A stretch of DNA of 64,000 bases from Escherichia coli (lineage in GTDB: Bacteria > Pseudomonadota > Gammaproteobacteria > Enterobacterales > Enterobacteriaceae). Position 1 is the stretch's first letter, and the number at the start of each line of letters is the position of its first letter. The stretch lies in the NCBI RefSeq assembly GCF_024298765.1, contig NZ_CP101211.1; one strand, given 5' to 3'. This document shows positions 1 to 64,000 of this stretch, one piece after another. The notes beneath the pieces were generated by a model. The model had not been told where the DNA came from, did no database searches, and saw only the letters and a list, made by a program, of their open reading frames with translations. Both the position numbers and the translations under genes were made by a program.

Positions 1-765
1 GTGAAGATTGTAGAAGTTGTAAAGAGCCCCTGGTGCAGCCCCTTTCTTGAAGGCACGATGCTTCAAAAATCGCAGTTTGATATTGGTAAAAGCAACACTA
101 ATCAGCCAATGACAGCAACTGAAGCCGGATTTTACGATGTTCATCTTTGGGAGTTCCCAATCATGACAATGCTCAAATTACTGATTATTGGCGAGTGCAC
201 TGCTGAACCCTATATAGATGCCAGCCTGACCTATATAAGCGAAGTGGACCCTATGTGGGAAAGTGATCTGCTTACACTCGTCCTGAATCCCGAGGCAGTA
301 GTTTTTGCAAACCCAATTGCCTCAATGGTGTGCGCTGCTGACTGTGTAGCAGTAACAGCAGGAAAGGATAATCTCGCTGCATACTTTTGTGCCGGATGCG
401 ATGGCAACCTTTACCCATTAACCGGCCACATTTACGCAAATGATGACGCTGTAAGGACGAGTTCACTGATTACCCAGCGTCTTCTGACAAAACTACATCG
501 CCAAGGCATGCTGATGCGAACGATGGGAGCAGACGCAATGTGTGAGAAAACGTGGGAATACTTTACACCACGTTCCCAGTATCGGCTTTCAATGCTTTTC
601 CCTACTCCTGAGGCGAAGGGACCGGATTGCTGTCATCGTCTTGGTGATTCGGTACACGACTGGTCAACCCTTAAAGGTGGGCGCAAAAAAATAGGCAACG
701 ATAATTATGTCTATATGTTGTGGCGTTACAATGACTGTTGTGTTCGCTACGTTCCGGGCGTTTGA
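1..765 (+). CDS. trhU: Conjugative pilus assembly protein TraU/TrhU, C-terminal part (5' end lies outside window)
   Basis: ORF open at window edge; C-terminal blocks (EVDPMWESDLLT..LNPEAVVFANPIA..CAADC, KLHRQGMLM, YMLWRYNDC) match conserved Cys-containing blocks of F TraU as recalled. Confidence 0.55.
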   Translation: MKIVEVVKSPWCSPFLEGTMLQKSQFDIGKSNTNQPMTATEAGFYDVHLWEFPIMTMLKLLIIGECTAEPYIDASLTYISEVDPMWESDLLTLVLNPEAVVFANPIASMVCAADCVAVTAGKDNLAAYFCAGCDGNLYPLTGHIYANDDAVRTSSLITQRLLTKLHRQGMLMRTMGADAMCEKTWEYFTPRSQYRLSMLFPTPEAKGPDCCHRLGDSVHDWSTLKGGRKKIGNDNYVYMLWRYNDCCVRYVPGV

Positions 766-783
766 TTTCTAAGGAGAAAATAA

Positions 784-3700
784 GTGAAACTTAGAAAAAC
801 AATCACCTCAGCGATTATTGCATCAATGGTTGCCAATACTATGAGTTGGGCTTTTTATGTCACACTCATAAACATGGTAATGACACCACGTGTTTACGCT
901 GCTGACGCTATATTTGACCAGCTCGAAAATAATTTTAACCTTGCAAATCCTAACGCAAATCGCAATGCAACCACCAGTGCTCAGGACATTGTGGAGAAAT
1001 ACAAGAACGCGGATTCAGGCGAGAATGTCAGTGGGAAGATCACCGAGAAATACGTGGGTAAAGCCGAATCCGCTAATCTTAATCTCGGGAAGTATGGGGC
1101 AGGGAACTCTAATGAAAGTGTCATGAAAAATGCCGCATCCGATGGAAAGTCTATTGGTAGCGCCGTACAACTGCCGAGTATGTCTGGAGGGACAATCAAT
1201 TCAAACTACACCAAGGAAGGGGCAAAGCTGCTCTCTCGTGATGCTAATGGCAACATTGGTATAAGCAGTAATCCCAATACTACTCCTGGAACCAAAACAA
1301 ATACGGGAGAGATTTTCAGCTCAGAGCAAAAGCACAGCGATATAAAGTTCAACGCCGCAGATCGTTATGGGGATGAGGATGGCTTTGTTAACGATATAAA
1401 GAATCGGAAAAGCCAGTTATTTGATGCTCAAAGTTATGATGGCGTTGCCTACCGCACCCTCGTAAATGCTAACAAGGACAACCCGGCATCGTCTGTAAAG
1501 CCTAACGATCCCATGTTTACTGCGGGGAGAAATGAGATAACCAATGCTGTTGCTGGTACTGGAAACTGGCTTCAGAACTGTAATGTTGAGACCTCCAAAA
1601 AAACAGTAACCACACACTATCCTGATTACAAAGAGTTCTACTGTAACTCGCCTAAGCAAGATAACTTCAGCAGCTGCACGATAACTCGTGACTTCTCTGT
1701 TCCTGTATACATTTCAGGCGGAAACGGAGACATGTCGATGTGCGGCGATAATTGTGTGCGTATATGGTTTGGTCGCCGTGATGACAACTACTGGAGTGAC
1801 GGGGTATTTAATAACGAACTGACATTAAAATTCCATCCGGATGCAAAATTGGCCTCAGCAAAGATTGTTAACGCGGAGTGGGATGACCACATGCGGGTAA
1901 CACTTGATGGCACGCAGATTTTTGCTCACATAGATGGTGCATATCGAGAAAGTGACTATCCGGCTCCAAAGGGATCTTGGGAGTTAAAAAAATCGTGGAA
2001 ACTCGACAAAGTATACGATGTAACTGAAAAGGTCAGAAAATCAGTTTATGAAGAACCTGATCGTGAAGTGACAATGGCATCCAGAGTCTGGGTTGGTGGG
2101 GGAGGTGAAGGGTACTTTGAGGTTGAGCTGACGTTTGAAAATATGAAGCTCGAAGATAAGCACGTCCAGGAACCAGCTGGTTGTTACGATGCTGTACAAA
2201 CACCAAATACATTCTGCCGTTTCGATCGGTTTAAAGATATGGATGTTGGCACGAAGCGGCTTCCGGAAAGCGTGCTTTCTATGGCAAAGCCGCTGTATGA
2301 AGGCGATAAAGGCTTTCTTACCTGGAAGACTAACCTTGAAGGCTATTTTTGTGATCCATTGGCTAAAGACAAGATTTGCTCTTATGACGCTAGTGGGAAA
2401 ATTATGAAAGACGCTAATGGAAAGGACCTCTGTTACAACTACGAAGAAATTAAGAGTATGCCTGATGCATGTAGTTCTTATAAAAATGATGCAGCATGTG
2501 TACTCGATAAACAAACATGTGCAGAGGGTTGGTTCGATGAGGGCACTAACAGCTGCTACATGTATGAACAGAAATACACCTGTGACAGAGGTAAGGATGT
2601 AGTTCGTGAGGTTGAATCTTCTACAAATGCCTGTGTTGGCATGATCCCATGTTCTGGAGGAACATGCGAAACTGGGCCAAAGGAAGAGAACAACGATTTT
2701 GGAAAAGTTGCGGCTTATTCAAACATGGTTCAGTACATGCAGGGCGAAGCCAAATGCGAAGACCCTAACGATGCCAATTCCTGTTCTGTCTTTGAAGGAA
2801 AACCTGAATGGTGTGGTCGTTCAGTAGGCTTTGTAAATGGCCTGGCAAAGACGGACTGCTGCGAAGCACCGCAGGGAACCGCAGGAGCACTTGAAGGTAT
2901 CATGCTTGCCGGATCTATGATCAGAAACACTAACTGGACCAGAGTTAATGCTCAGCTAATAAAATGGACCGGCGGTGATACAGGTACATGGGCTTCTATG
3001 TCCAATGCGGTCGGTGAGTGGACTGCATCAGCTGGTAAAACAGTAGGGCAAATGTGGAACAATGTCACGAGCTCCTTAACGAGCGTATATGAAAACGTCG
3101 CTGGTAATCTAAGCAGGGCAGTTGGGTCTTCCGCAACTTCTGGAGGGGCAGGAGGTGCTGGCCAGTTGGCACAGGAAACAATGTCCAGCTTCGGTATAGG
3201 TCAGCTTAAGCAGATGGCAATGAAGAAAGCCTACGAATTGCTACCAGATACAGTTCGAGACTTTGTCTTTAAGAACGTTGCTACTACCGGAGGAGAGGTT
3301 GTCTTCTCGGCTGCGGTTCAAAACTTTATGCTTGCATTAAACGTGATCGGTTGGATTTATACAGCCTATCAGGTCACTAAAATGCTTTTAGAAATGTTGG
3401 TAGCATGCGACCAGAAAGAGATGGAAGCTTCTATTCATAAGAATCAAAAATCCTGTTTTACATTAGATACGGAACGATGCGTCAAATATCTGAATGTTGG
3501 TTTCACAAAGAAATGCGTTAAAAAAGCAACAGACATGTGCTGTTATAATTCCATGTTGTCACGCGTTATTATGCAACAAGCTTATCCGCAATTAGGAATA
3601 GACCCTGTCGCCTCTAATTGCGTGGGGCTATCAATAAAGCAAATACAGCAACTGGATTTCGATAAAATTGATCTGACGGAGTGGATTAATGATGCAGTTC

Positions 3701-3972
3701 AGGTAGGAGAAGTTCCTGATCAATATTCAAAATTCTCCGAAGAATCAATTGTGGAAAACTTACCATTCCAGAATGAGAACTATCAACTTCCATCAGAACG
3801 TACCAAGGAAGCAATGGGCGGTGAAGAAAATATGATAAAGGCCAGACAAGAAAATGCTCAGGCTATAAAAGAGGAAAATGTAGATTGTAGCTATTTACCT
3901 CGACCGGCCATATGTGAGGTAGGTTCAACTACGCTGGATCCGGTTACGGGCAAGCAGTTGCCGAAATATTGA
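784..3972 (+). CDS. trhN: Mating-pair stabilisation protein TraN/TrhN (large IncH-type form)
   Basis: 1062-aa ORF with RBS aaggagaaaa upstream, N-terminal signal-like segment, very Cys-rich central/C-terminal region; sits directly after traU-like gene as in F/IncH transfer operons. Confidence 0.6.
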   Translation: MKLRKTITSAIIASMVANTMSWAFYVTLINMVMTPRVYAADAIFDQLENNFNLANPNANRNATTSAQDIVEKYKNADSGENVSGKITEKYVGKAESANLNLGKYGAGNSNESVMKNAASDGKSIGSAVQLPSMSGGTINSNYTKEGAKLLSRDANGNIGISSNPNTTPGTKTNTGEIFSSEQKHSDIKFNAADRYGDEDGFVNDIKNRKSQLFDAQSYDGVAYRTLVNANKDNPASSVKPNDPMFTAGRNEITNAVAGTGNWLQNCNVETSKKTVTTHYPDYKEFYCNSPKQDNFSSCTITRDFSVPVYISGGNGDMSMCGDNCVRIWFGRRDDNYWSDGVFNNELTLKFHPDAKLASAKIVNAEWDDHMRVTLDGTQIFAHIDGAYRESDYPAPKGSWELKKSWKLDKVYDVTEKVRKSVYEEPDREVTMASRVWVGGGGEGYFEVELTFENMKLEDKHVQEPAGCYDAVQTPNTFCRFDRFKDMDVGTKRLPESVLSMAKPLYEGDKGFLTWKTNLEGYFCDPLAKDKICSYDASGKIMKDANGKDLCYNYEEIKSMPDACSSYKNDAACVLDKQTCAEGWFDEGTNSCYMYEQKYTCDRGKDVVREVESSTNACVGMIPCSGGTCETGPKEENNDFGKVAAYSNMVQYMQGEAKCEDPNDANSCSVFEGKPEWCGRSVGFVNGLAKTDCCEAPQGTAGALEGIMLAGSMIRNTNWTRVNAQLIKWTGGDTGTWASMSNAVGEWTASAGKTVGQMWNNVTSSLTSVYENVAGNLSRAVGSSATSGGAGGAGQLAQETMSSFGIGQLKQMAMKKAYELLPDTVRDFVFKNVATTGGEVVFSAAVQNFMLALNVIGWIYTAYQVTKMLLEMLVACDQKEMEASIHKNQKSCFTLDTERCVKYLNVGFTKKCVKKATDMCCYNSMLSRVIMQQAYPQLGIDPVASNCVGLSIKQIQQLDFDKIDLTEWINDAVQVGEVPDQYSKFSEESIVENLPFQNENYQLPSERTKEAMGGEENMIKARQENAQAIKEENVDCSYLPRPAICEVGSTTLDPVTGKQLPKY

Positions 3973-3976
3973 AGAA

Positions 3977-3998
3977 GGGGCCGTTAGGCCCCTTTTTT
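3977..3998. terminator. Bidirectional intrinsic terminator between convergent trhN and lipoprotein gene
   Basis: GGGGCC-gtta-GGCCCC hairpin followed by TTTTTT. Confidence 0.55.
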
Positions 3999-4000
3999 AA

Positions 4001-4873
4001 TTACTTGGCTTTCAATGTTTTTTCTGGGAAGCCTTTTTTACCGTATTCACCGGTAAAGAGGTAATAATCTTTTCCGTTGATGGAGGCTGCAACACCCCCT
4101 GGAGTTGTTGTATTTGGGCTATCAGAACGGAAAATGATACCCGAAAAATCAGCGCTTGTTTCGTTTCCTTTAAATGGGATGAACACATAACGAATTACAG
4201 CGTAATCACCAGCGGGAAGGTTTAGCTGAGGAATTTCGGTTCCTGTTGCGGGGCGAATCGCCTGAAAGCTGTACATTGAATCTGTAGGGAAAACATCAGC
4301 ATCAGGCTTAGAGGGCAGATCACAGGTACTCCATTTATTGACGACTGCCATATCAATTTTACATGTGGCCAGAGCTGCTTTCTGTTTTTCAGGGTTGTAT
4401 CCAAATGAGGCCTGAGTTGCTTTTGTATGCTCAAAAACATACTTAGCTCCTTCACGTACCAAACTTTCATCATTGTAAGGCAATTTTTTTGGATTGGGGA
4501 CGAACACTAGGTATTGATTGACCTGGATGTATTCGGCGTCAGAAGAACTGTACAAAGAGCCGAGGCTCATGATCCCAAAACCTTTTAGACCGCCTGTTAC
4601 GTAGCCCATCGAACTATTGATGAGATACTTAGAAAGAAAGTTGTCGGCATCCCCTCCAGGAGTAACCTCTTGCTCCTTAAAATTAACGTCGAAACCAGCA
4701 AACGAATAGGCATTCTTGGCGACAGAATCATTTGCTTTAGCATGCCAGTACTGGCCGTGACTGTACGCATTCAGAGCGGTGCCTGGCGTAGTGCCGGTGT
4801 CACCGGCACAACCCGATAGGGAAAAACCAATGACGACAGAAGAGACCAGAGATACTAAACGTAAAAGTTTCAT
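4001..4873 (-). CDS. Putative lipoprotein, unknown function
   Basis: 290-aa ORF; N-terminus MKLLRLVSLVSSVVIGFSLSGCAG has signal peptide plus lipobox (LSGC). Confidence 0.5.
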   Translation of the reverse strand: MKLLRLVSLVSSVVIGFSLSGCAGDTGTTPGTALNAYSHGQYWHAKANDSVAKNAYSFAGFDVNFKEQEVTPGGDADNFLSKYLINSSMGYVTGGLKGFGIMSLGSLYSSSDAEYIQVNQYLVFVPNPKKLPYNDESLVREGAKYVFEHTKATQASFGYNPEKQKAALATCKIDMAVVNKWSTCDLPSKPDADVFPTDSMYSFQAIRPATGTEIPQLNLPAGDYAVIRYVFIPFKGNETSADFSGIIFRSDSPNTTTPGGVAASINGKDYYLFTGEYGKKGFPEKTLKAK

Positions 4874-5052
4874 TTAAAGCCCTTTTTGTAATGTCTTTTG
4901 GAGATGGAACCATTATTCCATAGTCACGCGTTTCACAAACAACCTGATTGCATAAAAAAGGAAAAAAAGTGATTTCCAGTAGAACCAGCAGTACACAAGA
5001 AAAGCGCTTTTATAAAAATGTATAATTATTAAAACGAAGTAATGAGGTTGAA

Positions 5053-6837
5053 ATGGGTAAGCCAACAGAAGAGCAAAGACCTGTTATCGAGAATGCTAGC
5101 GCAAACAATATGGTGATAGCAGCGCCTGGATCAGGCAAATCATTCACCATGATAGAAGCGGTTATATCGATTCTCAAAAAGTATCCATATGCAAGAATCG
5201 GGATGGTGACCTTTACTCGCGCTGCAACAAACGCACTTGCAGCAAAGTTACAAAAGCGATTGAGCAAGAAGGATCTTGACCGGGTGCTGGTGGATACTTT
5301 TCACGGACTCGTTAAGAAGCAACTGGACATGATTCGCTGGCCGGGAAAGATGTTGATAGGGCCAGCACAGAGATCTGTCATTCACCGGGCTTTGAAAGAA
5401 TCCGGTGTAACGATGAAGTTTGCTGAAGCTGAATTCGTTATTGATGCTATCGGCAGAGAAATGGATACGGATGTGATTTCAGTTCGGCATAACAGACAAC
5501 AGATCCATTTATTTAATACCTATCAGGCGTTATGCCAGAAAGACCATGTGGCGGACCTCAATGCTCTTTCAAAATTTGTTGTCGGTCAAATGCATTCGGG
5601 AAAAATGCGCACGTTAGATTTGACACATTTGATAGTAGACGAAGTTCAGGATACTGACTCTATACAATTCTCATGGATAGCATTGCATACAAGAGCTGGA
5701 GTCTATACGAGTATAGTTGGAGACGATGATCAGGCCATCTACTCCTTCAGATCCTCAGGAGGAGTCAAAATATTTCAACAGTTTGAAAAACACTTCAGAC
5801 CTAACATATTTTACTTAAACACATGCTTTAGGTGTGAACCTGAAATTTTAGAGGTGGCCGGAGCACTGATAGGAAAGAATGTTTACCGTTATGCCAAAGA
5901 GTTACGCTCGGCAAAAAAGGGAGGAGGAAAGGTCACTTTTCGTTCATATGTAGATATGGAGGAACAGATACAGGGTATTTTAAGCCTTATAAATCAGGAT
6001 CCACATGGATGGGCAATTCTAAGCCGCAATAATGCTCACTTGGATGAGCTAGAAAGTTTGATCGAACAGCCAGTAATTCGTTACGGAGGTAAATCATTCT
6101 GGGATGAAAAAGAAACAAGCGATGTGTTAAGCCTTATGGCCTTTTTCCGACAATCAAATGATCCTCGCTTAATGAAGAGAGTATTGGCATTGTTTGGAGA
6201 ACAGGAATCAGTTTTGGATGAAGTGGCATTGAGTATGAGAGGAAGAAAAGTTACTTTTGGCGACCTTGCCATCCCGGAGGACAGTTCTCTCGAAACAAAA
6301 ACATTACATTCAAACTTCGTGCGCTTTACCCAGGAAAGTACTGATAAAGTTGAGATAGCAAAACGTTTCGCCAACCTTACGAAATGGATGGAATCGTCGT
6401 CAATCAAGATGAGGAGTAATAAAGGTACAGCAACCTTAACAAAAATTGCTTTAGACACTTGTAAACAGTGGGCAGAAAAGACTGGTTGGATGAATATGAT
6501 CAATCGTGCTGCTGCAATGTCATTAGGCCCTAGGAAGAAGGACGAGGAATACAGCCCAGAGAAAGTAGTCCTATCAACCTTGCATGGTTCAAAGGGTCTT
6601 GAGTGGAATAAAGTAATAATAATGAGTTGTAATGCGGATCAGATACCAAGTAAAAGATCAGTTGGGGAGGAGGCAATAGAAGAAGAAAGACGTTTGCTTT
6701 ATGTTGGATTTACGCGTGCAGAAAAGCAACTTTTTGTAATGTGGTATGGTGACCCTTCTTTCTTTTTAAGAGAATGCAGTGAAGAAAAGATAAAAGAAGC
6801 AGCTAATATTCGAATTTCTCCAGTTTATACAGAATAA
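5053..6837 (+). CDS. UvrD/Rep-family (SF1) DNA helicase-like protein
   Basis: 594 aa; Walker A APGSGKS near N-terminus, Walker B-like LIVDEVQD, C-terminal YVGFTRAEKQL motif typical of UvrD-like helicases; RBS gaggt upstream. Confidence 0.7.
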   Translation: MGKPTEEQRPVIENASANNMVIAAPGSGKSFTMIEAVISILKKYPYARIGMVTFTRAATNALAAKLQKRLSKKDLDRVLVDTFHGLVKKQLDMIRWPGKMLIGPAQRSVIHRALKESGVTMKFAEAEFVIDAIGREMDTDVISVRHNRQQIHLFNTYQALCQKDHVADLNALSKFVVGQMHSGKMRTLDLTHLIVDEVQDTDSIQFSWIALHTRAGVYTSIVGDDDQAIYSFRSSGGVKIFQQFEKHFRPNIFYLNTCFRCEPEILEVAGALIGKNVYRYAKELRSAKKGGGKVTFRSYVDMEEQIQGILSLINQDPHGWAILSRNNAHLDELESLIEQPVIRYGGKSFWDEKETSDVLSLMAFFRQSNDPRLMKRVLALFGEQESVLDEVALSMRGRKVTFGDLAIPEDSSLETKTLHSNFVRFTQESTDKVEIAKRFANLTKWMESSSIKMRSNKGTATLTKIALDTCKQWAEKTGWMNMINRAAAMSLGPRKKDEEYSPEKVVLSTLHGSKGLEWNKVIIMSCNADQIPSKRSVGEEAIEEERRLLYVGFTRAEKQLFVMWYGDPSFFLRECSEEKIKEAANIRISPVYTE

Positions 6838-7231
6838 TTCGATATGGGCATTTACTTATGCTTAAAGCTATAGTATAAAAACAATGAGCTTAAATATCAG
6901 CTCCCAAATTTGAGTAACTTTGCTTAAAGTTACTTTCGCGTTAAGCGTTGATTTAGCCGTGAAAAGCGGCCAGCTTAAACAAGCTGTAAGACACCACCGG
7001 CAAAATGTCACCTTTGTCGCTGGTGCACTTCCCATGCCTGAAAAAGGCAATCTGAATTTACCAAACCGTAACTAATTTAGCTCCTCCTGGAGCTATTTTT
7101 GTTGCGTACTTCTAATGCCAGATAGTATAAATCAGGCGGTTCATAGCTTACGGGAGATGAATGACAGGCTTTGCCTTCGTGTTGAAACAAAAAATTGTTT
7201 CTTCCTTCTTACTATATATAGGTGACCCCAA

Positions 7232-8104
7232 ATGTCTAAAAATAAAGCTCGCAGTAAAGCCCTTCATCAAACCTTTAGTGAAATTATTCCAGAGATGGAT
7301 AAGGCGCTAAACAAACAGCTCTTAGAAGTTCTGATGAAATATACAGAACGTGATAATGAACTGATTGTTATTTTGAATGAGGACGGCCCAAATATCATTG
7401 AACTTAAGTCTCTTAAGCCTGTGTCTTTGTTGGCCGAAAAGCTTTCTGCTTATTCAAGCTATTATCATGTGGATGTTGTGGAGCTCGTGGTCAAGAAAAT
7501 TGATTTCGAAGGAGCTTATAAGCTTCTTAAAGCTTCCCCAGATGTACCACTTTTTAAAAGCTTAACTGAACTGGATAAATATCTTGTTGAGGAGTTTGAA
7601 AAATTCGGATTAAATTCATTTCTTGACGTGGATAATCTGGATTACTCACTTGAAAAAGCCAGTGAACTCAAAAATGAGCAGTTAATAAATTGGGTTTCGG
7701 ACATCATTTGCAAACGTGAAAAATTAACTTTACGTAAGCGTTTTGATGTCGCAGTAAAGGCCCACTACGAAAATGTAGAAAAAATGTATGATACCATTCG
7801 TCCGTTAATGAAAAAACTGGGTTTCCCAGAAGATCTCATGACGCACACCTTTAGTGAGTTAAGCGTTTTTGAAACTAAAGGATGGGACCATGCAATAAAA
7901 TCGAAAATTGAGACTCTCGCTAAGCGTGAAACTCAATATTTAGATGATGCGGCTAAAGCAGAGAATCGACGTCTTGTAACAGAGAAGTTGGAGAACTCTT
8001 TAGCGATTGCACCAACTAAACCAACAAGAAATTGGTTACATATTGCCGGAATTGCCTGTTTGGTAGTCTGCACGTTCATGTATGTAACTAATAAATTTAT
8101 TTAA
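7232..8104 (+). CDS. Hypothetical protein with C-terminal transmembrane anchor
   Basis: 290-aa ORF, charged helical body, hydrophobic C-terminus (WLHIAGIACLVVCTFMYV). Confidence 0.4.
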   Translation: MSKNKARSKALHQTFSEIIPEMDKALNKQLLEVLMKYTERDNELIVILNEDGPNIIELKSLKPVSLLAEKLSAYSSYYHVDVVELVVKKIDFEGAYKLLKASPDVPLFKSLTELDKYLVEEFEKFGLNSFLDVDNLDYSLEKASELKNEQLINWVSDIICKREKLTLRKRFDVAVKAHYENVEKMYDTIRPLMKKLGFPEDLMTHTFSELSVFETKGWDHAIKSKIETLAKRETQYLDDAAKAENRRLVTEKLENSLAIAPTKPTRNWLHIAGIACLVVCTFMYVTNKFI

Positions 8105-8161
8105 TCCTGTTAAGGGGGAACCCTAACGGGGCTTCTCTTTGAACAAATCGAGGAGCGGAAA

Positions 8162-8539
8162 ATGTCATATCTTGAATATATCAATGAAGTAAAAGTGTCC
8201 GGGATAGTTATCAGTGCTGTGGAGAAAAAAATGACTGACCAGAGTATAGGTTTGTTAATAAAGCTCAAAAATAGGATGAAGACAGAAGTTGATGGTGAAA
8301 TCACTGAGAGAGAATTTTCAGTTCAAATCAAGGTGTCGCCTGAAATGTATTCAACCTGTTTCACTGGTATAAATCAGGGTGATGAGTTGATGGTCTCCGG
8401 TTATATTGTTGTCGATACTATTATGATTGAAGGGAGAGAACATCCTCTTGACTACATGAGAGTGGTAGCAACAAGTAAGTTGGCTCACATACCTAAACCT
8501 CTAAAAGGTTTTGGACAAAGTAGCTTTAATCAGATCTGA
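8162..8539 (+). CDS. Hypothetical small protein, possibly OB-fold (SSB/PriB-like pattern)
   Basis: 125-aa ORF with RBS gaggag; alternating beta-like segments (VKVSGIV, FSVQIKV, MVSGYIVV); perfect hairpin terminator immediately downstream. Confidence 0.35.
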   Translation: MSYLEYINEVKVSGIVISAVEKKMTDQSIGLLIKLKNRMKTEVDGEITEREFSVQIKVSPEMYSTCFTGINQGDELMVSGYIVVDTIMIEGREHPLDYMRVVATSKLAHIPKPLKGFGQSSFNQI

Positions 8540-8599
8540 CATTAAACCCACCCTAAAGGGGAGAAATCCCTTCATGGGATTTCTCCTTTTGGAGTCCCC

Positions 8600-9577
8600 A
8601 TGAAACAAAAATTTAGGGCTACTGCAATAAGTAGTAATCAACTTAGTTTTTTTTCTATACTCGATATAGATGAAGATGAAATAACGCAAATAGTTGATTC
8701 ACCCAAAGAGCATTTAAATGATGCTTACACGTCCGGATTAAACTTTAAATCAGAAGAAAGTAACATTTCTGAGATAAATTATGATTCTGAAAGGCGTGAA
8801 AATCACCTTTATGAAAAATCCAAATTACTTAAAAATCAGATTTTGCATACAATTAATTTTGCAACAGAAACAGATTATCTATATACGGTTGAAGAATATA
8901 ACCCAGATTTGGGTGGTCTGGTAATAGAATGGACCCCTGAGGATGTGTATGTTGTTTTTCTATCCGCTATGGAAGAGTCTTTGGAAATCATTAAAGAACT
9001 AGTGTTGAGGAGAAAGTTATTCTTCAAAGATGACAATGGTAATATCACAGTGAATCCACTTTTAGAAGCTGAAACACGGTGGTATATGTCAAAATCATTT
9101 GAATACACTTGTTTATCTCATGGACTTGATGCATGTGAATTTAGAGCGGAATTAAAATCATGGCTCTATTATCATTCGCATCGTTCGATTAGTGAAAACA
9201 CGAAATTAGCTGAATGCAGGAATGATGATGAAATCATTTTGCATGATTGCAATGACGATATGGGCTGGGACATCTTCTTTGATCAGGATTATTTAATGTC
9301 AGAAAAAAAACTGGCTGTTAAATGGACTGACAGGGAAATTATGGATGTTTACATAAAAGCTTTTAAATCCTCATTAGAGTTGTTTGACGAGCTTGTTTCA
9401 TGTGATCTGTTAACTAAACGAAACGCTTTTGGCAAGTTAGAAATCAATCCAATATTCGAAAATCATTTTGAATGGATCATGTCTGAAGCTTTTGAAATAG
9501 TGGGAAATCATCTTGGTTATAATGTGCCTCAAATCAGGAAACTGATGGCAACTATTTGCCAAATGAATCTCAAATAA
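8600..9577 (+). CDS. Hypothetical protein
   Basis: 325-aa ORF in the same-strand gene block; no recognisable motif. Confidence 0.35.
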   Translation: MKQKFRATAISSNQLSFFSILDIDEDEITQIVDSPKEHLNDAYTSGLNFKSEESNISEINYDSERRENHLYEKSKLLKNQILHTINFATETDYLYTVEEYNPDLGGLVIEWTPEDVYVVFLSAMEESLEIIKELVLRRKLFFKDDNGNITVNPLLEAETRWYMSKSFEYTCLSHGLDACEFRAELKSWLYYHSHRSISENTKLAECRNDDEIILHDCNDDMGWDIFFDQDYLMSEKKLAVKWTDREIMDVYIKAFKSSLELFDELVSCDLLTKRNAFGKLEINPIFENHFEWIMSEAFEIVGNHLGYNVPQIRKLMATICQMNLK

Positions 9578-9634
9578 AATGCCACTGGCAAACATCTGCC
9601 AGAGGGCGGTGTTTGCATTTTACCGGAGTTAAAA

Positions 9635-10693
9635 ATGTCTAATGCCGCTATGAAGTTAAATGAAACATCTTCTGATGCTTATGAAAAATTAGAAGCTCTT
9701 CTTTCCCCGGATGTTATAAAGTTAAAACATTATGTGGATAAAGGTGAGTATCTTTTAGTTCTAGCAAAGGACCTTTTTGGTATTCCAGAAATGGATCCAA
9801 AGATGGCTGTGCCTGTTTTCAAAACTAAAACCTCGTATCGAGCTCCGCTGAACAAAGACTACATACCAAATCCCCGAATACTTGAACAAGTGGTTAAACT
9901 GCTTATCAGTCCGGATATAGATTTAAGTGTGTGTCTTAAAGGTGAGTCCGGTTCTGGCAAGACTGAAATGGTAATGTACATTAGCCACATGATGAATTGG
10001 CCGCTGACAATTAAGCAGATCAACAGCAATATTCGAGTTGATGAGCTTGAAGGTGAGCGCAGTCTTAATGGTGGTAATACAGGTTTTGTACACAGCGATT
10101 TGGTAACGGGATTTCGTAATGGTCACCTCATTCTTCTGGATGAAGTGGACAAAATCGATCCTGATACGGCAGCAAAACTTCACATGCCCATTGAACGTAA
10201 GCCCTGGTCACTCAGTGCTAATGGTGGTGAGGTTATAACTGCTAATGGCTACACGCGATTTATTGGTACTGCAAACACAAACATGAGTGGAGGCGCTCGC
10301 CGGTTCGTTTCTTCTCAACGTCAAGATGCAGCTTTTATAAAGCGGTTCTTGATAGTTGAAATGGAGAAGCCCGACAAAGTTGCTTTAACCAATGTGCTTA
10401 CTAAACGATATAGCTCTTTGCCTTTTCAGGTCATTGAGAAGTTCGTAAGAGTAGCGATTGCAGTAAATGACTCTGGTACAGAAGACAGTGTGATGGATAT
10501 TCGTCAATTAGTAGCTTGGGTTGGCACGTCGATGACGTTAAAAACCTTTAGTCTTCTTGACACTTTCAAAATAGCTTTTGCTTCTGCTTTACCTTTACAT
10601 GTGGTCGATCTTGTTCTTCAAGCTATAGATCTTTCTCTTGGCGAAGACAAGGATAAATCGCTGGAGTATTTCACAGCAAAAAAGTCGAGTTAG
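9635..10693 (+). CDS. AAA+ ATPase, MoxR/CobS-like
   Basis: 352 aa; Walker A GESGSGKT, Walker B hhhhLLDEVD, size and layout of MoxR-class single-AAA proteins. Confidence 0.6.
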   Translation: MSNAAMKLNETSSDAYEKLEALLSPDVIKLKHYVDKGEYLLVLAKDLFGIPEMDPKMAVPVFKTKTSYRAPLNKDYIPNPRILEQVVKLLISPDIDLSVCLKGESGSGKTEMVMYISHMMNWPLTIKQINSNIRVDELEGERSLNGGNTGFVHSDLVTGFRNGHLILLDEVDKIDPDTAAKLHMPIERKPWSLSANGGEVITANGYTRFIGTANTNMSGGARRFVSSQRQDAAFIKRFLIVEMEKPDKVALTNVLTKRYSSLPFQVIEKFVRVAIAVNDSGTEDSVMDIRQLVAWVGTSMTLKTFSLLDTFKIAFASALPLHVVDLVLQAIDLSLGEDKDKSLEYFTAKKSS

Positions 10694-11049
10694 ATGGGAT
10701 TTGTTATGAAACCTCTGATATTTGTATCTCAGAGTTATCCCATCTTGAATTTAGTGCGTTTTTAAGTACGGATGGTGCTGCTACCATTGCTATAGCAAAA
10801 AACGGAACTAATTTTACTGGACTTATGCAACTGAATAACGACTATTCTTTATTGTTTTATCATGATGGTAAAATAAATATGGAAGGTCTGATTAAACAAA
10901 TGGAATTAAAAGGTTATATGTATCAGGGAGCAATGGGCAATGATGATGTTGTTGCTGAGTTTCCCGGTATTCTTTTAATTTCACCAGAGTAGCTTTAATA
11001 TCAACCCTATCGGGAAATCTTTCCCGTTGGGGAGGGTTTCCCCTTTTTT

Positions 11050-12189
11050 TTGGAGAAACCCATGACTTTAAATACTTCAATGCTTAACAAAGTATCTGCA
11101 AAACAAATCTCTGAGAATTTTGCAAAATCATATCCAGATTTACTGGAAGGTGCAGTTATAACAAAAATTGAAATAAGTGGCTGTCAAGGATCGCGTCGAA
11201 CCGATAAAATCGATTTGTCTTATGATGGAGATGATATTACGGATCAAAAAAGCGTATCTAAAAGCGAAGTACGCTGGATTGACATAAAAGCCCTTAGCTT
11301 CAAAAGTACGATTACCAGCAGAATATCAACTCTTTGCTCACGCTTGTGCATCCGCTATAGCAATATGTGGATTTTACCAGTATCCAGTATGGAAGAGTTT
11401 CTGGAAGGGGCCCAAGAGATTGAACGAGAGTTTCAGGCAGGTATTCAAAACGTTGTAGACAATTATGAGATGCATATTGAGGCTGAAAAAAATAGAAGCC
11501 CAAGAATGTCTTCTTTGATTGATCAGTTGAAATTAACTAAAGATGATTTCATAAAATCCTTTAGATTTAATATTGCTCACTTTATTCCTTTTACGCCTAT
11601 TAGCGTTGAAGGTGATGAAACCCAGGACTACTATCAGGAACAATTGATAACAGATCTGGCAGAAGAAGCAATGAAGGTTTATGAAAAAATTAGCAAAAAT
11701 AACAATTTGCGCTCAAGTACTATTGACCGACTGAAGCAAATGCAAAATAAGATCATTAGCTTCATGTTTATACATAAAGAGGCGGCAGTACTTGCAGAAG
11801 CTATAAAACACATAATGAATAATTTACCTAAAGGTGCCATTTCTGAACCTCGCGACGTTGCGGTGTTACAGCAGTGGTTTTATTTCATGAGTGATGCTTC
11901 AATGTTAAAGCGTATTATTTCAGGAGAGCAAAAGGTTACTGACTGGTTGGAATCTATTACCAGATCATTTAATCAAAGCTCACAAACAGAACCGAACGCG
12001 CTACAGAACACAGGTATTGAAGCTATTTTAGATTCAACAAATGTGTTCCAGGTTGAACCTGTCGTAGAGAACGATATAAATAACAGCACGTTTTCAAACA
12101 CTGATCCTGTAGCTGAACCTGAGAAATCAGTTTCGCAACAGGAAGACAATGTTGAAAATGGTTTTGATATCGAGCTCAAAGGCTGGTAA
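11050..12189 (+). CDS. Hypothetical protein
   Basis: 379-aa ORF between the AAA+ and vWA genes; hairpin/T-run upstream and downstream. Confidence 0.35.
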   Translation: MEKPMTLNTSMLNKVSAKQISENFAKSYPDLLEGAVITKIEISGCQGSRRTDKIDLSYDGDDITDQKSVSKSEVRWIDIKALSFKSTITSRISTLCSRLCIRYSNMWILPVSSMEEFLEGAQEIEREFQAGIQNVVDNYEMHIEAEKNRSPRMSSLIDQLKLTKDDFIKSFRFNIAHFIPFTPISVEGDETQDYYQEQLITDLAEEAMKVYEKISKNNNLRSSTIDRLKQMQNKIISFMFIHKEAAVLAEAIKHIMNNLPKGAISEPRDVAVLQQWFYFMSDASMLKRIISGEQKVTDWLESITRSFNQSSQTEPNALQNTGIEAILDSTNVFQVEPVVENDINNSTFSNTDPVAEPEKSVSQQEDNVENGFDIELKGW

Positions 12190-12266
12190 CTGTTTGCTTT
12201 ATTAAAAACCCCAGATGGGTACTTCACCATCTGGGTGAGTACCCCTTTTTTATAAAGAGGTATTCT

Positions 12267-14279
12267 ATGAAATTAGATCTTAAATCATCACCGCGCCATA
12301 TTAAGCGTTTACAGAATATAGCAAAAGTCATTAGCGGCTTAGGCGATGTAAGAGTTGTAATAGACGACAATACCAAAGGACCGTATTTTGATCCTGTAAA
12401 TAAAGTTTGTGTTTTACCAAACGGCGATTATAGCGATGATGACTTTGTCAGTCTGATTGAAGGTTTTACCTGTCATGAAGCTGGTCATGGTCGCTATACC
12501 GACAGCGAGGTTTACAGTGACGCCTTTAATAGTGTTCTCAAGTCATCTGAAGGGTTTACACGCTTCGATGACGGAATGAATGCAGAGTTTGAGAGCCTCG
12601 CTGAGAAACGTAAAGCTTATAGCAGGGCAAAACGTCTTACCGGGCTTATAAATCTGTTCGATGATGTACAGATGGAAGAGAAGGTTGGTAACGATTATCC
12701 GGATGCAAAGCGGCGGCTTGCAGCCACTTACGCACTGATGGTTAAAGCCGGAAGGATGACTCCTGATATATCTTCTCGTCCGGAAAATCCTGTCCTATTT
12801 ATTGAGTGGTATCTGCTTAACTCATTGCGAGTAAAAGTCCTTCAGCAGGCAGGTCACAAAGAAACACTCGATCCGTTTTTTGACTATGCCCAAAAGATAC
12901 TTTCTCCAGTAATTTCTGATGTTGAGGAAATTTTTCATGATGCTCTTGGTTGTGAAAATACTCAGGGCTGTGAATCCCTTGCTCGTAAGACCCTGGCTCT
13001 TTTAGAGAGACTGCGGGATGAGGCAAGGGAACAACAGCAGCAGACAGAGCAGGAGGAGCAGGAGGCATATGATGAATCCGAGACCGAGACCGAGACCGAT
13101 ACCGAATCAGAAGATAAATCGCTTGAGTCGACTGATAGTCGTGAGGATGATTCTGAGGACGATAGTGAAGGTCAGGCAGATACTTCCGATAACTCTGATC
13201 TTGCTCAAGAGGGATGTTCTGAGCCTTCAGAACTTGCTGAAGATAACGAGGGAAATAATGAACCCACCGGTGGCAATCCCACAGGTGATAACATTATTGA
13301 AGACGATACTGATGCGATTAACCCTTCCGAGAGTGAATCAGATGAAGCCAGTTCGACTAACGTTGAAGATGAAAGTAACTTTTCATCGGCTCAATGGGAG
13401 ATACTGGCAGATTTGTTGGATGCCTTTCTTGGCAGTGATGAGGATAGCGAAGATTATCACGATGCTTTGGCTAAAGAGATTGAAGGTATTGCATCAAAAG
13501 TATCCGATGACGTGAAAGCCGAATTCGGTGCTTCTGAATGGGATATCCCTGATCTCCTTATCGATTTGAATGTTTACAATGAGGCTTTGTCTCTGAGTCA
13601 TTCAATCGGTAGCGACTTGTCTGTTTTACAGCAGGTTAAAATGCGTGGCCGAAACAAAACTCATGAGCGTGGAATTACCTTCGATGGAAATCGATTAATT
13701 CTGTCACCAATGGGAGTTCGTGATGTCTTCAGAGCTCAAAGCGAATCTAAAAATAGAGGGCATGTTGGCCTCGTATTAGTTCGTGATATTTCAGCGTCAA
13801 TGGCTAATGATGAAAGATATATTCATGCCATTAAGTCAGATCTTGCTTTATCGATGGCCGCTGAAAGTTTGTCAAAAATGCATGTCTCCAATATAGTCTT
13901 TCCCTTCAAGGAAAGTGAATTTGAGATTATCAAAACGTTTGATCAAAGCGTTGAGGAATCTCTATCGAAATTCACTCTTGGATGTAAGGGTTATTATACC
14001 CCTACGGGATCGGCTTTAATGGCAGCTGTTGATCTGTTACTTGACAGCCAATTCGATAGGAAAATAATTTTTCTTATAACTGATGGTTATCCGAATAAAT
14101 CGGAATTTACTATCGGCGAAGTTATGGAAAAGGCTAAATGTAATGGAATAGAAATCGTTGGTGTTGGTATTAAGACTGATGAAATAATTGGTTTTGAAAC
14201 GGACACTTTCGTAACAGTTGATGATACTTCTTTATTGTCTATTGAAGTCAGTAAGCTAGTTCATCAAATACTTTCTTAA
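12267..14279 (+). CDS. vWA-domain protein with N-terminal HExxH motif and acidic linker (CobT-like architecture)
   Basis: 670 aa; HEAGH motif near residue 70, long D/E/S/T-rich low-complexity linker, C-terminal vWA with MIDAS-like DISAS and downstream TDG. Confidence 0.6.
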   Translation: MKLDLKSSPRHIKRLQNIAKVISGLGDVRVVIDDNTKGPYFDPVNKVCVLPNGDYSDDDFVSLIEGFTCHEAGHGRYTDSEVYSDAFNSVLKSSEGFTRFDDGMNAEFESLAEKRKAYSRAKRLTGLINLFDDVQMEEKVGNDYPDAKRRLAATYALMVKAGRMTPDISSRPENPVLFIEWYLLNSLRVKVLQQAGHKETLDPFFDYAQKILSPVISDVEEIFHDALGCENTQGCESLARKTLALLERLRDEAREQQQQTEQEEQEAYDESETETETDTESEDKSLESTDSREDDSEDDSEGQADTSDNSDLAQEGCSEPSELAEDNEGNNEPTGGNPTGDNIIEDDTDAINPSESESDEASSTNVEDESNFSSAQWEILADLLDAFLGSDEDSEDYHDALAKEIEGIASKVSDDVKAEFGASEWDIPDLLIDLNVYNEALSLSHSIGSDLSVLQQVKMRGRNKTHERGITFDGNRLILSPMGVRDVFRAQSESKNRGHVGLVLVRDISASMANDERYIHAIKSDLALSMAAESLSKMHVSNIVFPFKESEFEIIKTFDQSVEESLSKFTLGCKGYYTPTGSALMAAVDLLLDSQFDRKIIFLITDGYPNKSEFTIGEVMEKAKCNGIEIVGVGIKTDEIIGFETDTFVTVDDTSLLSIEVSKLVHQILS

Positions 14280-14350
14280 TAAACTCTACCCAATCGGGGC
14301 AAAAGGCCCCGGTGGGTCTTTTTGCTCCATGAAGGAATAAGGAGCAAAAT

Positions 14351-14572
14351 ATGACTCAGATAAAAACTTACCGTGTAGAACATGAAAAAGTCGGTGCGAT
14401 GCATAAAGTCCGTATTTTCGGACGTGTTGGTGAAGTTATAAGCAATGATAGCCCTCAGGAAAGAATCTTCCGCGAAGTCACTATAGCGGAGGGTAATAGC
14501 CAGCAGGCTGCGTTACTTGTAGATAACTACATACAGCGTCTTGAGAATAATGGCTTCACGACTGAAGCATAA
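14351..14572 (+). CDS. Small hypothetical protein
   Basis: 73-aa ORF with RBS aaggag upstream; palindrome terminator GAGGGCCCCCGGGCCCTC downstream. Confidence 0.3.
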   Translation: MTQIKTYRVEHEKVGAMHKVRIFGRVGEVISNDSPQERIFREVTIAEGNSQQAALLVDNYIQRLENNGFTTEA

Positions 14573-14613
14573 ATGTTGAGGGCCCCCGGGCCCTCTTTCT
14601 TAAATTCTGCGTT

Positions 14614-15918
14614 GTGGGTTTCTCCCTGTCTTCTGCACCGCAGAAGGCATTGAGAAACTCACAATGCCAGATAAGAGAGATCATCATGACTTATGCATCC
14701 CCGGCTCTTCGTCGTAATCCACAGGAAGTATCTGAACACTTTATTAAACTCGTTCATGCTCGAATTGCTGAAGTGTCTGGCTGGAAGTATATATTCGAAA
14801 GAATACCTGCTTTCAAAGACGCTTGTGCAAAAGCCCCGAGCCAGGTTCCTTGCCCGTTTACTGGCGCAGGGAAATCGAAGTTTCGTTTCCGACAAAAAGA
14901 CCTTTATACCGGATGTGCGATCCATAATGACTTTCCGGTAAATGAGTTTTGCGACGGAATTGATGTTCTGGCGAAATATTATGAATTAAGTAAAACGCAG
15001 ACTTGCAAAAAGATTCTCTCAGATTTTTTCGGGATGGATCTGCATGCTCCGTTAACTGACGCCGACATTGAAAATGAACGACGCTATAAATCAGCAGTTC
15101 GTGCCACAGAAACTCTTGACCGAGAGGAAGTGGCAAAGCGAATGCGAAAACTTGATGTGATGTATCACTATACCGGTGAAATCAAGCCTAATACTCCTGT
15201 TGCTTTGTACCTCCGTAATCGTGGGATCTCCCGCTTACTGAGTCACTTACCAAAGGATTTAGGCTTTAATAACCGGATCTACTATTGGGATAAAGATAAG
15301 CAGAAATCGATTATCTATCCGGGAATGATTGCGATCTATCGTGACACCCGAGGTCGGCCTCTGACTATTCATAGAACATACGTAGACAAAAATGGTGATA
15401 AGGCACCTGTAGAAAATCCAAAGCTGATGATGAAGCCTCCTGCCGATATGACAGGTGGCTCAATTCAGTTGTTTGACCCTCACTATGATTCAGGTAGTTC
15501 GACCTGGACACTGGGAGTGGCTGAAGGGATCGAGAACGCGCTTTCTGTTGTAGAAGCGACTTCAACACCATGCTGGGCAGCCAGCTCCGCATGGTGCCTT
15601 GAAAACGTTACTGTTCCTGATTTTTTACTGCCTCCGCCGGATGTAAAATCTATAAACTTTTATATCTGGGCGGATAAGGATATTGCTAACTCACAAGGCA
15701 CTCGTGCCGGTATTGAAGCTGCTCAGCGACTTCAAAGCCGCATGGTTGAGTTTTTGGCTAAACGATATCCCGCATCAAAGCTGACAATTGAAGTCTTCGA
15801 ACCAGCACAAGATATTCCTGATGGGAAAAAGGGTATCGACTGGAACGATGTTCTCCAGTTAACAGGGCAGGATGGATTCCCGATTCACTGGGCTCCTGAA
15901 TGTCTTAATCAGCTGTAA
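14614..15918 (+). CDS. Primase-like protein (P4-type primase zinc-binding motif plus Toprim-like segment)
   Basis: CPFTGAGKSKFRF resembles the CPxCGGxDRFRF Zn-binding motif of primase-helicases; later GVAEGIENALS resembles a Toprim acidic motif; true start may be internal ATG at 14686. Confidence 0.45.
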   Translation: MGFSLSSAPQKALRNSQCQIREIIMTYASPALRRNPQEVSEHFIKLVHARIAEVSGWKYIFERIPAFKDACAKAPSQVPCPFTGAGKSKFRFRQKDLYTGCAIHNDFPVNEFCDGIDVLAKYYELSKTQTCKKILSDFFGMDLHAPLTDADIENERRYKSAVRATETLDREEVAKRMRKLDVMYHYTGEIKPNTPVALYLRNRGISRLLSHLPKDLGFNNRIYYWDKDKQKSIIYPGMIAIYRDTRGRPLTIHRTYVDKNGDKAPVENPKLMMKPPADMTGGSIQLFDPHYDSGSSTWTLGVAEGIENALSVVEATSTPCWAASSAWCLENVTVPDFLLPPPDVKSINFYIWADKDIANSQGTRAGIEAAQRLQSRMVEFLAKRYPASKLTIEVFEPAQDIPDGKKGIDWNDVLQLTGQDGFPIHWAPECLNQL

Positions 15919-15950
15919 CAACGATAACTCCCCCGCTTTTTGCGGGGGGG

Positions 15951-15996
15951 GTTATCTTATCAATATTATATTTTAAAATTGTATTGATAAGATAAC
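15951..15996. promoter_or_regulatory. 46-bp perfect palindrome (15-bp arms GTTATCTTATCAATA / TATTGATAAGATAAC, 16-bp AT spacer)
   Basis: Read directly; lies in a 270-bp intergenic region after a GC hairpin terminator (CCCCCGC-ttttt-GCGGGGG). Confidence 0.4.
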
Positions 15997-16188
15997 CGCT
16001 TTCCTTCGTGATAATTACCTGCCTTTAAGGTCTTTTCACGGCTGAGATGCTTGCTCAGTTAAATAAATGTGCGGTACTACTGGCTATGGTCGGTTGTATG
16101 ACATGGTTATTCCATAAACTATTAAAACCCATAACGGGAGTATTACCGTTATGGTGATGCTCGTCGTTTTACATCGGAGAGCATTTTA

Positions 16189-16710
16189 ATGAATTTTCAA
16201 ATTAACGAAGTTTTTAATAAATTTGCTGCTGTTATAAAATCGCGCATCGTCAATGAACCATCGTCATGCTATTTGCTGCATGATAATGAGATAGATATAA
16301 CGATTTTGAAACATAGCATATTAGAAAATGACAGAAACCTGTTGTACGTAGTTCGTCCTTCAGGAACGTGTTTGTTGCGTTGTGACAAATATTTCTATCC
16401 GAAATATTATCTTCGTTGCCGTGGAGATTATAAGTCATTCATATATGTCCATCTTGATCTACATAGTGGTGAAGCTAAAGAAATCACATGGGAGCAAGCA
16501 GACGATATGCTGTCTAGTCCAGGAAAACCCCCATTAAAAGGGAATCTTGGACGATTTGAGTATATAAAAGTTGTGGTTGAGGACCTTCGTATTCGAGGTT
16601 ACGCTGATTATCTTCCTGCGTATAATCTTGATGACCTTCGCCGTTTTGCCTTACAGGACGACCGCCCATCCCTTGTCAGATACATTGACAATGTCATGGC
16701 AACGGTCTGA
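16189..16710 (+). CDS. Hypothetical protein
   Basis: 173-aa ORF with RBS ggagag. Confidence 0.35.
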   Translation: MNFQINEVFNKFAAVIKSRIVNEPSSCYLLHDNEIDITILKHSILENDRNLLYVVRPSGTCLLRCDKYFYPKYYLRCRGDYKSFIYVHLDLHSGEAKEITWEQADDMLSSPGKPPLKGNLGRFEYIKVVVEDLRIRGYADYLPAYNLDDLRRFALQDDRPSLVRYIDNVMATV

Positions 16711-16788
16711 TTGATTGCTAATTGATTTACATATTTTCCCTGATGGCCAACCTGCATCAGGGAGGCCTCAATAACGAATGGAGGCTGT

Positions 16789-17667
16789 ATGAAGTTAGCT
16801 ACGGACCTGGTAAAAGCTATTTTGATTAGAAATGGCGTTGAACCAGTAAATATAAGCGAATCATCTAAGTTATCTTTGAAACAACCACTGACAGAACTTA
16901 AATTCAGTTTATATTTGCGAACTGAGCATTTATCTCACTTCCTACCCGGTTATGTTTATTCTATAAAAGAATGTCCACTGTCATATGACATCGGGATCGA
17001 AATTCAGAAAATCTTCGAAAGTTTACATTTGTTAAACGAAGAATTTGAATCCCTCGGTTTTGTTTCTGTATGGATAGAAATGCATCAAAGCATTTTTGAA
17101 CAAAGTCGGTTTAAGAAAAGTAACTTTACTTTTCGGGAGGAAGAGGTCGAGCTTGCTAAAGGGCTTGTTTGTTCTCACAATTCACAAATAAGTAATGCGG
17201 CTTATTTCTGGCTTCAGCACTTTGAGGAGTTTATGATTTATGTTCGTAATAAGCTTATCGACCTCTTTCGAGAGGCCTATGACCTGATCCTTGGAATGCA
17301 GCAAGTATTTTTCATTCGGGAAAAGGAAGAGCTGTTGAAAACTATAAGTTATGGCGATGAGCTGTATGAGGTGAAATTCATGGCGGCTGAGCTTTACTCT
17401 ATCGAACAGAACTTAAAGTGTTCTGAATCGATAAGTACAAAATCTCAAGCTTCGGCATATATTAACCGCATCCGTGAGTTTGTGCGTTCGGGGTGGAGGC
17501 AGGGCTATATAGTCTGCCATCATAAGCGAAGTAATCAAATTTCATCATTGTCATTACCGATGTACTTGAAAGATACGTCAGGCCGAAGTGCTCGAAAGCG
17601 AGTAAAACGTCTTATATCTTCTACAGTTTGTGGTAGAAATAAAGATTTAGGTCTTACAGATTTTTAA
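16789..17667 (+). CDS. Hypothetical protein, member of tandem paralog array
   Basis: 292-aa ORF; shared N-terminal pattern (h-x-x-h-L-x-x-x-G) with neighbours; hairpin CCCTGATG..CATCAGGG upstream. Confidence 0.35.
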   Translation: MKLATDLVKAILIRNGVEPVNISESSKLSLKQPLTELKFSLYLRTEHLSHFLPGYVYSIKECPLSYDIGIEIQKIFESLHLLNEEFESLGFVSVWIEMHQSIFEQSRFKKSNFTFREEEVELAKGLVCSHNSQISNAAYFWLQHFEEFMIYVRNKLIDLFREAYDLILGMQQVFFIREKEELLKTISYGDELYEVKFMAAELYSIEQNLKCSESISTKSQASAYINRIREFVRSGWRQGYIVCHHKRSNQISSLSLPMYLKDTSGRSARKRVKRLISSTVCGRNKDLGLTDF

Positions 17668-17737
17668 TTAAATTATACCCATGTGGGGATCACACCCCAT
17701 ATGGGAGTGATCCCTTTTTTTATTGAGAGAGGATCAC

Positions 17738-18493
17738 ATGAAAATTATCGAAAAAATCATTAATGCCTTTTTGGTTGTTCAACATAAAAAAATACAGGTT
17801 AAAAACATTACATTTTTAGACAATGGGCAGGGCATGTTCTCTGGTATGTCTTTTGATGCTGATGTTTCACTGGAGTTTATGTATGAATCAGCAAAAGCAT
17901 ATAGTTCTTGTTTCTGTGATATTCCCTTTCCAGGTTTTGAAGATGCAAATCTGGAGGAAATTACGAAATTTCAATTAGATGCTCTGAAGCAAAGAAAGAA
18001 TCATTCTTTCTTTGTTAACCATTTGAGGTTTCCTATAGTTTTAAGGGAAGGGTGCAAAATCGAAAGAGGAGAAGTCTATTCAATTTCGAATTGCACTTAT
18101 AATAAAGAAAGATTGCAGTATCTTTTTTCTCAGGATATTTACGGTAAGTTGTATAATTCCTTAGAGAAAGAATTAAGCTCGTTTTTCTCATTTATCAATG
18201 TTGAGGTGCACGAGTTGTTAAAAGATGCTGTATGCTTTGCATTAAAAATCCTGAATAAGATATCTTTGGATACACCTGAAAGACTTATTAAAGCTTTTAA
18301 TTATCGTGACTGGTATTGTAGTTACGATGTTGAGCTTTTTAGGAAAGGCTTACCTGGTCATATTCTGGAAGAGCTCATTGCTCCAGATATCTTACTTTCA
18401 GACCTTAACGGTTGTAGAAAAATACTTAGAAATGCAAAACGATTTCTAAATGGACATACACAAACCAATTGTGTTTATATTAAATATGAATGA
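17738..18493 (+). CDS. Hypothetical protein, possible paralog-array member
   Basis: ATG preceded by RBS gagagagga (track gives TTG start at 17723); hairpin plus T-run immediately upstream. Confidence 0.35.
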   Translation: MKIIEKIINAFLVVQHKKIQVKNITFLDNGQGMFSGMSFDADVSLEFMYESAKAYSSCFCDIPFPGFEDANLEEITKFQLDALKQRKNHSFFVNHLRFPIVLREGCKIERGEVYSISNCTYNKERLQYLFSQDIYGKLYNSLEKELSSFFSFINVEVHELLKDAVCFALKILNKISLDTPERLIKAFNYRDWYCSYDVELFRKGLPGHILEELIAPDILLSDLNGCRKILRNAKRFLNGHTQTNCVYIKYE

Positions 18494-18741
18494 TGGTTGG
18501 GGCCTGTTGATACCTCACACTCAGCTAAGTTGATGTCTGACAAAGAAATTAATAACCGAAGTGACTTGAAGAATTTTTCAAAGGTCTTTTTCAAAGAGTG
18601 TTTAAGTTCTGGTAAGTCGGAATATGAAAACCATCTTAGTGAAAAAGAACATGCGCTTCGCTATAATTATTAATTAAAATTATTTTCTCCCATAGGGATT
18701 TCTCCCTATGGGAGAAATCCCTCTATTAAGAGGGTATTGAA

Positions 18742-19662
18742 ATGAATGCTATACAAAAGTTAGTTGAATCTATTCTTGTTAAAATGGGTTTTGTTGGCGC
18801 TGTAGTGGAAAATATATATTTGGATTCAAAACCATTTCGGCATATTCGATTTGTGGCTGATATTCCAGTAATATCTTTTCTACCTCATTTGGTGAAATAT
18901 CTTAAGGGTGCAGACCATCTTTACAGTGGTAACGATGATTTGCATCCTCTTTTCATTTATTTTTCCGAAGCGGCTACATTAAAAGCAGGTCCTGTAAATC
19001 TCGCGAACTTTCGTTTTGAAGTTTCTATAGCTTCAACTCATTTACGACTGGTCTCAGAGCAGCCTGATTTGCTTTTCAAAGGATTTAACCGGGATAATCT
19101 AGAATACGTTTATTACCGCTCAGATTTGGCCTCTAAGGATCTTATACTAGGCCTTGTTGAACACGGTTCTCCTTTCATAAAACATCTACATGGACTTATA
19201 CAAAAGCGAATTTTAAACGAGTTCTCTCTGATTTTTTCTGTTCTTGAAAAGATTTTAGAAAGCGCGAAGCCACAAATTCTTGCTTGCTTCCATAGTGTTG
19301 ATTATGAAATGAACGTAAAAATAATAGCCGAAGCTATACCTGAAACTGTATCTAATCAGATAGTCACATCTGATTATATAGTTAATTCTATATCAGATGC
19401 GGACAAGTTTATAAATCATGTTCGTCGCTATTTAGCAGGCAGGGTAATGAAGAGGCGGATATACGCTGAATTAGATGTTTGTGAAGAAACATCAAGTATT
19501 TCACTAGTGAACTTAGGATGCTTTACGTCTCCTCTGCTCGTTACGGAATATCAAATGTTTAAGCCACACTCTTCAGGGTTATATCGAAAAGCTATAAACA
19601 ACTCCTTAAAACAGTTCAAACCAGAAATGCATGTACCTTCTGAAGAACTCTTTTATAATTAA
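18742..19662 (+). CDS. Hypothetical protein, paralog-array member
   Basis: 306-aa ORF; nested perfect palindromes directly upstream. Confidence 0.35.
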   Translation: MNAIQKLVESILVKMGFVGAVVENIYLDSKPFRHIRFVADIPVISFLPHLVKYLKGADHLYSGNDDLHPLFIYFSEAATLKAGPVNLANFRFEVSIASTHLRLVSEQPDLLFKGFNRDNLEYVYYRSDLASKDLILGLVEHGSPFIKHLHGLIQKRILNEFSLIFSVLEKILESAKPQILACFHSVDYEMNVKIIAEAIPETVSNQIVTSDYIVNSISDADKFINHVRRYLAGRVMKRRIYAELDVCEETSSISLVNLGCFTSPLLVTEYQMFKPHSSGLYRKAINNSLKQFKPEMHVPSEELFYN

Positions 19663-19728
19663 TCTAACCCATCCGGGAACCTGCTTCCCGGTGGGAAGCA
19701 CTTCCTTTTTAGTCATGAGGTAGTGTAA

Positions 19729-20667
19729 ATGTTTAAAGAATCTGACCACGTGGAATTTGTTAGTGCCTTTCTTTATCAAAATTTAGGCCTTAATGTTTCC
19801 GCTGACGATATAACCGTTCAATTATCTGATACTTCGTTCGACAAAGTAACCTTTGATTACGATGTAGATATCGATAATTTAAATTGTATGTTGGATCTCT
19901 ACATATCTGAGCTAATAAAGCACAACGCATCTTACTCCGATTCTATTCTTTTGAAACAAAAAATAATTTATTTTCTTGGAGTATTTAAGAATTTCGGATT
20001 TTTTACGTTTGATATTCGCGGATATAGTAATACTTTAAGCCCAGTTAAAGTTATTGATATTGTTTCAATGATTATTAATGACTGTGAAGAGTTATCTAAA
20101 GCTAATTCTTCTACTGATGCTATAAGAAATCTTTATCTCGATAAAATGAAGGTGGATGGGAAAGTGTTAGTTGCGAAATTTGCACTTAAACAGTTTTTTC
20201 ATTCCGACTTTGGTGACTTTATCTCATTTGTCGAGAAAAGAATTACAGATTGTCTTAATGAAACTTTAAGGATTATCAAAGCTGTTGAACATGGCTTTGT
20301 ACGTGTAGGGCAGCATAAGATTAATCGCCGTATTAATGATGACTTAAAGTTATGCATTGATTTCAATACTGATGATTATCCGGCAAATATGCCAGATATA
20401 TATATTAAGTTTAACGATACATTTGATGGGAACGGGGCGTTATATTGTGACAATGATGCCCTCATATCCCTCTATACCGATGTTGCTTCAATTATCAATG
20501 TGCCGGTGATGATGGAAGTAAGATTGATCAATAAAAGAGGGCGTGTTGTCTGTGATTCTTCGCATTCAACTTACGTATCTCTCGAAAGTAATGACCGATA
20601 CAGAGTAACTGATCGCACATTACTAATAACTGAAGCTTTTGACGATTTTCGTAACGCGTCTCAATGA
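19729..20667 (+). CDS. Hypothetical protein, paralog-array member (intact sister of the IS1-split gene)
   Basis: 312 aa; N- and C-terminal blocks align with the 20833 gene (VLVAKFALKQFFHSDF vs VMIARFALQQFWDTHF); near-identical RBS gaggtagtgtaaatg. Confidence 0.4.
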   Translation: MFKESDHVEFVSAFLYQNLGLNVSADDITVQLSDTSFDKVTFDYDVDIDNLNCMLDLYISELIKHNASYSDSILLKQKIIYFLGVFKNFGFFTFDIRGYSNTLSPVKVIDIVSMIINDCEELSKANSSTDAIRNLYLDKMKVDGKVLVAKFALKQFFHSDFGDFISFVEKRITDCLNETLRIIKAVEHGFVRVGQHKINRRINDDLKLCIDFNTDDYPANMPDIYIKFNDTFDGNGALYCDNDALISLYTDVASIINVPVMMEVRLINKRGRVVCDSSHSTYVSLESNDRYRVTDRTLLITEAFDDFRNASQ

Positions 20668-21443
20668 TCCTTTTGCTTCAGTCCAAAAAAGTAACTTTGG
20701 TTGGCTGAAGACACTTGTCTATGACAATGTAAAATCTGTCGCTGGCATCTTCTTTTAGCTTAACCAAATTTTTATCTAACCCAGTGGGGAAGTCGCTTCC
20801 CTTCTGGGGCACTTCCTCTCAAATTCGAGGTAGTGTATATGACACATTCATCTGATGATAAAAACTATGTCCGAGCAGTTCTGAGTTATCTTGGCATAGA
20901 TTTTGATGAGGCGGATATAGTATTAAGTGTTTGCCATTGTCAAAGTGACGAGCTTTCTTTTACCTGTAATATCAAAGCTATTGAACTCAAGAATGCTGTT
21001 GATTTATATGTCGATAGTATCTCTGAGAATGAAATAGAAGCTTTAAACAGAGAATCTTTAAAATCGCGACTCTGTTACTTTCTTGAGGTGTTTGACGCAG
21101 TCTCTGGTCAGTACCTTGAAATTTCAGGAAAACACTTTGCAACTAGTCGTTTTGAATATGATGATGTTTGTAGTGAAGTTCTTAGCATGTCTAATGATGT
21201 TTCTCAGTCGAAAGGTTATGACCGGGATGAATATAACAGACTGATGCAGGTTGATGGTCAGGTTATGATTGCCCGTTTTGCTTTGCAACAGTTCTGGGAT
21301 ACTCATTTTATTGGACTAATAACATTTGTATCTGAGTCTATAACATCGAGCCTCTATAAAGCTTATGAAACTTTTAGTGATATTAGTTTGGCTTGCTATA
21401 AACTGAGTGAATATTCTTATTCACGCTCGGTAATGACTCCAAC

Positions 21444-21947
21444 TTATTGATAGTGTTTTATGTTCAGATAATGCCCGATGACTTTGTCATGCAGCTCCAC
21501 CGATTTTGAGAACGACAGCGACTTCCGTCCCAGCCGTGCCAGGTGCTGCCTCAGATTCAGGTTATGCCGCTCAATTCGCTGCGTATATCGCTTGCTGATT
21601 ACGTGCAGCTTTCCCTTCAGGCGGGATTCATACAGCGGCCAGCCATCCGTCATCCATATCACCACGTCAAAGGGTGACAGCAGGCTCATAAGACGCCCCA
21701 GCGTCGCCATAGTGCGTTCACCGAATACGTGCGCAACAACCGTCTTCCGGAGCCTGTCATACGCGTAAAACAGCCAGCGCTGGCGCGATTTAGCCCCGAC
21801 GTATCCCCACTGTTCGTCCATTTCCGCGCAGACGATGACGTCACTGCCCGGCTGTATGCGCGAGGTTACCGACTGCGGCCTGAGTTTTTTAAATGGCGGA
21901 AAATCGTGTTGAGGCCAACGCCCATAATGCGGGCGGTTGCCCGGCAT
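21444..21947 (-). CDS. insB: IS1 InsB (transposase made by frameshift fusion with InsA)
   Basis: 167-aa ORF matching IS1 InsB as recalled. Confidence 0.8.
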
Positions 21948-22141
21948 CCAACGCCATTCATGGCCATATCAATGATTTTCTGGTGCGTACCGGGTTGAGA
22001 AGCGGTGTAAGTGAACTGCAGTTGCCATGTTTTACGGCAGTGAGAGCAGAGATAGCGCTGATGTCCGGCGGTGCTTTTGCCGTTACGCACCACCCCGTCA
22101 GTAGCTGAACAGGAGGGACAGCTGATAGAAACAGAAGCCAC
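21866..22141 (-). CDS. insA: IS1 InsA
   Basis: 91-aa [46 protein letters not shown] matches IS1 InsA as recalled. Confidence 0.8.
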
Positions 22142-22611
22142 TGGAGCACCTCAAAAACACCATCATACACTAAATCAGTAAGTTGGCAGCATCACCTTCA
22201 CGCTCTATCAACAGTGAATTGACCCTTAATATTTCACTTAAAGAAAATGACTTCTGTGAGGACCTATCTGATTGCTATATGGAAGATGAGGCTTTACCTT
22301 CTGGTAGGGTAATTTCTCGACGCAACAATGACTCCATAATAAGTATTTATGAGAGCTATGCTGCGGCTTCTTATATTCCGATGATTGCATCTTTGGAAGT
22401 CGTTGATGAATACGGCGAAGTGGTTACTGACCTCTGCCATACCGTTTATGTTTCAGAGTTAACCGGTGGGCGGATTAAAATCCACGACCGTAATGACTTA
22501 GTATCTGAAGTTTTCGATAACCTAAGAAATTTAAATCTTGCAGTTGGAGATTCAGTTTCACAAGCTGCTTGATTCTTTCCCTGATTTTGATTTTTTCTCA
22601 CATACTCTTAT

Positions 22612-22637
22612 GGCACGGTTTCCGTGCCTTTTTTTTG
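22612..22637 (+). terminator. Intrinsic terminator after the paralog array
   Basis: GGCACGG-ttt-CCGTGCC hairpin followed by TTTTTTTT. Confidence 0.6.
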
Positions 22638-22835
22638 CCTCGCTTACAAGCGTCTACTCCTCTTCTACCTATCCCACCTTACATCACCACTTAAAATCTA
22701 TCTTTCTAATTCCATTATCCTTTTCGTAGCCTCTAATGCTCTGGTATGAACATACTCTTTAAACTCAAAAAAGTGCTATTAACGAAAAAAAATCCCTAAA
22801 GAGATTTGTATACTGTTCTCAACCAAGGAGAGCTC

Positions 22836-23111
22836 ATGAATGAACTAAAATCCAAAAACGAGAACAGTACCAAAAGCAACTTTCCCCCGGTTGATAATCA
22901 GTTTTGCTTTTACCATGTTGATTTCAGCATAGAACGACTACTTTCTACGGCCGAGGATCTCCAGCTTGAGTACATCTTCCAGAAACCTGGAAGTGAAGTA
23001 AGAAAGGATTTGGTTGAGCGATTCGAACGTGGAGAGCGCTTTGTTACAGCTTCACACTGTGACAATTTCTGTGAAATCCTTGGTTGTCAAGGCCATCAGG
23101 AAAATGCATAA
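22836..23111 (+). CDS. Hypothetical protein
   Basis: ATG with strong RBS aaggagag (track ORF begins at an upstream TTG, 22806). Confidence 0.35.
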   Translation: MNELKSKNENSTKSNFPPVDNQFCFYHVDFSIERLLSTAEDLQLEYIFQKPGSEVRKDLVERFERGERFVTASHCDNFCEILGCQGHQENA

Positions 23112-23155
23112 ACCCATAAACCTACATTTCCACTTTTAAGGATGTTCACTAAAGA

Positions 23156-23746
23156 ATGATTGGAGAAAGTATTTTTGACTGGGTAATTTACGGAATATCC
23201 ATTTTGATATTTGCCTCAGCACTAATTGAAGGAAAGACAACTCGCTACCCAGCACTTTTTTTCTATGGGAGTTTAATTTTAATGTTAATCCTGATAGTTG
23301 CTGGAGGCCTTAACTGGTGGTTCTACAGGTCAAAATATGGCGCAGTAATCGTTATCTTCACAGTGGTTTCTTTACTGATGACTCGATTCCGCCTGGTCAT
23401 ATATAAATTAAGATTAAGAAAGTTAGTTTCAGAGATCAGATTTCGTATAAAAACGGGTTTTCGTATAATTCTTGTTTTGTCGGATAATGAGGATGAGCGT
23501 AATGTTCTGCTGTCTATGCTTAGCAACGTATTGCCAGAGCAAACGCTTATTCACACGCGTGATGCTCTCGGACCTCATTCAGGGCCTATCCTAAAAGCTC
23601 TTGAGCTACATCATCAACAGGGAACAGGTTACATACTCGTCTGTGAACAACAAATCTCAGCGCGTACGTGGTTGAGTATCGTAGAAAATGGGAAACCTGA
23701 TACATCTATAGCTGTTAATTTTCATTCGATCCCAGAAATGGAGTGA
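23156..23746 (+). CDS. Hypothetical membrane protein
   Basis: 196 aa; several N-terminal hydrophobic helices. Confidence 0.35.
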   Translation: MIGESIFDWVIYGISILIFASALIEGKTTRYPALFFYGSLILMLILIVAGGLNWWFYRSKYGAVIVIFTVVSLLMTRFRLVIYKLRLRKLVSEIRFRIKTGFRIILVLSDNEDERNVLLSMLSNVLPEQTLIHTRDALGPHSGPILKALELHHQQGTGYILVCEQQISARTWLSIVENGKPDTSIAVNFHSIPEME

Positions 23747-23753
23747 TTTTTCA

Positions 23754-24011
23754 ATGAGTAGAACCGTTTCACAAAGTGTCACAGAAGATTGTCTTTTTGA
23801 TACCCGCACACAAGTCAGATTACAACTAAGTCGAAGCGTTCATAAAACGCTGGCATCTGCTAAAGAAATTTTACAGGGAAGGGGGGTTGATTCGGTCTCT
23901 ATTGAAGATCTTGTGCGAGCCTGTCTTGAAGAGAACCAGCCAATTGATCTCGCCTCACTTTACCTTGAAAATCTCTTAAAACAGAAAGGTACCAGCATTT
24001 GCGATTTTTAG
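23754..24011 (+). CDS. Hypothetical small protein
   Basis: 85-aa ORF tightly coupled to upstream gene. Confidence 0.3.
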   Translation: MSRTVSQSVTEDCLFDTRTQVRLQLSRSVHKTLASAKEILQGRGVDSVSIEDLVRACLEENQPIDLASLYLENLLKQKGTSICDF

Positions 24012-24084
24012 TGTTTTCAAACCTATTAGATAAAATGCCGGTTGTGTTTATATAACATCAATAATTTCATGCAACAGGTAAAAC

Positions 24085-24621
24085 ATGAGTACTCAAAAGC
24101 AACTTTCCAGAACAACCGGCACTGAACGTATGTTTAAGGAAGAGCTGGCGTTATCCTTAATTTGTTGGGTTTTCACCAGTCCATTTACCAACTGGACCGA
24201 TAAAGTCTTCAGTGGTATTGAAGTTCCGTCTGAAGGACCGTCAACATTACTGGGTGAGGCTGAAAAATTCTTTCGTTTTGTCGTTAATGAAGAAGGCTAC
24301 GACGCAGGAAGGGCTGCTCTTGGTCTTGACCTATGTTGTTTTTCACTTCCGTCGTGTTTGTTCCCGGACGCTGCCCTGTCTGAGGAAGAGGTTATGAGTA
24401 AGTTAACCGGAGAAGTTATCCATGGGATTCTTCTTTCCTTACCTGAATTTATTGATATGCCAGAAGTGCTCGCTTACCAGGTCAGGGATGAAATTCTTGC
24501 TTTTAACACTCGCTGTGGAGACGGGATCTTTCATGGTTGGAACACGGCTTCAGAATTGTGGAAGTTTGAAATCTTTCCCCGCACCACCATCATGATGCAG
24601 CATACTTCGGCAATACATTAA
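24085..24621 (+). CDS. Hypothetical protein
   Basis: 178-aa ORF. Confidence 0.3.
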   Translation: MSTQKQLSRTTGTERMFKEELALSLICWVFTSPFTNWTDKVFSGIEVPSEGPSTLLGEAEKFFRFVVNEEGYDAGRAALGLDLCCFSLPSCLFPDAALSEEEVMSKLTGEVIHGILLSLPEFIDMPEVLAYQVRDEILAFNTRCGDGIFHGWNTASELWKFEIFPRTTIMMQHTSAIH

Positions 24622-24637
24622 AATTAGGCGGGGCAGA

Positions 24638-25084
24638 ATGCATAAAAAACTTTTTCTTCTCGAATGGAAACCCTGTCAGAGCCGCGTATGGGCCGGTTGG
24701 ATGGCCCTGTGGTTGACTATCAGTTTTCTGATGTTATCTGCCTTGCTTATGACAGATCATCTCCTGAACAAAGTCATCCTGCCGCCAACATGGTTGTTGA
24801 TCTGGTTTTCGCCAATGCTGGGGTTTTTGATAAAAGTTCGCGTCGTCGAAACTCAACATTTCCTGGAGCATGACCTCTGTGTTGCAGGTTTCTCTTTTTA
24901 CCGCTGGAAGAGGTTAGTTTCTCCCGGGCTTTGGTCAGTTGACTGTATAAATGGTCGTTTTCGCCTCAATCGGATCACCCAGGTGGGTAAGACTATCCAC
25001 TATCCATGGCGTCTCCATTATCATCCTTTGTTCATGAGCCCTATCGAACATAAATCGCATGCTGTGAAAGCTGTTTCAAAATGA
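24638..25084 (+). CDS. Hypothetical membrane protein
   Basis: 148-aa ORF with two hydrophobic segments. Confidence 0.3.
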   Translation: MHKKLFLLEWKPCQSRVWAGWMALWLTISFLMLSALLMTDHLLNKVILPPTWLLIWFSPMLGFLIKVRVVETQHFLEHDLCVAGFSFYRWKRLVSPGLWSVDCINGRFRLNRITQVGKTIHYPWRLHYHPLFMSPIEHKSHAVKAVSK

Positions 25085-25156
25085 CTTCTTTAGAGGTTTA
25101 CATGACATTTATGTTCTGCAAGGTCAGCCAGGGCAGCAAAATTGATTTGAAATAAC

Positions 25157-26137
25157 ATGAGCCTGGAGAAACGTATGAGTTATGACGATTTGCCCTATTT
25201 TCGTGACCAGATTCTGGAACGTATCGACTCGCTTAAGTGTTTTCTTTCGAACACCCCCCCGCTGATGGCAAACCTGATGACTGTCTCCACCGTATCTCGA
25301 ACAGAAGAGCGACTGAAGCAGGTTAAACCCATCAGGGTTAGTGTTAAAGACGATGCTTCGGTTGAGGAAATTATTCAGGCACTTACTGACATCTGTGTGG
25401 ATGACATAGAGTCATTAAGTCATGATTCCACCAAAGTGACCACTAAATACCCGGGTCTTATCATTGTCCCAGAAAGAGCAGATCTTCTCGAAAGCTTGAT
25501 CACATCTATAAATGAAGCAAAAAATGATTTTGCTGCGGCAATGAGGCGTATCGATAATAAAAAGAATGTCCGTTTTGATAAAGTGCACAAGAAGCTCCCG
25601 GGCCTTGTCGCTATGCACTCAACAAGAAATGTCCTTTTCATCAAGTCCCAGCTTAAAAAAGTTACTTTTTCATGGCGGCTAAACCGAAACCAGGAAGTTA
25701 AAACAGCAGAGCAACTTGTGAGTTTGTTGGAGCGCAGGAGAGCCTCAGAAGTAAAAAATGTAGCAACTACCAATTTGAATGTCGTGTCTAATATCGATAA
25801 GGCTTTACACCGTCTTGAATTTCACCCACTGAAGCAGGGCGAATCTTATCGCCTTTGTCGAACTAACTCTTTCCCTGTTCCGATTGCTCACATTTTTGCA
25901 TTTAGGCCTGAAGGGCAGGAACGAAACGGGAATAAATATGCTGAGACTGATTATTCAGTAGTAAAAGCATCCTTGCCCATTTTCGCAGCAGGCAACATAC
26001 CTCAATTAAAAACGCTCTCTGACTGGGCTCCTGAAAACAGCCAGGGCCCGTCCAACCAACGGAAGCTGAGCCTGAAATATACAGAACTCGTGCCGGGGGC
26101 TGAGCTGGGCATTTTCATTGTCAGCCCCGAAAATTAA
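25157..26137 (+). CDS. Hypothetical protein
   Basis: 326-aa ORF. Confidence 0.35.
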   Translation: MSLEKRMSYDDLPYFRDQILERIDSLKCFLSNTPPLMANLMTVSTVSRTEERLKQVKPIRVSVKDDASVEEIIQALTDICVDDIESLSHDSTKVTTKYPGLIIVPERADLLESLITSINEAKNDFAAAMRRIDNKKNVRFDKVHKKLPGLVAMHSTRNVLFIKSQLKKVTFSWRLNRNQEVKTAEQLVSLLERRRASEVKNVATTNLNVVSNIDKALHRLEFHPLKQGESYRLCRTNSFPVPIAHIFAFRPEGQERNGNKYAETDYSVVKASLPIFAAGNIPQLKTLSDWAPENSQGPSNQRKLSLKYTELVPGAELGIFIVSPEN

Positions 26138-26146
26138 GGAACAACA

Positions 26147-27052
26147 ATGCAATGGATTTCCACAGCCAGCCAGAAAATCGATGAGCGTCTCTATCGTGTC
26201 TGTGTCTGGGTAAAAAAATATCACGCTGATGCGATTAACCGCGTTGTGCTTACCGTTGATCTAAGTAAAGCCCGACATGACCCTGACGAGGACCAGGTAA
26301 GAGCAGAGCTGCTGTGCGGCCATTATTTTTTGCTTCGTAAGGAAAACGCTTCGAACTCTGCGCCTGACGATCAAAAGTTTGCTTTCCTGCCTGACGGGCG
26401 CAATCTGTGTTGGCAGACCGCAACCCCGGTGCTTCAGCATCTCCTGCTCAATAAAAACGTTCCTGAGTCGCTGAGGTTGCTTACGGACTACATACATATG
26501 CGTCTGGCCAGGCTGACAATGGTACCAATGTCCGGAACCATCATGAACGAGGCTCTGCTGGACAGCATCAGCTGGGTTAAGGTGGATTTGACCTACTTCT
26601 GGCAGTACGAACAGCTCAGCTCTCATCTGGGACCCATCCAGATAACCCACAAGGCACTAGTACGCTTCGGGCATCTGGCAAAGAATGATGAAAACTCCAG
26701 TGCCATAAGAATCCTGCGTCAGCGTCTGTCTTCAGAATTCTTACAAGAATTTCAGATGGCTGAGGATGAGCTAAAGCGCAAACAGTCGTTGATGGGCACC
26801 ATGGACGTGAAAATGCTGTTTCATGCTCATTACCCCAGCCAGAAGATGCTGGTGGCTCGATATAAAAATGGTTGGGTAATGGTGGATTGTTTTCTGTTTC
26901 ATCATACCAAACCTAAGAAAAAAGCAAAAAACAAAACTACTGTGGCTAAGCCTCAACTTAAAGAGACTAAAAGAGAAGGGAGTGAAAATGGAACTGGGCA
27001 TTATGGTGTGCATCGTGTTGTTACTCTCCGTGGCGGCGGCGTGGATCAGTAA
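26147..27052 (+). CDS. Hypothetical protein
   Basis: 301-aa ORF; lysine-rich C-terminal tail overlapping next ORF. Confidence 0.35.
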   Translation: MQWISTASQKIDERLYRVCVWVKKYHADAINRVVLTVDLSKARHDPDEDQVRAELLCGHYFLLRKENASNSAPDDQKFAFLPDGRNLCWQTATPVLQHLLLNKNVPESLRLLTDYIHMRLARLTMVPMSGTIMNEALLDSISWVKVDLTYFWQYEQLSSHLGPIQITHKALVRFGHLAKNDENSSAIRILRQRLSSEFLQEFQMAEDELKRKQSLMGTMDVKMLFHAHYPSQKMLVARYKNGWVMVDCFLFHHTKPKKKAKNKTTVAKPQLKETKREGSENGTGHYGVHRVVTLRGGGVDQ

Positions 27053-27332
27053 TAAGACAGTTGATTTGCTCGAAAGATTCTATTTCAAGCGTCCGCTGAG
27101 CATGGAGTACGCGGCATGGCTACGTGTAATGTGTGCAGGCTTGTTATTGGTTTTTATTCAGGTTGCTCCACAATTTACACTTCTGTATACCCTTAAACTT
27201 GTCACGCTTATTAATCTTGGAATCCAGACAATGAAATTAAATGGCGTGTACAAATATAAAAGAACGGGAATTTTGCCTCCGGGAGGGGCACTCTCTAATC
27301 TCACCAGACTTAACCCGTTCAAGAAAAAATAA
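26988..27332 (+). CDS. Hypothetical small membrane protein
   Basis: ATG preceded by RBS gaagggag; two hydrophobic helices; overlaps the 3' end of the previous ORF. Confidence 0.3.
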   Translation: MELGIMVCIVLLLSVAAAWISNKTVDLLERFYFKRPLSMEYAAWLRVMCAGLLLVFIQVAPQFTLLYTLKLVTLINLGIQTMKLNGVYKYKRTGILPPGGALSNLTRLNPFKKK

Positions 27333-27353
27333 AGTTATGCGCCCGTGAGGGCG

Positions 27354-28538
27354 CTATTCATCAAAGGCATTTCGCATAAGCTTGATCATTGCTTTTTTAC
27401 CAGCTTCAATATTACGAATGTAGCGCATAACCATTTCTTCATTCGACCAGTTCCCCATTTCCATAATCTGTGGTAGCGAGTAACCTTCAATATTTAGCTG
27501 TATCGCTCCGCCTACACGAACGCTGTGCCCTGTCCAGTAACGAGTTTTAGTCTCATTTGGATAAAGCTCATTCCACATCTCTTTAAATGCTCGTAAAAGG
27601 GAATTTTTGCTGAGCATACCGGCATCGTCCACAGTGTCTTCTTCATCTTCATCGTTCAGAAGACTTTGCTTAGCACGATAGGGTAGGTTATGCCTTTTAA
27701 GAAGTTCAGATAGCTCATTCCCCTTACTCCGAAGCTTCCAGCCGGGTGGCATATAGCCTGTATCATGGAAATTTACGGCCTGGAAAAGGAATTCATCCGG
27801 ATGACTGTGCTGATCCATTTTCACGAGGTTCATCAATCTCAAGAGGCAGTTAGTTAACTGACGTGTCAGCCGGTAGGTAAGAAGTGTACTAATGTTCGTT
27901 TTTGTACGGTATACCGTCAGGTTAAATTCACCGGTCATACTATCCAGAGACAGATCTTTCAGACGTATACGTCGAATTTCGGATGAACGGAGCAGTGTTT
28001 CAAAGCCTGTCCAGATCAGGCACAGGTCACGAAGTTTACGAACTGAGTTTGTAGTACTGCGTAACTTTATCAGAGCCTTGAGATCGCCAATAAGAAAGGG
28101 AGTTGCCTGTTTAGTCGTCTTTCGCTTCCGGGCTTCCGATTGTTTTAAGGCTTCCAGCATGTACCATGCTTCAGACGTAATAATCCCGGGCAGGTTAAGC
28201 CCTTTTTTATGGATACTATTTAAGGCCTGAAGACAGCTGTTTATGCTGCTTCGTGACAATTTGCCTTCAAGATGCCCCATAAACGCAAGCAGAGCGTCCT
28301 CAGACACGGGGAGCGAACTTACTGGCCAGTCTGTATGCAACCGGGCATTCGCCAGATACCATTCGTTCCATACTCGTAGCCAGTGCAGATAGGTTTTAGC
28401 AGTGTTGTATCTCAGATGGGAAAAGTAACGGATCAAGCGTGAAAGCTGTTTATCATGGTTGCCGAACGTTTCCAGCTGCTGATGCAATTCGCTTTCCGAA
28501 AACTGTCTGATCACTGATTGATTCTTCATCCTGCTCAC
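27354..28538 (-). CDS. Tyrosine site-specific recombinase (phage-integrase family)
   Basis: 394 aa; C-terminal catalytic-type blocks (LRSSEIRRIRLKDL; HSVRVGGAIQL; MRYIR) typical of the family. Confidence 0.65.
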   Translation of the reverse strand: MSRMKNQSVIRQFSESELHQQLETFGNHDKQLSRLIRYFSHLRYNTAKTYLHWLRVWNEWYLANARLHTDWPVSSLPVSEDALLAFMGHLEGKLSRSSINSCLQALNSIHKKGLNLPGIITSEAWYMLEALKQSEARKRKTTKQATPFLIGDLKALIKLRSTTNSVRKLRDLCLIWTGFETLLRSSEIRRIRLKDLSLDSMTGEFNLTVYRTKTNISTLLTYRLTRQLTNCLLRLMNLVKMDQHSHPDEFLFQAVNFHDTGYMPPGWKLRSKGNELSELLKRHNLPYRAKQSLLNDEDEEDTVDDAGMLSKNSLLRAFKEMWNELYPNETKTRYWTGHSVRVGGAIQLNIEGYSLPQIMEMGNWSNEEMVMRYIRNIEAGKKAMIKLMRNAFDE

Positions 28539-28699
28539 CGGGATACACTGGTTTTAATTACAGGTCATTTTAGCACTCATGTACCTGGTTATGAACAGGG
28601 TGGAAACAACGAAAAAGGTTGTGAAATCGTTAGGCTTAAGTGAAAAATGATATTAAGATTATCCCTGGCCAGTTGAGGCCTGTCTAAAGAAGGTTGATT

Positions 28700-28912
28700 A
28701 TGTCTGACACAAAGCAGTCTTATTTAATGAAATTCCGTAAGTGTAGTTCGTTCGAAACGCTCGAAAAAGTATTTGAAAGGTTATGTGAAAAAAACTCGGG
28801 TGTCGCCTCTCTTGAAATTTCTGGTGCTTATGATCATCGTAAAGCCGAACTGACAATGAAAAAGTTATATGACAAAGTTCCTGCGAGTGTGTGGACCTTT
28901 GTTCGCGAGTAA
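28700..28912 (+). CDS. Small hypothetical protein
   Basis: 70-aa ORF from ATG with RBS aaggttg. Confidence 0.25.
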   Translation: MSDTKQSYLMKFRKCSSFETLEKVFERLCEKNSGVASLEISGAYDHRKAELTMKKLYDKVPASVWTFVRE

Positions 28913-29119
28913 TTATTAATATTGGCACAACAAAAAGACTGTGCCTGGATTTGAAAATAGTTTATGCCCCTTTCGGGGCTAAAGGCATTGTAATAGCCTG
29001 TCTTTTAAAGTTGTTTATTAAGTTCGGAGAAAAACTTTAATCATAAGCCAAGCCCACTGCTAAATACATCCGATATTCTCCTTCATTTTATTAGAAGTGA
29101 TAAAAGTTACTTTACCTAA

Positions 29120-31709
<2,590 letters not shown>

Positions 31710-31714
31710 CTGAT

Positions 31715-32314
31715 ATTGAATATGAAATCAGTCAGGTGCAGCTCGGGCGACGTAAAACAACATACAGTGAGTGCATTGAAAGCCTGATCATTGATGAGAC
31801 CAGTTCCCGGGAATGGCTATATCATCCATTAATGCATGAACTTGAATCTGAACCTCTTCAGGAGTATCGGGGACGGGAGCCTTCAGAGGAAGGGCCTCTT
31901 CTTCAGCGCCTTGCTGACTGTAAGATGAAATTGCCTGATATCCTTCCGGGCAGTCATAACGCGCTAGTCAGGTTACAGCAGGATACGATTGTATGTCTGT
32001 GTCGGTTAACGGTTCGGGCTTATGACATCGCTCAGACCGATGAATTTCCTTTGTTCCTTCGCTATTTCAGGTTGCACTGCCTGGAAAACAGCGAACATGT
32101 CAGTTACGAAAGACTGATCTGCTGGCAGGAAATGATTTCAAAAACCCAGGAAGGCCAGTCCTTGACACAAAACGAACTTGAATATCTTCATGAGATTGTC
32201 CGCATCGCCTTTTACAATCACCGGCTTAACAATGTCAGTATTTCAGATGTTAAAAACCATGACACTGGAAAGAAGAGCGGCAGGGTAGAGTCACAAAACT
32301 ATTCACTTTTATAA
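31715..32314 (+). pseudogene. 3' part of the IS100-interrupted CoiA-like gene
   Basis: In-frame continuation (..DLPD|IEYEISQVQLGRR..) of the 29243 ORF after excising the IS. Confidence 0.5.
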
Positions 32315-32480
32315 ATAACTTGGGCTTTGCGCATTAAACCCTTGCCGCAGGCGGTGTACCGCATATCCGGCACAGACAGTCAGTTTTTTCTGGCAGCTTA
32401 AATTTGACACTGCTTAATATAGTGATTCATTAAACAGGTTCAGTATGCTGCCAGAACGTTTTAGTCGTAATGGGCGTCCG

Positions 32481-34034
32481 TTAGTTTTCAACTAACTGAA
32501 CGACGACCAGCCTGCCGCCTTCCTCCTTTGACAGAACAAACTGAGCGTTATTCGTCAGTTCAATTTTTTCCCCAATGGCAATCTGTCGTTTATCCGGTAA
32601 TGACATAAGCCCATTTATGCCTTCATTTACTAACCACCACTGATCGTTATGGAAAACAAAATACCCAACTCGTTTCCTTTGTGCATCGGTTGTGCGCTCA
32701 TTTGGCGCAATGAGGCGATTCACATGCCACGCATAGATTGACTGCCCGCTCCACACCATCAACCGGTGGTCGTCAGGACGATAACTGCCTTCCTTTCGGG
32801 ATGAATATAAATTTAGAACCGGTAATTTACCCTTGTATGGCGTACCGCAGTAGGGACAAACCGGCTTTGTCTTACCTGAGAAAACGTACCATTTCTGTTC
32901 ACACGCCTTGTTCTGGCAGGGCTGTATCAGATCGACTGTTTTAACCAGGGCACTTTCCCACTCATCGGCGGTCGGGCGTTTATTGGCATCGTGTAAGCCA
33001 TCAATAAAGGCGCGTTCAAACAAAGGCGTCAAATAAGGGCCCATGATGGTGTAAGGAATTTTCTCCGGGTCAGCCCAGGGCAGTGAAAAGGAGGATAGCT
33101 GACTGACTTTGACTGCATTGCTTTTGTCTGTCGGATGTTCAATGAAGAGTGCCTTCTCACCCATAGATAAGGTCTCATCACGTACTTCATCCGACATGTC
33201 ATGTATTTTTCCGCCACGTAGCGGATGACGGAAGAACAGATACATGTAGATAAGCACCGACAGCGCATGACGGTCAGTAGAAATGCTTGGCAATACGCGG
33301 TTCGGATCCTCTTTGGAAAGATGGCTGGTTTTCACCACTTCCGGAGCGATAAAATCCGGGGTGCCCACGACGTCGGGAGGATACTTTCCAGGGACAACCA
33401 GGCCGTCTACGTCAATGATGCAGGCATGTCCCATTTCTGGATCGATAAGCACGTTTTTATAGCTTAGATCGCTGTGACAGAGACCTGCCGCATGCATCCT
33501 TCTGACGGCTCTTGTTAGCAGCAGACAGACCTTGAGATAGGTAAGCGTATTGCCTCGTTCACGTGGGTCGAGAAATTTATTCTGGTTGCTGGCGCTGGCA
33601 AACCATTTGCCTTCCTTTTCACGGCCTTTTATGCCAAGAAAATCATCGTTTTTAGAGCCGTATTTAAAGAAAAAGTAGCTTTTGTAGGTTGGAACCACGA
33701 TGCCGATTTTATCCCCATGCTCAACAACGTGGGTCGGCCAGCAAAACAGGTCCTTCCAGTATTCACCTCCGGACTGGCCAAAAATGTTTTGCCTGTAGCG
33801 TCCGGTGATCATATCAATCCGATCCCGGGCCTGCTCGTTCTGCGGTTTATGATAAAAAGCGACGACGTATGATTTATCAGGCGAGAAGTAAACATCCTTC
33901 ATCGAGCCCGAACCAATTACCTCGTCAACATACTGGACTGTTTCGCCGTCCTTTGTTTTGCACGTAACAATATTTGCCATATTGATCACCGAAGAAGCGT
34001 ATCCCTTACCACAACACCGCAATAGTGCGGTCAT
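32481..34034 (-). CDS. Ser/Thr protein kinase with C-terminal Zn-ribbon (kinase of the ter-linked kinase/phosphatase/vWA triad)
   Basis: Gly-rich loop GSGSMKDVY, catalytic loop HSDLSYKNVLID, DVDG, APE-like FIAPE; C-terminal CQNKAC..CPYC. Confidence 0.7.
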   Translation of the reverse strand: MTALLRCCGKGYASSVINMANIVTCKTKDGETVQYVDEVIGSGSMKDVYFSPDKSYVVAFYHKPQNEQARDRIDMITGRYRQNIFGQSGGEYWKDLFCWPTHVVEHGDKIGIVVPTYKSYFFFKYGSKNDDFLGIKGREKEGKWFASASNQNKFLDPRERGNTLTYLKVCLLLTRAVRRMHAAGLCHSDLSYKNVLIDPEMGHACIIDVDGLVVPGKYPPDVVGTPDFIAPEVVKTSHLSKEDPNRVLPSISTDRHALSVLIYMYLFFRHPLRGGKIHDMSDEVRDETLSMGEKALFIEHPTDKSNAVKVSQLSSFSLPWADPEKIPYTIMGPYLTPLFERAFIDGLHDANKRPTADEWESALVKTVDLIQPCQNKACEQKWYVFSGKTKPVCPYCGTPYKGKLPVLNLYSSRKEGSYRPDDHRLMVWSGQSIYAWHVNRLIAPNERTTDAQRKRVGYFVFHNDQWWLVNEGINGLMSLPDKRQIAIGEKIELTNNAQFVLSKEEGGRLVVVQLVEN

Positions 34035-35646
34035 CGTGGTTCCCTGTGGAGAAAAAGTTAAGCCAGTCGCCTAACCTCTCAGGCGCAATACTGGCGTCTG
34101 TAAGGACAGGGATGAGCTCATCAAGGAGACGGGTCCATTTTTCGTCACTGCGAAGCCCGTTATCTGTCTCAAACAGAGGGTCTGATACGCCATCTGTCAT
34201 GAGGATCAAGTGAGATACATCATTCCATTTACCCACGCTGATGCGGCCGCTAAACGAGGGGTCTGCGATAATGCTCTGGTCAAGAAAGCGGGTTTGTCCT
34301 GCGTATTCTCCGCTATCGGGATTTCCCAGTATCCTGACTTTACCGGAAGGGCTGTATGCACCTATCGCACCATCACCAAGCCAGAATGCAGCCGCAAACA
34401 GCTCGTTATCAGTTCGTAGCGCTACAGTTGCCAGTAGGGTTGTTGAATAGGATTTCACAGGTTGTTCTGCACAAATGGCTTCGTTCTGGATACTGTTGAC
34501 CGCGAGCGTAGCTGCCTGTTTAAAATGATGAAGCATGGCGTTTATGGTTGCCTGCTGATCGCTCCCTTCCCACGCCGTGATGTGCTGCTTTAGATGGACG
34601 CCTTTCAAACCACTGAGCTGATTGAAAAGGTAATCGCCAGCCGTTTGGACTGCAATCCGGGAGCCTTCCCGGGAATTTACCGCACTACCGGCCCCGTCTG
34701 CGACCAGCATGACAGACCATCCTGTTTCCTGGCAGTGGTTGATATAGAAGTCGTCATCTCTGAAGCTCCCGGCATGCTCATGAGATCGTCCCCGGCGACT
34801 GGCGGCAGCAATACGTATGTCACCCCTGACCAGGCCAGCAGCGTCCAGATGGGACTTAGGGTAGGAAGCGTCTGCTGGTGGCTCTACCACCTTCCACAGG
34901 CTTCTCGGATCGGGATTGACTATAAAAAGCTGTTTTGTTTCGCATTCGTCGTGCGAAGCGCATGACCAGAGTACTGAAAGCTCTATATCGCCGCTTTCGG
35001 TGGGTGTACCTGTCAGCAACTTATGCTCTTTGTCAAAGGTCAGGCCAATGTTCCTGGGAAAGACAACGTCCCTGACAGTAGCCTGCTGGCCCTCATCCAG
35101 AACTATAGCAACCGGCGAAGAGAAACGTTCGCCTGCGCGGGCGTTGGGAATAACTATTTTAGCTCTCGGGGGAACGGCAGGTGGCACAGCTAATCCGGCC
35201 CGCTGCTGGCCTGTCGGTATCTGCCCGGGTTTTAATACCAGGGAAGACAGGTTTTCGTCTTCCCTCTGTGCTGGTTTATCAAATTCGTAATAAGGCATCA
35301 GCTTCCAGAACGGAGGATGAGGTTCATTTTCTGGCAGGGGTTGCAGTAATGGTGTATCGGTAGCGTCAATGCCCGGGTTATCAGCATCACTTACGACCGT
35401 TTGTTGCTGATCGGAAAGGCTGGATGCTGACGAGGGGGCGATCTCTGCGTCGTTATAACCTTCGCTAACCCGCGCAGATAAACCCTGTGCAAGGCTCTCA
35501 ATCCGCTCTTTAAGCCGCATAATCTCTTCAGTAAGGGAAGGGTCGTGCGATAGAAGAAAAAGCCGCTCACCTTCTACAGGGTGGCCCAGCTCAGACAGCA
35601 CTAAGCGGATAATCTTCTCTTCAAGTAAAACATTTTGCGACATCAA
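34006..35646 (-). CDS. PP2C-family Ser/Thr protein phosphatase with long N-terminal extension
   Basis: PP2C-like blocks RGRSHEHAGSFRDDD, MLVADGAGS, LMTDGVSD; start overlaps end of the upstream vWA gene. Confidence 0.65.
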   Translation of the reverse strand: MMSQNVLLEEKIIRLVLSELGHPVEGERLFLLSHDPSLTEEIMRLKERIESLAQGLSARVSEGYNDAEIAPSSASSLSDQQQTVVSDADNPGIDATDTPLLQPLPENEPHPPFWKLMPYYEFDKPAQREDENLSSLVLKPGQIPTGQQRAGLAVPPAVPPRAKIVIPNARAGERFSSPVAIVLDEGQQATVRDVVFPRNIGLTFDKEHKLLTGTPTESGDIELSVLWSCASHDECETKQLFIVNPDPRSLWKVVEPPADASYPKSHLDAAGLVRGDIRIAAASRRGRSHEHAGSFRDDDFYINHCQETGWSVMLVADGAGSAVNSREGSRIAVQTAGDYLFNQLSGLKGVHLKQHITAWEGSDQQATINAMLHHFKQAATLAVNSIQNEAICAEQPVKSYSTTLLATVALRTDNELFAAAFWLGDGAIGAYSPSGKVRILGNPDSGEYAGQTRFLDQSIIADPSFSGRISVGKWNDVSHLILMTDGVSDPLFETDNGLRSDEKWTRLLDELIPVLTDASIAPERLGDWLNFFSTGNHDDRTIAVLW

Positions 35647-36683
35647 CCTCTCCCTCTGTTTACGTCGAAGTTAGTGTTTCCGCCATCATTGCTGAATGAC
35701 AGACCTGTTTCACACCACGGGCAGATCACGTCATCCGGGCCGTCAATGCACAGCAATTTTCCGCATGAGCACAGGGCAAACGCACTGGCATTACCGCAGT
35801 GAGGGCAACCCGGTACGCCATGCAGTTCGCTGGTGTTTACCTGCAAACCGGTAGCGGTGGCATCTGACCATGCAAAATAGTCTTCATCGATGGGATAGCA
35901 TCCGGCAATATTAAAGCTGTTCAGGTTCAGGCTGAAATCGAGCCCGGAAATCCTTGCTGGTGGCCGTTCATACTTCATCAGATACGGACGACGGGTCTTG
36001 CTGCAACGGCCGGTAAGCGTAACGCAGTTTTCGTCGTACGCTTTTACTGGCTCGTCCTTGGCCAGCCGGACTATGTATTCAGTCTGGCTGAGCTCAGGTT
36101 GTTTGTCGTCTCCGACGCTGCGGCTGTGCGCCGTAACCGAGGCTGTGATCCATTTGATGAAGCGGGTAAAGTCCCCTTCCTGAGACTCGGTGAACAGCAT
36201 GACATTCTCTGTCAGTTGCCGCAGGGTATTCAGGTCCGCTGACGGCCCCAGGCCAACGGCAATGAGATTCACTTTACTCGCGTAGTGATCCTTCCAGCGC
36301 TTCACTTCTGCGGTTGTGTCGTCAGTCGGACGTCCGTCGGTAAGGAGATACACGACGGGTTTCCAGTCGCCTTTAGCCTCATGAGTGGTTTTTCTGACCT
36401 GGGTATCAATTTGTACGGTCAGCTCACGCAATGCGGCCCCAAGGCTCGTACCGCCGCCAACGGGAAGGCGGGGAGGGTAGAACGAGGCAATTTCGTGAAG
36501 AGGTACAATCGTACGGGCTACACCGGCAAATGCGATTACCGAAACCCAGGCTGTTTCAAGTGCGTGTGGATCCTTTCTTAAATCTCCGATGATCATTTGC
36601 AGACCATCAGTCATTTTTTTCAGGTTTTCACCAATCATGGACTCTGAACAGTCCAGGACAAAAAACACGGGAAGGCGTCTCAT
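35643..36683 (-). CDS. vWA-domain protein with C-terminal Zn-ribbon (TerY-like member of the triad)
   Basis: Starts MRRLPVFFVLDCSESM (MIDAS DxSxS) with RBS gaggaaaatt; later LLTDGRPTDD; C-terminal CPHCG..CSCG..CPWC; the 414-aa track ORF has a spurious upstream extension. Confidence 0.65.
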   Translation of the reverse strand: MRRLPVFFVLDCSESMIGENLKKMTDGLQMIIGDLRKDPHALETAWVSVIAFAGVARTIVPLHEIASFYPPRLPVGGGTSLGAALRELTVQIDTQVRKTTHEAKGDWKPVVYLLTDGRPTDDTTAEVKRWKDHYASKVNLIAVGLGPSADLNTLRQLTENVMLFTESQEGDFTRFIKWITASVTAHSRSVGDDKQPELSQTEYIVRLAKDEPVKAYDENCVTLTGRCSKTRRPYLMKYERPPARISGLDFSLNLNSFNIAGCYPIDEDYFAWSDATATGLQVNTSELHGVPGCPHCGNASAFALCSCGKLLCIDGPDDVICPWCETGLSFSNDGGNTNFDVNRGRG

Positions 36684-36768
36684 AATTTTCCTCGTACGGC
36701 TGGTACGGCCAGCAGAAAACGTTGCTGTACAGAAAGGTGCTGCCCGGAAAGCAGCACCTTTCTGTCTG

Positions 36769-37410
36769 TCAGAGCACCAGCTGGATTTCTGGTGGAGGAG
36801 GGGGAAGGGTATCAGTTCCGTTATTGATCCCCGCGCTTGTGCTGCCGGAAGACACGCTGGCCGATACCCATTTAAAGAAACCTGCAAACGCGGTTGAATC
36901 TAGCGTCTCCAGAGACACAACCTTATCGGTGAGCTGTTTTAAGTGCTCATGGCCTGCTTTAGGACCAACGGCGCAGGCAATGATGGATCCGAATCCCCGG
37001 CCGCGAATCGCTTTTACCGCTTCACCGTACGCCAGGGCATCAGAAGGGGTTCCATCAGTCATCAGGAATACCAGAGGACGCCAGTCTCCTTTTGTATCAC
37101 CATCTGAGCGACGTACATCCCGTTCAACACACTGCATCAGACATTCAAGGGCAGCACCGGTGAACGTCCCGCCTGCGCTTGGCACAACGATGTCAGAAAA
37201 CTGGAAGTCTTCCAGCGGCGTGAGAGGAATGAACTCACGCGCCTCATTGTCATAGGTGATAATGGAGATATGAACGCTTTCGAGGGCGTAGGGATCCTGG
37301 CGAAGAGCGCTAAGCATCGCCTGAATTCCAACGTTAACGGAATGGATGGACTCACCGCGCATCGAGCCGGATGTGTCGATAACAAGGTAAACAGGCAGGC
37401 GGCGCATCAC
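36769..37410 (-). CDS. terY: Tellurite resistance vWA protein TerY
   Basis: 213 aa; MMRRLPVYLVIDTSGSM .. FLMTDGTPSD vWA/MIDAS; immediately upstream of terX. Confidence 0.7.
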   Translation of the reverse strand: MMRRLPVYLVIDTSGSMRGESIHSVNVGIQAMLSALRQDPYALESVHISIITYDNEAREFIPLTPLEDFQFSDIVVPSAGGTFTGAALECLMQCVERDVRRSDGDTKGDWRPLVFLMTDGTPSDALAYGEAVKAIRGRGFGSIIACAVGPKAGHEHLKQLTDKVVSLETLDSTAFAGFFKWVSASVSSGSTSAGINNGTDTLPPPPPEIQLVL

Positions 37411-38048
37411 ATGTAATTCCTCAGGTGCGAGACAAACGAATCTGATTCTGAAGGCTCACCAATTGCCCTGAGTTTCCAGCCTGTAGCCTCGCGTATCAGC
37501 TCGGCAAAAACCATGGAGCGCTGGCTGGCGAAGGCGGGTCCGCCAGAAAGATCGAATCGTGCCATTTCAATATTACGGGCATCTACTGCCCGGATGAAGG
37601 CATTCTGAACTTTACCAAAGTGCTGCTGGAGCTTTTCACCATTGTAGATCTGAACGATGAACACAATTTTCTCGTACTGAGCGTCAAGGGAATTCAGGCG
37701 CACAATAATTTGCTCATCGTCACCATCACCGGCTCCGGTTCGGTTATCGCCCGTCAGCCAGATATTTCCTGACTTATGGCGAAGGCTGTTGAAAAAGATG
37801 ATATCGCCATTCACAAGCGTTGGTTTACCATTTTCCACATTGCCGAGATCGGTCACCTTTCCGGCTGAATTACACAGGAAAGCGATCACATCAAGGTCGT
37901 ATTCTTCTTCTTTTTTACCAAAGATCCCGCCGAGGAAACCTTTCTTTTCCTCATTAATATCCCAACCCAGGCCGATAGTAACGGACGAGAGATCGTATTC
38001 ATTTTTTTTCAGGCTTACGCCCTGGCCTTTGCTCAGACTGACAGACAT
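37407..38048 (-). CDS. terX: TerD-family protein TerX
   Basis: 213 aa; [21 protein letters not shown] and GDNRTGAGDGDDE hallmark blocks of the TerD/TerZ/TerE family. Confidence 0.7.
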   Translation of the reverse strand: MSVSLSKGQGVSLKKNEYDLSSVTIGLGWDINEEKKGFLGGIFGKKEEEYDLDVIAFLCNSAGKVTDLGNVENGKPTLVNGDIIFFNSLRHKSGNIWLTGDNRTGAGDGDDEQIIVRLNSLDAQYEKIVFIVQIYNGEKLQQHFGKVQNAFIRAVDARNIEMARFDLSGGPAFASQRSMVFAELIREATGWKLRAIGEPSESDSFVSHLRNYM

Positions 38049-38070
38049 GACATCCCCTTAATTAATAAAA

Positions 38071-38709
38071 TTATAAGACCACGTTTACTTCTGGCGGCGG
38101 CGGTGGCAGGTCTTCAAGACCGATCACTTCTTTTTTGCTGGACTCCACTTTCTGACTGCCTACCGAAATGCTCGCACTGACCCATTTAAAGAAAGCTTTA
38201 ATCGTCGAACTGTCAGCTGTATCGAGCTGAACCACGATTTCAGTGATTTCTTTGAGGACGCTGGTATCGGCATCATGCCCGGCTGCACATGCCACAACAA
38301 CGCCGGTTCTGGCCGCTTTAAAGTCATTCAGGCCTTTACGCCAGTCATCATTCGGACTTCCATCCGTCATCAGGAATACAAGGGGACGCCAGTCACCTTT
38401 AGTGTCAGCCGTCGTTTTCTGTACTTCTTTGGCAATGGAGCTGGCCGTGAGGGAAAGCGCTTCGCCAAGAGAGGTGGTGCCGCTGGCTGTTAGTGCTGGC
38501 ATCTGGAAACTCAGGAGGTCTGTCAGGGGGACTGCCTGTCGGGCTGAAGAATCAAAGGTGATCACTGACACGTAAGCCGTTTCGAGTGCATACGGATCCT
38601 GTTTCAGCGTGGTAAGCAGCGTCTGAACGCCATTCTTAACCGCTTCGATAGGCTCTCCGTGCATAGAGCCGGACGTGTCGAGTAGCAGATATACGGGTAA
38701 GCGTCTCAA
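38071..38709 (-). CDS. terY: Tellurite resistance vWA protein TerY (second copy)
   Basis: vWA with RRLPVYLLLDTSGSM .. FLMTDGSPND; probable TTG start after RBS aaggaa giving ~212 aa (track ORF extends to 38790). Confidence 0.6.
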   Translation of the reverse strand: MRRLPVYLLLDTSGSMHGEPIEAVKNGVQTLLTTLKQDPYALETAYVSVITFDSSARQAVPLTDLLSFQMPALTASGTTSLGEALSLTASSIAKEVQKTTADTKGDWRPLVFLMTDGSPNDDWRKGLNDFKAARTGVVVACAAGHDADTSVLKEITEIVVQLDTADSSTIKAFFKWVSASISVGSQKVESSKKEVIGLEDLPPPPPEVNVVL

Positions 38710-39171
38710 ATGTAATTCCTTCTTAAGAGATCGGAAGAGGAGAGTAGTTTCAGGAAGAGGCCAGAGTTTGTAGATTTGATAAAACGGCACGACATCTGTC
38801 GGGTGGAGATTAAATACTCAGAAGCGGCATTAAAGAAATAAGTTAACCACCATTGAATTACCGACATGTGAATGGCCTCTTATCAGAGAAAAAAATTCAG
38901 ACCGTACTGGAATATAAATTTCTGAAAAAAACTCCGGCAAAAATAAACTTTCTTATGTATGAAAATCATCATACATCACAGATCTGCATGAATGGAGTGT
39001 AAATCGCCCAAAGATTGATGTGTAGCACAAGAGGATGTCAAGACACCAGGTTTTGTAGGCAGAAAGGCGCTGCTGACATTGCGGGAGGAGAATAGATCAA
39101 AACTCCGTCACGCAGATACAGAGGTGAAATATGACAAAACCGGGGTTTTCACCCCGGTCTGAGATTTAGCG

Positions 39172-39639
39172 TCAGGACTTTTTAGCGCTGTATTCTTTTA
39201 TCAGTTCATCAACGGAGTGCAGAGCCAGCTTCTCTACCGCTTCACTTCGGGTCGAGCCACTCAGCGCAGCCAGACGGTCAATTTTTCTTAAAATCCGCAT
39301 GCGTAGCGATAATGACACGGCTGTTTTTTTATCCTTATCGAGTACGACCTTCCCTGTGGACTCACCGGTTTTCAGTTCAGCATTCTGTGCGAGCGCTTCA
39401 TTCATCCGGCGAAGGGTCTTTTTATCCAGCTGGCCCGGATTAACGAGATGGTAGGAATGACCTGCCTTGCTGTATTTGATCTCCGCAGAATATGACTCGC
39501 GTAGCTCTTTGAGTGCCCGGGTTAATGTCGGCTCTGAGCATTCCAGACTGGTTATAATGTCGGCAGCGGAAACGGGCTTGCCGGTGCCCAGTAAGTTGGC
39601 AAGCTTAAAAATCCGGGCCTGTCTGGTATTTAATTGCAT
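39172..39639 (-). CDS. terW: Putative DNA-binding regulator TerW
   Basis: 155-aa basic ORF with HTH-like N-terminal segment, at the position terW occupies beside terY/terX in known ter islands. Confidence 0.5.
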   Translation of the reverse strand: MQLNTRQARIFKLANLLGTGKPVSAADIITSLECSEPTLTRALKELRESYSAEIKYSKAGHSYHLVNPGQLDKKTLRRMNEALAQNAELKTGESTGKVVLDKDKKTAVSLSLRMRILRKIDRLAALSGSTRSEAVEKLALHSVDELIKEYSAKKS

Positions 39640-39656
39640 CGTAAGATTTAGCCTGC

Positions 39657-40865
39657 TTAAAGGGTTAGTGGTTCAATAGGCTGAAAAATGAAGGTACTGC
39701 TCATCTTTCGAATAACCGGGTGATCGCCTAACGCTTCAACCGGATCAATGTGTTCTAAGCCTGCAAAATTTACTGACGACATCTGGCTGCGACTGCATTT
39801 GCAGGACAGGATATACTCATCCTCCAGATAGCCGGTCCGCTTACTGACCCGTTGCGTAAAGCCTGACACAATCACGTTGTCGAACGGTAGCGTATGTAAA
39901 ACGATACCGACCAGGCGGAACAAGCAGCCATGGACGTGGCGGGCATAGTTTTCGCGTACGGCTTTTTGCGTCATGGCTTTTTCCGTCAGCTCCGTGCCCC
40001 GGGCATTAACGCCGTAAATCTTATCAGGGAAATCTTCAATCTCAGCTAAATCAACATCCAGCAGGACTGCTGATAGCTCCGGCTTTACTTCAAATGCAAC
40101 AAGCGTTTCACGCGGCCATTCAGTTTCTGCCAGCACACCCGCCAGGTATGATTCGAAAAACGCGGCGTCTGTCCGGAACTGCTGCCGGGCATCTGCCTGA
40201 GCCGTGGCGAGCCGTTTTTCATGTTCTTCAGCCTCAAACTTCCAGTTTGCATACTGTTCGGCCCAGGCCGTCCGTTGTTGCTGGTACCGGTGCTGTCGAA
40301 GGGTATTCTCACGCTCCACATCAATCAGCTCCTGCTGCCACCGGCGAAGATTTTCGGCGTGGCGCTCAGCTTTAGCTGATTCCGATTCAAACCATTTACC
40401 CAGAAAACTAATGCCTTCGCTCTCGGCAGGCTTTTCCGGCAATGCAAGATAGTCTGGCTTTTCTGGACGCACCGGTGCCGGAACCTGAAAAGGCGACGTT
40501 CTGTTATGCAGGTATACTGCTTCCAGCTCTGCCCAGCTGATGCCTGTTTTAGGATCCGGCGTCAGCTCGTGAATATTACGGATTGCGGTCACCGCTGACA
40601 TGAGATCAGCGGCTTCCTCCTCAAGCGCCTGTCTGAGCCCCGGGTCGGTAGCCGTCCGGTTCCCACCTCCGGAACGCGCGGCCCGATCAAGCCGGGTACG
40701 GTAACTCAGCCCGGTACCGGGCAAGCCCAGATTGGCATAGGTCCCCCGGCTTCCAAAAGAAACAGAAGCACCTCTCGGCCCGACACTCAGGCTCGGTGCA
40801 CCGTTACTCAGGTTGAGGCGAACACCAGGAATAATGTTGATCGACTTTCTGAATCTGAACCCCAT
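39657..40865 (-). CDS. Hypothetical ter-associated protein with coiled-coil core
   Basis: 402 aa; N-terminus MGFRFRKSINIIPGVRLNLSNG..; central R/Q/E-rich helical region. Confidence 0.4.
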   Translation of the reverse strand: MGFRFRKSINIIPGVRLNLSNGAPSLSVGPRGASVSFGSRGTYANLGLPGTGLSYRTRLDRAARSGGGNRTATDPGLRQALEEEAADLMSAVTAIRNIHELTPDPKTGISWAELEAVYLHNRTSPFQVPAPVRPEKPDYLALPEKPAESEGISFLGKWFESESAKAERHAENLRRWQQELIDVERENTLRQHRYQQQRTAWAEQYANWKFEAEEHEKRLATAQADARQQFRTDAAFFESYLAGVLAETEWPRETLVAFEVKPELSAVLLDVDLAEIEDFPDKIYGVNARGTELTEKAMTQKAVRENYARHVHGCLFRLVGIVLHTLPFDNVIVSGFTQRVSKRTGYLEDEYILSCKCSRSQMSSVNFAGLEHIDPVEALGDHPVIRKMSSTFIFQPIEPLTL

Positions 40866-40875
40866 TATGATTTCC

Positions 40876-41835
40876 TTAATGATGCTGGGTCACGGTAAGT
40901 AATCTGATTCCATCAGCGCTTTGCTCGTTCTGTAACCCATAAAAACGAGCTCTGTCCAGAATGCCAGCCGCCCAGCGGCGATGTGTGGCGGGTTCACACA
41001 TTGCTCCCTGCGACTTAAACACGGCCTGGGTAGAGTTCAGGATCCGCAGAGCGTCAGAATGCTCACCCTGAGTGACCATCAGCGCGTTTTGAATGACCTC
41101 TATCTGACCCGGGTGAATGGCCGTTTTCCCAACAAGCCCATGTGCCATATCAAGAGCCAGCTCTCTGGCCATTACGGCATGATCGTCAATATGCTCACAT
41201 ACGGGCGCGGTCAGGGCAAAATCACGCGGGCCGAAGACCGAAACGAGCATTTTGATGACGTAGCCCATCGGGCTGTCATACAGCGTCAGGTCCCGGGGAC
41301 GGCGAAGCGACACAACGTTCATAAGATCGTTGCCGCCGATTCGAAGCGCAATAATGCGGTCGTGGCAGGGATGTTCCACCAGACGGGTGGCCAGCTCCCG
41401 CATCTGAACCACGTCAAAGACGTCTTCTGTTTCCAGCGTTGGCATCATGCACAGGTGAGTCCCGCCCATGATATCCCACCATTCAGCTAACGAACTGAGG
41501 GTAAATTTCGGCAACACAAACCCGTCGACAGCGGAAAGATCATAATGCGCTTTTAACCATCTGCCCATTTCGGCATGCCGGGGGCGAATGAACACCAGAG
41601 GCCAGTCATTTTTACCCAGGCTATGCATGCTGTTACTGAGCTCGTGCAGCAGGTGCTCCAGATTTTTGAGGGCGACGGGGATGTCTGCTTCACTGACAGC
41701 ATCCTCCAGGCAAATCACCAGAGAGCGCAAACCCGGGATTTTCCCGTGCAGGACGGCATCAGCAATATCTTCCCGTGTTGCAGGCATGTATAGCGTGGCT
41801 CCCAGATTCCAGGGAGAAAGACGATTTTTCATCAA
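40876..41835 (-). CDS. HpcH/HpaI aldolase / citrate lyase beta (CitE)-like TIM-barrel protein
   Basis: 319 aa; N-terminal LYMPATRED and later RIGGNDL blocks resemble the CitE family. Confidence 0.55.
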   Translation of the reverse strand: MMKNRLSPWNLGATLYMPATREDIADAVLHGKIPGLRSLVICLEDAVSEADIPVALKNLEHLLHELSNSMHSLGKNDWPLVFIRPRHAEMGRWLKAHYDLSAVDGFVLPKFTLSSLAEWWDIMGGTHLCMMPTLETEDVFDVVQMRELATRLVEHPCHDRIIALRIGGNDLMNVVSLRRPRDLTLYDSPMGYVIKMLVSVFGPRDFALTAPVCEHIDDHAVMARELALDMAHGLVGKTAIHPGQIEVIQNALMVTQGEHSDALRILNSTQAVFKSQGAMCEPATHRRWAAGILDRARFYGLQNEQSADGIRLLTVTQHH

Positions 41836-42911
41836 AGTACCTTCTTGATAATGGTTACAGCCCGATACTGGCCGAGGGTTCCCCCCATTTCTGTAACAAC
41901 TATTCCCTTTTCACGAGCAAGCCCTACAAGCAAGGCAACGTCCGGGTCGTCAATAGAACGCACAAATACATGGTCCGGTACCCGACGTAATACAGCCCGG
42001 GTTGCTTCAGCAATACCGGGTTTTATACGATTGACGCTGTCCACTTTAAATTCATCGGCCAGGAACGCGATAACGTCGCGACTTGTCTGCCATAAGATCC
42101 GGGCTGACTCCGTATTCCAGCTCAGGGGAGCGAGGGATGACGGGGTTAACTTCTTACGGAAATGAGCGACGGTATCGACAAGCATCCGGCTGCATTCGAA
42201 TTCACTGAGATGCTCGCAAACCATGCACCCGTGTAATCCTTCAGAGGACCACACTGACCGGGAGATCAGGCCTGACACCGGCGCACCCATGATGCCAAAA
42301 GGAATGAGCCAGTCATCATCACTGGCTGCAAGCCAGGAGCAGCCACAGGGATCGGCCAGGACAACCAGTCGCGGCTGCTCAGGATAGCCCGGGCGATCTT
42401 TCAGTGCGCGTACAAGCTCTCCGGTAATTGCGCCTTTACCTGTCCATCCGTCAACAAAGACAATACCGCTGGTACCATGCCGCTCTTCAATGACGTCGAG
42501 GGCTGCACCGTCAATTCCACGATCCCGGATAATGCTGATACCGTAATGCCATGAGGTTTTCCCCATGTCACGCAGGGCCTGGTGCAGCATAACGCCGAGC
42601 GGCACGCCAGCCCTGACAAGACTGGCCAGTACAATGGGCTCATCACCAAAGCGTTTGGCCAGAGCAATAGCGAGCTGTGTGACTTCTTTTGCAAGTCTCT
42701 CTGCGCCCCGATCCAGCGCCCGGTGAAACAAATCAAGATGCCATTGTGTTGGCGCTGGCTCCTGACTGAGCATGTCCGAATAATGTTTCTTCCCTGACTG
42801 AATCAGCTCTTCTTTTTGCTCAACCGGCGTCATCTCAATGACAACCGGCTTTAGCAGAAATTCCACGTCACCGGGCTGGTATGAGCCGGTAAATGTGTCA
42901 TGTGGCTGCAT
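41832..42911 (-). CDS. Ter-associated protein (family sometimes annotated cysteine protease StiP)
   Basis: ORF at the position of this family within ter biosynthetic modules; start set at internal ATG overlapping the HAD stop (track start 42977). Confidence 0.4.
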   Translation of the reverse strand: MQPHDTFTGSYQPGDVEFLLKPVVIEMTPVEQKEELIQSGKKHYSDMLSQEPAPTQWHLDLFHRALDRGAERLAKEVTQLAIALAKRFGDEPIVLASLVRAGVPLGVMLHQALRDMGKTSWHYGISIIRDRGIDGAALDVIEERHGTSGIVFVDGWTGKGAITGELVRALKDRPGYPEQPRLVVLADPCGCSWLAASDDDWLIPFGIMGAPVSGLISRSVWSSEGLHGCMVCEHLSEFECSRMLVDTVAHFRKKLTPSSLAPLSWNTESARILWQTSRDVIAFLADEFKVDSVNRIKPGIAEATRAVLRRVPDHVFVRSIDDPDVALLVGLAREKGIVVTEMGGTLGQYRAVTIIKKVL

Positions 42912-42912
42912 T

Positions 42913-43686
42913 TTAATTTTCTCCAAAAATTCGCTGTGAAATGGCATCTGCAAACTGACTCTGACGCGGGATGCCAAACCAGCTGCACAGTTTCATAAAA
43001 CGATGATCGCTCAGGCTGTCGCCCAGGCCAATTACGGGGAAGACTCCGCGTTCAGCCCGAAGTTTTTCAAGCAGCCATCTGACGGCCAGCCCTTTCTCAA
43101 CCGGGGTGGGAAGCCAGGCCACGTTATTACTGTTGCGGTGGATGTAGAAGCCCTCGGTCGGAAACACCGTTTCTATCTCATCTGCAATGGCATTGAGCTC
43201 GTCAAGGCGGGTGCTGTCGCGGTGCTTCATCACCATATAAACCGCCGTTTCACCGTATTCGAAGTTCAGCCTTGCCCAGGCATTGATCCCTTTTGCGTCC
43301 ATCATTTCAGTGATCAGACGCTGCATCGATGTCAGCTTTTCCTGGTAGGGAGCCAGCTGGCCAAGCATATGGGCCTTCCACTCCTCGTCGGGTTTGCCTT
43401 CAGGCGTGAGAATGACGGCCCCGTGCGTGGTGATTGCCCAGGAGTGGAAAGGGATCCGGACGCGGCTGATTTCTTCAGTTCCCCGGGCGGTAACAGGTAT
43501 GAGTTCAGCCTGCTCCAGGAGCCAGTCCACCAACATGGACTGTTCTTCCGTCATAAAGCTTCGTGGATTCAGGGTGCGATCAACGGCACCGGTACGGAAT
43601 GGCTCCAGGGCCAGCTCGTCCACCATTTTACGACGGGTCTGAAAGAGCGTGTCGTCAAGGTCGCTCAGAACAACGGGTTTATTCAT
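42913..43686 (-). CDS. HAD-superfamily hydrolase
   Basis: Starts MNKPVVLSDLDDTLF (HAD motif I DxDxT); the 112-codon upstream extension in the track lacks an RBS and overlaps the next gene. Confidence 0.65.
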   Translation of the reverse strand: MNKPVVLSDLDDTLFQTRRKMVDELALEPFRTGAVDRTLNPRSFMTEEQSMLVDWLLEQAELIPVTARGTEEISRVRIPFHSWAITTHGAVILTPEGKPDEEWKAHMLGQLAPYQEKLTSMQRLITEMMDAKGINAWARLNFEYGETAVYMVMKHRDSTRLDELNAIADEIETVFPTEGFYIHRNSNNVAWLPTPVEKGLAVRWLLEKLRAERGVFPVIGLGDSLSDHRFMKLCSWFGIPRQSQFADAISQRIFGEN

Positions 43687-44827
43687 AGGTAACAATCTCC
43701 ACGACGGGCGCAACCTCAGCCAGGGCTTTAAGAAGCTGCGTGTCAATACTTTCTGCGGGTGTCTCAGTACACACAAGAATACGGTCAAACTGCTGGTGGG
43801 CGACGTTATAGACAAAATTGGGGATGCCCAGCCCGTAGTTATCCGTAAAGGAAATGGCGGACTCAATGGCATAACCAACGGCGATAGGGGAGCGGGTGGT
43901 CGAACCATAAAGTGCCTGTGCTCCGGCAGCTTCGAGCCGTTCAGCAAGCAGGAACGGCTCCCAGACGAATTCCCCGGTCCCGAGAACCAGAATACGTTCC
44001 CCCTTGCGGACGGAGACCTCATGGCCGAGATCGGCCGCAGGTGCGAGCATCCCCAGTCGACCCCAGGACTGTTTTCCCAGGATGTCCCATTCTCCGCGTG
44101 AAGTTACGTTGACTTTCGGCATGTCCGGGACAGGTGCATCAGGTAATGGGGTCCATCCCCACTGACCGCTTACAAGCGAAACCGAAGTGACGGGCAAGGA
44201 TGTGCGCTCCGACAGGGCGTTGCTACTCCAGTCGGTAAGCGTAACGGCGATAACCTGTTCAATATGTTGAAGCTTGCCGGTATTACGCAGGGCAGAAAGC
44301 AGGTTAATAAAGGTATTACCGGTGGTTGCCTCGTCATCAATCAAAACCAGCGTTCGTGCGTTGGTAACACGACGTCTTTTCTCTTCATCATCTGGCAGAT
44401 AGATCAGATGATCGGTGGCGTGGCTGTGTTCTTCCTTGAACTCGCAAAGTAACGTGCCATCAACCGGGTGACGGGTAGAGGTCAGATAGACAGATTCACG
44501 ATGCTGGTGGCGCACTTCATCAAACACACCGGCCCCTAGCCCAACGGCGGTTTCAGCCATACCGATAAAAAGTACGGGCCCTGTCAGCGTTGCGGGGAAC
44601 TGGCTGGCAAGCTGTCTGTAGGCCTGCCGCATGACTGAGGGTGGCACGGGAATGTGCCTGCCGAGTACTTTGCTGACAAACAGAAAGGCGCGTTTCGGGT
44701 TACGTCTTTCAGCGATATCAAACAGGTCATCGAGCGAAACATCACCCTGGTCGCGGGTTACCTGTATCGTACCGCATGAGAGGGTACGGCGATAAATCAT
44801 ATCTTCGAGGGTATCAGACATAAACAC
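43679..44827 (-). CDS. Phosphoribosyltransferase-domain protein
   Basis: 382 aa; PRPP-binding motif VLIDDEATTGNT typical of type I PRTases. Confidence 0.65.
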   Translation of the reverse strand: MFMSDTLEDMIYRRTLSCGTIQVTRDQGDVSLDDLFDIAERRNPKRAFLFVSKVLGRHIPVPPSVMRQAYRQLASQFPATLTGPVLFIGMAETAVGLGAGVFDEVRHQHRESVYLTSTRHPVDGTLLCEFKEEHSHATDHLIYLPDDEEKRRRVTNARTLVLIDDEATTGNTFINLLSALRNTGKLQHIEQVIAVTLTDWSSNALSERTSLPVTSVSLVSGQWGWTPLPDAPVPDMPKVNVTSRGEWDILGKQSWGRLGMLAPAADLGHEVSVRKGERILVLGTGEFVWEPFLLAERLEAAGAQALYGSTTRSPIAVGYAIESAISFTDNYGLGIPNFVYNVAHQQFDRILVCTETPAESIDTQLLKALAEVAPVVEIVTYE

Positions 44828-44830
44828 GCC

Positions 44831-45889
44831 TTAATTCAGATGGTTAGAGAGTGATTCCGGGTAAACGATGACATCTGTGATGGATCTCACTGCAACCGGA
44901 GAAAAGGTATTTCTGGCGCTCTGGATCACCGCATCTTCAGACATCAGACCGAGCTTAAAGGCAGCAAACAACCCGGGAAGGTTCACCCCGCTGTGAAGGG
45001 TATAACCCACCCCGCCTGACGGACGCATGTTGGTTTCAAGCAGCACCGGGTTGCCATTCACATCGTTTCGCGTCTGAACATTCACCAGCCCGTCGGCCTT
45101 CATAACCCGGGCGCAGTCACAAGCCAGTTCCCAGGCGCTTCCTTCGTTTACCAGATACTGGATAGCCCCTTCCTTACGGCGTCCCACGGCTGCGAGTATT
45201 TCGCCCTTATCCGCGAGGATATCGACGGAAAATTCCGGGCCTGGCAGGTACGGCATCAAAACAAGGGGTTTAAACGACTCAGAAGCCGATGCTGCTGCAA
45301 TATACTGTTGCGGACTGACCAGACGATGTTCGGGATGATTAAAGACGGCCATGGGCGAAGCACTGTCATCAAAGCGCCAGAATCCCATGCCATAGATACC
45401 CGTCACCGGCTTCACGCATACCGGGCTGTCCGAGAACGGCGGGGCCGCGAGGTGCGTCTTTAATTCTGCCAGCGTATTCACCCGCCAGGACGGTACGACC
45501 GGGAGCCCGTTTTGCTCCATAAACTGAGCAAAAGTAACTTTTTCGTCAGCCAGAGTTAACCAGTCGACGCCTGTTGCACCGGTAGTAAGGGTGGCTCCGG
45601 TCGATTCAATGGCTGAACGGTGTTCTTCAAACCACTGGCTGTTACGGCCAGTATGAATATGGTGGATGCCGTAGGTCTGAATGGTTTCCTGAATAAACTG
45701 AAGACGTTTTTGAGGATCTTCAGGTTCAGTCAAAGAATAATCGGCAACGGAAAGAATTTCATGTCTTTCGTTACGGTGGGAGGCAAATACGGTAATAGCA
45801 AAATTATTTTTTTGTGCAAATGATTTTACCCCCTGAATAATATCTCGCTGGGAGGACAAACCTTCCATAAACCAAATTTTCTTGTTCAT
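44831..45889 (-). CDS. ATP-grasp-fold ligase-like protein
   Basis: 352 aa; size, position and Gly-rich segments consistent with the ATP-grasp gene found beside PRTase in ter islands. Confidence 0.5.
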   Translation of the reverse strand: MNKKIWFMEGLSSQRDIIQGVKSFAQKNNFAITVFASHRNERHEILSVADYSLTEPEDPQKRLQFIQETIQTYGIHHIHTGRNSQWFEEHRSAIESTGATLTTGATGVDWLTLADEKVTFAQFMEQNGLPVVPSWRVNTLAELKTHLAAPPFSDSPVCVKPVTGIYGMGFWRFDDSASPMAVFNHPEHRLVSPQQYIAAASASESFKPLVLMPYLPGPEFSVDILADKGEILAAVGRRKEGAIQYLVNEGSAWELACDCARVMKADGLVNVQTRNDVNGNPVLLETNMRPSGGVGYTLHSGVNLPGLFAAFKLGLMSEDAVIQSARNTFSPVAVRSITDVIVYPESLSNHLN

Positions 45890-46212
45890 TTTTTTTAATT
45901 ATCCGGAACGCCATGCAAATTTATGATTGAGAAGTGAGTCTATGAGTGTCTACGCTACATGTCAATCATAATATGATTAATAACTTCAGTGGTTATGGAG
46001 TGCGTCAGTGTTTTTTTTAGTGCCTTATAACGTATTGATATTTAAATTAAAAATAGAAAAATGAACACCATGAAAAGGATTTATTTTTGTGTTTTTGAAG
46101 AAAACTACCAAAATTTCCCTTGTCAGAGAACTTCATCATGATATGATTTTCTTCGTCAGTTACTAAATATACCTTTGATTGTCTCGGTCATTACCATTTT
46201 AAGGAATAAAAC
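45890..46212. promoter_or_regulatory. AT-rich divergent intergenic region between ATP-grasp (-) and terZ (+); presumed promoters
   Basis: 323-bp AT-rich non-coding stretch between divergent operons; RBS aaggaat before terZ. Confidence 0.35.
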
Positions 46213-46794
46213 ATGGTTTCATTAGTTAAGAACCAGACGGTATCACTCAGCAAAGAATCATCTGCATTAAGCCAGCTTCATTTCGGTCTCGGTTGGGATC
46301 CGGTTAAGAAAAAAGGTCTTCTTGGAGGATTGTTTGGAGGCAACGACTCAATCGATCTCGATGCTGGCTGCGTATTAATGGACAGCACCGGTAAAACAAT
46401 TGACACCATCTGGTTCCGCAAACTGGAATCCACCTGCGGCGCTGTTGTGCACAGTGGCGATAACCTGACCGGTGAGGGTGACGGTGACGATGAGGTGATT
46501 AAGGTCAACCTCTCCCGACTGCCTGCAAACGTTGAATACCTGGCGTTTACGGTAAACAGCTTCCGTGGTCAGTCGTTCAATGACGTCGAAAACGCGTTCT
46601 GCCGCGTTGTCGATCAAACCGGCAAAGAGCTGGCTCGCTACAAGCTGACTGAGCAGGGCTCACATACCGGGATCGTTATTTCTTCGCTGCGCCGTAATAA
46701 CGGCAACTGGGACTTTACCGCCCTTGGCCATGCCTGTCGCGGCCGCACAATTGACGATATGCACTCCGATATCGTTTCAGCGGTTATTCGCTAA
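46213..46794 (+). CDS. terZ: Tellurite resistance protein TerZ (TerD family)
   Basis: 193 aa; FGLGWD and [13 protein letters not shown] blocks. Confidence 0.8.
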   Translation: MVSLVKNQTVSLSKESSALSQLHFGLGWDPVKKKGLLGGLFGGNDSIDLDAGCVLMDSTGKTIDTIWFRKLESTCGAVVHSGDNLTGEGDGDDEVIKVNLSRLPANVEYLAFTVNSFRGQSFNDVENAFCRVVDQTGKELARYKLTEQGSHTGIVISSLRRNNGNWDFTALGHACRGRTIDDMHSDIVSAVIR

Positions 46795-47951
46795 TGAACC
46801 TGACGCCGGGGGGCAATGCCCCCGTTCCAGCCCAGGAGTTGCGGGTCCGGATCACCTCGGGCGGCCAGGTGGATGCTTCGGCGTTTCGCCTGTATGCCGA
46901 CGGGAAGGTGCAGGGTGATGCGGACATGGTGTTTTATGGTCAGCCACGTAACGATGATGGTACCGTCAGCCTGGTCAGTGAAGGCCAGTACTCAACCTTT
47001 ACTGTCGCGCTCAACCGGCTGAAACCTGATGTCCAGAAAATTGCGTTCACCGTGACCTGTGACGGTGGGCAGACGGTGTCCGGTCTTCGTAATCTTTCCA
47101 TCGACGTGGAGCAAGGGGCTACCGGCCTGGTTAGCGGCAGTGTCGAACTGAGCGGCCGTCAGGAAGCAGCCTTAATTCTGGGTGAATTTTACCGTCGTAA
47201 TAATGACTGGAAATTCCGCTTCGTTGCGCAGGGGTTCAACGGTGGACTTAAACCGCTGGCAGAGCATTTCGGCGTAAATATTGCCGACGAACCGGCTCCC
47301 GCAGCCCCGACTCCTCCGGTTGTAACCCCTCCGCCAGTTGAGACAAAAATCAGCCTGAGCAAGGTATCGCTGACAAAAGAGAAGCCTGCAATCAGCCTGA
47401 CCAAACGGGATAACTTCGGTGAAATCCGGATCAACCTGAACTGGCACCGGGGCAGCGGCAAATCAGGCTTTGCAGGCATGTTCGGCTCCAAAGGAATCGA
47501 CCTGGATCTGGGGGCCTTTGTTGAGCTTCAGGACGGGTATAAATCGGTCATTCAGGCGCTCGGTAATGCATTCGGTAATTATCGCGATGAACCGTATGTT
47601 CAGCTCAAGGGCGATGACCGGACGGGTGATGTATCAGACGGCGAGTGGCTGCATATCAATGGACGTGAATGGAAGCATATCCGCGAAGTGCTGATTTACG
47701 CCTTTATTTATGAAGGTGTTCCCAGCTGGGACAAGACTGATGGTGTGGTCACCATTCATGTGCCGGATCAACCGCCCATTGAGACCCGCCTGACCGAAGG
47801 TGAAAACCGTCGCACATTGTGCGCCATTGCCAGACTCGTAAACGAAAACGGCGCAATTAAAGTCGAGCGAATTAACCAGTACTTCAAAGGCCAGGACGAA
47901 ATGGACCGGGCATTTGGCTGGGGATTTCGCTGGAGCGCCGGTTCTAAATAA
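46794..47951 (+). CDS. terA: Tellurite resistance protein TerA
   Basis: 385 aa; start overlaps terZ stop; TerD-like N-terminal domain plus C-terminal extension. Confidence 0.75.
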   Translation: MNLTPGGNAPVPAQELRVRITSGGQVDASAFRLYADGKVQGDADMVFYGQPRNDDGTVSLVSEGQYSTFTVALNRLKPDVQKIAFTVTCDGGQTVSGLRNLSIDVEQGATGLVSGSVELSGRQEAALILGEFYRRNNDWKFRFVAQGFNGGLKPLAEHFGVNIADEPAPAAPTPPVVTPPPVETKISLSKVSLTKEKPAISLTKRDNFGEIRINLNWHRGSGKSGFAGMFGSKGIDLDLGAFVELQDGYKSVIQALGNAFGNYRDEPYVQLKGDDRTGDVSDGEWLHINGREWKHIREVLIYAFIYEGVPSWDKTDGVVTIHVPDQPPIETRLTEGENRRTLCAIARLVNENGAIKVERINQYFKGQDEMDRAFGWGFRWSAGSK

Positions 47952-47973
47952 CACAGCAACAAAGGAAACAGGT

Positions 47974-48429
47974 ATGAGCTTTTTCGACAAGGTAAAAGGT
48001 GCCATTAACTCTGGCCGGGACGAACTGACCCGCCAGGTTGGTCGTTTCAAAAACAAAAAATTTATGCACGGCACCGTTGCTGTATGTGCCCGTATTGCCG
48101 TATCGAGTGACGGCGTGAGTTCGGAAGAAAAGCAGAAAATGATGGGCTTTCTTCGCTCTTCAGAAGAGCTGAAGGTCTTCGATACCAATGAGGTGATCGA
48201 GTTCTTCAATAAACTGGTTTCAAGCTTCGATTTCGATGTTGAAATCGGCAAGGGCGAAACCATGAAATACATCCTGGCGCTGAAAGATCAGCCTGAGGCC
48301 GCTCAGCTGGCCTTACGTGTTGGTATTGCCGTTGCGAAAAGTGACGGTAACTTCGATCAGGACGAGAAACTGGCCTCCCGCGAGATCGCTATCGCGTTGG
48401 GCTTCGACCCGGCTGAATTTGGCCTCTGA
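47974..48429 (+). CDS. terB: Tellurite resistance protein TerB
   Basis: Starts MSFFDKVKGAIN with RBS aaggaaacagg; 151 aa (track ORF begins 60 nt upstream inside terA end). Confidence 0.75.
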   Translation: MSFFDKVKGAINSGRDELTRQVGRFKNKKFMHGTVAVCARIAVSSDGVSSEEKQKMMGFLRSSEELKVFDTNEVIEFFNKLVSSFDFDVEIGKGETMKYILALKDQPEAAQLALRVGIAVAKSDGNFDQDEKLASREIAIALGFDPAEFGL

Positions 48430-48451
48430 TCCACATCCCTAAGGGTAAAAT

Positions 48452-49492
48452 ATGGTTTCCACACACATCGGCTTCCCGACTGAAACGGTCATTGTTTTCA
48501 TTGCGCTTTCAGTCGGTGCCATCTTTATTGACCTGTTTATGCACCGTGATGACAAGCCCATTTCCCTGAAGAGTGCGGCGCTCTGGTCCGTATTCTGGGT
48601 TGTGGTTGCGATGGCATTTGCCGGTTTCCTCTACATCCACCACGGTGCTGAGGTTGCCAGCCTGTTTGTAACGGGTTATGCGCTGGAGAAAGTGCTGTCG
48701 GTCGACAACCTGTTTGTCATGATGGCCATCTTCTCCTGGTTCGCCGTTCCTGATCGTTACCGCCACCGTGTTCTCTACTGGGGGATCATTGGTGCCATCG
48801 TCTTCAGGGGCATCTTTGTCGCCATCGGTACGAGCCTGCTGAGTCTGGGGCCGTATGTTGAAGTTGTCTTCGCTATCATCGTCGCCTGGACGGCGGTCAT
48901 GATGCTTAAAAGCGGTGATGACGATGATGAAATTGAGGATTATTCCCAGCATCTGGCTTACCGCATGGTTAAACGCTTCTTCCCTATCTGGCCGAAGCTC
49001 AGAGGTCATGCTTTCCTGCTTAACCAGAAGGAAGTGGATGCCGAACTGGCGAAACCAGAAAACAGCGATGTCACCATTGGCCGTGGTAAAAAGGCGGCGC
49101 TGTATGCGACCCCTCTGTTCCTGTGTGTGGCCGTGGTTGAACTCTCGGATGTTATGTTTGCGTTTGACTCGGTACCGGCAATCATTGCCGTCAGTCGTGA
49201 ACCGCTTATCGTCTATAGTGCCATGATGTTTGCTATCCTGGGCCTGCGTACTCTGTACTTTGTCCTTGAAGCACTGAAACAGTACCTGGTTCATCTGGAG
49301 AAGGCCGTTATCGTGCTGCTGTTCTTCATCGCGGCAAAACTGGGCCTGAATGCGACCGATCACATTTGGCATCATGGTTACAGCATCGCGGCGACAACCA
49401 GCCTGTATGTTGTACTGGGTGTTTTGGCGCTGGGCATTCTCGCAAGCGTCATGTTCCCGGGCAAACCTGAATCTGAGGAAAAGGGGAGCTGA
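48452..49492 (+). CDS. terC: Integral membrane protein TerC
   Basis: 346 aa, multiple transmembrane helices; position in operon. Confidence 0.8.
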   Translation: MVSTHIGFPTETVIVFIALSVGAIFIDLFMHRDDKPISLKSAALWSVFWVVVAMAFAGFLYIHHGAEVASLFVTGYALEKVLSVDNLFVMMAIFSWFAVPDRYRHRVLYWGIIGAIVFRGIFVAIGTSLLSLGPYVEVVFAIIVAWTAVMMLKSGDDDDEIEDYSQHLAYRMVKRFFPIWPKLRGHAFLLNQKEVDAELAKPENSDVTIGRGKKAALYATPLFLCVAVVELSDVMFAFDSVPAIIAVSREPLIVYSAMMFAILGLRTLYFVLEALKQYLVHLEKAVIVLLFFIAAKLGLNATDHIWHHGYSIAATTSLYVVLGVLALGILASVMFPGKPESEEKGS

Positions 49493-49540
49493 TCCCCTGA
49501 AGTGTTAACCTGAACAATTACTAATCGAAGAGGTTATTTT

Positions 49541-50119
49541 ATGAGTGTTTCTCTTTCCAAAGGCGGGAACGTCTCCCTGAGTAAAGCAGCTCCGTCAATG
49601 AAAAACGTCCTGGTGGGCCTTGGCTGGGATGCGCGTTCAACAGACGGTCAGGACTTTGACCTGGATGCTTCAGCATTCCTGCTGGCCGCAAATGGCAAAG
49701 TGCGCGGCGATTCAGATTTCATCTTCTATAACAACCTGACGTCATCTGACGGTTCCGTAACCCATACCGGTGATAACCGTACCGGTGAAGGTGATGGTGA
49801 TGATGAATCGCTGAAAATTAAACTGGACGCCGTCCCGTCTGATGTTGACAAGATCATCTTCGTTGTCACTATCCATGATGCTCAGGCTCGTCGCCAGAGC
49901 TTTGGTCAGGTATCCGGTGCGTTTATTCGCCTGGTCAATGACGATAACCAGACTGAAGTCGCTCGCTACGATCTGACCGAAGATGCGTCCACTGAGACTG
50001 CCATGCTGTTCGGCGAGCTGTATCGCCACAATGGTGAGTGGAAATTCCGCGCAGTGGGCCAGGGTTATGCTGGTGGTCTGGCATCTGTATGTGCTCAGTA
50101 CGGCATTAACGCGTCCTGA
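49541..50119 (+). CDS. terD: Tellurite resistance protein TerD
   Basis: 192 aa; [33 protein letters not shown]. Confidence 0.85.
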
Positions 50120-50186
50120 TCGAAAAGTAACTTTTCACCCGGGGCTGTTAATGCAGCCCTCATTCAACTGTTTGCAGGAGCTAAAA

Positions 50187-50762
50187 ATGGCAGTTTCTCT
50201 CGTAAAAGGCGGCAACGTATCTCTGACCAAAGAAGCACCAACCATGAATATCGCTATGGTTGGCCTCGGCTGGGATGCCCGTGTAACTGACGGTCAGGCT
50301 TTTGACCTGGACGCTTCCGTGTTCGCAGTAGGCGAAGACGGTAAAGTGCTGTCAGATGCGCATTTCATTTTCTTCAATAACAAAACCAGCCCTGATGGCG
50401 CGGTAGAGCACCAGGGCGACAACCGTACCGGTGAAGGCGACGGTGACGATGAGCAGGTCAAAATCGATCTGACCAAAGTCTCAGCAGATATCAAAAAACT
50501 GGTGTTTGCCGTTACCATCTATGATGCAGAAGCGCGTAAACAAAACTTCGGCATGGTGAGCAACAGCTTCATGCGCGTTTACAACAACGACAACGGCACG
50601 GAAATTGCCCGTTTCGATCTGTCTGAAGATGCCTCAACCGAAACCGCTATGGTCTTCGGTGAACTGTATCGTCATGGCGCTGAGTGGAAGTTTAAAGCTG
50701 TCGGTCAGGGCTTTGCCGGTGGCCTGGCGGCTCTTGCCTCCCAGCACGGCGTTAACATCTAA
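50187..50762 (+). CDS. terE: Tellurite resistance protein TerE
   Basis: Starts [15 protein letters not shown] with RBS gcaggag; 191 aa; paralog of terD. Confidence 0.8.
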
Positions 50763-50779
50763 AACAACGCTGAATCATA

Positions 50780-50804
50780 CCCCGGCAATGCCGGGGTTTT
50801 TTTT
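50780..50804 (+). terminator. Intrinsic terminator after terE
   Basis: CCCCGGCAATGCCGGGG hairpin followed by TTTTTTTT. Confidence 0.65.
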
Positions 50805-51190
50805 GGTTGCGATCCGCTTTCAGGAGGGAGTAGTAGAAAGGGGACTGGAAATTTCAGAAAGCAGGTCATGTTAATTCAGACCTGAGCCTTTTAAAGGCAG
50901 GAAACGGATTTATCTCTGGTTGCTGGTTAAAGCCGGTATTCCGTGCCTTTTATCAACAGAATGCCCCTCTGATATATGTTACTTTTGCGGTTTATGAAGG
51001 AACGGGATCTGGAACATAAGATACCCGGTCAATCAAAATTCCAGTTCAACAGGTATAGAAACTTCAGCGTGATGAAATATGGTGTCACACCATATATACG
51101 CCTCACCAGAAATCCAGCGTCCTGAACTAAGCCTGGGGAACATATATAAGCGCTGCGCTTTAAAAATAATCAAAAATCAGGAGAGTTAAT

Positions 51191-52432
51191 GTGAATCTAC
51201 AATCCGGACAAAACATACCGCTTCAGCAATCTGCGATCAGGCTGAATCTTCAGTACCCTGCCAAATCCGGCTTTAAAGGCGAACCCGATACCTGCCTCTT
51301 CCTGCTTAATGCTCAGGGAAAGGTAACCGGCGATTCTGACTTTATCTTTTATAATAATCTGTCTTCTCCTGAAGGGGCAGTAAAGCTCGTTACCGGTTCT
51401 CAGCAGTCCAGCATTGAGATAGCACTGGATCGTGTTCCGGCGAACGTCAGTAAGATTGCGATCACCGTTGTCATTGATGGTGAAGATACTATCAGTGGGC
51501 TCAGTTTATTGAGCATTCAGGCTCCTGGTATCGCTGATTTTCAGGCTGAGACTCAGGGCCGCAGTGAGAAAGCAATCATCCTGGGTGAAGTATATCGGCA
51601 CAATGGCGCCTGGAAGCTTCGTGCGCTCGGGCAGGGTTTCAACGGTGGTCTTGAGCCTCTGGCCATTAGCTTTGGCGTTGATGTCGCACAGCCAGCTCCG
51701 CAGCCAGCAAAGCCTGCTCGTATCAGTCTGGAAAAGAAACTTGAAACCAGATCTCCGCGCCTCGTAAGCCTCGCTAAAAAAGCCTCGGTCAGTCTCACTA
51801 AAAATAAACTGGACACCCTTGAGGCAGCGGTTGCATTTGTACTTGACGCATCCGGCTCAATGAGTGGCCAGTTCAGTAAGGGCAACGTTCAGTCTGTGCT
51901 GGACCGCATCGCCGTTCTTGCCGCCCAGTTCGACGACGACGGTGAAATGGATGTCTGGGGATTTGGAGAGAAGCACAAGAAGTATCCAAACGTCACACTG
52001 GACAACCTGGACACATATATTCAGTCCATTCGCGGGTCTGGAAAGCGTTCAGCCTGGGAGAACCTGCCGGGACTTGGTGGGACAAACAATGAGCCCCCTG
52101 TGATGGAAGAAATTGTCGACTACTTTAAGGACTCGAAAATCCCGGTATATGTTGTATTTATTACCGATGGCGGGATCAGCAAGACCCGGGCGATTAAAGA
52201 TGCAATCCGGCGTTCTGCCAACTACCCCATCTTCTGGAAGTTTGTCGGCCTGGGTGGTTCAAGCTACGGTATCCTCAAAAATCTGGATGACTTTACTGAC
52301 CGCCGGGTTGATAACACCCACTTCTTTGCCATGGATGATTTCGGTTCGATCAGCGATGAAAAGTTATATGATAATTTACTGGAAGAATTCAGACCGTGGA
52401 TCGATGAAACAAAAAGGTTAGGCATCCTGTAA
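51191..52432 (+). CDS. terF: Tellurite resistance protein TerF (TerD-like N-domain plus vWA-like C-domain)
   Basis: 413 aa, GTG start after RBS aggagag; C-terminal DASGSM and ITDGG blocks. Confidence 0.65.
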
Positions 52433-52994
52433 TACGCACAGTTTTCGCATGGTTAAAGGAGCTCTACAGCAGCTTAATACTGTAGAGCCTTTGTTCACTG
52501 GAAATCGTACAGGGAGGAGCATATGGACCGCATCAAGTACCTGAAATGGATAGCTGAAGAATCACCAACTGATGATGAAATCGACAACTACGATAGTATC
52601 ATTAGTCGGGGCGCAGAAAGGGCCGAGAAGGTTCAGTTGTCTTTAAGACGTTAATATACGGGAGTTTAAATGTTCGCAGAAATCAAAGATAATTATTCGT
52701 TAGGTGGATAAAGAAAGGTTGCCATTACCAGCTTTCGACGAGTCGAAAATAAAAACCTTATTTATAGTGACAGGGAGTATGAGCTGACGCTTGCCAATGG
52801 AACAATAATTAAAAATGTACTTAGAAAAGAAGAGTGGGAACTGTTAGAAAGCAATTCAATTAAGGTTATATTATAACGAAAATATATTTACAGTTTTGGA
52901 TAGGTTTCAAACGAGTCCGGACATTTGTACCTGAAGTATCTGACATTACAGTTAAGTGACGATTATGCCAGCACGTCTGTTGCTGGCAGCTTAG

Positions 52995-53276
52995 CTATCG
53001 GTCTAAAAGCTGATCCATTAATAATTCTTCGTAAAGCCCAGAGGTATCGGGCTTTATTACAATATCCGTTATTTCGAAGCGTTCAAGTACAAATTGCAGA
53101 TATTCCGGAGTAACGTAGTAGGGATCAGGTTCAGCCAGATTAGTATAGAGTGGGTCTTCTGCTGCATTAATGTCATAATCAATGCACATATGAAACCACT
53201 GCAAAGGTGGATCCCAGCCTAACATCACCTGAACAATTCCCTGATTGCTTTTCACCTCATACCAGTGCTGGCTCAT
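52995..53276 (-). CDS. Hypothetical small protein
   Basis: 93-aa ORF. Confidence 0.25.
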   Translation of the reverse strand: MSQHWYEVKSNQGIVQVMLGWDPPLQWFHMCIDYDINAAEDPLYTNLAEPDPYYVTPEYLQFVLERFEITDIVIKPDTSGLYEELLMDQLLDR

Positions 53277-53325
53277 ACTTAGTCCTTAAGAAAATTTGTC
53301 ATCGGAAAATAACACGAAGCCTGCA

Positions 53326-53517
53326 TCATCGAGGCGCATAACCTTCTTCCCTTAACGCCTGTTGTAATTTATCAACTGCGCTTTTCATTACCCAGGCTTC
53401 TTCGTCACTCACAGCACAACCACGTAGATCGCTCCAGCTCAGACGTTTAACAAATTGAGCAAGGGCCATAGTTTCGTTCTCATCAAGCCGCAAACTCAGT
53501 GTCTCAATACCTTCCAC
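53326..53517 (-). CDS. Hypothetical small protein
   Basis: 63-aa ORF. Confidence 0.2.
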   Translation of the reverse strand: MEGIETLSLRLDENETMALAQFVKRLSWSDLRGCAVSDEEAWVMKSAVDKLQQALREEGYAPR

Positions 53518-53608
53518 AATCTAACCTCCCTTATAATGAAAAATGGCGCTTTACTTCTGACCAGATGCCGAAGCCTTGAATGCAGCCGGAACTGTCGTTG
53601 TTTCTACT

Positions 53609-53980
53609 TTACAGAAATGGAATTAAAAAGTGGTGATGCTGGGCACGTTTCTTTTCCAGCCGGGGTTTAAGCCAGAGCTGAAACTCATTCAACTTCTCAG
53701 CAGCCAAAACCGCTTCAACGGGGAAAACTTTATATTTACCCTGTTGCTGAGGTTCACCCAGCCATCGCCTGATGGCTCCGTCAGTCCATAAACGAGTCTC
53801 TTTTAGCCTAGTTACAGTGACCCATTTTCTGGACCATTCATCAAATTGTCGCTGGCGATCCCGATAACGTTGTTCTTCCTGCTGCCGAAGCCACTCGCGA
53901 TCAACAGCAAATTTTCGGTATCCAACAAAGAGCCCTTGTACTTTGGCCATGTCATATTCCGGTTGCTTAGAGTTACTCAT
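53609..53980 (-). CDS. Hypothetical protein
   Basis: 123-aa ORF. Confidence 0.3.
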   Translation of the reverse strand: MSNSKQPEYDMAKVQGLFVGYRKFAVDREWLRQQEEQRYRDRQRQFDEWSRKWVTVTRLKETRLWTDGAIRRWLGEPQQQGKYKVFPVEAVLAAEKLNEFQLWLKPRLEKKRAQHHHFLIPFL

Positions 53981-54283
53981 TCAACCAAAACCTAAACGTC
54001 GATACAAACTCTGTTTCATAACCAGGGTTTTATCCTTACCGCGACAGTAAGTAACAGGGGCTGCATAAACCGGTCATTTAGTCCGTTATGCAAAAATTAT
54101 TGAGGATCCGGGCTGTTAAACTGTTCTTCCTCTTTCGCTTCCGGTGAAAAGGGGAGGTGTCACCCTGCGAGCCCGTGTAGTGAAAGGGATTCGTCGTAAT
54201 ACAGGCCAAAGGCTAACATGACCGCAAAGGACGCCCGGGCGACCGGATACCTGCCGGGTTGTGCGATGTAAAATCCGGAAGCA

Positions 54284-54715
54284 GTGATAACACAAACAGG
54301 CCCCTACAGCGTAAGGATTGTGATGGACGATAAAGAGCAGTTTACGAATCTTGTGGCAAAGCATGCCTCCGGACTCACCGAAGAGCAGCTGGCCGGGTAC
54401 GATGCCTGTTCCCTGGATGGTGAATGCGTCACGCCTTCATACGAGGTTTTCCGGGGGTATCGTACCCGCCACACACTGGATGAATTTCTGGAGATGGCCA
54501 TATCGCTGAATGCCATCCACCCGGATGAATATTTAACGGATATGCTGCTGAAGCCTCATGAGGTGATCGGCGCTCTGGCCGATGAAGGCGACCAGCTGAA
54601 CAACGCCACCCCGGTTTATTTCTTTCCGGATACCGGCGTCTATGCAGCGGCCGTTAGTGAAACCCGGGTGCTCGATGCCTGGCTTTGCTGGCCATGCTAC
54701 CCGGCGAACTGGTAA
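54284..54715 (+). CDS. Hypothetical protein
   Basis: 143-aa ORF. Confidence 0.3.
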   Translation: MITQTGPYSVRIVMDDKEQFTNLVAKHASGLTEEQLAGYDACSLDGECVTPSYEVFRGYRTRHTLDEFLEMAISLNAIHPDEYLTDMLLKPHEVIGALADEGDQLNNATPVYFFPDTGVYAAAVSETRVLDAWLCWPCYPANW

Positions 54716-55315
54716 CGCGGCCGTTGGAATTGCACCGGCCGGATACGAATTTAACCGATCCCGTGGCGGGAAGGCTATCAGAGTTGCATGTCCTCATCCC
54801 TCAAGCCCCCTGCCAGGCCCCAACGTGCTGTCAGGCTTCGCCTGATTCCCGATCTGCGCCGATACTTCAGCCGATAACTTTTTGTTTTCTTTTTATTTTC
54901 TTCCCATTTCCTCAAAAATCGCGGGCGGCGTGGACAGGGCACCATTGCCGCATGTGGGGTCTTAATAAGGGCAGGGTGGTCAGTTTTGCTCGATGCCATG
55001 GGTAGGCCCTCCCCTTCATGGGATGAGGACATGCAAGTAAGCTAACTATCTGAAATGACGAAGGTTCATTTGGTGAATGTCGCTTCATATTAATGTTGTG
55101 TCACTTATGATCGTATGTAGCTGGTTGCAAAGAGGAGCGATGAGACAATAAAGTTGTATCGCTAACAAGATTTATGCTGCCACATAGTAACAGCCTAAAA
55201 GTTGTACGCCCTATTTAACAGCTTTTAGGCTGTTAATTTGATATTACAGCTTTTAGGGTGTATGTTTAGGAAACAGCCTGCAAGGTGTATCAGAGGAAAC
55301 TACTGAGGCCAGCTT

Positions 55316-55612
55316 ATGATCAATAATGATTACCCGTTAAACACGCTCAACCAGCTGCGTCCCTTGCTCATTGGTTTTCGCAAGGCGAATGGCCTGACGC
55401 AAAAAGACCTGTCCGAAAGGTTAGGCGTCACTCAACAGACATACTCACGTCTGGAAGCCAACCCTGCCAGTGCGAGCATTGAACGGCTATTCAAGGTGTT
55501 TTCCATCCTGGGCGTAAAAATCAGCTTCTCCTCGGCAACCACCTCTTCAGAGAGGAAGCAGACGGAAGAAATGCTTAAATCAAACTCACCTGCACGACAG
55601 GAGGATTGGTAA
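55316..55612 (+). CDS. hipB: XRE-family HTH antitoxin HipB
   Basis: 98 aa; HTH LSERLGVTQQTYSRLE; immediately upstream of hipA. Confidence 0.7.
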   Translation: MINNDYPLNTLNQLRPLLIGFRKANGLTQKDLSERLGVTQQTYSRLEANPASASIERLFKVFSILGVKISFSSATTSSERKQTEEMLKSNSPARQEDW

Positions 55613-55616
55613 CGAT

Positions 55617-56942
55617 ATGAGCCGGAAACAGCAACGTCTGGTAATTTGGATGAACGGCATCAAAGTCGGGTACTGGGAAAAAAGCAAAGGGGTAGACAGC
55701 TTAGAATACCTTCCTGAATGGGTTGCTGACGAACAGGGAAGGCCGCTGTCATTGTCCCTTCCTTTTACTCCCGGGAACCAGGTCTGGCGTGGAAATGTGG
55801 TACGTGACTATTTTGATAATTTACTGCCGGACAGCGAAGGCATACGCAGACGTCTGGCAATGCGTTACAAGGCCGATAGCCTGGAGCCTTTTGATCTGCT
55901 GACGGAGCTGGGAAAAGACTGCGTGGGCGCGATACAGCTGCTTCATGACGGAGATGAACCCACTGATTTATATTCCGTGAAGTATCACCCGCTTACTGAA
56001 TCAGAAATTGCGGCAACTTTGCGTAATACCACGGAGACATTGCTACCGGGCAGGCCAGAAGATAACGACGACTTACGTTTATCTATTGCCGGTGCTCAGG
56101 AGAAAACAGCCCTACTGTGGCATGAAGATCGGTGGTGTATGCCGGAGGGTAATACACCAACGACGCATATATTCAAGCTACCGCTCGGACTTGTGGGGAA
56201 CATGAAAGCCGACATGAGCTCGTCGGTTGAAAATGAATGGCTCTGCTCGGTACTTCTCGGCCAGTACGGGCTCCCCGTGGCAAGAACGCAGATTGCTCAC
56301 TTTGAAGATCAGAAAGCGCTGGTGGTAGAACGTTTTGACCGAAAATGGTCAGGAGACGGACAATGGATCATTCGTTTACCCCAGGAGGATATGTGTCAGG
56401 CCCTGGGCGTTTCGCCATTACGAAAATATCAGGCGGACGGCGGGCCAGGTATATCGGAAATTATGGAGGTTCTGAGTAATTCAGACCGTGCTGAGCGTGA
56501 CAAAGCGCAGTTTTTTATGACGCAGATAATTTTCTGGATGATGGCCGCAACAGATGGCCACGCTAAAAATTTCAGTATTTCTATTGGGCCACAGGGACGT
56601 TATCACCTTACACCAAACTATGATGTGTTGTCGGCATGGCCGGTGATCGGTCATGGGAACAATCAGATATCCTGGCAGAAGTGCAAACTGGCGATGGCCG
56701 TACGTGGCAGTAGCAACTATTACCAGATATATCGAATACAACGACGCCACTGGATCAGGCATGGTGAGATAACCGGCCTGAGTAAACAGCAGACAGAGGC
56801 GATGATAGAGGAAATCATCGCCAGAACCCCGGGTGTCATTGAACGTGTTAGCGGGCTTCTTCCGGACCAGTTCCCCCAGCAGCTTGCGGAAAGTATTTTT
56901 GATGGAATGAGGCAGCAATGCAGGCGCCTGGCTGAGAAATGA
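55617..56942 (+). CDS. hipA: HipA-family Ser/Thr kinase toxin
   Basis: 441 aa; conserved blocks FDNLLPDS, SIAGAQEKTAL, ERFDR, RLPQEDMCQ, TDGHAKNFS shared with E. coli HipA as recalled. Confidence 0.75.
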   Translation: MSRKQQRLVIWMNGIKVGYWEKSKGVDSLEYLPEWVADEQGRPLSLSLPFTPGNQVWRGNVVRDYFDNLLPDSEGIRRRLAMRYKADSLEPFDLLTELGKDCVGAIQLLHDGDEPTDLYSVKYHPLTESEIAATLRNTTETLLPGRPEDNDDLRLSIAGAQEKTALLWHEDRWCMPEGNTPTTHIFKLPLGLVGNMKADMSSSVENEWLCSVLLGQYGLPVARTQIAHFEDQKALVVERFDRKWSGDGQWIIRLPQEDMCQALGVSPLRKYQADGGPGISEIMEVLSNSDRAERDKAQFFMTQIIFWMMAATDGHAKNFSISIGPQGRYHLTPNYDVLSAWPVIGHGNNQISWQKCKLAMAVRGSSNYYQIYRIQRRHWIRHGEITGLSKQQTEAMIEEIIARTPGVIERVSGLLPDQFPQQLAESIFDGMRQQCRRLAEK

Positions 56943-57002
56943 CAGCCGCAATTTATAGTGTGCATGTTTTCAGAATAGCTGATGTAAGCGTGAGGATTCA
57001 GT

Positions 57003-57209
57003 ATGACTGAAGAACAAAAAAGAATAGAGCGGGCTATTGAGTTGGCTTGTCGTTACGGCGGAACCGATGAAATGCATCATCTGCAATGGGTCGTGGATCA
57101 GATGGTAAGAGAACTTGCTGGAGAACGTTATGCACAGATTGTAGCTGATGCCACCAGCGGAGAAGATGGGCCTGATACTTACAAATGGAGTGTTGGGATC
57201 GCGCCTTAA
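57003..57209 (+). CDS. Small hypothetical protein
   Basis: 68-aa ORF. Confidence 0.25.
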   Translation: MTEEQKRIERAIELACRYGGTDEMHHLQWVVDQMVRELAGERYAQIVADATSGEDGPDTYKWSVGIAP

Positions 57210-57310
57210 CAGCTGTCGGTCTGGGGGTGAAAACGTATTCTTCATTCAGCGAATTCCCAGGCTTCACATTAAGACTAAAGCGGCGGCCGCAGTAACGTAA
57301 GAGAAAATAA

Positions 57311-57721
57311 ATGGCTATTTTAGCAATCATTGCAGTTATCGCCCTGGGTGGGTACGCCTACGGATTTATTAAAACCCGTGAGCTGAGCGCTTTGCGTAAA
57401 GAAATGAAACTATACGTGGATCGCATGGAAGCGGCGGAGCTGGACTTACACGCAATCAGAAGTGTAGCGGAGCACCGGTTGCACGGTGCAGGTAAACAGT
57501 TTGCCGACCTTTACAGCCGTATCGACGGTGCAACTGTGACGCTGACACCCGAAGATCAGCTGTTACTGGCAACGATGCCATTTAATATTCAGGATGTAGA
57601 AGACATCGTAAACGAGCGCGGTCCAAAGACAATTAGCGGCCGTCCATTCTGGGAAGTTGAGCCAGGCCCGCATGATTATGAATATGGCCCGCAATATCCG
57701 TATTTCCCAGACCAGCGCTAG
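57311..57721 (+). CDS. Hypothetical protein with N-terminal transmembrane helix
   Basis: 136 aa; N-terminus MAILAIIAVIALGGYAYGFI. Confidence 0.3.
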   Translation: MAILAIIAVIALGGYAYGFIKTRELSALRKEMKLYVDRMEAAELDLHAIRSVAEHRLHGAGKQFADLYSRIDGATVTLTPEDQLLLATMPFNIQDVEDIVNERGPKTISGRPFWEVEPGPHDYEYGPQYPYFPDQR

Positions 57722-57733
57722 GAAGAGATCAAG

Positions 57734-58549
57734 ATGAGAGAGCCAAGACCACGCCATACCTTGCAGGTCATTCGTGTACCTTCTCTGGAGGTTCAGGACC
57801 TGGGGCTGACCAGCTTTGATAGCTGGCTTGACGAGCACGGGTATGACAAAACGAATGCCAGAAATAACCGTACCATCTGGGCGAGAGAAGGCGGATGGCA
57901 TCTGAAACGTTGCAGAAATCTTGAAACTGGCACGGACGATTTCTGGTTTATCGCTTTCGATGGTAAAGGCGGGAAGATTTACCCGCTGAAAACCCAAAGA
58001 GACTACCGGGCTGCATATCGTAAGCTGGAAGCAGAAGGTTATGCGCCTGCGGTCATCGAGCAAATGACCACAGGCGCAGCATATAACCTGGCCTATCCAC
58101 GTTCCACCCTAAAACAAGCTGAGACGGCCACCAGCGAGCCAATTCGGAAACCTGACGTAGATATCCAGGGTGAGCACTGCGAGCGCGTAGTGACGCAACG
58201 TAGTGGCGTGGCACAGGGTAAATTCAAAGCTCTGCTCATCGAGAATTTCGCAGGCCGTTGTGCGGTAACCGGTTGGGTTAATGGAGGTGTCCTGGATGCG
58301 GCACACATTGAACATGGAACCCGGTACAATCCGTCTAATGGCATCCTGATGACTCCAACAATGCATGCGCTGTTTGATGCCGATCTTATGGGCATAGATC
58401 CGGCCACCCTGACCGTTCATTTTAAGCCAGGCATTGAGGTGGGCGAGCTGTTTGAAGGCCGTAAAATCACACCGCTGGTGTACGATCTGGACTTAGAGCG
58501 GCTGGCCGTACGCTGGGCAGAATACCAGGGCCTTGCTCAGGACCAATGA
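57734..58549 (+). CDS. HNH endonuclease-domain protein
   Basis: 271 aa; C-terminal CAVTG..AAHI..NGILMTPTMHALFD..IDP is an HNH-type motif. Confidence 0.55.
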   Translation: MREPRPRHTLQVIRVPSLEVQDLGLTSFDSWLDEHGYDKTNARNNRTIWAREGGWHLKRCRNLETGTDDFWFIAFDGKGGKIYPLKTQRDYRAAYRKLEAEGYAPAVIEQMTTGAAYNLAYPRSTLKQAETATSEPIRKPDVDIQGEHCERVVTQRSGVAQGKFKALLIENFAGRCAVTGWVNGGVLDAAHIEHGTRYNPSNGILMTPTMHALFDADLMGIDPATLTVHFKPGIEVGELFEGRKITPLVYDLDLERLAVRWAEYQGLAQDQ

Positions 58550-58802
58550 AGGGTGACAGCCAGGTTGTGCCTAAACCTGGCAGTAAAACCTGCATGCCAC
58601 AAACCTTTAAATTCTGACTCAAGAGCCTGGCACAAGATAAAAGCGAAATGAAAAGGTTAAAACCGGTGCACCAGACCTCTTAGGTTTAATACCTGAGCCA
58701 GTATACTGGCAGTCTCAGGTAAGTGGGTATCATACACTTCAGAAATATCCACACCGAGATAACCGCAACAGTTAAAGAGCTAAAAAGGACGGTTTTAATT
58801 TT

Positions 58803-59228
58803 ATGAATAAAACAGCTTTAATTATGATTCTGGGAATCCTCGGATGTGGTAAAGCATTTGCAGCCACTGAATTACAGCTCCAGCAAAAACGCGTTATGCA
58901 TTTCTGTGCCAATGCCAGCCTTCCGTTGTTGATTGCCGGTACAACTTATGCGAATACGTCTGACAATGGACGACCAGAAAAAGAAAGAGTGGCAATCCTG
59001 AAAAATTCAGTTGCAAGCTCGACAGCTTATAAAATGGCATCTCCCGGAGTTCAGATGGCCATGATGAGCGTGGTGGAAGATATTGCCGATCCGAAAGAAT
59101 TAGCTCTACATCAAAAAGAAGTTAGACGTCTTGGGGCTAGTTATCTTTCCGACAGCGGTGTTTCATGGGCTTCAAAAACTGTTTCACCATTTACAGCCTG
59201 GTGTAACTTTAACCGTTTAGAAAGTTAA
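58803..59228 (+). CDS. Hypothetical secreted protein
   Basis: 141 aa; signal peptide MNKTALIMILGILGCGKAFA. Confidence 0.35.
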   Translation: MNKTALIMILGILGCGKAFAATELQLQQKRVMHFCANASLPLLIAGTTYANTSDNGRPEKERVAILKNSVASSTAYKMASPGVQMAMMSVVEDIADPKELALHQKEVRRLGASYLSDSGVSWASKTVSPFTAWCNFNRLES

Positions 59229-59776
59229 GGCTGGCAAGGCGGTTTCTGTTCAGGAAAGTTACTTTCCGTGCGGGGACCGTAAGATACAGATAAAGCTTAA
59301 GGCCTTTGAATTTTTGGAAAGCATTTGAAAATTTCATTGCGCTTGTCTGATATGAAACAGCCCCTGCATTTCTGCAAAGGCTGAAAGAGTGTGTACGGAC
59401 TTTGGAAGGAGTGATGATATACGCCTGAGCCATCCCATCACCGCAGACAGGGTAATTAACCCTGACTAAAGCTTTCACCTATTCCGTCGCTCGCAAGCGG
59501 CTTTCGCACACTAACGAAGGTATGGCCTTTCGTCGGTGTTAAATTTTTCAAACTTTGCTTACTTTGTCAAGGAAGGTGACCGCAGTAGCAGGCACAACTA
59601 CTTTAATCTGTATGAATAATAAGGTAGAACCGGCCAGTGAATGAATGCTTACCCTGAAATCAGGCGGACAACCTTCAGGAATATTGATAGCAAGACTGAA
59701 TCTCTCGCTGCGGCGATAAACATTTCGCCATAACCCTGAACGAGAGTGGTTCATCCATCATATACAGGAGCGTTAC

Positions 59777-60085
59777 ATGCGCAAATTTAAGTACATAATC
59801 TGTCACCAGTGCGAAGGCCACGGGACCATGGAAAACCCGGCCTTTGAAAATGGATTCACCCAATCAGAAATGGCTGAGTGGGAGCCAGAAATGCGTGAAA
59901 AGTATTTTGCCGGAGCATTTGATGTTCGCTGTAACGTTTGTGCCGGTGACGGTAAGCTCAGCGTACCAAACGTAGCGGCTATGTCTTTTTCAGAACGACG
60001 GGTTCTGGCAGCACGGCGGCGTGATGAGCGTCTTCAGGCTGCTGATGAACGGCTGTCCCGCCAGGAACGAGCAATGGGGTACTGA
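59777..60085 (+). CDS. Hypothetical Zn-ribbon protein
   Basis: 102 aa; CHQCEGHG .. CNVCAGDG paired Cys motifs. Confidence 0.3.
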   Translation: MRKFKYIICHQCEGHGTMENPAFENGFTQSEMAEWEPEMREKYFAGAFDVRCNVCAGDGKLSVPNVAAMSFSERRVLAARRRDERLQAADERLSRQERAMGY

Positions 60086-60100
60086 GGTGCTACAGCAAAG

Positions 60101-60958
60101 ATGAAAATGACGAAGCCAAAACCGGTAAGCCGGATGAAAAGACCGTTTATTAGTGAGCTTGCAGAGCTGGGTTTATCGGGTGAAATTCTTTCAATTCGAA
60201 CTGACGGCATGCAGGGGACGCTCATACCCGATCTTACCGCAGGGGTGAGTGAAGCAGGCCGTGTGAAAACCGGCAACTGGGTAATCTCTGACAAGAGAAC
60301 CTTCGACCATGTCGTTCTGTGTGTTGAAAGACAAGATGAGAACCATGATGTGTACGTAGGTAAATTCATCCAGTTACATGTAGCCGCTAATAAGAGCCTT
60401 AAGATCGTCGAAATGGGCGATGTGAAACTGGTGGCCATAACCAGCTCGATTCCTACCACTTTTAATGGTGGGATAAAGAGATACAAAGGGGTTACGTATG
60501 TGTCACTTTCCCAAACAGCTCAAACCACTATCGACTTCCCGAAGCGTATCTACAAAGAGGGCCAGGAATGTACTTCTGTCACCAGTCCTGACCAAGGTCC
60601 TTTCGCCCGGGATGTTAGGTTGAATTGCTACGGGCGATGTGTTGTCACCGGCGTAAGGTCCCCCTGGCGTACTGAGGCCGCGCACTTAACGCCACGTCAT
60701 GAAGAAGGCATTCCCGACGTAACGAACGGAATTTTACTTCGCCGTGATATCCATACACTGTTCGACAATGACCATTGCGCCATAAACCCTGACACTATGA
60801 AAATTTACTTCAGCCGGGAGGCCCGGGAGTTGGATGATGATCTCCTGAAATGGCATGGGAATGAGATAGAGACGACACGCATGCAGGTTCCGGTTAACAT
60901 CGAAAACCTTCGGATACGATGGCAAAAATTTAAGGCTAAGGATCGTCAGCGTAAATAA
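60101..60958 (+). CDS. HNH endonuclease-domain protein (paralog of the 57734 gene in the HNH region)
   Basis: 285 aa; CVVTG..AAHL..NGILLRRDIHTLFD..INP matches the same HNH-type motif with a different N-terminal domain. Confidence 0.55.
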   Translation: MKMTKPKPVSRMKRPFISELAELGLSGEILSIRTDGMQGTLIPDLTAGVSEAGRVKTGNWVISDKRTFDHVVLCVERQDENHDVYVGKFIQLHVAANKSLKIVEMGDVKLVAITSSIPTTFNGGIKRYKGVTYVSLSQTAQTTIDFPKRIYKEGQECTSVTSPDQGPFARDVRLNCYGRCVVTGVRSPWRTEAAHLTPRHEEGIPDVTNGILLRRDIHTLFDNDHCAINPDTMKIYFSREARELDDDLLKWHGNEIETTRMQVPVNIENLRIRWQKFKAKDRQRK

Positions 60959-61019
60959 AGCCATAAGCTGAACCACGGCGAGGATTAGTCTTGTTCACTA
61001 AATGACAGCGAGAGATTAA

Positions 61020-61223
61020 ATGCAAACCCAAAAAGAAATTACAGTTGGCCAGATCTGGGAAGAAGTGGATCCAAGACTGATCCGGAAAGTGCGGGTTGTT
61101 GAGGTGGCCTCGTTAGAAGGGCCCAAAGGCATCCTTATCGAAAACGTGGAGTCTGGTCGTAAGAACTGGGCGTCGTCATCCCGCTTTAATGGAAAGCGTG
61201 GAGGGTATCGTCTTATTTCCTGA
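61020..61223 (+). CDS. Small hypothetical protein
   Basis: 67-aa ORF. Confidence 0.2.
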   Translation: MQTQKEITVGQIWEEVDPRLIRKVRVVEVASLEGPKGILIENVESGRKNWASSSRFNGKRGGYRLIS

Positions 61224-61309
61224 CGGTTTTGCCAATATGGGAAACTGAAGAGGTTGAAACCATCCCGGTGAGGGAGCATATCTGGTAAAGAAGAGTCTTT
61301 AAAAAGGTT

Positions 61310-61561
61310 TTACGCGACCTGGGATAATAAACGGGAAAACGATACCCAAAAAAAGAATACAGCGATGATAACGATAAGGAATGGTAAGGGCTTCAATATT
61401 TTGAGAAATGCCCTGGCTTCCTTTGCATCTGCATTTCTAATCAAACTGTCCACATAGGGATCACAGCTCTTAGGTTCTGAATTTTTCATATGTTCTGTAC
61501 CTGAAATTGATTCCGTATGAGAAAAGGCCACCGAAGTGGCCTCTATCAAAACTGGTGGCAA
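61310..61561 (-). CDS. Small hypothetical membrane protein
   Basis: 83 aa; C-terminal hydrophobic helix. Confidence 0.25.
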   Translation of the reverse strand: MPPVLIEATSVAFSHTESISGTEHMKNSEPKSCDPYVDSLIRNADAKEARAFLKILKPLPFLIVIIAVFFFWVSFSRLLSQVA

Positions 61562-61564
61562 AAG

Positions 61565-61848
61565 TTAGATCAGGAAATCATCAAGACTTTTACCGGCTGC
61601 AATTTGTTCTGCCAGAGCTTTGGGGGTACGGCCCTGTCCAGTCCACGTTTTTGTTTCGCCATTTTCATCAGTAAATGAGTATTTGGCCGGGCGTGGTCCA
61701 CGGCTTTTCTTGGTAGCCGTAGATTTGGCCTGGAATGAGCCAAGCAGCTCTTCCGGGTTGATACCATCTTCTTCCATTAACTTACGCAGGGCGTCAAGTT
61801 TCTCCTGACGAGCTTGCAGTTCGGCAGCTTTGGATGATTCTTCCTGAC
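61565..61848 (-). pseudogene. hns: H-NS-family nucleoid protein gene, 5' end truncated by IS26
   Basis: Encodes the H-NS C-terminal DNA-binding region ([33 protein letters not shown]); reading frame runs into the IS26 inverted repeat at 61849, N-terminal domain absent. Confidence 0.7.
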
Positions 61849-62668
61849 GGCACTGTTGCAAATAGTCGGTGGTGATAAACTTATCATCCCCTTTTGCTGA
61901 TGGAGCTGCACATGAACCCATTCAAAGGCCGGCATTTTCAGCGTGACATCATTCTGTGGGCCGTACGCTGGTACTGCAAATACGGCATCAGTTACCGTGA
62001 GCTGCAGGAGATGCTGGCTGAACGCGGAGTGAATGTCGATCACTCCACGATTTACCGCTGGGTTCAGCGTTATGCGCCTGAAATGGAAAAACGGCTGCGC
62101 TGGTACTGGCGTAACCCTTCCGATCTTTGCCCGTGGCACATGGATGAAACCTACGTGAAGGTCAATGGCCGCTGGGCGTATCTGTACCGGGCCGTCGACA
62201 GCCGGGGCCGCACTGTCGATTTTTATCTCTCCTCCCGTCGTAACAGCAAAGCTGCATACCGGTTTCTGGGTAAAATCCTCAACAACGTGAAGAAGTGGCA
62301 GATCCCGCGATTCATCAACACGGATAAAGCGCCCGCCTATGGTCGCGCGCTTGCTCTGCTCAAACGCGAAGGCCGGTGCCCGTCTGACGTTGAACACCGA
62401 CAGATTAAGTACCGGAACAACGTGATTGAATGCGATCATGGCAAACTGAAACGGATAATCGGCGCCACGCTGGGATTTAAATCCATGAAGACGGCTTACG
62501 CCACCATCAAAGGTATTGAGGTGATGCGTGCACTACGCAAAGGCCAGGCCTCAGCATTTTATTATGGTGATCCCCTGGGCGAAATGCGCCTGGTAAGCAG
62601 AGTTTTTGAAATGTAAGGCCTTTGAATAAGACAAAAGGCTGCCTCATCGCTAACTTTGCAACAGTGCC
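61849..62668 (+). mobile_element. IS26 (IS6 family), 820 bp
   Basis: 14-bp terminal inverted repeats GGCACTGTTGCAAA / TTTGCAACAGTGCC at both ends; tnp26 inside. Confidence 0.9.
61912..62616 (+). CDS. tnpA: IS26 transposase Tnp26
   Basis: 234 aa from [21 protein letters not shown], matching IS26 transposase as recalled. Confidence 0.9.
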
Positions 62669-62909
62669 TTTCACCCTCGATGCCAACCACGTCAGGTGGC
62701 AAATTTTCGACATTAACCGCGACGATGCTAAATTTCATGGAGAAGTGCGTGGGTGAAATAGCCGGTCGTCAGTCATAAAGGGCAGGGGAGTACCGTTGGC
62801 CCGGCGTTCGATAGTACCGTCCGGATACTGCCAGATATCGGCGTCCAGGGAGATGTCCTGAAGCGCGGTGTCCGGAATTTCAGGTTTGTGTCTCTACAAA
62901 GACTAACTA

Positions 62910-63725
62910 TCAGAAAAACTCATCGAGCATCAAATGAAACTGCAATTTATTCATATCAGGATTATCAATACCATATTTTTGAAAAAGCCGTTTCTGTAAT
63001 GAAGGAGAAAATTCACCGAGGCAGTTCCATAGGATGGCAAGATCCTGGTATCGGTCTGCGATTCCGACTCGTCCAACATCAATACAACCTATTAATTTCC
63101 CCTCGTCAAAAATAAGGTTATCAAGTGAGAAATCACCATGAGTGACGACTGAATCCGGTGAGAATGGCAAAAGCTTATGCATTTCTTTCCAGACTTGTTC
63201 AACAGGCCAGCCATTACGCTCGTCATCAAAATCACTCGCATCAACCAAACCGTTATTCATTCGTGATTGCGCCTGAGCGAGACGAAATACGCGATCGCTG
63301 TTAAAAGGACAATTACTAACAGGAATCGAATGCAACCGGCGCAGGAACGCTGCCAGCGCATCAACAATATTTTCACCTGAATCAGGATATTCTTCTAATA
63401 CCTGGAATGCTGTTTTCCCGGGGAGCGCAGTGGTGAGTAACCATGCATCATCAGGAGTACGGATAAAATGCTTGATGGTCGGAAGAGGCATAAATGCCGT
63501 CAGCCAGTTTAGTCTGACCATCTCATCTGTAACATCATTGGCAACGCTACCTTTGCCATGTTTCAGAAACAACTCTGGCGCATCGGGCTTCCCATACAAT
63601 CGATAGATTGTCGCACCTGATTGCCCGACATTATCGCGAGCCCATTTATACCCATATAAATCAGCATCCAGGTTGGAATTTAATCGCGGCCTCGAGCAAG
63701 ACGTTTCCCGTTGAATATGGCTCAT
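62910..63725 (-). CDS. aph(3')-I: Aminoglycoside 3'-phosphotransferase APH(3')-I (kanamycin/neomycin resistance)
   Basis: 271 aa MSHIQRETSCSRPRLNS..HGDFSLDNLIFDEGKLIGCIDVGRVGIADRYQDLAILWNCLGEFSP matches APH(3')-Ia-type enzyme as recalled. Confidence 0.9.
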   Translation of the reverse strand: MSHIQRETSCSRPRLNSNLDADLYGYKWARDNVGQSGATIYRLYGKPDAPELFLKHGKGSVANDVTDEMVRLNWLTAFMPLPTIKHFIRTPDDAWLLTTALPGKTAFQVLEEYPDSGENIVDALAAFLRRLHSIPVSNCPFNSDRVFRLAQAQSRMNNGLVDASDFDDERNGWPVEQVWKEMHKLLPFSPDSVVTHGDFSLDNLIFDEGKLIGCIDVGRVGIADRYQDLAILWNCLGEFSPSLQKRLFQKYGIDNPDMNKLQFHLMLDEFF

Positions 63726-63848
63726 AACACCCCTTGTATTACTGTTTATGTAAGCAGACAGTTTTATTGTTCATGATGATATATTTTTATCTTGTGCAAT
63801 GTAACATCAGAGATTTTGAGACACAACGTGGATTTGTTGAATAAATCG

Positions 63849-64000
63849 GGCACTGTTGCAAAGTTAGCGATGAGGCAGCCTTTTGTCTTATTCAAAGGCC
63901 TTACATTTCAAAAACTCTGCTTACCAGGCGCATTTCGCCCAGGGGATCACCATAATAAAATGCTGAGGCCTGGCCTTTGCGTAGTGCACGCATCACCTCA
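63849..64000 (-). mobile_element. Second IS26 copy, inverted relative to the first, running off the window end
   Basis: Starts with GGCACTGTTGCAAA and continues as the reverse complement of the 3' end of the first IS26 copy (62570-62668). Confidence 0.85.

Follow-up and report, generated by a model that had tools for sequence, protein, structure and literature searches.

The 64-kb window analysed here, meaning the whole stretch of 64,000 nucleotides, carries a single complete IS1 element within a gene of no known function. It is practically certain, in our assessment, that a recent and simple IS1 transposition struck the last gene of a plus-strand block in the backbone of an IncHI2 plasmid. 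The 318-aa gene was very probably inactivated as a result, judging from a structural model of its product. An earlier note on this DNA had read the insertion as a knock-out rather than an ancient junction. A perfect target site duplication (TSD) and a base-for-base empty site in IncHI2 relatives uphold that reading. The features of the insertion are as follows.

20839-21428, plus strand: 5' part of the interrupted gene, codons 1-196 and the first two bases of codon 197, including the left TSD copy; identical to WP_000149830.1 in p965-MDR
20839-21450, plus strand: present-day open reading frame (ORF) of 203 aa by translation, with 197 native residues, then VMTPTY from the right end of IS1 and a stop
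21420-21428: left TSD copy, TTCACGCTC, located by string search
21429-22196, minus strand: complete IS1 of 768 bp, boundaries from string search
21429-21451, minus strand: right inverted repeat (IRR) of IS1, matching IRL at 18 of 23 positions
21444-21947, minus strand: insB' frame, open, 167 aa from its first ATG; Pfam DDE_Tnp_IS1, 2.3e-78
21866-22141, minus strand: insA, 91 aa, GTG start; Pfam Zn_ribbon_InsA, 3e-21, and HTH_Tnp_IS1, 1.7e-30
21884-21893, minus strand: A6C -1 frameshift site, TTTAAAAAAC, at IS position 304
22174-22196, minus strand: left inverted repeat (IRL) of IS1, from terminal comparison with IRR
22197-22205: right TSD copy, TTCACGCTC, located by string search
22206-22572, plus strand: 3' part of the gene, residues 198-318 and the stop, severed from the start codon; from excision and comparison with p965-MDR
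22612-22636, plus strand: terminator-like hairpin GGCACGG-TTT-CCGTGCC (22612-22628) followed by eight T residues, 40 nt past the stop codon

The element shows every trait of the IS1 family: a length of about 768 bp, imperfect inverted repeats of about 23 bp, insA and insB' overlapping in the -1 frame, the A6C site and a 9-bp TSD. Its termini read GGTAATGACTCC at the left (IRR) and GGCAGCATCACC at the right (IRL). The completeness claimed in the earlier note was thus borne out over 21429-22196, in the inverted repeats, both ORFs and the frameshift site. The sequence is 100% identical to copies labelled 'IS1-like element IS1B family transposase' in many E. coli chromosomes and plasmids. It differs in nothing from an IS1B-type IS1, and only the insertion site is particular. 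IS1 was present, at 80% query coverage or more, in 4950 of 5426 complete E. coli genomes. With insA, the A6C site and insB' all intact, the copy looks functional.

In IS1, a -1 frameshift at the A6C site fuses InsA to InsB' and so produces the InsAB' transposase. By this established mechanism, InsAB' would have bound both terminal inverted repeats and made a 9-bp staggered cut in the target at TTCACGCTC. Repair would then have duplicated the 9 bp, giving the direct repeats.

On re-reading, the 9-mers flanking the element proved perfectly identical, as claimed. The sequence TTCACGCTC occurs exactly twice in the window, each copy abutting one end of IS1, and a given pair of flanking 9-mers would match by chance with a probability of 4^-9, or about 4e-6. 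Excision in silico also gave the exact rejoining of the frame that had been proposed. Joining 20833-21428 to 22206-22572 yields 963 nt, a number divisible by three, in one open frame that runs to the stop codon at 22570-22572. Excision restores a 318-aa ORF, WP_000149830.1, a hypothetical protein annotated in p965-MDR (NZ_CP091641.1), a Salmonella plasmid typed IncHI2A, MOBH and MPF_F. One detail of the earlier note had to be corrected. It had placed the start at a GTG at 20833, whilst the annotation of WP_000149830.1 puts the true start at the ATG at 20839, 6 nt downstream. When IS1 and one copy of the repeat were removed from 20700-22700, the remaining sequence was identical to p965-MDR 52700-53923 at 1224 of 1224 positions. 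IS1 prefers AT-rich targets. In line with this preference, the gene has a G+C content of 37% and the surroundings of the site 32%, compared with 54% for IS1.

The window and p965-MDR are colinear and about 99.98% identical across the 64 kb, including the trh, ter and tus region of this typed IncHI2/IncHI2A plasmid. They differ structurally in two places only: IS1 is present here, and an IS21 is present in p965-MDR and missing from the window. This colinearity rules out an IS1-mediated rearrangement. The IS21 of p965-MDR, about 2.1 kb with istA and istB, lies at a site corresponding to window 53636-53641, where a 6-base overlap of the alignment blocks suggests an IS21 target duplication.

Colinearity with the p965-MDR annotation also places other mobile elements in the window. 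At about 29270-32320 an IS100 (IS21-like) splits a CoiA-family gene. From about 61.85 kb (about 61850-64000) an IS26 - aph(3')-Ia - IS26 unit lies beside a truncated gene of the H-NS family.

The earlier note had suggested seeking the uninterrupted allele in relatives, and sequence databases supplied it in abundance. A 400-bp empty-site query across the junction matched 1119 PLSDB plasmids from Escherichia, Salmonella, Enterobacter, Klebsiella and other genera. The site was uninterrupted, at 99% identity or more, in 1116 of them, a count that concerns the junction only and that point lesions such as nonsense alleles would still pass. IS1 at the same position was absent from all PLSDB plasmids and complete E. 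coli genomes searched. Two PLSDB records that seemingly covered the full query carry their IS1 elsewhere, in the upstream leader (CP100014) and 2.5 kb downstream (NZ_CP131999). The truncated 203-aa product is deposited as UTP15830.1 / WP_254825077.1, from a single E. coli plasmid contig of 274,018 bp in GenBank. A 318-aa cluster representative of the intact allele is found on at least 1000 contigs; it differs from the restored protein of the window at one residue, K/T in CNI[K/T]AIELKN. On these sequence comparisons the insertion is recent, simple and a singleton. The knock-out is already present in GenBank and is a textbook IS1 event, without novelty in the element itself.

The gene has a Shine-Dalgarno sequence, GAGGT, 8 nt upstream of the ATG at 20839, and the target was cut within codons 194-197. 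Translation from this ATG now proceeds through 197 native codons and six codons of the IS1 end before the stop. Residues 198-318, the C-terminal beta-rich half of the predicted fold, are lost. The 318-aa representative of the intact allele was modelled with AlphaFold2 (pLDDT 88.8, pTM 0.82, 19 homologs); the model shows an alpha/beta N-terminal part, a 45-residue helix at 146-190 and a beta-rich C-terminal part at 193-310. In this model the break falls inside the strand at 193-197, directly past the long helix. Arg196, at the break, is among the 11 columns that do not vary across the family alignment. Because the whole C-terminal part is lost, we infer a loss of function, and the allele is probably null or at best crippled. 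The N-terminal fragment of 197 residues could retain partial activity.

The next gene downstream starts at 22836, about 260 nt on. Given this distance and the terminator-like hairpin 40 nt downstream of the interrupted gene, no polar effect on downstream genes would be expected.

The interrupted gene belongs to a tandem array of ORFs, the other members of which are listed here.

16789-17667, plus strand: ORF of 292 aa, by position in the array
17738-18493, plus strand: ORF of 251 aa, by position in the array
18742-19662, plus strand: ORF of 306 aa, by position in the array
19729-20667, plus strand: adjacent upstream paralog of 312 aa (BLASTP 27% identity over 309 columns, E 5e-38)

The restored protein and the product of the adjacent ORF can be aligned over their full length, as the earlier note had claimed in calling the two colinear. 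Its description of the gene as the last paralog of an array held only in part. The adjacent ORF is a clear paralog, whereas the three further upstream are only remote relatives of the pair, at 66-77% profile probability and with a matching order of predicted secondary structure. BLASTP similarity of the 292-, 251- and 306-aa ORFs to the 318/312 pair was not significant. Profile comparisons (hhalign) used orthologs from three divergent plasmid loci, L006, L008 and L009. With a probability of 97.7% they linked the 306-aa group to the 251-aa group, and with 96.3% the 292-aa group to both combined. The 318/312 group was matched to the 292-aa group with 66% probability and to the three groups together with 77% (E 2e-5, 223 colinear columns); E-values for this link ranged from 2e-5 to 6e-5. 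In an AlphaFold2 model of the 292-aa protein (pLDDT 72), helices and strands succeed one another as they do in the 318-aa model, the long central helix included. The five ORFs at 16789-22572 are thus likely to form a single, strongly diverged family.

The family of the target gene is small. The target gene and its neighbours had no Pfam, NCBIfam or PADLOC match, and searches of the PDB and BFVD structure libraries yielded no relative of the target family. When 1.84 billion cluster representatives (50% identity clusters) were searched exhaustively with HMMER, 31 matched at E <= 0.001, and all homologs with genomic context examined were in IncHI-like plasmid loci. The gene block adjoins Tra2 (trhU, trhN). 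A leading-region or anti-defence role for it was entertained and set aside; IncHI plasmids do not figure in the literature consulted on this. Each locus has two to five array genes of about 300 aa, set between a conserved gene of 173-185 aa and one of 70-92 aa: five in the window (16789-22572), five in L006 (2256-7299), four in L008 (3723-7718) and two in L009 (7106-8867). Array orthologs are only 20-50% identical. Judging from these sequences and gene counts, the array is fast-evolving and has evidently expanded and contracted.

A conserved leader of two hairpins precedes 11 genes in the window. All 11 copies are plus-strand, lying between 8.1 and 20.9 kb and within about 60 nt of the ATG. 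It is common to every array gene and to several genes upstream of the array, and is also present in L006, L008 and L009. The leader-bearing block spans about 13 kb (window 8.1-22.6 kb) and ends with the 318-aa gene, which is its last cistron and the last to have a leader. Each instance listed below lies directly upstream of an ATG.

8106-8156, plus strand: two-hairpin leader
8550-8595, plus strand: two-hairpin leader
11005-11061, plus strand: two-hairpin leader
12210-12265, plus strand: two-hairpin leader
14288-14349, plus strand: two-hairpin leader
16129-16185, plus strand: two-hairpin leader
16737-16786, plus strand: two-hairpin leader
17678-17737, plus strand: two-hairpin leader
18684-18734, plus strand: two-hairpin leader
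19668-19726, plus strand: two-hairpin leader
20780-20836, plus strand: two-hairpin leader of the interrupted gene

Hairpin 1 is palindromic and rich in G+C, starting CCCA..GGG. Immediately after it comes hairpin 2, whose 3' arm includes the Shine-Dalgarno sequence; in the interrupted gene this is the GAGGT. The leader of that gene has a minimum free energy of -32.4 kcal/mol, a z-score of -5.8 against dinucleotide shuffles and a score of 60.6 bits with the covariance model (R1). Folding-energy z-scores from such shuffles lay between -2.5 and -8.2 for all 20 array leaders examined from four plasmids. In p965-MDR, the 11 leaders are among the 13 most stable of 48 annotated genes, in the stretch up to about window 49.5 kb.

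The covariance model, seeded on 10 leaders, found 12 further non-seed instances on the plus strand, all at gene starts. Within the window, at E <= 1, it found nothing outside the block except weak reverse-strand echoes of hairpin 1. For the 16 best hits, in an alignment that is fitted to the model and leans towards structure by construction, paired cells made up 71.9%, compared with 64.4 +/- 1.4 in shuffles (reached by 0 of 500). In the same alignment, the covariation score was 0.307, compared with 0.183 in shuffles (0 of 500) and at most 0.174 in slid controls, and compensatory changes were seen in 15 of 21 pairs. The covariance model was needed here: RNAalifold on plain MAFFT alignments of the leaders, which are not in structural register, missed both hairpins.

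No leader matched Rfam at gathering thresholds. Hairpin 1 at 16129-16154, in the leader of the 173-aa gene, resembles positions 3-29 of RF03070 (ssNA-helicase) at 23.4 bits against a gathering threshold of 41.5, and its L006 ortholog does likewise. This motif has been described near helicase genes, likely in mobile-element contexts. The hairpin matches it almost base for base, with the loop AGUAUUA included, but only 27 of the 49 model positions are matched and the other ten leaders in the window have no match at all. Conjugation of IncHI plasmids is thermosensitive. An RNA thermometer was considered and found unsupported, with the predicted accessibility of the Shine-Dalgarno sequence flat from 25 to 42 C. 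Segments of GGGAA and CTTCC recur in the leaders, and it is conceivable, as speculation, that they pair alternatively and free the Shine-Dalgarno sequence. We raise tentatively, as a possibility we would not favour at present, that the leader is an undescribed cis-acting RNA (or single-stranded DNA) element. Such an element would control translation or processing of a fast-evolving, IncHI-specific array that has no fold match in the libraries searched.

Lesions in the array genes were also found in other plasmids. In the 318-aa gene, codon 202 is changed from TTG to TAG in L011 and L012, and codon 210 from GAA to TAA in L013 and L014, whose SNP backgrounds differ. An IS3-family element interrupts the gene in L015 at about window 21205-21216, and in CP100014 (L002) an IS1 lies in the 5' leader hairpin at about window 20799-20809. 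NZ_OZ261675.1 and NZ_CP072971.1 also look interrupted at this gene. The 312-aa paralog is shortened too in L013 (1233-1853, an Enterobacter plasmid contig, GCA_034861285.1), where it is called at 206 aa. The second array member of the window has an in-frame TGA at 18491-18493, where CP100014 and L011 have TGG (Trp). Past this codon, homology to orthologs of 308-312 aa runs on in frame for 59 more codons, to 18670. Thus the 251-aa ORF is a truncated 311-aa gene (17738-18673), a state common to p965-MDR. The lesions show that the array genes are dispensable under some conditions.

These lesions raise the alternative that inactivation was selected, with loss of the gene benefiting the plasmid or its host and IS1 being one of several routes to it. 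The 318-aa gene has been hit independently in other plasmids, by two nonsense mutations, an IS3-family insertion and the leader IS1, and in this lineage a nonsense codon is present in the second array member as well. The intact allele is nevertheless kept almost everywhere. The junction is uninterrupted in 1116 of 1119 PLSDB plasmids (with point lesions passing this 400-bp, 99% identity test), the intact representative occurs on 1000 contigs or more, and even divergent IncHI-like plasmids have conserved orthologs of it. A few lesions in thousands of sequenced plasmids would be expected of a dispensable but usually retained gene. We therefore regard selected inactivation as unlikely, and infer that the insertion is selectively neutral.

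Two further accounts would deny that a simple insertion took place. IS1 often mediates adjacent deletions and cointegrates. The junction could accordingly be old or complex (an IS1-mediated deletion, an inversion or a cointegrate end), or the two gene parts could always have been separate genes. We found no support for this: the two repeats match perfectly, empty-site plasmids have the flanks contiguous and 100% identical, and both sides are colinear with p965-MDR. The reading is refuted, and its probability is close to negligible. Misplacement of an IS1 copy during assembly is scarcely more credible. Most hosts have several copies of IS1, and repeats are well known to cause misassembly, but a misplaced repeat would not yield a precise 9-bp duplication together with exact restoration of the frame. 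The truncated product is moreover in GenBank from the 274,018-bp plasmid contig, though this is probably the same record as the window. A recent, simple transposition of IS1 into the last gene of the block is thus strongly preferred, and no feature of the sequence speaks against it.

This insertion resembles classical inactivations on resistance plasmids by IS1, IS26 and IS3-family elements, in which an ORF is hit, its product is truncated, a TSD is left and the intact allele persists in relatives. It differs in its target: the gene family is uncharacterised and restricted to IncHI-like plasmids, which leaves no phenotype to assign. As a singleton IS1 in a non-essential backbone gene of a widespread IncHI2 resistance plasmid, the insertion itself matters little, and the allele is useful at most as a strain marker or a natural knock-out. 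The target is a small, plasmid-restricted and rapidly diverging tandem gene family, and in work on it the IS1, nonsense and IS3-family alleles provide natural mutants for comparison. If the reading of the leader as a regulatory element proves true, the IS1 allele would be a ready-made natural mutant of the last member of the array.

What the first reader, a model, noticed from the sequence alone, without database searches (positions are those of the whole stretch)
27354..28538. Tyrosine recombinase at the boundary between the AT-rich hypothetical block and the IS100/ter region
The only minus-strand gene after ~20 kb of plus-strand ORFs. It may be a plasmid multimer-resolution recombinase or the integrase of an element whose cargo is the AT-rich block; no attachment site was identifiable by eye.
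Basis: inference. Interest (0 to 1): 0.35.

Follow-up and report, generated by a model that had tools for sequence, protein, structure and literature searches.

The report
Cre-like recombinase of IncHI plasmid backbone
The gene is a real, intact Cre-type DNA recombinase that belongs to the conserved core of IncHI multidrug-resistance plasmids rather than to a mobile island; its promoter carries a conserved SOS (LexA) operator, so DNA damage probably switches it on, but its DNA target and its role (most likely untangling plasmid dimers) are still unproven.

Summary
The ORF is real: 27354-28529 on the minus strand, 391 aa. The protein is a Cre-type tyrosine recombinase. P1 Cre is the best PDB match (E 2e-23), the AlphaFold model superposes on Cre-loxP structures (TM 0.87), and all six catalytic residues, including Cre's signature Trp, are invariant. 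The window is an IncHI2 plasmid and the gene is the ortholog of R27 ORF R0183, annotated "putative cre" since 2000.

The AT-rich block is IncHI backbone, not cargo. The order TrhI - about 24 ORFs - Tus-like - 2 ORFs - recombinase - Hha is kept in every lineage sampled, down to 37% protein identity. No repeats flank the block. The integrase-of-an-island reading is rejected.

New here: a LexA-type SOS box (28546-28565) lies directly downstream of an extended -10. It is conserved at that place in 8 of 10 lineages and is the top-scoring LexA hit in each locus.

No lox-like site lies within about 6 kb upstream of the gene. The best candidate is a single-copy 13-8-13 palindrome elsewhere on the backbone, outside the window.

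Dimer resolution is the likeliest role, but it is unproven: a published R0183 deletion did not destabilise R27.

The parts
27354..28529 (-). Cre-type tyrosine recombinase CDS, 391 aa (an in-frame GTG at 28538 would give 394 aa). Ortholog of R27 R0183; RefSeq WP_000795947.1.
   Evidence: ORF. Pfam PF00589 1.8e-13. P1 Cre E 1.9e-23. Invariant R181/K210/H335/R338/W361/Y370, equivalent to Cre R173/K201/H289/R292/W315/Y324. AlphaFold model pLDDT 86.8, TM 0.87 to Cre. dN/dS 0.08-0.14.
27594..27761 (-). Coding region for the family-specific insertion of about 55 aa (residues ~257-312; acidic, mostly low-confidence loop) that Cre lacks.
   Evidence: Alignment with Cre. Two-stretch matches to Cre-sized proteins. 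pLDDT below 50 at 267-271 and 282-300.
28567..28595 (-). Predicted sigma-70 promoter of the recombinase: -35 TTCATA (28595-28590), 17-nt spacer, TG-extended -10 TGCTAAAAT (28575-28567).
   Evidence: Consensus scan. The TGCTAnnAT motif is conserved in six lineages whose upstream DNA is otherwise unalignable.
28546..28565 (.). LexA (SOS) box-like operator CACTGGTTTTAATTACAGGT (CTG-N10-CAG with an AT-rich centre). It starts 1 nt downstream of the -10 and so overlaps the transcription start.
   Evidence: It is the top PWM hit in the 64-kb window (15.5 bits; next best 10.3). The equivalent position is the top hit in 7 further loci (13.0-20.9 bits). In whole R27 it ranks second, behind only the umuD promoter.
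27339..27354 (.). GC-rich hairpin GCGCCC-GTGA-GGGCGC between the convergent stop codons: a bidirectional terminator shared with the upstream small ORF.
   Evidence: Sequence. Conserved in IncHI1, IncHI2 and IncHI1B-type plasmids, and followed by a T-run in the recombinase sense.
25157..26137 (+). Tus-like replication-terminus-binding protein (Pfam Ter), a conserved neighbour in all lineages.
   Evidence: PF05472 4.6e-19. Synteny.
26147..27332 (+). Two overlapping conserved ORFs of unknown function (26147-27052, 301 aa; 26988-27332, about 114 aa). They always lie between the Tus-like gene and the recombinase.
   Evidence: ORFs. No Pfam hit. Synteny. The overlap region 26987-27039 is more than 92% identical in three lineages.
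28700..28912 (+). Hha/YmoA-family nucleoid-associated regulator, divergently transcribed from the recombinase in nearly all lineages.
   Evidence: PF05321 9e-19. Synteny.
29243..32314 (+). CoiA-like backbone gene split by IS100 (halves 29243-29815 and 31682-32314; IS100 istA/istB at 29842-31643).
   Evidence: CoiA_N domain. The gene is an intact 360-aa ORF in pHS13-1-IncHI2 and in distant lineages. IS100 annotation.

Best explanation
This is the Cre-type tyrosine recombinase of the IncHI plasmid backbone, the ortholog of R27 R0183. It is a catalytically competent two-domain clamp enzyme of the Cre kind. It is transcribed from a sigma-70 promoter whose start site is covered by a LexA operator. 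It is therefore probably kept nearly silent in undamaged cells and induced when RecA* cleaves LexA, that is, on DNA damage, on fork collapse and possibly on ssDNA entry during conjugation. Its most likely job is to recombine a simple lox-like site present once per plasmid. That would convert plasmid dimers, which arise by RecA-dependent recombination under the same conditions that induce SOS, back into monomers so that this 1-2-copy, over-200-kb replicon can be partitioned. The gene is part of a deeply conserved maintenance module: Tus-like gene, two ORFs, recombinase, Hha. SHOWN: family, fold and catalytic residues; purifying selection; backbone status and synteny; conservation of the promoter and LexA box. 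INFERRED: LexA binding and SOS induction; dimer resolution as the role; the identity of the target. The best target candidate is a single-copy 34-bp palindrome, N4-TGGGATTTA-CNNNNAAT-TAAATCCCA-N4, at R27 146785-146818. It is outside the window.
For: Cre-type identity. Functional gene: dN/dS 0.08-0.14; about 1,100 plasmids hold the region at 97% identity or more. Backbone status: identical synteny in IncHI2, IncHI1 and IncHI1B-type plasmids, and in lineages with only 37-53% identical recombinases. Promoter and LexA box. The box is the top PWM hit in 8 of 10 loci at the same place relative to the -10 and the ATG. In whole R27 the two best hits are the umuD promoter (positive control, 23.1 bits) and this promoter (18.7 bits). 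It is the only site-specific recombinase annotated in the R27 backbone, and R27 and IncHI2 share no XerCD-type site. Candidate site: exact 13-8-13 geometry, single copy, present once in 1,387 plasmids. The inner arms are invariant, the central four spacer bases vary, and there are no compensatory changes. This matches the published definition of Cre-type targets (PMC3553980).
Against: No lox-like palindrome lies within about 6 kb upstream or 1 kb downstream of the gene, and there is no repeat array nearby. Characterised Cre-type enzymes usually have their site close by (PMC3553980, PMC10250229). A single deletion of R0183 in R27 gave no detectable loss of stability in E. coli MG1655 (PMC4853401). 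That assay could be masked by the plasmid's toxin-antitoxin systems and was run without SOS induction. The candidate site has no recognisable equivalent within 20 kb in a distant lineage, and it could instead be an operator for a neighbouring operon. The LexA PWM was built from boxes recalled from memory. A single hit of this strength occurs in about 12% of shuffled 64-kb windows, so the case rests on positional conservation. Photorhabdus has a degenerate box, and the most distant member (439 aa) has none.
Confidence: 0.5

Rival explanations
1. The gene is the integrase of an integrative or mobilisable element whose cargo is the AT-rich 7.2-28.6 kb block.
For: The gene sits at one edge of a compositionally distinct, co-directional gene block.
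Against: The block is present, syntenic and contiguous with the tra genes in every IncHI-like lineage examined. No plasmid was seen with the tra region but without the block. The two borders share no word of 12 nt or more, and share two 11-mers against 2.2 expected by chance. The protein has Cre architecture without an arm-type DNA-binding domain. The strongly conserved palindrome at the left border behaves as a strand-specific hairpin: it is 11-14-11 with G.T-compatible changes in a distant lineage.
Confidence: 0.03
2. The gene is an SOS-triggered recombinase with a role other than dimer resolution. Possibilities are resolving cointegrates formed during conjugation or conduction, reversibly integrating the plasmid or capturing circular DNA at a lox-like site, or inverting a segment.
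For: LexA control resembles integron integrases, whose job is DNA capture under stress (PMC3108266). The candidate palindrome lies at the edge of a backbone segment next to accessory DNA in several lineages: a Tn7-like sil/pco island about 350 nt away in IncHI2, and resistance regions in Klebsiella plasmids. The deletion has no stability phenotype.
Against: The candidate site is single-copy (1,390 places in 1,387 records), so no inversion or excision substrate exists on the plasmid. The accessory islands next to it are transposons with their own machinery. Homology between lineages continues on both sides of the palindrome, so no junctions fall in the spacer.
Confidence: 0.2
3. The CTG-N10-CAG motif is not a LexA site but the operator of another repressor (plasmid-encoded, or the recombinase itself). 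In that case expression is not SOS-linked.
For: The motif is short. The PWM comes from recalled sequences. Comparable scores arise by chance in about 12% of shuffled windows. Hha/H-NS-type silencers are encoded next door.
Against: The symmetry does not extend beyond the LexA-type TACTG...CAGTA core in any lineage. Scores of 13-21 bits fall within the range of genuine E. coli boxes, 12.5-25.2. The same PWM ranks the R27 umuD promoter first. All hosts are Enterobacterales, which share the E. coli LexA motif (own knowledge).
Confidence: 0.15
4. The gene is a decaying remnant of a P1-like phage-plasmid cre gene with no present function.
For: No adjacent lox site. No phenotype on deletion.
Against: Strong purifying selection. 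All catalytic residues are invariant across 13-48 sequences. The promoter and synteny are conserved over deep divergence. Identity to Cre is only about 27%, and there is a family-specific conserved insertion.
Confidence: 0.02

Closest known systems
Cre recombinase / loxP of phage-plasmid P1
   Same: Same fold (TM 0.87, rmsd 2.6-2.9 A). Same catalytic hexad, including Trp in place of the usual second His. Carried by a low-copy plasmid replicon, where Cre resolves dimers (own knowledge).
   Different: Only about 27% identical. It has a conserved insertion of about 55 aa. No lox-like site lies within a few hundred bp of the gene, whereas loxP lies just upstream of cre (own knowledge). A LexA box is predicted in the promoter.
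Characterised plasmid- or chromosome-borne Cre-type systems (VCre/VloxP, Vika/vox, Nigri/nox, Panto/pox, YR series)
   Same: Cre-type enzymes found by homology. Their targets are 13-8-13 palindromes with no more than 2 asymmetries (PMC3553980, PMC10250229). The candidate IncHI site has exactly this geometry.
   Different: In those systems the site lay within the ~10-kb area flanking the gene that was searched. Here the nearest candidate is 12.8 kb away in R27 and about 79 kb away in an IncHI2 plasmid, and no activity has been tested.
Integron integrases (IntI) under LexA control
   Same: A tyrosine recombinase on resistance plasmids whose promoter is overlapped by a conserved LexA box, so recombination is coupled to the SOS response (PMC3108266).
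   Different: The fold match to IntI is poor (TM ~0.57). There is no attI/attC system or cassette array next to the gene.
ResD/rfsF of F and Rsd/crs of Salmonella virulence plasmids (plasmid-encoded tyrosine-recombinase multimer resolution; own knowledge)
   Same: A backbone-encoded tyrosine recombinase of a large low-copy plasmid, presumed to act on one cis site to resolve multimers.
   Different: Those enzymes are shorter, about 250-270 aa; a 246-aa example is annotated in pKpn-431cz. Their sites lie next to the gene. No SOS control is known to me.
XerCD/dif with Tus/Ter in the chromosome terminus
   Same: A dimer-resolving recombinase function genetically linked to a replication-terminus-binding protein. 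Here the Tus-like gene lies two ORFs away in every lineage.
   Different: This is a single Cre-type enzyme, not a XerC/XerD pair. No dif/cer-like site is shared by R27 and IncHI2. No E. coli-type Ter core occurs in the window.

Membership tests
Tyrosine recombinase superfamily | Catalytic residues R-K-H-R-(H/W)-Y in the C-terminal domain | tested here: met
   R181, K210, H335, R338, W361 and Y370 are invariant in 13- and 48-sequence alignments and align with Cre R173/K201/H289/R292/W315/Y324. Pfam PF00589 1.8e-13.
Cre-type (simple, arm-less) tyrosine recombinases | Two-domain C-clamp fold like Cre, Trp at the fifth catalytic position, no extra arm-binding N-terminal domain | tested here: met
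   The AlphaFold model (pLDDT 86.8) matches 33 Cre/Tre chains at TM 0.82-0.88. IntI, XerH and XerA reach only 0.44-0.58. W361 is invariant. The N-terminal 5-helix domain aligns with Cre from residue ~40.
Cre-type (simple, arm-less) tyrosine recombinases | Target is a palindrome of two 13-bp arms around an 8-bp (6-8) spacer with no more than 2 asymmetries, normally near the gene (PMC3553980) | tested here: inconclusive
   There is none between 21331 and 29566 of the window, even allowing 3 mismatches, and none in the flanking intergenic DNA of six lineages. One single-copy 13-8-13 palindrome is conserved across IncHI lineages, but it lies 12.8 kb away or more and outside the window.
Cre-type (simple, arm-less) tyrosine recombinases | Recombination of two copies of the target without accessory factors | not testable with these tools
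   Needs an excision assay (pEVO-type reporter) with the candidate site.
Plasmid multimer-resolution system | Recombinase plus a single cis-acting site on the same replicon | tested here: inconclusive
   The recombinase is present in essentially all IncHI plasmids. A single-copy candidate site is present in about the same number of plasmids, but the link between the two is unproven.
Plasmid multimer-resolution system | Loss of the recombinase causes multimer accumulation or instability | not testable with these tools
   Published data argue against a strong effect. The single deletion Del183 (159,617-160,798) did not account for any loss of R27 stability in MG1655 (PMC4853401 text and Table S2). 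Multimers were not examined.
Integrase of an integrative element / genomic island | Element bounded by direct repeats (attL/attR) derived from the crossover site | tested here: not met
   Positions 6500-7600 and 27000-29900 share no word of 12 nt or more. They share two 11-mers against 2.2 expected by chance.
Integrase of an integrative element / genomic island | Element variably present among related replicons (empty sites exist) | tested here: not met
   The block is present and syntenic in all lineages examined. Only IS- or transposon-sized insertions differ.
LexA (SOS) regulon | CTG-N10-CAG box matching the gammaproteobacterial consensus and overlapping the core promoter | tested here: met
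   28546-28565 scores 15.5 bits. It begins 1 nt after the -10. The training boxes score 12.5-25.2.
LexA (SOS) regulon | Box conserved at the same place in orthologous promoters | tested here: met
   It is the top hit at the same position in 8 of 10 lineages whose flanks are unalignable. It is degenerate in Photorhabdus and absent in the most distant member.
LexA (SOS) regulon | LexA binding and DNA-damage induction in vivo | not testable with these tools
   Requires EMSA or ChIP and reporter or RT-qPCR assays.

The most novel reading that the evidence does not exclude
IncHI plasmids, major carriers of mcr-1, ESBL and heavy-metal resistance, encode a natural SOS-inducible Cre/lox-type system. 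The recombinase would act on a distal single-copy 34-bp site, N4-TGGGATTTA-CNNNNAAT-TAAATCCCA-N4, that lies at the edge of the accessory-gene region. Antibiotic- or conjugation-induced SOS would then trigger site-specific recombination in these plasmids: dimer resolution, and possibly capture or exchange of DNA at that site. It would also be a new orthogonal recombinase/target pair for genome engineering.
Probability: 0.2. Interest if true: 0.55.

Novelty: new member of a known kind. Interest (0 to 1): 0.35.

Why it matters
IncHI plasmids are among the most important vehicles of multidrug, colistin (mcr-1) and metal resistance in Enterobacterales, and most of their backbone genes have no known function. 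Showing that this gene is a core Cre-type recombinase, and not an island integrase, removes a false lead about how the plasmid is built. The conserved LexA box gives a concrete, cheaply testable hypothesis: that antibiotics which induce SOS switch on site-specific recombination in these plasmids. That would affect plasmid stability, and possibly plasticity, under treatment. If the candidate 34-bp site is confirmed, the pair would add a new orthogonal Cre/lox-like tool. If none of this holds, the finding is an ordinary, already-annotated backbone gene.

Tried and rejected
1. Lox-like site next to the gene. I scanned for inverted repeats with 9-13-nt arms, 5-9-nt spacers and up to 4 mismatches in the window and in the flanking intergenic DNA of six lineages. 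Nothing was conserved. There are no direct-repeat arrays either.

2. The conserved ~85 nt upstream of the ATG as a crossover site. Rejected: it resolves into a -35, an extended -10, a LexA box and an RBS.

3. The invariant 34-bp palindrome at 6992-7025 (13-8-13, at the left border of the block) as the target. Rejected: it is embedded in a ~280-nt ultra-conserved leader. In a distant lineage it becomes an 11-14-11 hairpin with G.T-compatible substitutions, which is the behaviour of an RNA or ssDNA hairpin.

4. The breakpoint at ~26965 in pHS13-1-IncHI2 as a recombination junction. Rejected: it is the mcr-1-pap2 transposon cassette.

5. pTB44P1 as a 'minimal IncHI2'. It turned out to be an IncF/IncI mosaic with IS26-captured IncHI2 fragments.

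6. XerCD dif/cer-like sites. No convincing site is shared by R27 and IncHI2.

7. E. coli-type Ter core near the Tus-like gene. None found.

8. Rfam over the whole window. No hits.

9. An equivalent of the candidate TGGGATTTA palindrome in a distant lineage. Not found within 20 kb.

10. Literature searches for R0183, IncHI plus Cre-like, and LexA plus plasmid recombinase. Nothing specific turned up.
Full report
OBSERVATION. A minus-strand ORF runs from 28538 (GTG) to 27354, 394 aa. All homologs and the RefSeq annotation begin at the ATG at 28529 (MKNQ..., 391 aa), which has a Shine-Dalgarno-like GGTGAG just upstream. The protein matches Pfam Phage_integrase (1.8e-13) and weakly the SAM-like N-terminal domain. 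One detail is inexact. An IS1 transposase lies on the minus strand at 21444-21947 (Pfam 2e-78), so the recombinase is not the only minus-strand gene after the plus-strand run.

WHAT THE WINDOW IS. The region 26500-29800 is 100% identical to IncHI2 plasmids such as pQnrB4_020042. About 1,100 plasmids of Escherichia, Salmonella, Enterobacter and other genera hold at least 80% of it at 97% identity or more. The annotation around it runs as follows: TrhI transfer helicase; about 24 plus-strand genes, mostly hypothetical (AAA ATPase, DUF3150, VWA, toprim and others); a Tus-like 'Ter' protein; two small ORFs; the recombinase on the minus strand; Hha; a CoiA-like gene split by IS100; then the tellurite-resistance island. 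The CoiA-like gene is intact (360 aa) in pHS13-1-IncHI2.

WHAT THE PROTEIN IS. The best solved relatives are exclusively P1 Cre and its engineered derivatives (E 1.9e-23), matched in two stretches that bracket an insertion. In alignments of 13 and 48 sequences, R181, K210, H335, R338, W361 and Y370 are invariant. They align with Cre R173, K201, H289, R292, W315 and Y324. The Trp is the Cre-type signature. An AlphaFold model (pLDDT 86.8, pTM 0.79) superposes on Cre-loxP complexes at TM 0.87 and rmsd 2.6-2.9 A, whereas IntI, XerH and XerA reach only 0.44-0.58. A conserved, partly acidic insertion of about 55 residues (~257-312) is family-specific and mostly of low confidence. The family proper is tiny. 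It comprises 21 clusters at 90% identity. Among 1.8 billion representatives only eight matches score below 1e-30 (several of them short fragments), three of them full-length single-stretch relatives; the next tier is Cre-sized proteins that lack the insertion. The gene is under strong purifying selection: dN/dS is 0.14 between IncHI1 and IncHI1B-type, and 0.08 or less between IncHI1 and IncHI2.

IS IT THE INTEGRASE OF THE AT-RICH BLOCK? No. The complete order TrhI - block - Tus-like - 2 ORFs - recombinase - Hha is the same in IncHI1 (pEQ1, R27) and in IncHI1B-type plasmids. It is also the same in lineages whose recombinases are only 37-53% identical: Rahnella, a 255-kb metagenomic contig and others. 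Only what lies beyond Hha/CoiA differs. The block is therefore ancient IncHI backbone. The two borders of the proposed element share no word of 12 nt or more, and share two 11-mers against 2.2 expected. The protein has no arm-binding domain. An IS26-built mosaic, pTB44P1, carries the ter-CoiA-Hha-recombinase-Tus fragment without most of the block.

PRIOR KNOWLEDGE. The R27 ortholog (159,617-160,798) is ORF R0183, described in the R27 annotation as similar to the 'put. cre protein' of P1. In a systematic deletion study, the single deletion 'Del 183' did not account for any loss of R27 stability in E. coli MG1655 (PMC4853401 text and Table S2). The held literature contains no functional study of the gene, its regulation or its target.

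NEW: A CONSERVED SOS BOX. The ~85 nt upstream of the ATG are far better conserved than the rest of the Hha-recombinase spacer. Read on the minus strand, they contain a -35 TTCATA, a 17-nt spacer and a TG-extended -10, TGCTAAAAT. An independent consensus scan also picks this promoter. One nucleotide downstream lies CACTGGTTTTAATTACAGGT (28546-28565), a CTG-N10-CAG motif with an AT-rich centre, which is the form of the E. coli LexA box.

The three distant lineages have upstream DNA that is otherwise unalignable, yet they carry the same arrangement, TGCTAnnAT followed by CTG-N10-CAG. One example is TACTGTGATTTTAACCAGTA.

I built a PWM from 20 E. coli LexA boxes recalled from memory; they score 12.5-25.2 bits. 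With it, the site is the single best hit in each of six loci of 15-64 kb (13.0-18.7 bits; next best 11.7 or less). It is also the best hit in two further lineages (15.9 and 20.9 bits). Photorhabdus has a degenerate copy (11.4 bits) and the most distant 439-aa member has none. Across the whole 180-kb R27, the best hit is the umuD promoter (23.1 bits), which serves as a built-in positive control, and the second is the R0183 promoter (18.7 bits).

A single hit of 15.5 bits occurs in about 12% of shuffled windows. The evidence is therefore the conservation of the box at one position of the core promoter across deep divergence. The inference is that the recombinase is LexA-repressed and SOS-inducible, as is known for integron integrases (PMC3108266).

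THE TARGET SITE. Cre-type enzymes act on 13-8-13 palindromes that are usually near the gene (PMC3553980, PMC10250229). Here there is none between 21.3 and 29.6 kb, even allowing 3 mismatches. No palindrome is conserved in the flanking non-coding DNA of six lineages, and there are no repeat arrays. The only non-coding DNA downstream of the gene is a 21-nt spacer holding a bidirectional terminator hairpin.

A conservation profile of the whole block highlights a ~280-nt ultra-conserved leader at 6950-7231, which contains a perfect-geometry palindrome at 6992-7025. In a distant lineage that element is an 11-14-11 hairpin with G.T-compatible changes, so I reject it as a duplex core site.

Comparing every lox-like palindrome of complete R27 with an almost complete IncHI2 backbone left three conserved items: that leader hairpin, the oriT-region repeat array upstream of mobI, and one further site. 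The third site reads ACGATGGGATTTA-CCCCGAAT-TAAATCCCATAGT at R27 146785-146818. It is single-copy. It is present once in 1,387 plasmids, and in IncHI2 records the similarity to R27 shrinks to little more than the palindrome. Across five lineages the inner 9-bp arms are invariant, the four central spacer bases vary, and there is no compensatory change.

This is how a recombinase core site would be expected to evolve. But the site is 12.8 kb from the gene in R27 and about 79 kb away in an IncHI2 plasmid. It is outside the window. It could equally be an operator. I found no counterpart within 20 kb in a distant lineage. In several lineages it lies at the edge of a backbone segment next to accessory DNA. 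I rate it at about 25-30% as the true target.

MECHANISM AND RIVALS. The best-supported reading has three parts: a backbone Cre-type enzyme; repression by LexA and induction by SOS; and resolution of plasmid dimers at a single lox-like site. Four things favour dimer resolution: it is the role of Cre in P1 (own knowledge), this is the only backbone site-specific recombinase annotated in R27, R27 and IncHI2 share no XerCD site, and the gene is constantly linked to a Tus-like gene. Two things count against it: the published lack of a stability phenotype, and the missing adjacent site. Overall confidence is 0.5. By component: Cre-type backbone gene about 0.95, LexA control about 0.7, dimer resolution about 0.45.

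The rivals are as follows. An SOS-triggered role other than dimer resolution, such as cointegrate resolution or DNA capture: 0.2. A non-LexA operator: 0.15 for the regulatory component. An island integrase: 0.03. A decaying remnant: 0.02.

VERDICT. The gene is an already-annotated but functionally uncharacterised member of the Cre family in the IncHI backbone. The conserved LexA box and the distal candidate site are new, testable leads of moderate interest.

Noticed in passing
window 6950-7231: About 280 nt of non-coding DNA lie between trhI and the first ORF of the plus-strand block. They are almost 100% identical in IncHI1, IncHI2 and IncHI1B-type plasmids, whose genes are only ~70-75% identical. 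The stretch contains two hairpins (6992-7025; 7070-7103, with a variable loop) and is still recognisable in a Rahnella-type lineage. It has no Rfam match. It could be a leader RNA, an ssDNA promoter or another regulatory element of the block.
   Followed up: partly
window 8557-8604, 14296-14351, 15923-15956, 17675-17716, 18684-18724: GC-rich palindromic hairpins recur in the intergenic gaps of the plus-strand block, at syntenic positions in all three alignable lineages. Several share a CCCATAGGG/GGGATTTCTCC-like motif. They could be terminators, attenuators or REP-like elements.
   Followed up: no
window 15957-15990: A 13-8-13 AT-rich palindrome (TTATCAATATTAT-ATTTTAAA-ATTGTATTGATAA) follows the toprim gene. 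IncHI1 and IncHI1B-type plasmids have a palindrome at the same place but with an unrelated sequence (CTCTTTAGTGTTT...).
   Followed up: partly
window ~21.3-22.1 kb (tnp ORF 21444-21947, minus strand): An IS1 copy is inserted in the block and interrupts a backbone ORF that is intact in pQnrB4_020042. It accounts for the 777-bp length difference from that plasmid.
   Followed up: partly
window 29243-32314: IS100 (istA/istB at 29842-31643) has split a 360-aa CoiA-like backbone gene that is conserved next to hha in distant lineages.
   Followed up: yes
window ~26965 (equivalent position in pHS13-1-IncHI2, L010 3446-6023): In an mcr-1 IncHI2 plasmid the mcr-1-pap2 cassette is inserted in the 3' end of the 301-aa ORF, about 390 bp from the recombinase stop codon.
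   Followed up: partly
window 16789-20667: Four tandem ORFs of ~290-312 aa with no Pfam match (16789-17667, ~17723-18700, 18742-19662, 19729-20667) look like a paralogous family. Distant lineages have four to five such ORFs at the same place.
   Followed up: no
R27 108416-108578 (L014 8416-8578); IncHI2 p14076A L019 17886-18005: An array of alternating inverted repeats (AGTGACCCTATG N7 ACATAGGGTCACT) lies upstream of mobI, conserved between IncHI1 and IncHI2. This is the region where oriT was mapped (own knowledge of Lawley et al. 2002).
   Followed up: no
R27 146785-146818 (L009 11785-11818); L019 36217-36250; L026 ~1497-1530: This is the single-copy 13-8-13 palindrome with invariant TGGGATTTA inner arms. 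It is followed ~35 nt later by a conserved GTGAC-N3-GTCAC motif. It lies at the edge of the backbone next to accessory islands: a Tn7-like sil/pco island in IncHI2 and resistance regions in Klebsiella plasmids.
   Followed up: partly
L015-L017 (pTB44P1, NZ_CP070955.1): This IncFIB/IncI mosaic plasmid has captured IS26-bounded IncHI2 fragments. They include ter-CoiA-Hha-recombinase-Tus and the separate fragment that carries the candidate palindrome.
   Followed up: partly
L020 27274-27301 (p14076A 127274-127301): A weak Xer-like core (AGTACATATAA-CAAAGA-TTATGTTAAAT) has a perfect XerD arm but four mismatches in the XerC arm. It is present in IncHI2 only, and no equivalent was found in R27.
   Followed up: no

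What the first reader, a model, noticed from the sequence alone, without database searches (positions are those of the whole stretch)
32481..36683. Ser/Thr kinase, PP2C phosphatase and vWA-Zn-ribbon triad attached to the ter island
Three co-directional, translationally coupled genes encode a eukaryotic-like kinase (HSDLSYKNVLID, DVDG) with a C-terminal Cys4 ribbon, a PP2C-type phosphatase with a ~250-aa N-terminal extension, and a vWA protein ending in a Cys-rich ribbon. This matches the computationally predicted triad linked to ter loci; its substrates and role are, to my knowledge, not experimentally established.
Basis: partly seen in the sequence, partly recalled or inferred. Interest (0 to 1): 0.6.

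Follow-up and report, generated by a model that had tools for sequence, protein, structure and literature searches.

The report
Ter-island kinase, phosphatase, vWA triad
Three intact neighbouring genes on an IncHI2-type resistance plasmid encode a metal-binding adaptor, a protein phosphatase and a protein kinase: the "TerY-P" signalling triad predicted in 2012, common in sequenced plasmids and still untested in this tellurite-resistance-linked form.

Summary
On the minus strand lie vWA+TerY_C (35643-36683), a PP2C phosphatase (34006-35643) and a Ser/Thr kinase (32481-33980). All three are intact and have complete catalytic or metal-binding motifs. The stretch is 100% identical to pAPEC-O1-R and at least 99% identical to 731 plasmid records.

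The interpretation as the TerY-P triad is supported. The gene order vWA_TerY_C, PP2C, kinase next to TerD genes recurs in distant bacteria.

Corrections:
- Homologues support a kinase start at 33980, so only the vWA/PP2C junction overlaps.
- A distant analogue was shown to defend against T7-like phages (Gao 2020, via secondary sources). This triad matches none of that system's PADLOC models.
- The triad is accessory. It is in 337 of 1013 ter-bearing E. coli genomes and absent from the O157:H7 island I examined. A ter subclone lacking it gives wild-type tellurite MIC.

New details:
- Its catalytic lysine appears relocated to the glycine loop, as in WNK kinases.
- The phosphatase extension contains an Ig-like domain.

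Verdict: already known, function untested.

The parts
35643..36683 (-). terY3-type gene: vWA + TerY_C protein, 346 aa. vWA domain about 36204-36668; TerY_C Cys-rich domain about 35646-36035.
   Evidence: Pfam VWA 3.2e-13 and TerY_C 4.5e-53. The MIDAS residues D11, S13, S15, T79 and D116 are invariant across 5 proteins of 41-59% identity. So are C227 and 7 Cys among the last 55 residues (C293, C296, C305, C307, C312, C321, C324). RefSeq WP_001253653.1. GAGGA lies 5 nt before the ATG.
34006..35643 (-). PP2C-family Ser/Thr phosphatase, 545 aa. Conserved N-terminal segment of about 55 aa (35479-35643), variable acidic/Pro-rich linker, LKPGQIP motif, Ig-like domain (about 34909-35166), PP2C_2 catalytic domain (34009-34794).
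   Evidence: PP2C_2 E=1.8e-46. D296, D297, D316-G-A-G-S, D424-G, D484-G and D537-D538 are invariant in 31 homologues of 32-85% identity. Residues 167-236 match the cadherin-like repeats of SraP (4m03, E=3.9e-5). Pfam He_PIG is found in homologues, best 1.1e-7. The start ATG shares one base with the vWA stop (TGATG).
32481..33980 (-). Ser/Thr protein kinase, 499 aa. Kinase domain (32946-33980), Cys4 zinc ribbon (32838-32927), FHA-fold domain (32487-32828).
36729..36765 (-). 17-bp perfect hairpin in the 85-nt spacer between the upstream vWA gene (terY2-type) and the triad. No T-run follows it.
   Evidence: The 88-nt spacer folds at -39.9 kcal/mol, z=-5.4, with 0 of 200 shuffles as stable. Sequence read. 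Its function (mRNA processing, stability or partial termination) was not tested.
36769..38709 (-). Upstream genes on the same strand: vWA (terY2-type, 36769-37410), TerD-family (terX-type, 37407-38048), vWA (terY1-type, 38071-38709). They probably share an operon with the triad.
   Evidence: ORFs; RefSeq products. The same TerD-vWA-TerD-vWA-vWA_TerYC-PP2C-kinase string occurs in Thiorhodococcus. A promoter-like site lies at 38911-38940 (-) and a terminator-like site at 32322-32341 (-). Both are weak consensus matches, no more frequent than in shuffled sequence.

Best explanation
This is the TerY-P phosphorylation triad at the distal end of the terY1-terX-terY2 gene string of an IncHI2-type plasmid ter island.

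Proposed working:
1. The vWA/TerY_C protein is a metal-loaded adaptor or sensor. It has an intact MIDAS site plus a C-terminal module with seven invariant cysteines, probably binding zinc.
2. It engages a partner or ligand and controls a cytoplasmic Ser/Thr kinase.
3. The kinase phosphorylates itself and partner proteins. The likeliest partners are the co-encoded vWA and TerD-family proteins.
4. The kinase's FHA-fold tail and zinc ribbon act as docking modules.
5. The PP2C phosphatase resets the switch.
6. The output tunes the ter-linked stress and phage-exclusion machinery rather than conferring tellurite resistance itself.

Shown here: the identity of the domains, intact catalytic and metal-binding residues, operon-like packing, conserved synteny with TerD genes, and accessory status.

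Inferred: enzymatic activity, signal, substrates and output.
For: - Domains and motifs.
- Packing: the junctions are a 1-nt overlap and a 25-nt spacer here, and 3-69 nt in five other loci.
- Synteny with TerD genes in four independent distant contexts. Two of them also carry the PRTase/StiP/C-C-lyase genes, and one of those two also carries TerB and TerC.
- Strong purifying selection: the kinase is 65-86% identical across Gamma- and Betaproteobacteria, and 4431 homologues have E<=1e-5.
- Not needed for tellurite resistance. Subclone pJS4 (terW + terZABCDE, truncated terF) gives the same MIC, 5 mM, as wild-type KL53, which carries terY3Y2XY1W (PMC11003894). The O157:H7 ter island I examined ends at terW and has no terY, terX or triad.
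- Only 337 of 1013 ter-bearing E. coli genomes carry the triad.
- The metal-sensing phospho-switch model is the published prediction, as reported in PMC11090510.
Against: - No experiment on this triad was found, and no substrate is known.
- The FHA-fold domain lacks the conserved Arg, Ser and Asn of phosphothreonine-binding FHA domains, so phospho-dependent docking is uncertain.
- According to PMC12054061, the phage-inhibition and colicin phenotypes of R478 were mapped to terZ, terC, terD and terA, not to this region.
- The triad also occurs with only the TerD and vWA genes, without terZABC within 10 kb (Thiorhodococcus). Per PMC11090510 it also occurs with McrBC-type systems. So its partner need not be the Ter membrane complex.
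Confidence: 0.6

Rival explanations
1. The triad is an autonomous anti-phage (abortive-infection type) system. The vWA protein senses a phage component, the kinase then phosphorylates host or phage proteins broadly, and the PP2C keeps it silent in uninfected cells. Linkage to ter would only reflect clustering in a defence island.
For: - A module with the same three domain types protects against T7-like phages (Gao 2020, as reported in PMC11090510 and PMC7699616).
- TerY-P triads with zinc-ribbon kinases sit inside CoCoNuT/McrBC systems.
- IncHI2 ter clusters have a phage-inhibition phenotype.
- The triad behaves as a movable accessory module.
- Kinase/phosphatase modules that act as toxin/antitoxin-like defences exist, for example KKP of Pf prophages (PMC11341870, listed).
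Against: - There is no detectable sequence relationship to the validated system. Its PADLOC models TerY, PP2C and STK_OB are not hit, while the positive control scores 1e-108 to 1e-265. BLASTP is non-significant.
- The kinase tail is zinc ribbon plus FHA fold, not an OB fold.
- The R478 phage-inhibition phenotype was mapped to terZ, A, C and D.
- Four of the five distant contexts examined for synteny keep the triad beside TerD genes, which argues for a functional link and not mere co-location. The fifth is a 7.8-kb contig too short to tell.
Confidence: 0.3
2. The kinase and PP2C form a toxin/antitoxin-like addiction module that stabilises the large plasmid. Loss of the plasmid would leave the longer-lived kinase unopposed.
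For: - The genes are tightly coupled on a large conjugative plasmid.
- A phosphorylation-based toxin/antitoxin precedent exists (PMC11341870 and 10.1101/2022.09.05.506569, listed).
- The PP2C evolves much faster than the kinase: the enterobacterial PP2C cluster P0368 is 47% identical, against 86% for the Klebsiella kinase cluster P0002.
Against: - The same triad is chromosomal in many bacteria, and 56 of the matching places in E. coli are chromosomal.
- This idea gives the vWA/TerY_C protein no role, yet that protein is equally conserved.
- One plasmid carries an IS66 insertion inside the triad region (H1), which suggests loss is tolerated.
Confidence: 0.07
3. The genes are decaying remnants with no function.
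For: They are absent from most chromosomal ter islands and not needed for tellurite resistance.
Against: - All reading frames are intact and all catalytic and metal-binding residues are retained.
- Conservation is deep, with thousands of homologues.
- The AF2 models are very confident.
Confidence: 0.03

Closest known systems
TerY-P (TerY-phosphorylation) triad of ter-linked systems (Anantharaman, Iyer and Aravind 2012, Mol Biosyst 8:3142; known to me through PMC11090510 and PMC4978471)
   Same: TerY-like vWA protein with a TerY_C metal-binding domain, a PP2C phosphatase, a Ser/Thr kinase with a C-terminal zinc ribbon, the same gene order, and linkage to TerD/ter genes. This locus is in effect the IncHI2 archetype. 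The plasmid literature calls the vWA gene terY3 or terY-C.
   Different: Nothing essential. The papers I could read do not mention the FHA fold after the zinc ribbon, the glycine-loop lysine or the Ig-like domain in the phosphatase. I could not read the 2012 paper to check.
TerY-P anti-phage system (Gao et al. 2020; PADLOC models TerY, PP2C, STK_OB). Homologue examined here: E. coli G3/10, L002 6200-9459
   Same: Three genes in the same order with the same three domain classes (vWA, PP2C, Ser/Thr kinase). It lies in a defence-island context, next to a type I R-M system.
   Different: There is no detectable sequence similarity. The proteins are shorter: vWA 277 aa without TerY_C, PP2C 239 aa without an N-terminal extension. 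The kinase is 561 aa, with a C-terminal OB fold (per PMC11090510) where this one has a zinc ribbon plus FHA fold. It is not linked to ter genes.
Threonine-phosphorylation pathway of the Pseudomonas aeruginosa H1 type VI secretion system (PpkA, PppA, Fha1); from my own knowledge
   Same: The same four domain types work together: Hanks-type kinase, PP2C phosphatase, FHA domain and vWA domain. It is an experimentally supported model of how such a set forms a reversible post-translational switch.
   Different: There the vWA domain is a periplasmic part of the kinase and the FHA domain is a separate protein with canonical phosphothreonine-binding residues. Here vWA is a separate cytoplasmic protein and the FHA fold is fused to the kinase with a degenerate pocket. 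There is no secretion-system linkage.
Rad53/Chk2-type kinases (FHA plus kinase in one chain) and WNK kinases (catalytic lysine in the glycine loop); from my own knowledge
   Same: The kinase is fused to an FHA-fold domain. The lysine sits at the third-glycine position of GxGxxG, with a non-lysine at the beta3 position, as in WNK1 (GRGSFKTVY, then VAWCEL).
   Different: No specific sequence relationship to either group was found. The FHA fold is C-terminal and separated from the kinase by a zinc ribbon. The lysine relocation is inferred from alignment and secondary structure, not from coordinates.

Membership tests
TerY-P triad (ter-linked, sensu Anantharaman 2012) | TerY-like vWA protein carrying the TerY_C metal-binding domain | tested here: met
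   VWA 3.2e-13, TerY_C 4.5e-53; MIDAS residues and Cys invariant
TerY-P triad (ter-linked, sensu Anantharaman 2012) | Adjacent PP2C-family phosphatase | tested here: met
   PP2C_2 1.8e-46; metal-binding Asp motifs invariant in 31 homologues
TerY-P triad (ter-linked, sensu Anantharaman 2012) | Adjacent Ser/Thr kinase with a C-terminal zinc ribbon | tested here: met
   Cys4 conserved; the ribbon profile hits COX5B and eS31 zinc ribbons
TerY-P triad (ter-linked, sensu Anantharaman 2012) | Conserved gene order and linkage to TerD/ter genes | tested here: met
   Window; L005/L006, L007, L008, L009
TerY-P anti-phage system (Gao 2020 / PADLOC) | Proteins match the PADLOC profiles TerY (PDLC02224), PP2C (PDLC02222) and STK_OB (PDLC02223) | tested here: not met
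   No hit even at E<=10. The positive control, E. coli G3/10, scores 3.5e-173, 5.6e-108 and 9e-265. BLASTP is non-significant.
TerY-P anti-phage system (Gao 2020 / PADLOC) | Kinase fused to a C-terminal OB fold | tested here: not met
   The C-terminus is a zinc ribbon plus FHA fold
TerY-P anti-phage system (Gao 2020 / PADLOC) | Confers resistance to phage (T7-like) | not testable with these tools
   Needs plaque assays
Hanks-type (eukaryotic-like) Ser/Thr kinases | Catalytic loop HxDxxxxN, Mg-binding Asp (DFG position), APE motif, subdomain XI Arg | tested here: met
   H169-S-D171...N176, D190/D192, A212-P213-E214 and R335 are conserved in 47-59 of 59 sequences; kinase fold
Hanks-type (eukaryotic-like) Ser/Thr kinases | Invariant Lys in strand beta3 (VAIK) | tested here: not met
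   Position 41 is Ala here. Across 243 homologues, K28 pairs with a non-Lys at 41 in 208, G or A at 28 pairs with K41 in 14, and both are never Lys together. The lysine appears relocated to the glycine loop.
PPM/PP2C phosphatases | Conserved acidic residues that bind the two catalytic metals | tested here: met
   D296/D297, D316-G, D484-G and D537-D538 invariant. The DGxG motif region aligns with the cyanobacterial PP2C 5d2u, a weak match with E 0.29.
FHA domain | Eleven-stranded beta-sandwich FHA fold | tested here: met
   [not shown]
FHA domain | Phosphothreonine-binding residues (loop Arg, Ser of SxxH, Asn of NG) | tested here: inconclusive
   By motif order, the Arg candidate R406 is kept in only 24 of 59 sequences, the Ser position is Y/F/H, and the NG position is variable. 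H419 and N452 (55 of 59 each), W418 (50 of 59) and R490 (47 of 59) are conserved. No residue-level structural superposition was available.
vWA domains with MIDAS | DxSxS...T...D metal-ion-dependent adhesion site | tested here: met
   D11-C-S13-E-S15, T79 and D116 invariant

The most novel reading that the evidence does not exclude
The ter-linked kinase may be a bacterial counterpart of two eukaryotic designs at once. It would be a WNK-like enzyme, with its catalytic lysine moved into the glycine loop, possibly making the active site responsive to an anion or metal. It would also be a Rad53/Chk2-like enzyme, with an FHA-fold module fused to the kinase. Together with the MIDAS/Cys-rich TerY_C protein and the Ig-domain PP2C, it would form an ion- or infection-sensing switch. 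That switch would account for part of the unexplained phage, colicin and stress phenotypes of IncHI2 plasmids.
Probability: 0.2. Interest if true: 0.65.

Novelty: already known. Interest (0 to 1): 0.33.

Why it matters
IncHI2 plasmids are major carriers of mcr-1, ESBL genes and metal-resistance genes. The physiological role of their ter island has been debated for about 30 years.

The triad is the only obvious signalling module in that island, and it has never been tested. Showing what it phosphorylates would tell whether the island responds to metals, oxidative stress or phage.

The present analysis gives concrete handles for experiments:
- K28 and D171 for a kinase-dead mutant.
- D316 and D484 for a phosphatase-dead mutant.
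- D11, S13 and S15 for a MIDAS mutant.
- The FHA-fold tail, residues 385-498.

As a scan result it is not a discovery. The genes are annotated in RefSeq and the triad was described in 2012.

Tried and rejected
- NCBIfam gave only sub-threshold superfamily hits for the triad. It also gave no TerY-P family for the G3/10 control, so it cannot test membership in the anti-phage system. Only PADLOC had a valid positive control.
- phmmer of the PP2C catalytic domain against PDB sequences gave only a weak match to 5d2u (E 0.29).
- phmmer of the kinase N-lobe against PDB gave nothing. The WNK comparison therefore rests on motif position, secondary structure and covariation only.
- A profile of the kinase tail against PDB sequences found zinc ribbons but no FHA domain. 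The FHA assignment is purely structural.
- The RefSeq name "helix-hairpin-helix domain-containing protein" and the PLSDB name "lipopolysaccharide kinase InaA family" are not supported. Pfam finds no HhH domain. The Kdo hit covers only 37 residues of the catalytic loop.
- I could not read Anantharaman 2012 (PMC4104200) or Whelan 1995 (PMC177279). I did not look for Gao 2020 itself. Statements about these three papers come from papers that cite them.
- Promoter and terminator scans gave no more sites than shuffled sequence, so the operon boundaries are only suggested.
- Six exact-protein look-ups, which returned seven contigs, gave enough synteny evidence.


Full report
**What the window is**

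The stretch 32300-37000 is 100% identical to pAPEC-O1-R (NC_009838). It is at least 99% identical to 731 plasmid records, mostly conjugative plasmids of Escherichia, Enterobacter and Salmonella. It also occurs in 337 of 5426 complete E. coli genomes, at 295 places on plasmids and 56 on chromosomes.

Window 13564-52999 is collinear with pAPEC-O1-R over the 36.7 kb compared, apart from two insertions. One is 768 bp at 21429-22196. The other is a 1954-bp IS21-family element at 29756-31709, with a 5-bp overlap consistent with a target duplication.

The annotated record shows the classic IncHI2 ter island. terZABCDE(F) lies on one strand. On the other lie the ATP-grasp, PRTase, StiP and HpcH genes, a DUF4236 gene, terW, then vWA, TerD and vWA genes, then the three genes of the finding.

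**Observation**

The three minus-strand ORFs exist and are intact.

- vWA/TerY_C protein (35643-36683, 346 aa): Pfam VWA 3.2e-13 and TerY_C 4.5e-53.
- Phosphatase (34006-35643, 545 aa): PP2C_2 1.8e-46 over residues 284-529.
- Kinase (32481-33980, 499 aa): Pkinase 9.3e-10 over the C-lobe.

An AlphaFold2 model of the kinase, built on 59 homologues, has pLDDT 95.9 and pTM 0.94. Its best PDB matches are CaMKII, ASK1 and NIK at E about 1e-10.

The vWA stop and the PP2C start share one base (TGATG), preceded by GGGAGAGG. RefSeq and all 12 homologues read in full begin at the methionine at 33980. That methionine lies 25 nt after the PP2C stop and 3 nt after GGTGATC. So the operon is tightly packed, but only one junction overlaps.

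**Catalytic competence: kinase**

The kinase family alignment has 59 sequences of 31-86% identity. It keeps H169-S-D171-L-S-x-x-N176, D190-x-D192, A212-P213-E214, D236 and R335.

The lysine is unusual. The glycine loop reads G23-S-G25-S-M-K28-D-V-Y, and the beta3 strand reads V-V-A41-F-Y. I tabulated 243 homologues:

| Position 28 | Position 41 | Count |
|---|---|---|
| Lys | not Lys | 208 |
| Gly or Ala | Lys | 14 |
| Lys | Lys | 0 |

The large class is inflated by the 120 close homologues, but the pattern holds among the 50%-identity representatives. In the model K28 opens strand beta2 and A41 sits mid-beta3. From my own knowledge this is the WNK arrangement (GRGSFKTVY, then VAWCEL). I infer that K28 is the catalytic lysine, but I had no coordinates to confirm it.

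Several family members have degenerate catalytic loops and are probably pseudokinases. One is a second paralogue lying directly downstream of a true kinase in L005.

**Catalytic competence: phosphatase and vWA protein**

The PP2C keeps every acidic motif: D296/D297, D316-G-A-G-S, D424-G, D484-G and D537-D538. All are invariant in 31 homologues of 32-85% identity.

The vWA protein has a complete MIDAS site (D11, S13, S15, T79, D116). It also has C227 and seven invariant cysteines in its last 55 residues.

**Accessory domains**

I modelled the kinase tail (residues 346-499) separately; the model has pLDDT 95.7. After the Cys4 ribbon comes an all-beta domain. The ribbon profile hits COX5B and eS31 zinc ribbons (E 0.003-0.03).

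The best PDB matches of the all-beta domain are exclusively FHA domains:

- Foldseek: the top 50 are all FHA domains, E from 2.4e-3.

By motif order, the residues that bind phosphothreonine in canonical FHA domains are not conserved. The Arg candidate R406 is kept in 24 of 59 sequences. The Ser position is Y, F or H. The NG position is variable. In contrast W418, H419, N452 and R490 are conserved. This is therefore an FHA fold with an uncertain, possibly phospho-independent, binding mode.

No paper I could search links TerY-P kinases with FHA. I could not read the 2012 paper to exclude that it says so.

The PP2C extension has four parts:

- a conserved N-terminal segment of about 55 residues;
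- an acidic, Pro-rich linker of variable length;
- an LKPGQIP motif;
- an Ig-like domain, residues about 160-245. It matches the cadherin-like repeats of SraP (E 3.9e-5), and homologues hit Pfam He_PIG (best 1.1e-7).

The extension is not universal. The PP2C in L009 has only 354 residues. The PP2C also diverges far faster than the kinase. The enterobacterial PP2C cluster P0368 is 47% identical, while the Klebsiella kinase cluster P0002 is 86% identical.

**Context elsewhere**

Exact-protein look-ups of distant kinase homologues show the same order, vWA(_TerY_C) then PP2C then kinase, with 3-69 nt spacers:

- A 7.8-kb metagenome contig, where the vWA protein has no TerY_C hit on record.
- A metagenomic locus with TerD, three vWA genes, AIM24 and a PIF1-type helicase.
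- Ignatzschineria, with TerD, vWA, PRTase, StiP, C-C lyase and terZABCDE-type genes.
- Thiorhodococcus, with the string TerD-vWA-TerD-vWA-vWA_TerYC-PP2C-kinase but no terZABC within 10 kb.
- Another metagenome, with vWA-TerF, TerD, AIM24 and the ATP-grasp/PRTase/StiP/lyase genes.

This matches the published description of the TerY-P triad (PMC11090510; PMC4978471).

One further homologue sat in an unrelated context, with another kinase nearby and no vWA or PP2C.

**Accessory status**

The terZABCD core is present in 1013 of 5426 E. coli genomes, at 697 chromosomal and 348 plasmid places. The triad is present in 337. It therefore accompanies most plasmid-borne ter islands but few chromosomal ones.

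In the O157:H7 genome I examined, the island stops at terW and runs into IS66 copies. It has no terY, terX or triad.

In the KL53 system, pJS4 (terW + terZABCDE, truncated terF) gives the same tellurite MIC, 5 mM, as the wild type carrying terY3Y2XY1W (PMC11003894). The triad is thus dispensable for tellurite resistance.

According to PMC12054061, the phage-inhibition and colicin phenotypes of R478 were mapped to terZ, terA, terC and terD.

**Relation to the validated defence system**

Papers citing Gao et al. 2020 say that a TerY-P-like module whose kinase carries an OB fold defends against T7-like phages.

I recovered a homologue of that system used in a later study. I searched with the first 399 nt given in the supplement of 10.1101/2022.08.27.505566. 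In E. coli G3/10 it encodes a 277-aa vWA protein, a 239-aa PP2C and a 561-aa kinase, next to a type I R-M system.

These proteins hit the PADLOC models TerY, PP2C and STK_OB at 3.5e-173, 5.6e-108 and 9e-265. The window's proteins hit none of them, even at E<=10. Pairwise BLASTP is non-significant.

The two triads therefore share an architecture but no detectable sequence similarity, and the phage result cannot simply be transferred.

**Mechanism**

The best-supported reading is the published one, refined by the anatomy.

- The vWA/TerY_C protein is a metal-loaded adaptor or sensor.
- The kinase is predicted active. It has a glycine-loop lysine, a zinc ribbon and an FHA-fold docking module.
- The PP2C carries an Ig-like interaction domain.
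- Together they form a reversible phospho-switch. It is co-expressed with two further vWA proteins and a TerD-family protein, which are its likeliest partners.

The same four domain types cooperate in the PpkA/PppA/Fha1 pathway of the Pseudomonas type VI secretion system (my own knowledge). That pathway shows that such a set can work as a post-translational switch.

The main rival is an autonomous abortive-infection defence. Minor rivals are a kinase/phosphatase addiction module and gene decay. The conservation data contradict decay.

**Verdict**

The finding is real and correctly interpreted, but it is already known. RefSeq annotates all three genes, the triad was defined in 2012, and the sequence is identical in many plasmids. 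What remains open is experimental. The FHA fold, the relocated lysine and the Ig-like domain are useful new descriptors and do not amount to a new kind of system.

Noticed in passing
window 33897-33899 (codon of K28) and 33858-33860 (codon of A41), minus strand; family alignment A1: The kinase family has its conserved lysine in the glycine loop (GSGSMK28DVY) and Ala/Cys/Gly/Gln at the canonical beta3 lysine position. A minority has the reverse, GxGxxG with VVK. The two states are mutually exclusive in 243 homologues (208, 14 and 0 with both). This is the WNK-kinase arrangement, and I found no paper describing it in bacteria.
   Followed up: partly
[not shown]
   Followed up: yes
window 36729-36765, minus strand: A perfect 17-bp hairpin lies in the spacer between the terY2-type gene and the triad. 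The 88-nt spacer folds at -39.9 kcal/mol with z=-5.4. No T-run follows. The corresponding spacers in Ignatzschineria (10 nt) and Thiorhodococcus (62 nt) are shorter, so the element may be specific to the enterobacterial island.
   Followed up: partly
window 29756-31709: A 1954-bp IS21-family element (istA 29842-30864, istB 30861-31643) is inserted with a 5-bp overlap in the alignment to pAPEC-O1-R. It splits the hypothetical gene WP_001232449.1, whose 3' part is the ORF at 31682-32314. That gene is convergent with the kinase gene; its stop lies about 170 bp from the kinase stop, and the insertion lies about 770 bp from it.
   Followed up: partly
window 21429-22196: A 768-bp insertion relative to pAPEC-O1-R, with a 167-aa minus-strand ORF (21444-21947). 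Both sizes fit an IS1 element. Not checked further.
   Followed up: no
window 34006-35643 versus 32481-33980: The rates of evolution differ sharply within one operon. The Klebsiella kinase cluster P0002 is 86% identical to the window's kinase. The enterobacterial PP2C cluster P0368 is only 47% identical, with most change in the linker of the N-terminal extension. Some distant PP2C partners lack the extension entirely (354 aa in L009).
   Followed up: partly
L005 8518-11452 (and L006): In a metagenomic ter-like locus the triad kinase is followed directly by a paralogue with a degenerate catalytic loop (LYDLSYRS, no glycine-loop or beta3 lysine). This is a probable pseudokinase partner. The locus also holds AIM24 and a PIF1-type helicase between the vWA genes.
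   Followed up: no
RefSeq and PLSDB annotation of window 32481-33980: Database names for the kinase are misleading: "helix-hairpin-helix domain-containing protein" and "lipopolysaccharide kinase InaA family protein". Pfam finds no HhH domain, and the Kdo-family hit covers only 37 residues of the catalytic loop.
   Followed up: yes
plasmid CP060110.1 (hit H1): In one E. coli plasmid the triad region matches in two pieces, with an IS66 element annotated inside it. This may be a natural disruption that could serve as a comparison strain.
   Followed up: no

Follow-up and report, generated by a model that had tools for sequence, protein, structure and literature searches.

A GC-rich ter cassette beside an AT-rich IncHI backbone: two probable histories in one segment of an Escherichia coli IncHI2 plasmid

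The GC mosaic in the 64-kb stretch of E. coli DNA analysed here (the window) very probably reflects an acquired ter cassette lying beside an anciently AT-rich IncHI backbone, that is, two neighbours with different histories. The mosaic thus divides into AT-rich backbone near Tra2 and a discrete ter cassette of ~ 51% GC. The window matches over 25 IncHI2 plasmids, for example pEC21Z137-237K, at 100% identity and is collinear with NZ_CP101234.1 except for one IS1; judged by these matches it is a segment of an IncHI2 conjugative plasmid, a well-known type of resistance plasmid. The 19,952 bp of ter are found at 100% identity in many IncHI2A-typed plasmids, and a ter mosaic on IncHI2 is ordinary biology that is already known.

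The left part of the window (784–28,912, plus strand) is IncHI backbone, identified from the annotation of an identical record and from collinear orthologues in the IncHI1 plasmid NC_016825.1; it carries trhN and trhI (the Tra2 end), conserved hypothetical genes and genes for an AAA ATPase, DUF3150, VWA, toprim and Tus-like proteins, a tyrosine recombinase and Hha. Within it lies the AT-rich block (7,232–20,667, plus strand), with gene GC of 0.32–0.45. A backbone gene with a CoiA_N domain (Pfam; 29,273–32,314, plus strand), the ter cassette (32,481–52,432) and an IncHI2-specific variable tail (52,433–54,293) of small genes, including one for a DUF7706 protein, follow. The tail has a GC content of 0.437 and no IncHI1 homologue, and in R478-like IncHI2 plasmids it is longer than in this sub-lineage. 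Backbone restarts at 54,294–55,036 (plus strand) with a gene for a 130-aa hypothetical protein (54,323–54,715, GC 0.555, 95% amino acid identity to IncHI1). The hipBA toxin–antitoxin pair (55,319–56,942, plus strand) is without IncHI1 counterpart, and IncHI1 has a urea carboxylase cluster in its place. Two HNH endonuclease genes and a 5′-truncated H-NS gene (native part 61,565–61,848) make up the backbone at 57,734–61,848, and the window ends (61,849–64,000) with IS26 (61,849–62,668), aph(3′)-Ia (62,910–63,725) and a second IS26 starting at 63,849.

The evidence for acquisition comes from a detailed comparison with one IncHI1 representative (NC_016825.1) and one pNDM-CIT-like plasmid (p8025, NZ_KP899803.1). 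IncHI1 has collinear orthologues of all genes between 784 and 32,314, but of none of the 20 ter genes and of none of the four small genes that extend to 53,950; homology restarts at 54,323, and the two genes that flank ter in IncHI2 lie only 1.4 kb apart in IncHI1. In p8025 the same genes, CoiA-like and hypothetical, are contiguous and the site is empty of ter, so that the position occupied in IncHI2 is ter-free in both plasmids, as for a classical island. The p8025 cassette itself is found at a different site, beside dsbA, and this second site is empty in both IncHI2 and IncHI1, where dsbA adjoins umuC at a distance of 45–51 bp. Homology to the p8025 cassette covers 32,480–50,802 at 94.7% and 51,267–52,431 at 80.9%, and its limits (32,480–52,432) fall at the outermost stop codons at either end of the cassette. 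The view of the initial annotation that ter is a horizontally acquired module is thus borne out by the empty IncHI1 site, the second site in pNDM-CIT-like plasmids, the chromosomal copies and the low synonymous divergence. The composition, borders, IS anatomy, synteny, second site and divergence contrast are direct results; that the cassette inserted between the CoiA_N-domain gene and the gene for the 130-aa protein, with the direction and mechanism of that step, is inferred, as are all phenotypes.

Composition is a different matter. The GC content of the ter block is 0.513 compared with 0.401 at 7,001–27,000, 0.459 for the window and 0.463 for the whole plasmid. This contrast, which had been noticed by eye, is the largest for such block pairs on the plasmid: along the full 237-kb record, a gap of 0.112 between 20-kb blocks with this spacing is matched at only 1.9% of positions, all of which represent the same block pair. 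The 7–27 kb region lies in the plasmid's lowest-GC stretch of 20 kb (minimum 0.390), and, the resistance region aside, no 20 kb has a higher GC content than the ter block. GC3 is 0.52–0.63 in each of the 20 ter genes (pooled 0.554), compared with 0.27–0.39 (pooled 0.329) for 14 genes at 7–21 kb (Mann–Whitney p = 1e-6). The AT-rich region is itself heterogeneous, with 0.387 at 4.9–24.1 kb, 0.453 at 24.1–28.6 kb and a local spike of ~ 0.56 at an IS1 (768 bp, 21,429–22,196, minus strand) that lies within a 957-bp backbone gene and has a 9-bp target duplication, TTCACGCTC.

The steps in GC content do not fall at the ends of the cassette. Unbiased segmentation placed the main change-point at 29,342/3 (likelihood ratio 513–521, with permutations reaching at most 24.5; support interval 29,217–29,458), which is the 5′ end of the CoiA_N-domain gene, 3.1 kb to the left of the ter border at 32,481, and in silico removal of IS1 and IS100 does not move it. 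On the right a weak step, from 0.513 to 0.478 (likelihood ratio 38–40), lies at 50,751, directly past terE and not past terF at 52,432. Further to the right the dip to 0.437 is limited to the variable tail, GC at 54.3–62 kb is 0.48–0.55 and the codon usage of the right-flank backbone genes resembles that of ter (RSCU r = 0.80). Since the change-point lies in the backbone and the right flank is ter-like in codon usage, the borders of the island cannot be set from composition alone, and GC content is a poor guide to them. The initial annotation is therefore confirmed in part as an observation, the contrast with the left flank being real and the expected steps at the borders not, and is supported in part as an interpretation: its conclusion of acquisition stands, on comparison, and its reasoning from composition and a nearby IS100 is weak.

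Much of the visible contrast is due to a backbone block of unusually low GC content that is kept in IncHI1, where the orthologous genes have a GC content of 0.35–0.46, and not to any oddity of ter, which has a GC content of 0.50–0.52 in all of the contexts compared. The AT-richness next to Tra2 would accordingly be ancient, as the IncHI1 genes are AT-rich as well. A possible but less probable account takes this further and regards the step as mainly that between two domains of the IncHI backbone, an AT-rich Tra2 side and a side that is GC-richer from ~ 29 kb, so that composition would say little about acquisition. The strongest change-point, in a backbone gene and independent of the IS elements, is what this account expects, and the right-side backbone genes (GC 0.48–0.555, ter-like in codon usage), the intermediate values at 22.8–29 kb, the counterpart of the CoiA-like gene in IncHI1 (GC 0.50–0.52) and the p8025 cassette, which hardly stands out in GC content from its flanks (0.495 / 0.504 / 0.46), agree with it. 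Against it, the ter genes are uniformly above every neighbour, with a GC3 that is higher than that of the right-flank genes as well (p = 0.007), and no other 20 kb beyond the resistance region is as GC-rich. A two-domain backbone is in any case compatible with acquisition of ter and does not replace it.

An ancestral ter, that is, a core component of all IncHI plasmids that the R27-like clade lost and that moved in some lineages, its GC content being kept by selection, is favoured by the authors of a preprint (bioRxiv 10.1101/334409), in which the topology of the ter tree mirrors that of the Tra tree and ter is carried by all IncHI clades except the R27-like one. We consider it improbable. At four-fold-degenerate sites IncHI2 and p8025 are 0.848 identical in ter (1,639/1,933) compared with 0.301 and 0.368 in backbone genes, the latter being near saturation. 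The cassettes occupy different sites, each cleanly empty in the other plasmid, and IncHI1 holds no ter remnants. The cassette is unevenly conserved, with identities of 0.60–1.00 along its length, and its near-identical patches (0.98–1.00) indicate recent exchange. The sequence comparison of synonymous sites and the reciprocal empty sites thus argue against an ancestral place for ter in the IncHI core and its loss from R27-like plasmids. On the preferred reading, an acquired cassette, ter would have entered the IncHI2 backbone long after the split of the IncHI lineages, and later recombination would have exchanged segments with the ter cassettes of other lineages.

How the cassette might move is suggested by little in its surroundings. 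Like a classical genomic or pathogenicity island, ter has a sporadic distribution and an accessory function, and its composition deviates clearly from the left backbone and weakly from the right; unlike one, it has no tRNA target, dedicated integrase or flanking direct repeats. An ARAGORN scan of the 64 kb yielded no tRNA, no direct or inverted repeat of at least 12 nt is shared by the two cassette borders, and no recombinase is linked to the cassette, the tyrosine recombinase at 27,354–28,529 being a backbone gene that is kept in the ter-less IncHI1. From ends that are the outermost stop codons, with no IS, integrase, att site or target duplication, it might be supposed that a ~ 20-kb ter unit moves between IncHI backbones by an undescribed scar-less mechanism and that the GC contrast is functional, Hha/H-NS silencing the backbone while ter escapes; this we regard as quite unlikely.

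The idea implied by the initial annotation, that IS100 delivered the ter island or bounds it, by IS-mediated or composite-transposon acquisition, has in its favour a position 771 bp to the left of the cassette and a GC-rich sequence (0.516), and is refuted by the plasmids that carry ter beside an intact gene. IS100 (IS21 family, 1,954 bp, 29,756–31,709, plus strand; istA and istB, 28-nt terminal inverted repeats) is not at the left junction; it lies inside the CoiA_N-domain gene, encoding 360 aa when intact, which it splits into 29,273–29,755 and 31,715–32,314. Precise in silico removal of the element and one copy of its 5-bp target duplication, CTGAT, restores an open reading frame of 1,083 bp, only 1 nt away from the uninterrupted pMCR1-PA gene, and orthologues of the gene occur in both IncHI1 and pNDM-CIT-like plasmids. 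In most IncHI2 plasmids the gene beside the same cassette is intact: IS100 is found here in 78 plasmid records, compared with 1,228 records with the ter block. No IS-bounded composite transposon was found: the single IS100 has its own duplication in a gene, and the right end of the cassette is free of IS elements. IS100 is thus a late simple insertion, irrelevant to the ter island and no border of it; it and IS1 are later, unrelated events, each a single insertion in a backbone gene.

The cassette comprises 19,952 bp and 20 genes in three transcription units. Unit 1 (32,481–38,709, minus strand, GC 0.509) encodes TerY (VWA), TerX (TerD), a second TerY (VWA), a TerY_C/VWA protein, a PP2C phosphatase and a Ser/Thr kinase with a putative C-terminal zinc ribbon, assigned from Pfam matches and translation. 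The last three place it in the TerY-P type, VWA/TerY_C, PP2C_2 and Pkinase domains (Pfam) being found in adjacent genes on one strand, in agreement with the triad of TerY-like VWA protein, PP2C phosphatase and Ser/Thr kinase in one operon (Anantharaman 2012; described in PMC11090510). The kinase translation shows a CxxxxC...CxxC pattern that is consistent with a zinc ribbon, with no domain-model match there; the C-terminal fusion is a zinc ribbon in the classical triad and an OB-fold in the antiphage version that was tested, and related modules are antiphage according to Gao 2020. PADLOC gave no significant defence-system match, only weak generic matches for the kinase (E ~ 1e-5) and none for PP2C or VWA, with a library that perhaps has no TerY-P model.

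Unit 2 (39,172–45,889, minus strand, GC 0.533), terW with a putative biosynthetic operon of six genes, has a terminator-like hairpin at 39,160–39,137 and encodes ATP-grasp, PRTase_2/TRSP, HAD-like, StiP/PELOTA, C-C lyase and DUF4236 proteins and TerW. The AT-rich interval between the ATP-grasp gene and terZ (45,890–46,212, GC 0.30) is a putative divergent promoter region, the best sigma-70-like sites being consensus matches at 45,965–45,937 (minus strand) and 46,120–46,147 (plus strand). Unit 3, terZABCDE (46,213–50,797, plus strand), ends in a strong terminator-like hairpin (50,779–50,797) and is followed by terF (51,191–52,432, plus strand; TerD and vWA-TerF-like domains), the ter gene most diverged between lineages, with whose stop codon the p8025 homology ends. 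Pfam matches above the gathering score include the TerD paralogues, TerB, TerC, TerF-vWA, ATPgrasp_Ter, PRTase_2/TRSP, StiP, C-C_Bond_Lyase and DUF4236 together with the unit 1 types TerY VWA, TerY_C, PP2C and kinase; the HTH-type matches of TerW and the S6PP match of the HAD-like gene are below the cut-offs.

The closest match is the ter cluster of the IncHI2 plasmid R478 and its relatives, of the same replicon family, which has the same order (terZABCDEF, terW with the biosynthetic genes, terXY-kinase) and is 97.5–100% identical at the nucleotide level across the 20 kb; the cassettes do not differ, and this sub-lineage is set apart by IS100 in the neighbouring gene and by its shorter tail. 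The cluster represents ter-type 2, the IncHI2 type, and chromosomal ter operons are flanked by IS66 (Nguyen et al. 2021, PMC8193136). The comparison with E. coli chromosomal islands (O157-type TAI, SpLE1, OI-43/48; ter-type 1) that had been proposed shows 97% identity over 39,108–51,496 or 38,578–52,497, in the same order and with a GC content of 0.515. These copies are cut by IS66 on both sides, in terY and terF, lack the terXY-PP2C-kinase module and are accompanied by iha in integrative islands (PMC8193136). The p8025 cassette has the same 20 genes and the same ends but is flanked by dsbA and a HAD hydrolase gene; a further gene of 651 bp separates its terE from terF, and its terF is only 81% identical. 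Klebsiella plasmid ter (pK2044 type, with a K. variicola IncHI3-like plasmid as example) shares the terW-biosynthetic and terZABCDEF layout with a GC content of 0.519 (PMC8115787); it is ~ 76–78% identical, has a HAD gene after terF and, in the example inspected, is without the terXY-kinase module.

From its identity with the R478 cluster, for which tellurite resistance, phage inhibition and colicin resistance are known (Whelan 1995, cited in PMC8193136 and PMC8115787), the cassette may be expected to confer the same phenotypes. The genes terZ–F are sufficient for tellurite resistance, and the biosynthetic cluster is a predicted one (PMC8115787). The parts might comprise a membrane-associated complex of TerC, TerD and TerB, a predicted nucleoside-like metabolite and a kinase/phosphatase switch.

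As carriers of resistance genes, including mcr-1 in close relatives of this one, IncHI2 plasmids are of major importance, and the ter cluster is a long-known accessory trait. For the map of these plasmids the module is limited to 32,481–52,432, IS100 is set apart from it and GC content by itself is a poor border guide; beyond such housekeeping there is little except the question of ancestry, of modest interest to plasmid specialists, where the synonymous contrast (0.85 compared with 0.30–0.37) and the empty sites point to later acquisition and to ongoing exchange of ter by recombination between lineages.

The gene layout of the window was taken from the annotation and Pfam scans. It runs from the Tra2 end (trhN, trhI) in the leftmost part, through a run of conserved hypothetical genes with AAA ATPase, DUF3150, VWA and toprim genes, to genes for a Tus-like protein, a tyrosine recombinase (27,354–28,529) and Hha (28,700–28,912), followed by a CoiA_N-domain gene (the CoiA-like gene) that IS100 interrupts. 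Next is the 20-gene ter region (32,481–52,432), then four small genes up to 53,950, a hypothetical gene of 130 residues (from 54,323), hipBA (55,319–56,942), two HNH genes, H-NS and, at the right end, IS26-aph(3')-Ia-IS26. The ter interval matches the ter region of many IncHI2 plasmids at 100%. Against the E. coli IncHI2A plasmid pEC21Z137-237K (NZ_CP101234.1), the window is identical at every base from 22,197 to 64,000 and differs by one SNP over 1–21,428; the sole structural difference is an additional IS1 in the window (21,429–22,196). This IS1 (768 bp, with the 9-bp duplication TTCACGCTC) splits a 957-bp backbone gene, itself a paralogue, 27% identical, of its left neighbour (19,729–20,667). 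In several very close relatives the block 7,000–27,000 is matched in 3–6 pieces, in many with mcr-1.1 annotated under the match; there is no mcr-1 in the window. Towards the right end, the 5' end of the H-NS-family gene (61,565–62,668 region) is cut off by IS26, whose end is at 61,849. The homology to IncHI1 hns stops at the IS26 edge and spans residues 51–134 only, and the annotated 118-residue ORF starts inside IS26. Because of this truncation, the plasmid's 'stealth' H-NS may be non-functional; Hha is intact.

The contrast seen in the initial annotation, between an AT-rich block at 7–27 kb and a GC-rich one at 32–52 kb, is real and far above chance, as shown by base composition, codon usage and its rarity on the whole plasmid. 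GC content is 0.401 in 7,001–27,000 against 0.513 in 32,481–52,432 (window, 0.459; whole plasmid, 0.463). At the level of genes the gap extends to each of the three codon positions, most of all the third, where GC3 is 0.52–0.63 in all 20 ter genes (pooled 0.554) and 0.27–0.39 in the 14 genes at 7–21 kb (pooled 0.329; Mann–Whitney p = 1e-6). The RSCU of the ter genes is uncorrelated with that of the tra genes (r = 0.09) and of the AT-rich block (r = 0.04). A GC gap of 0.112 between two 20-kb blocks at the same spacing is reached at only 1.9% of the positions of the complete plasmid, all of them this block pair.

The contrast owes much of its prominence to the left-hand block, which falls within the most AT-rich 20 kb of the replicon; the cassette is striking to the eye in IncHI2 because it lies ~10 kb from that backbone. 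IncHI1 orthologues of the left-block genes are also AT-rich (GC 0.35–0.46), so this composition is an old backbone trait. The cassette itself has a GC content of 0.50–0.52 in every context: 0.504 in p8025 (NZ_KP899803.1, a pNDM-CIT-like IncHI plasmid), 0.515 in the E. coli chromosome and 0.519 in a K. variicola plasmid whose ter region is ~76% identical to it. In p8025 the flanks are at 0.47–0.495 and 0.46, giving hardly any step. The most AT-rich backbone genes (16,789–20,667) encode proteins of ~250–310 residues that are 48–55% identical to their IncHI1 orthologues, below the 82–87% of trhN and trhI, and no Pfam domain was found in the five sampled; they are fast-evolving and position-conserved.

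Composition does not, however, outline the ter island. Change-points were located by likelihood-ratio segmentation with 200 permutations, repeated after in-silico deletion of IS1 and IS100. The dominant one lies at 29,342/3 (0.410 to 0.500 across it; likelihood ratio 513 against a permutation maximum of 24.5), and without the two elements it is still at 29,343 (support interval 29,217–29,458). The CoiA-like backbone gene has its 5' end here, and the ter border lies 3.1 kb farther right. On the right there is only a weak step (0.513 to 0.478, likelihood ratio 38–40), and its change-point, 50,751, lies at the terminator behind terE rather than at the end of terF. The sole GC dip to the right of the cassette is at 52,433–54,293 (0.437); the backbone genes farther right have a GC content of 0.48–0.555 and codon usage correlated with that of ter (r = 0.80). 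Thus the profile and codon usage, once computed, bear out the contrast and not a step at the island borders.

Nor can IS100 (29,756–31,709), which had been placed at the left junction, serve as a marker of it. The element is 1,954 bp long with 28-nt terminal inverted repeats and its own 5-bp CTGAT duplication, and its excision in silico together with one CTGAT copy gives back a 1,083-bp ORF that is one base off the intact gene in pMCR1-PA. IS100 is present at this site in only 78 plasmid records, against 1,228 in which 80% or more of the ter block is found. The element is a simple insertion, late in origin, in a backbone gene and is unrelated to the arrival of ter.

The conclusion that ter was horizontally acquired stands nonetheless, on four independent comparisons rather than on composition or IS100. 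A complete IncHI1 plasmid from S. Typhi (NC_016825.1) was searched with every window protein. Each of the genes from 784 to 32,314 has a collinear orthologue there, as opposed to 0 of the 20 ter genes and 0 of the four small genes that follow, and the shared backbone restarts at 54,323 (95% amino acid identity). The CoiA-like and hypothetical genes are separated by 1.4 kb in IncHI1, with no ter remnants in the gap. When p8025 was compared with the window by blastn, the ter block alone matched (32,480–50,802 at 94.7% and 51,267–52,431 at 80.9%), the limits of homology being the stop codons of the kinase gene and terF. The p8025 cassette is flanked by a dsbA-family gene on one side and a HAD hydrolase gene on the other, and in that plasmid the CoiA-like and hypothetical genes adjoin at an empty site (match H284), as they do in NZ_CP114565.1 (matches H146 and H256). 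The reverse holds in both IncHI2 and IncHI1, where the dsbA–umuC distance is 45–51 bp. Comparison with chromosomal ter islands also proved informative: iha-bearing islands of the O157 type in E. coli match 39,108–51,496 or 38,578–52,497 at 97% but, unlike the window cassette, are cut by IS66 on both sides, in agreement with PMC8193136.

Marks of the insertion itself were looked for. There are no tRNA genes in the 64-kb window, and the two cassette borders have no att-like or target-duplication repeats of at least 12 nt in common; the single 11-mer that they share is close to chance expectation. As for the tyrosine recombinase at 27,354–28,529, it is ruled out as an island gene, since it belongs to the collinear backbone of IncHI1 and pNDM-CIT-like plasmids, and the window therefore holds no cassette-linked recombinase. 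To the right of terF (52,433–55,300) lies a hot spot of variation between IncHI2 lineages; in R478-like plasmids (locus L018, 20,800–31,500) one ATP-dependent helicase gene and one hypothetical gene precede the 130-residue backbone gene, and behind it lie genes for a trypsin-like protease and a membrane protein, with a further hypothetical gene. Where the window has IncHI2 hipBA (55,319–56,942), IncHI1 has a 12-kb urea carboxylase/urea transporter cluster (locus L006, 7,603–19,286), and this position is a second accessory-gene hot spot.

It has been suggested that ter belongs to the ancestral IncHI core and was lost from R27-like plasmids (bioRxiv 10.1101/334409), a study which also found ter less diverged than the Tra genes. 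As the fourth comparison, we measured divergence between IncHI2 and p8025 as identity at four-fold-degenerate third positions. The ter sites are 84.8% identical (1,639/1,933), against 30.1% (247/821) on the Tra1 side of the backbone and 36.8% (85/231) from Tus to the hypothetical gene, values near saturation. The common ancestry of the cassettes is thus far younger than the backbone split. This argues against an ancestral core gene set, as do the different sites with empty reciprocals, the absence of ter remnants from IncHI1 and the patchy identity of the cassettes. Identity to p8025 is 0.87–0.94 at 32.5–37 kb, 0.98–1.00 at 37.5–41.9 and 48–49.5 kb, and lowest, 0.60–0.86, at 50.5–52.4 kb, a signature of recombinational exchange between cassettes. 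Within the PP2C gene, the N-terminal half (34,981–35,480) has 71% nucleotide identity between flanks of ~90%, and the protein is 78.5% identical to that of p8025 where its neighbours reach at least 95%; diversifying selection acting on a region for sensing or interaction may explain the patch. Divergence from p8025 within the cassette peaks in the terE–terF spacer together with terF (50,763–52,432; 60–86% identity). Here p8025 has an additional 651-bp gene between terE and terF (locus L007, 30,347–30,997), and a strong terminator (50,779–50,797) parts terF from terZABCDE in the window.

From its domains we infer how the cassette would work, as three units. Unit 3 (terZABCDE and terF) encodes TerD-domain proteins, TerB and the membrane protein TerC, and terZ–F by itself gives E. 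coli K-12 tellurite resistance (PMC8115787). Unit 2, with ATP-grasp, PRTase, HAD-like, StiP/PELOTA, C-C lyase and DUF4236 genes and terW, would make a predicted nucleoside-like metabolite (Anantharaman 2012, as cited in PMC8115787). Unit 1 combines VWA proteins with a PP2C phosphatase and a kinase whose C-terminus is Cys-rich; it is a module of the TerY-P type and is proposed to act as a phosphorylation switch. Modules related to this type are antiphage systems (PMC11090510); a PADLOC scan of ten ter-block proteins gave no meaningful defence-system match. For the R478 ter cluster, tellurite resistance, phage inhibition and colicin resistance are described (Whelan 1995, as cited in PMC8193136 and PMC8115787).

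The ter cassette is an already-known accessory module of a very well-known plasmid family, and no published GC analysis specific to the IncHI2 ter region was apparent in the titles and abstracts of the ten matches listed of 217. All that is mildly new is the quantitative evidence for acquisition or exchange of ter long after the IncHI lineages had diverged.
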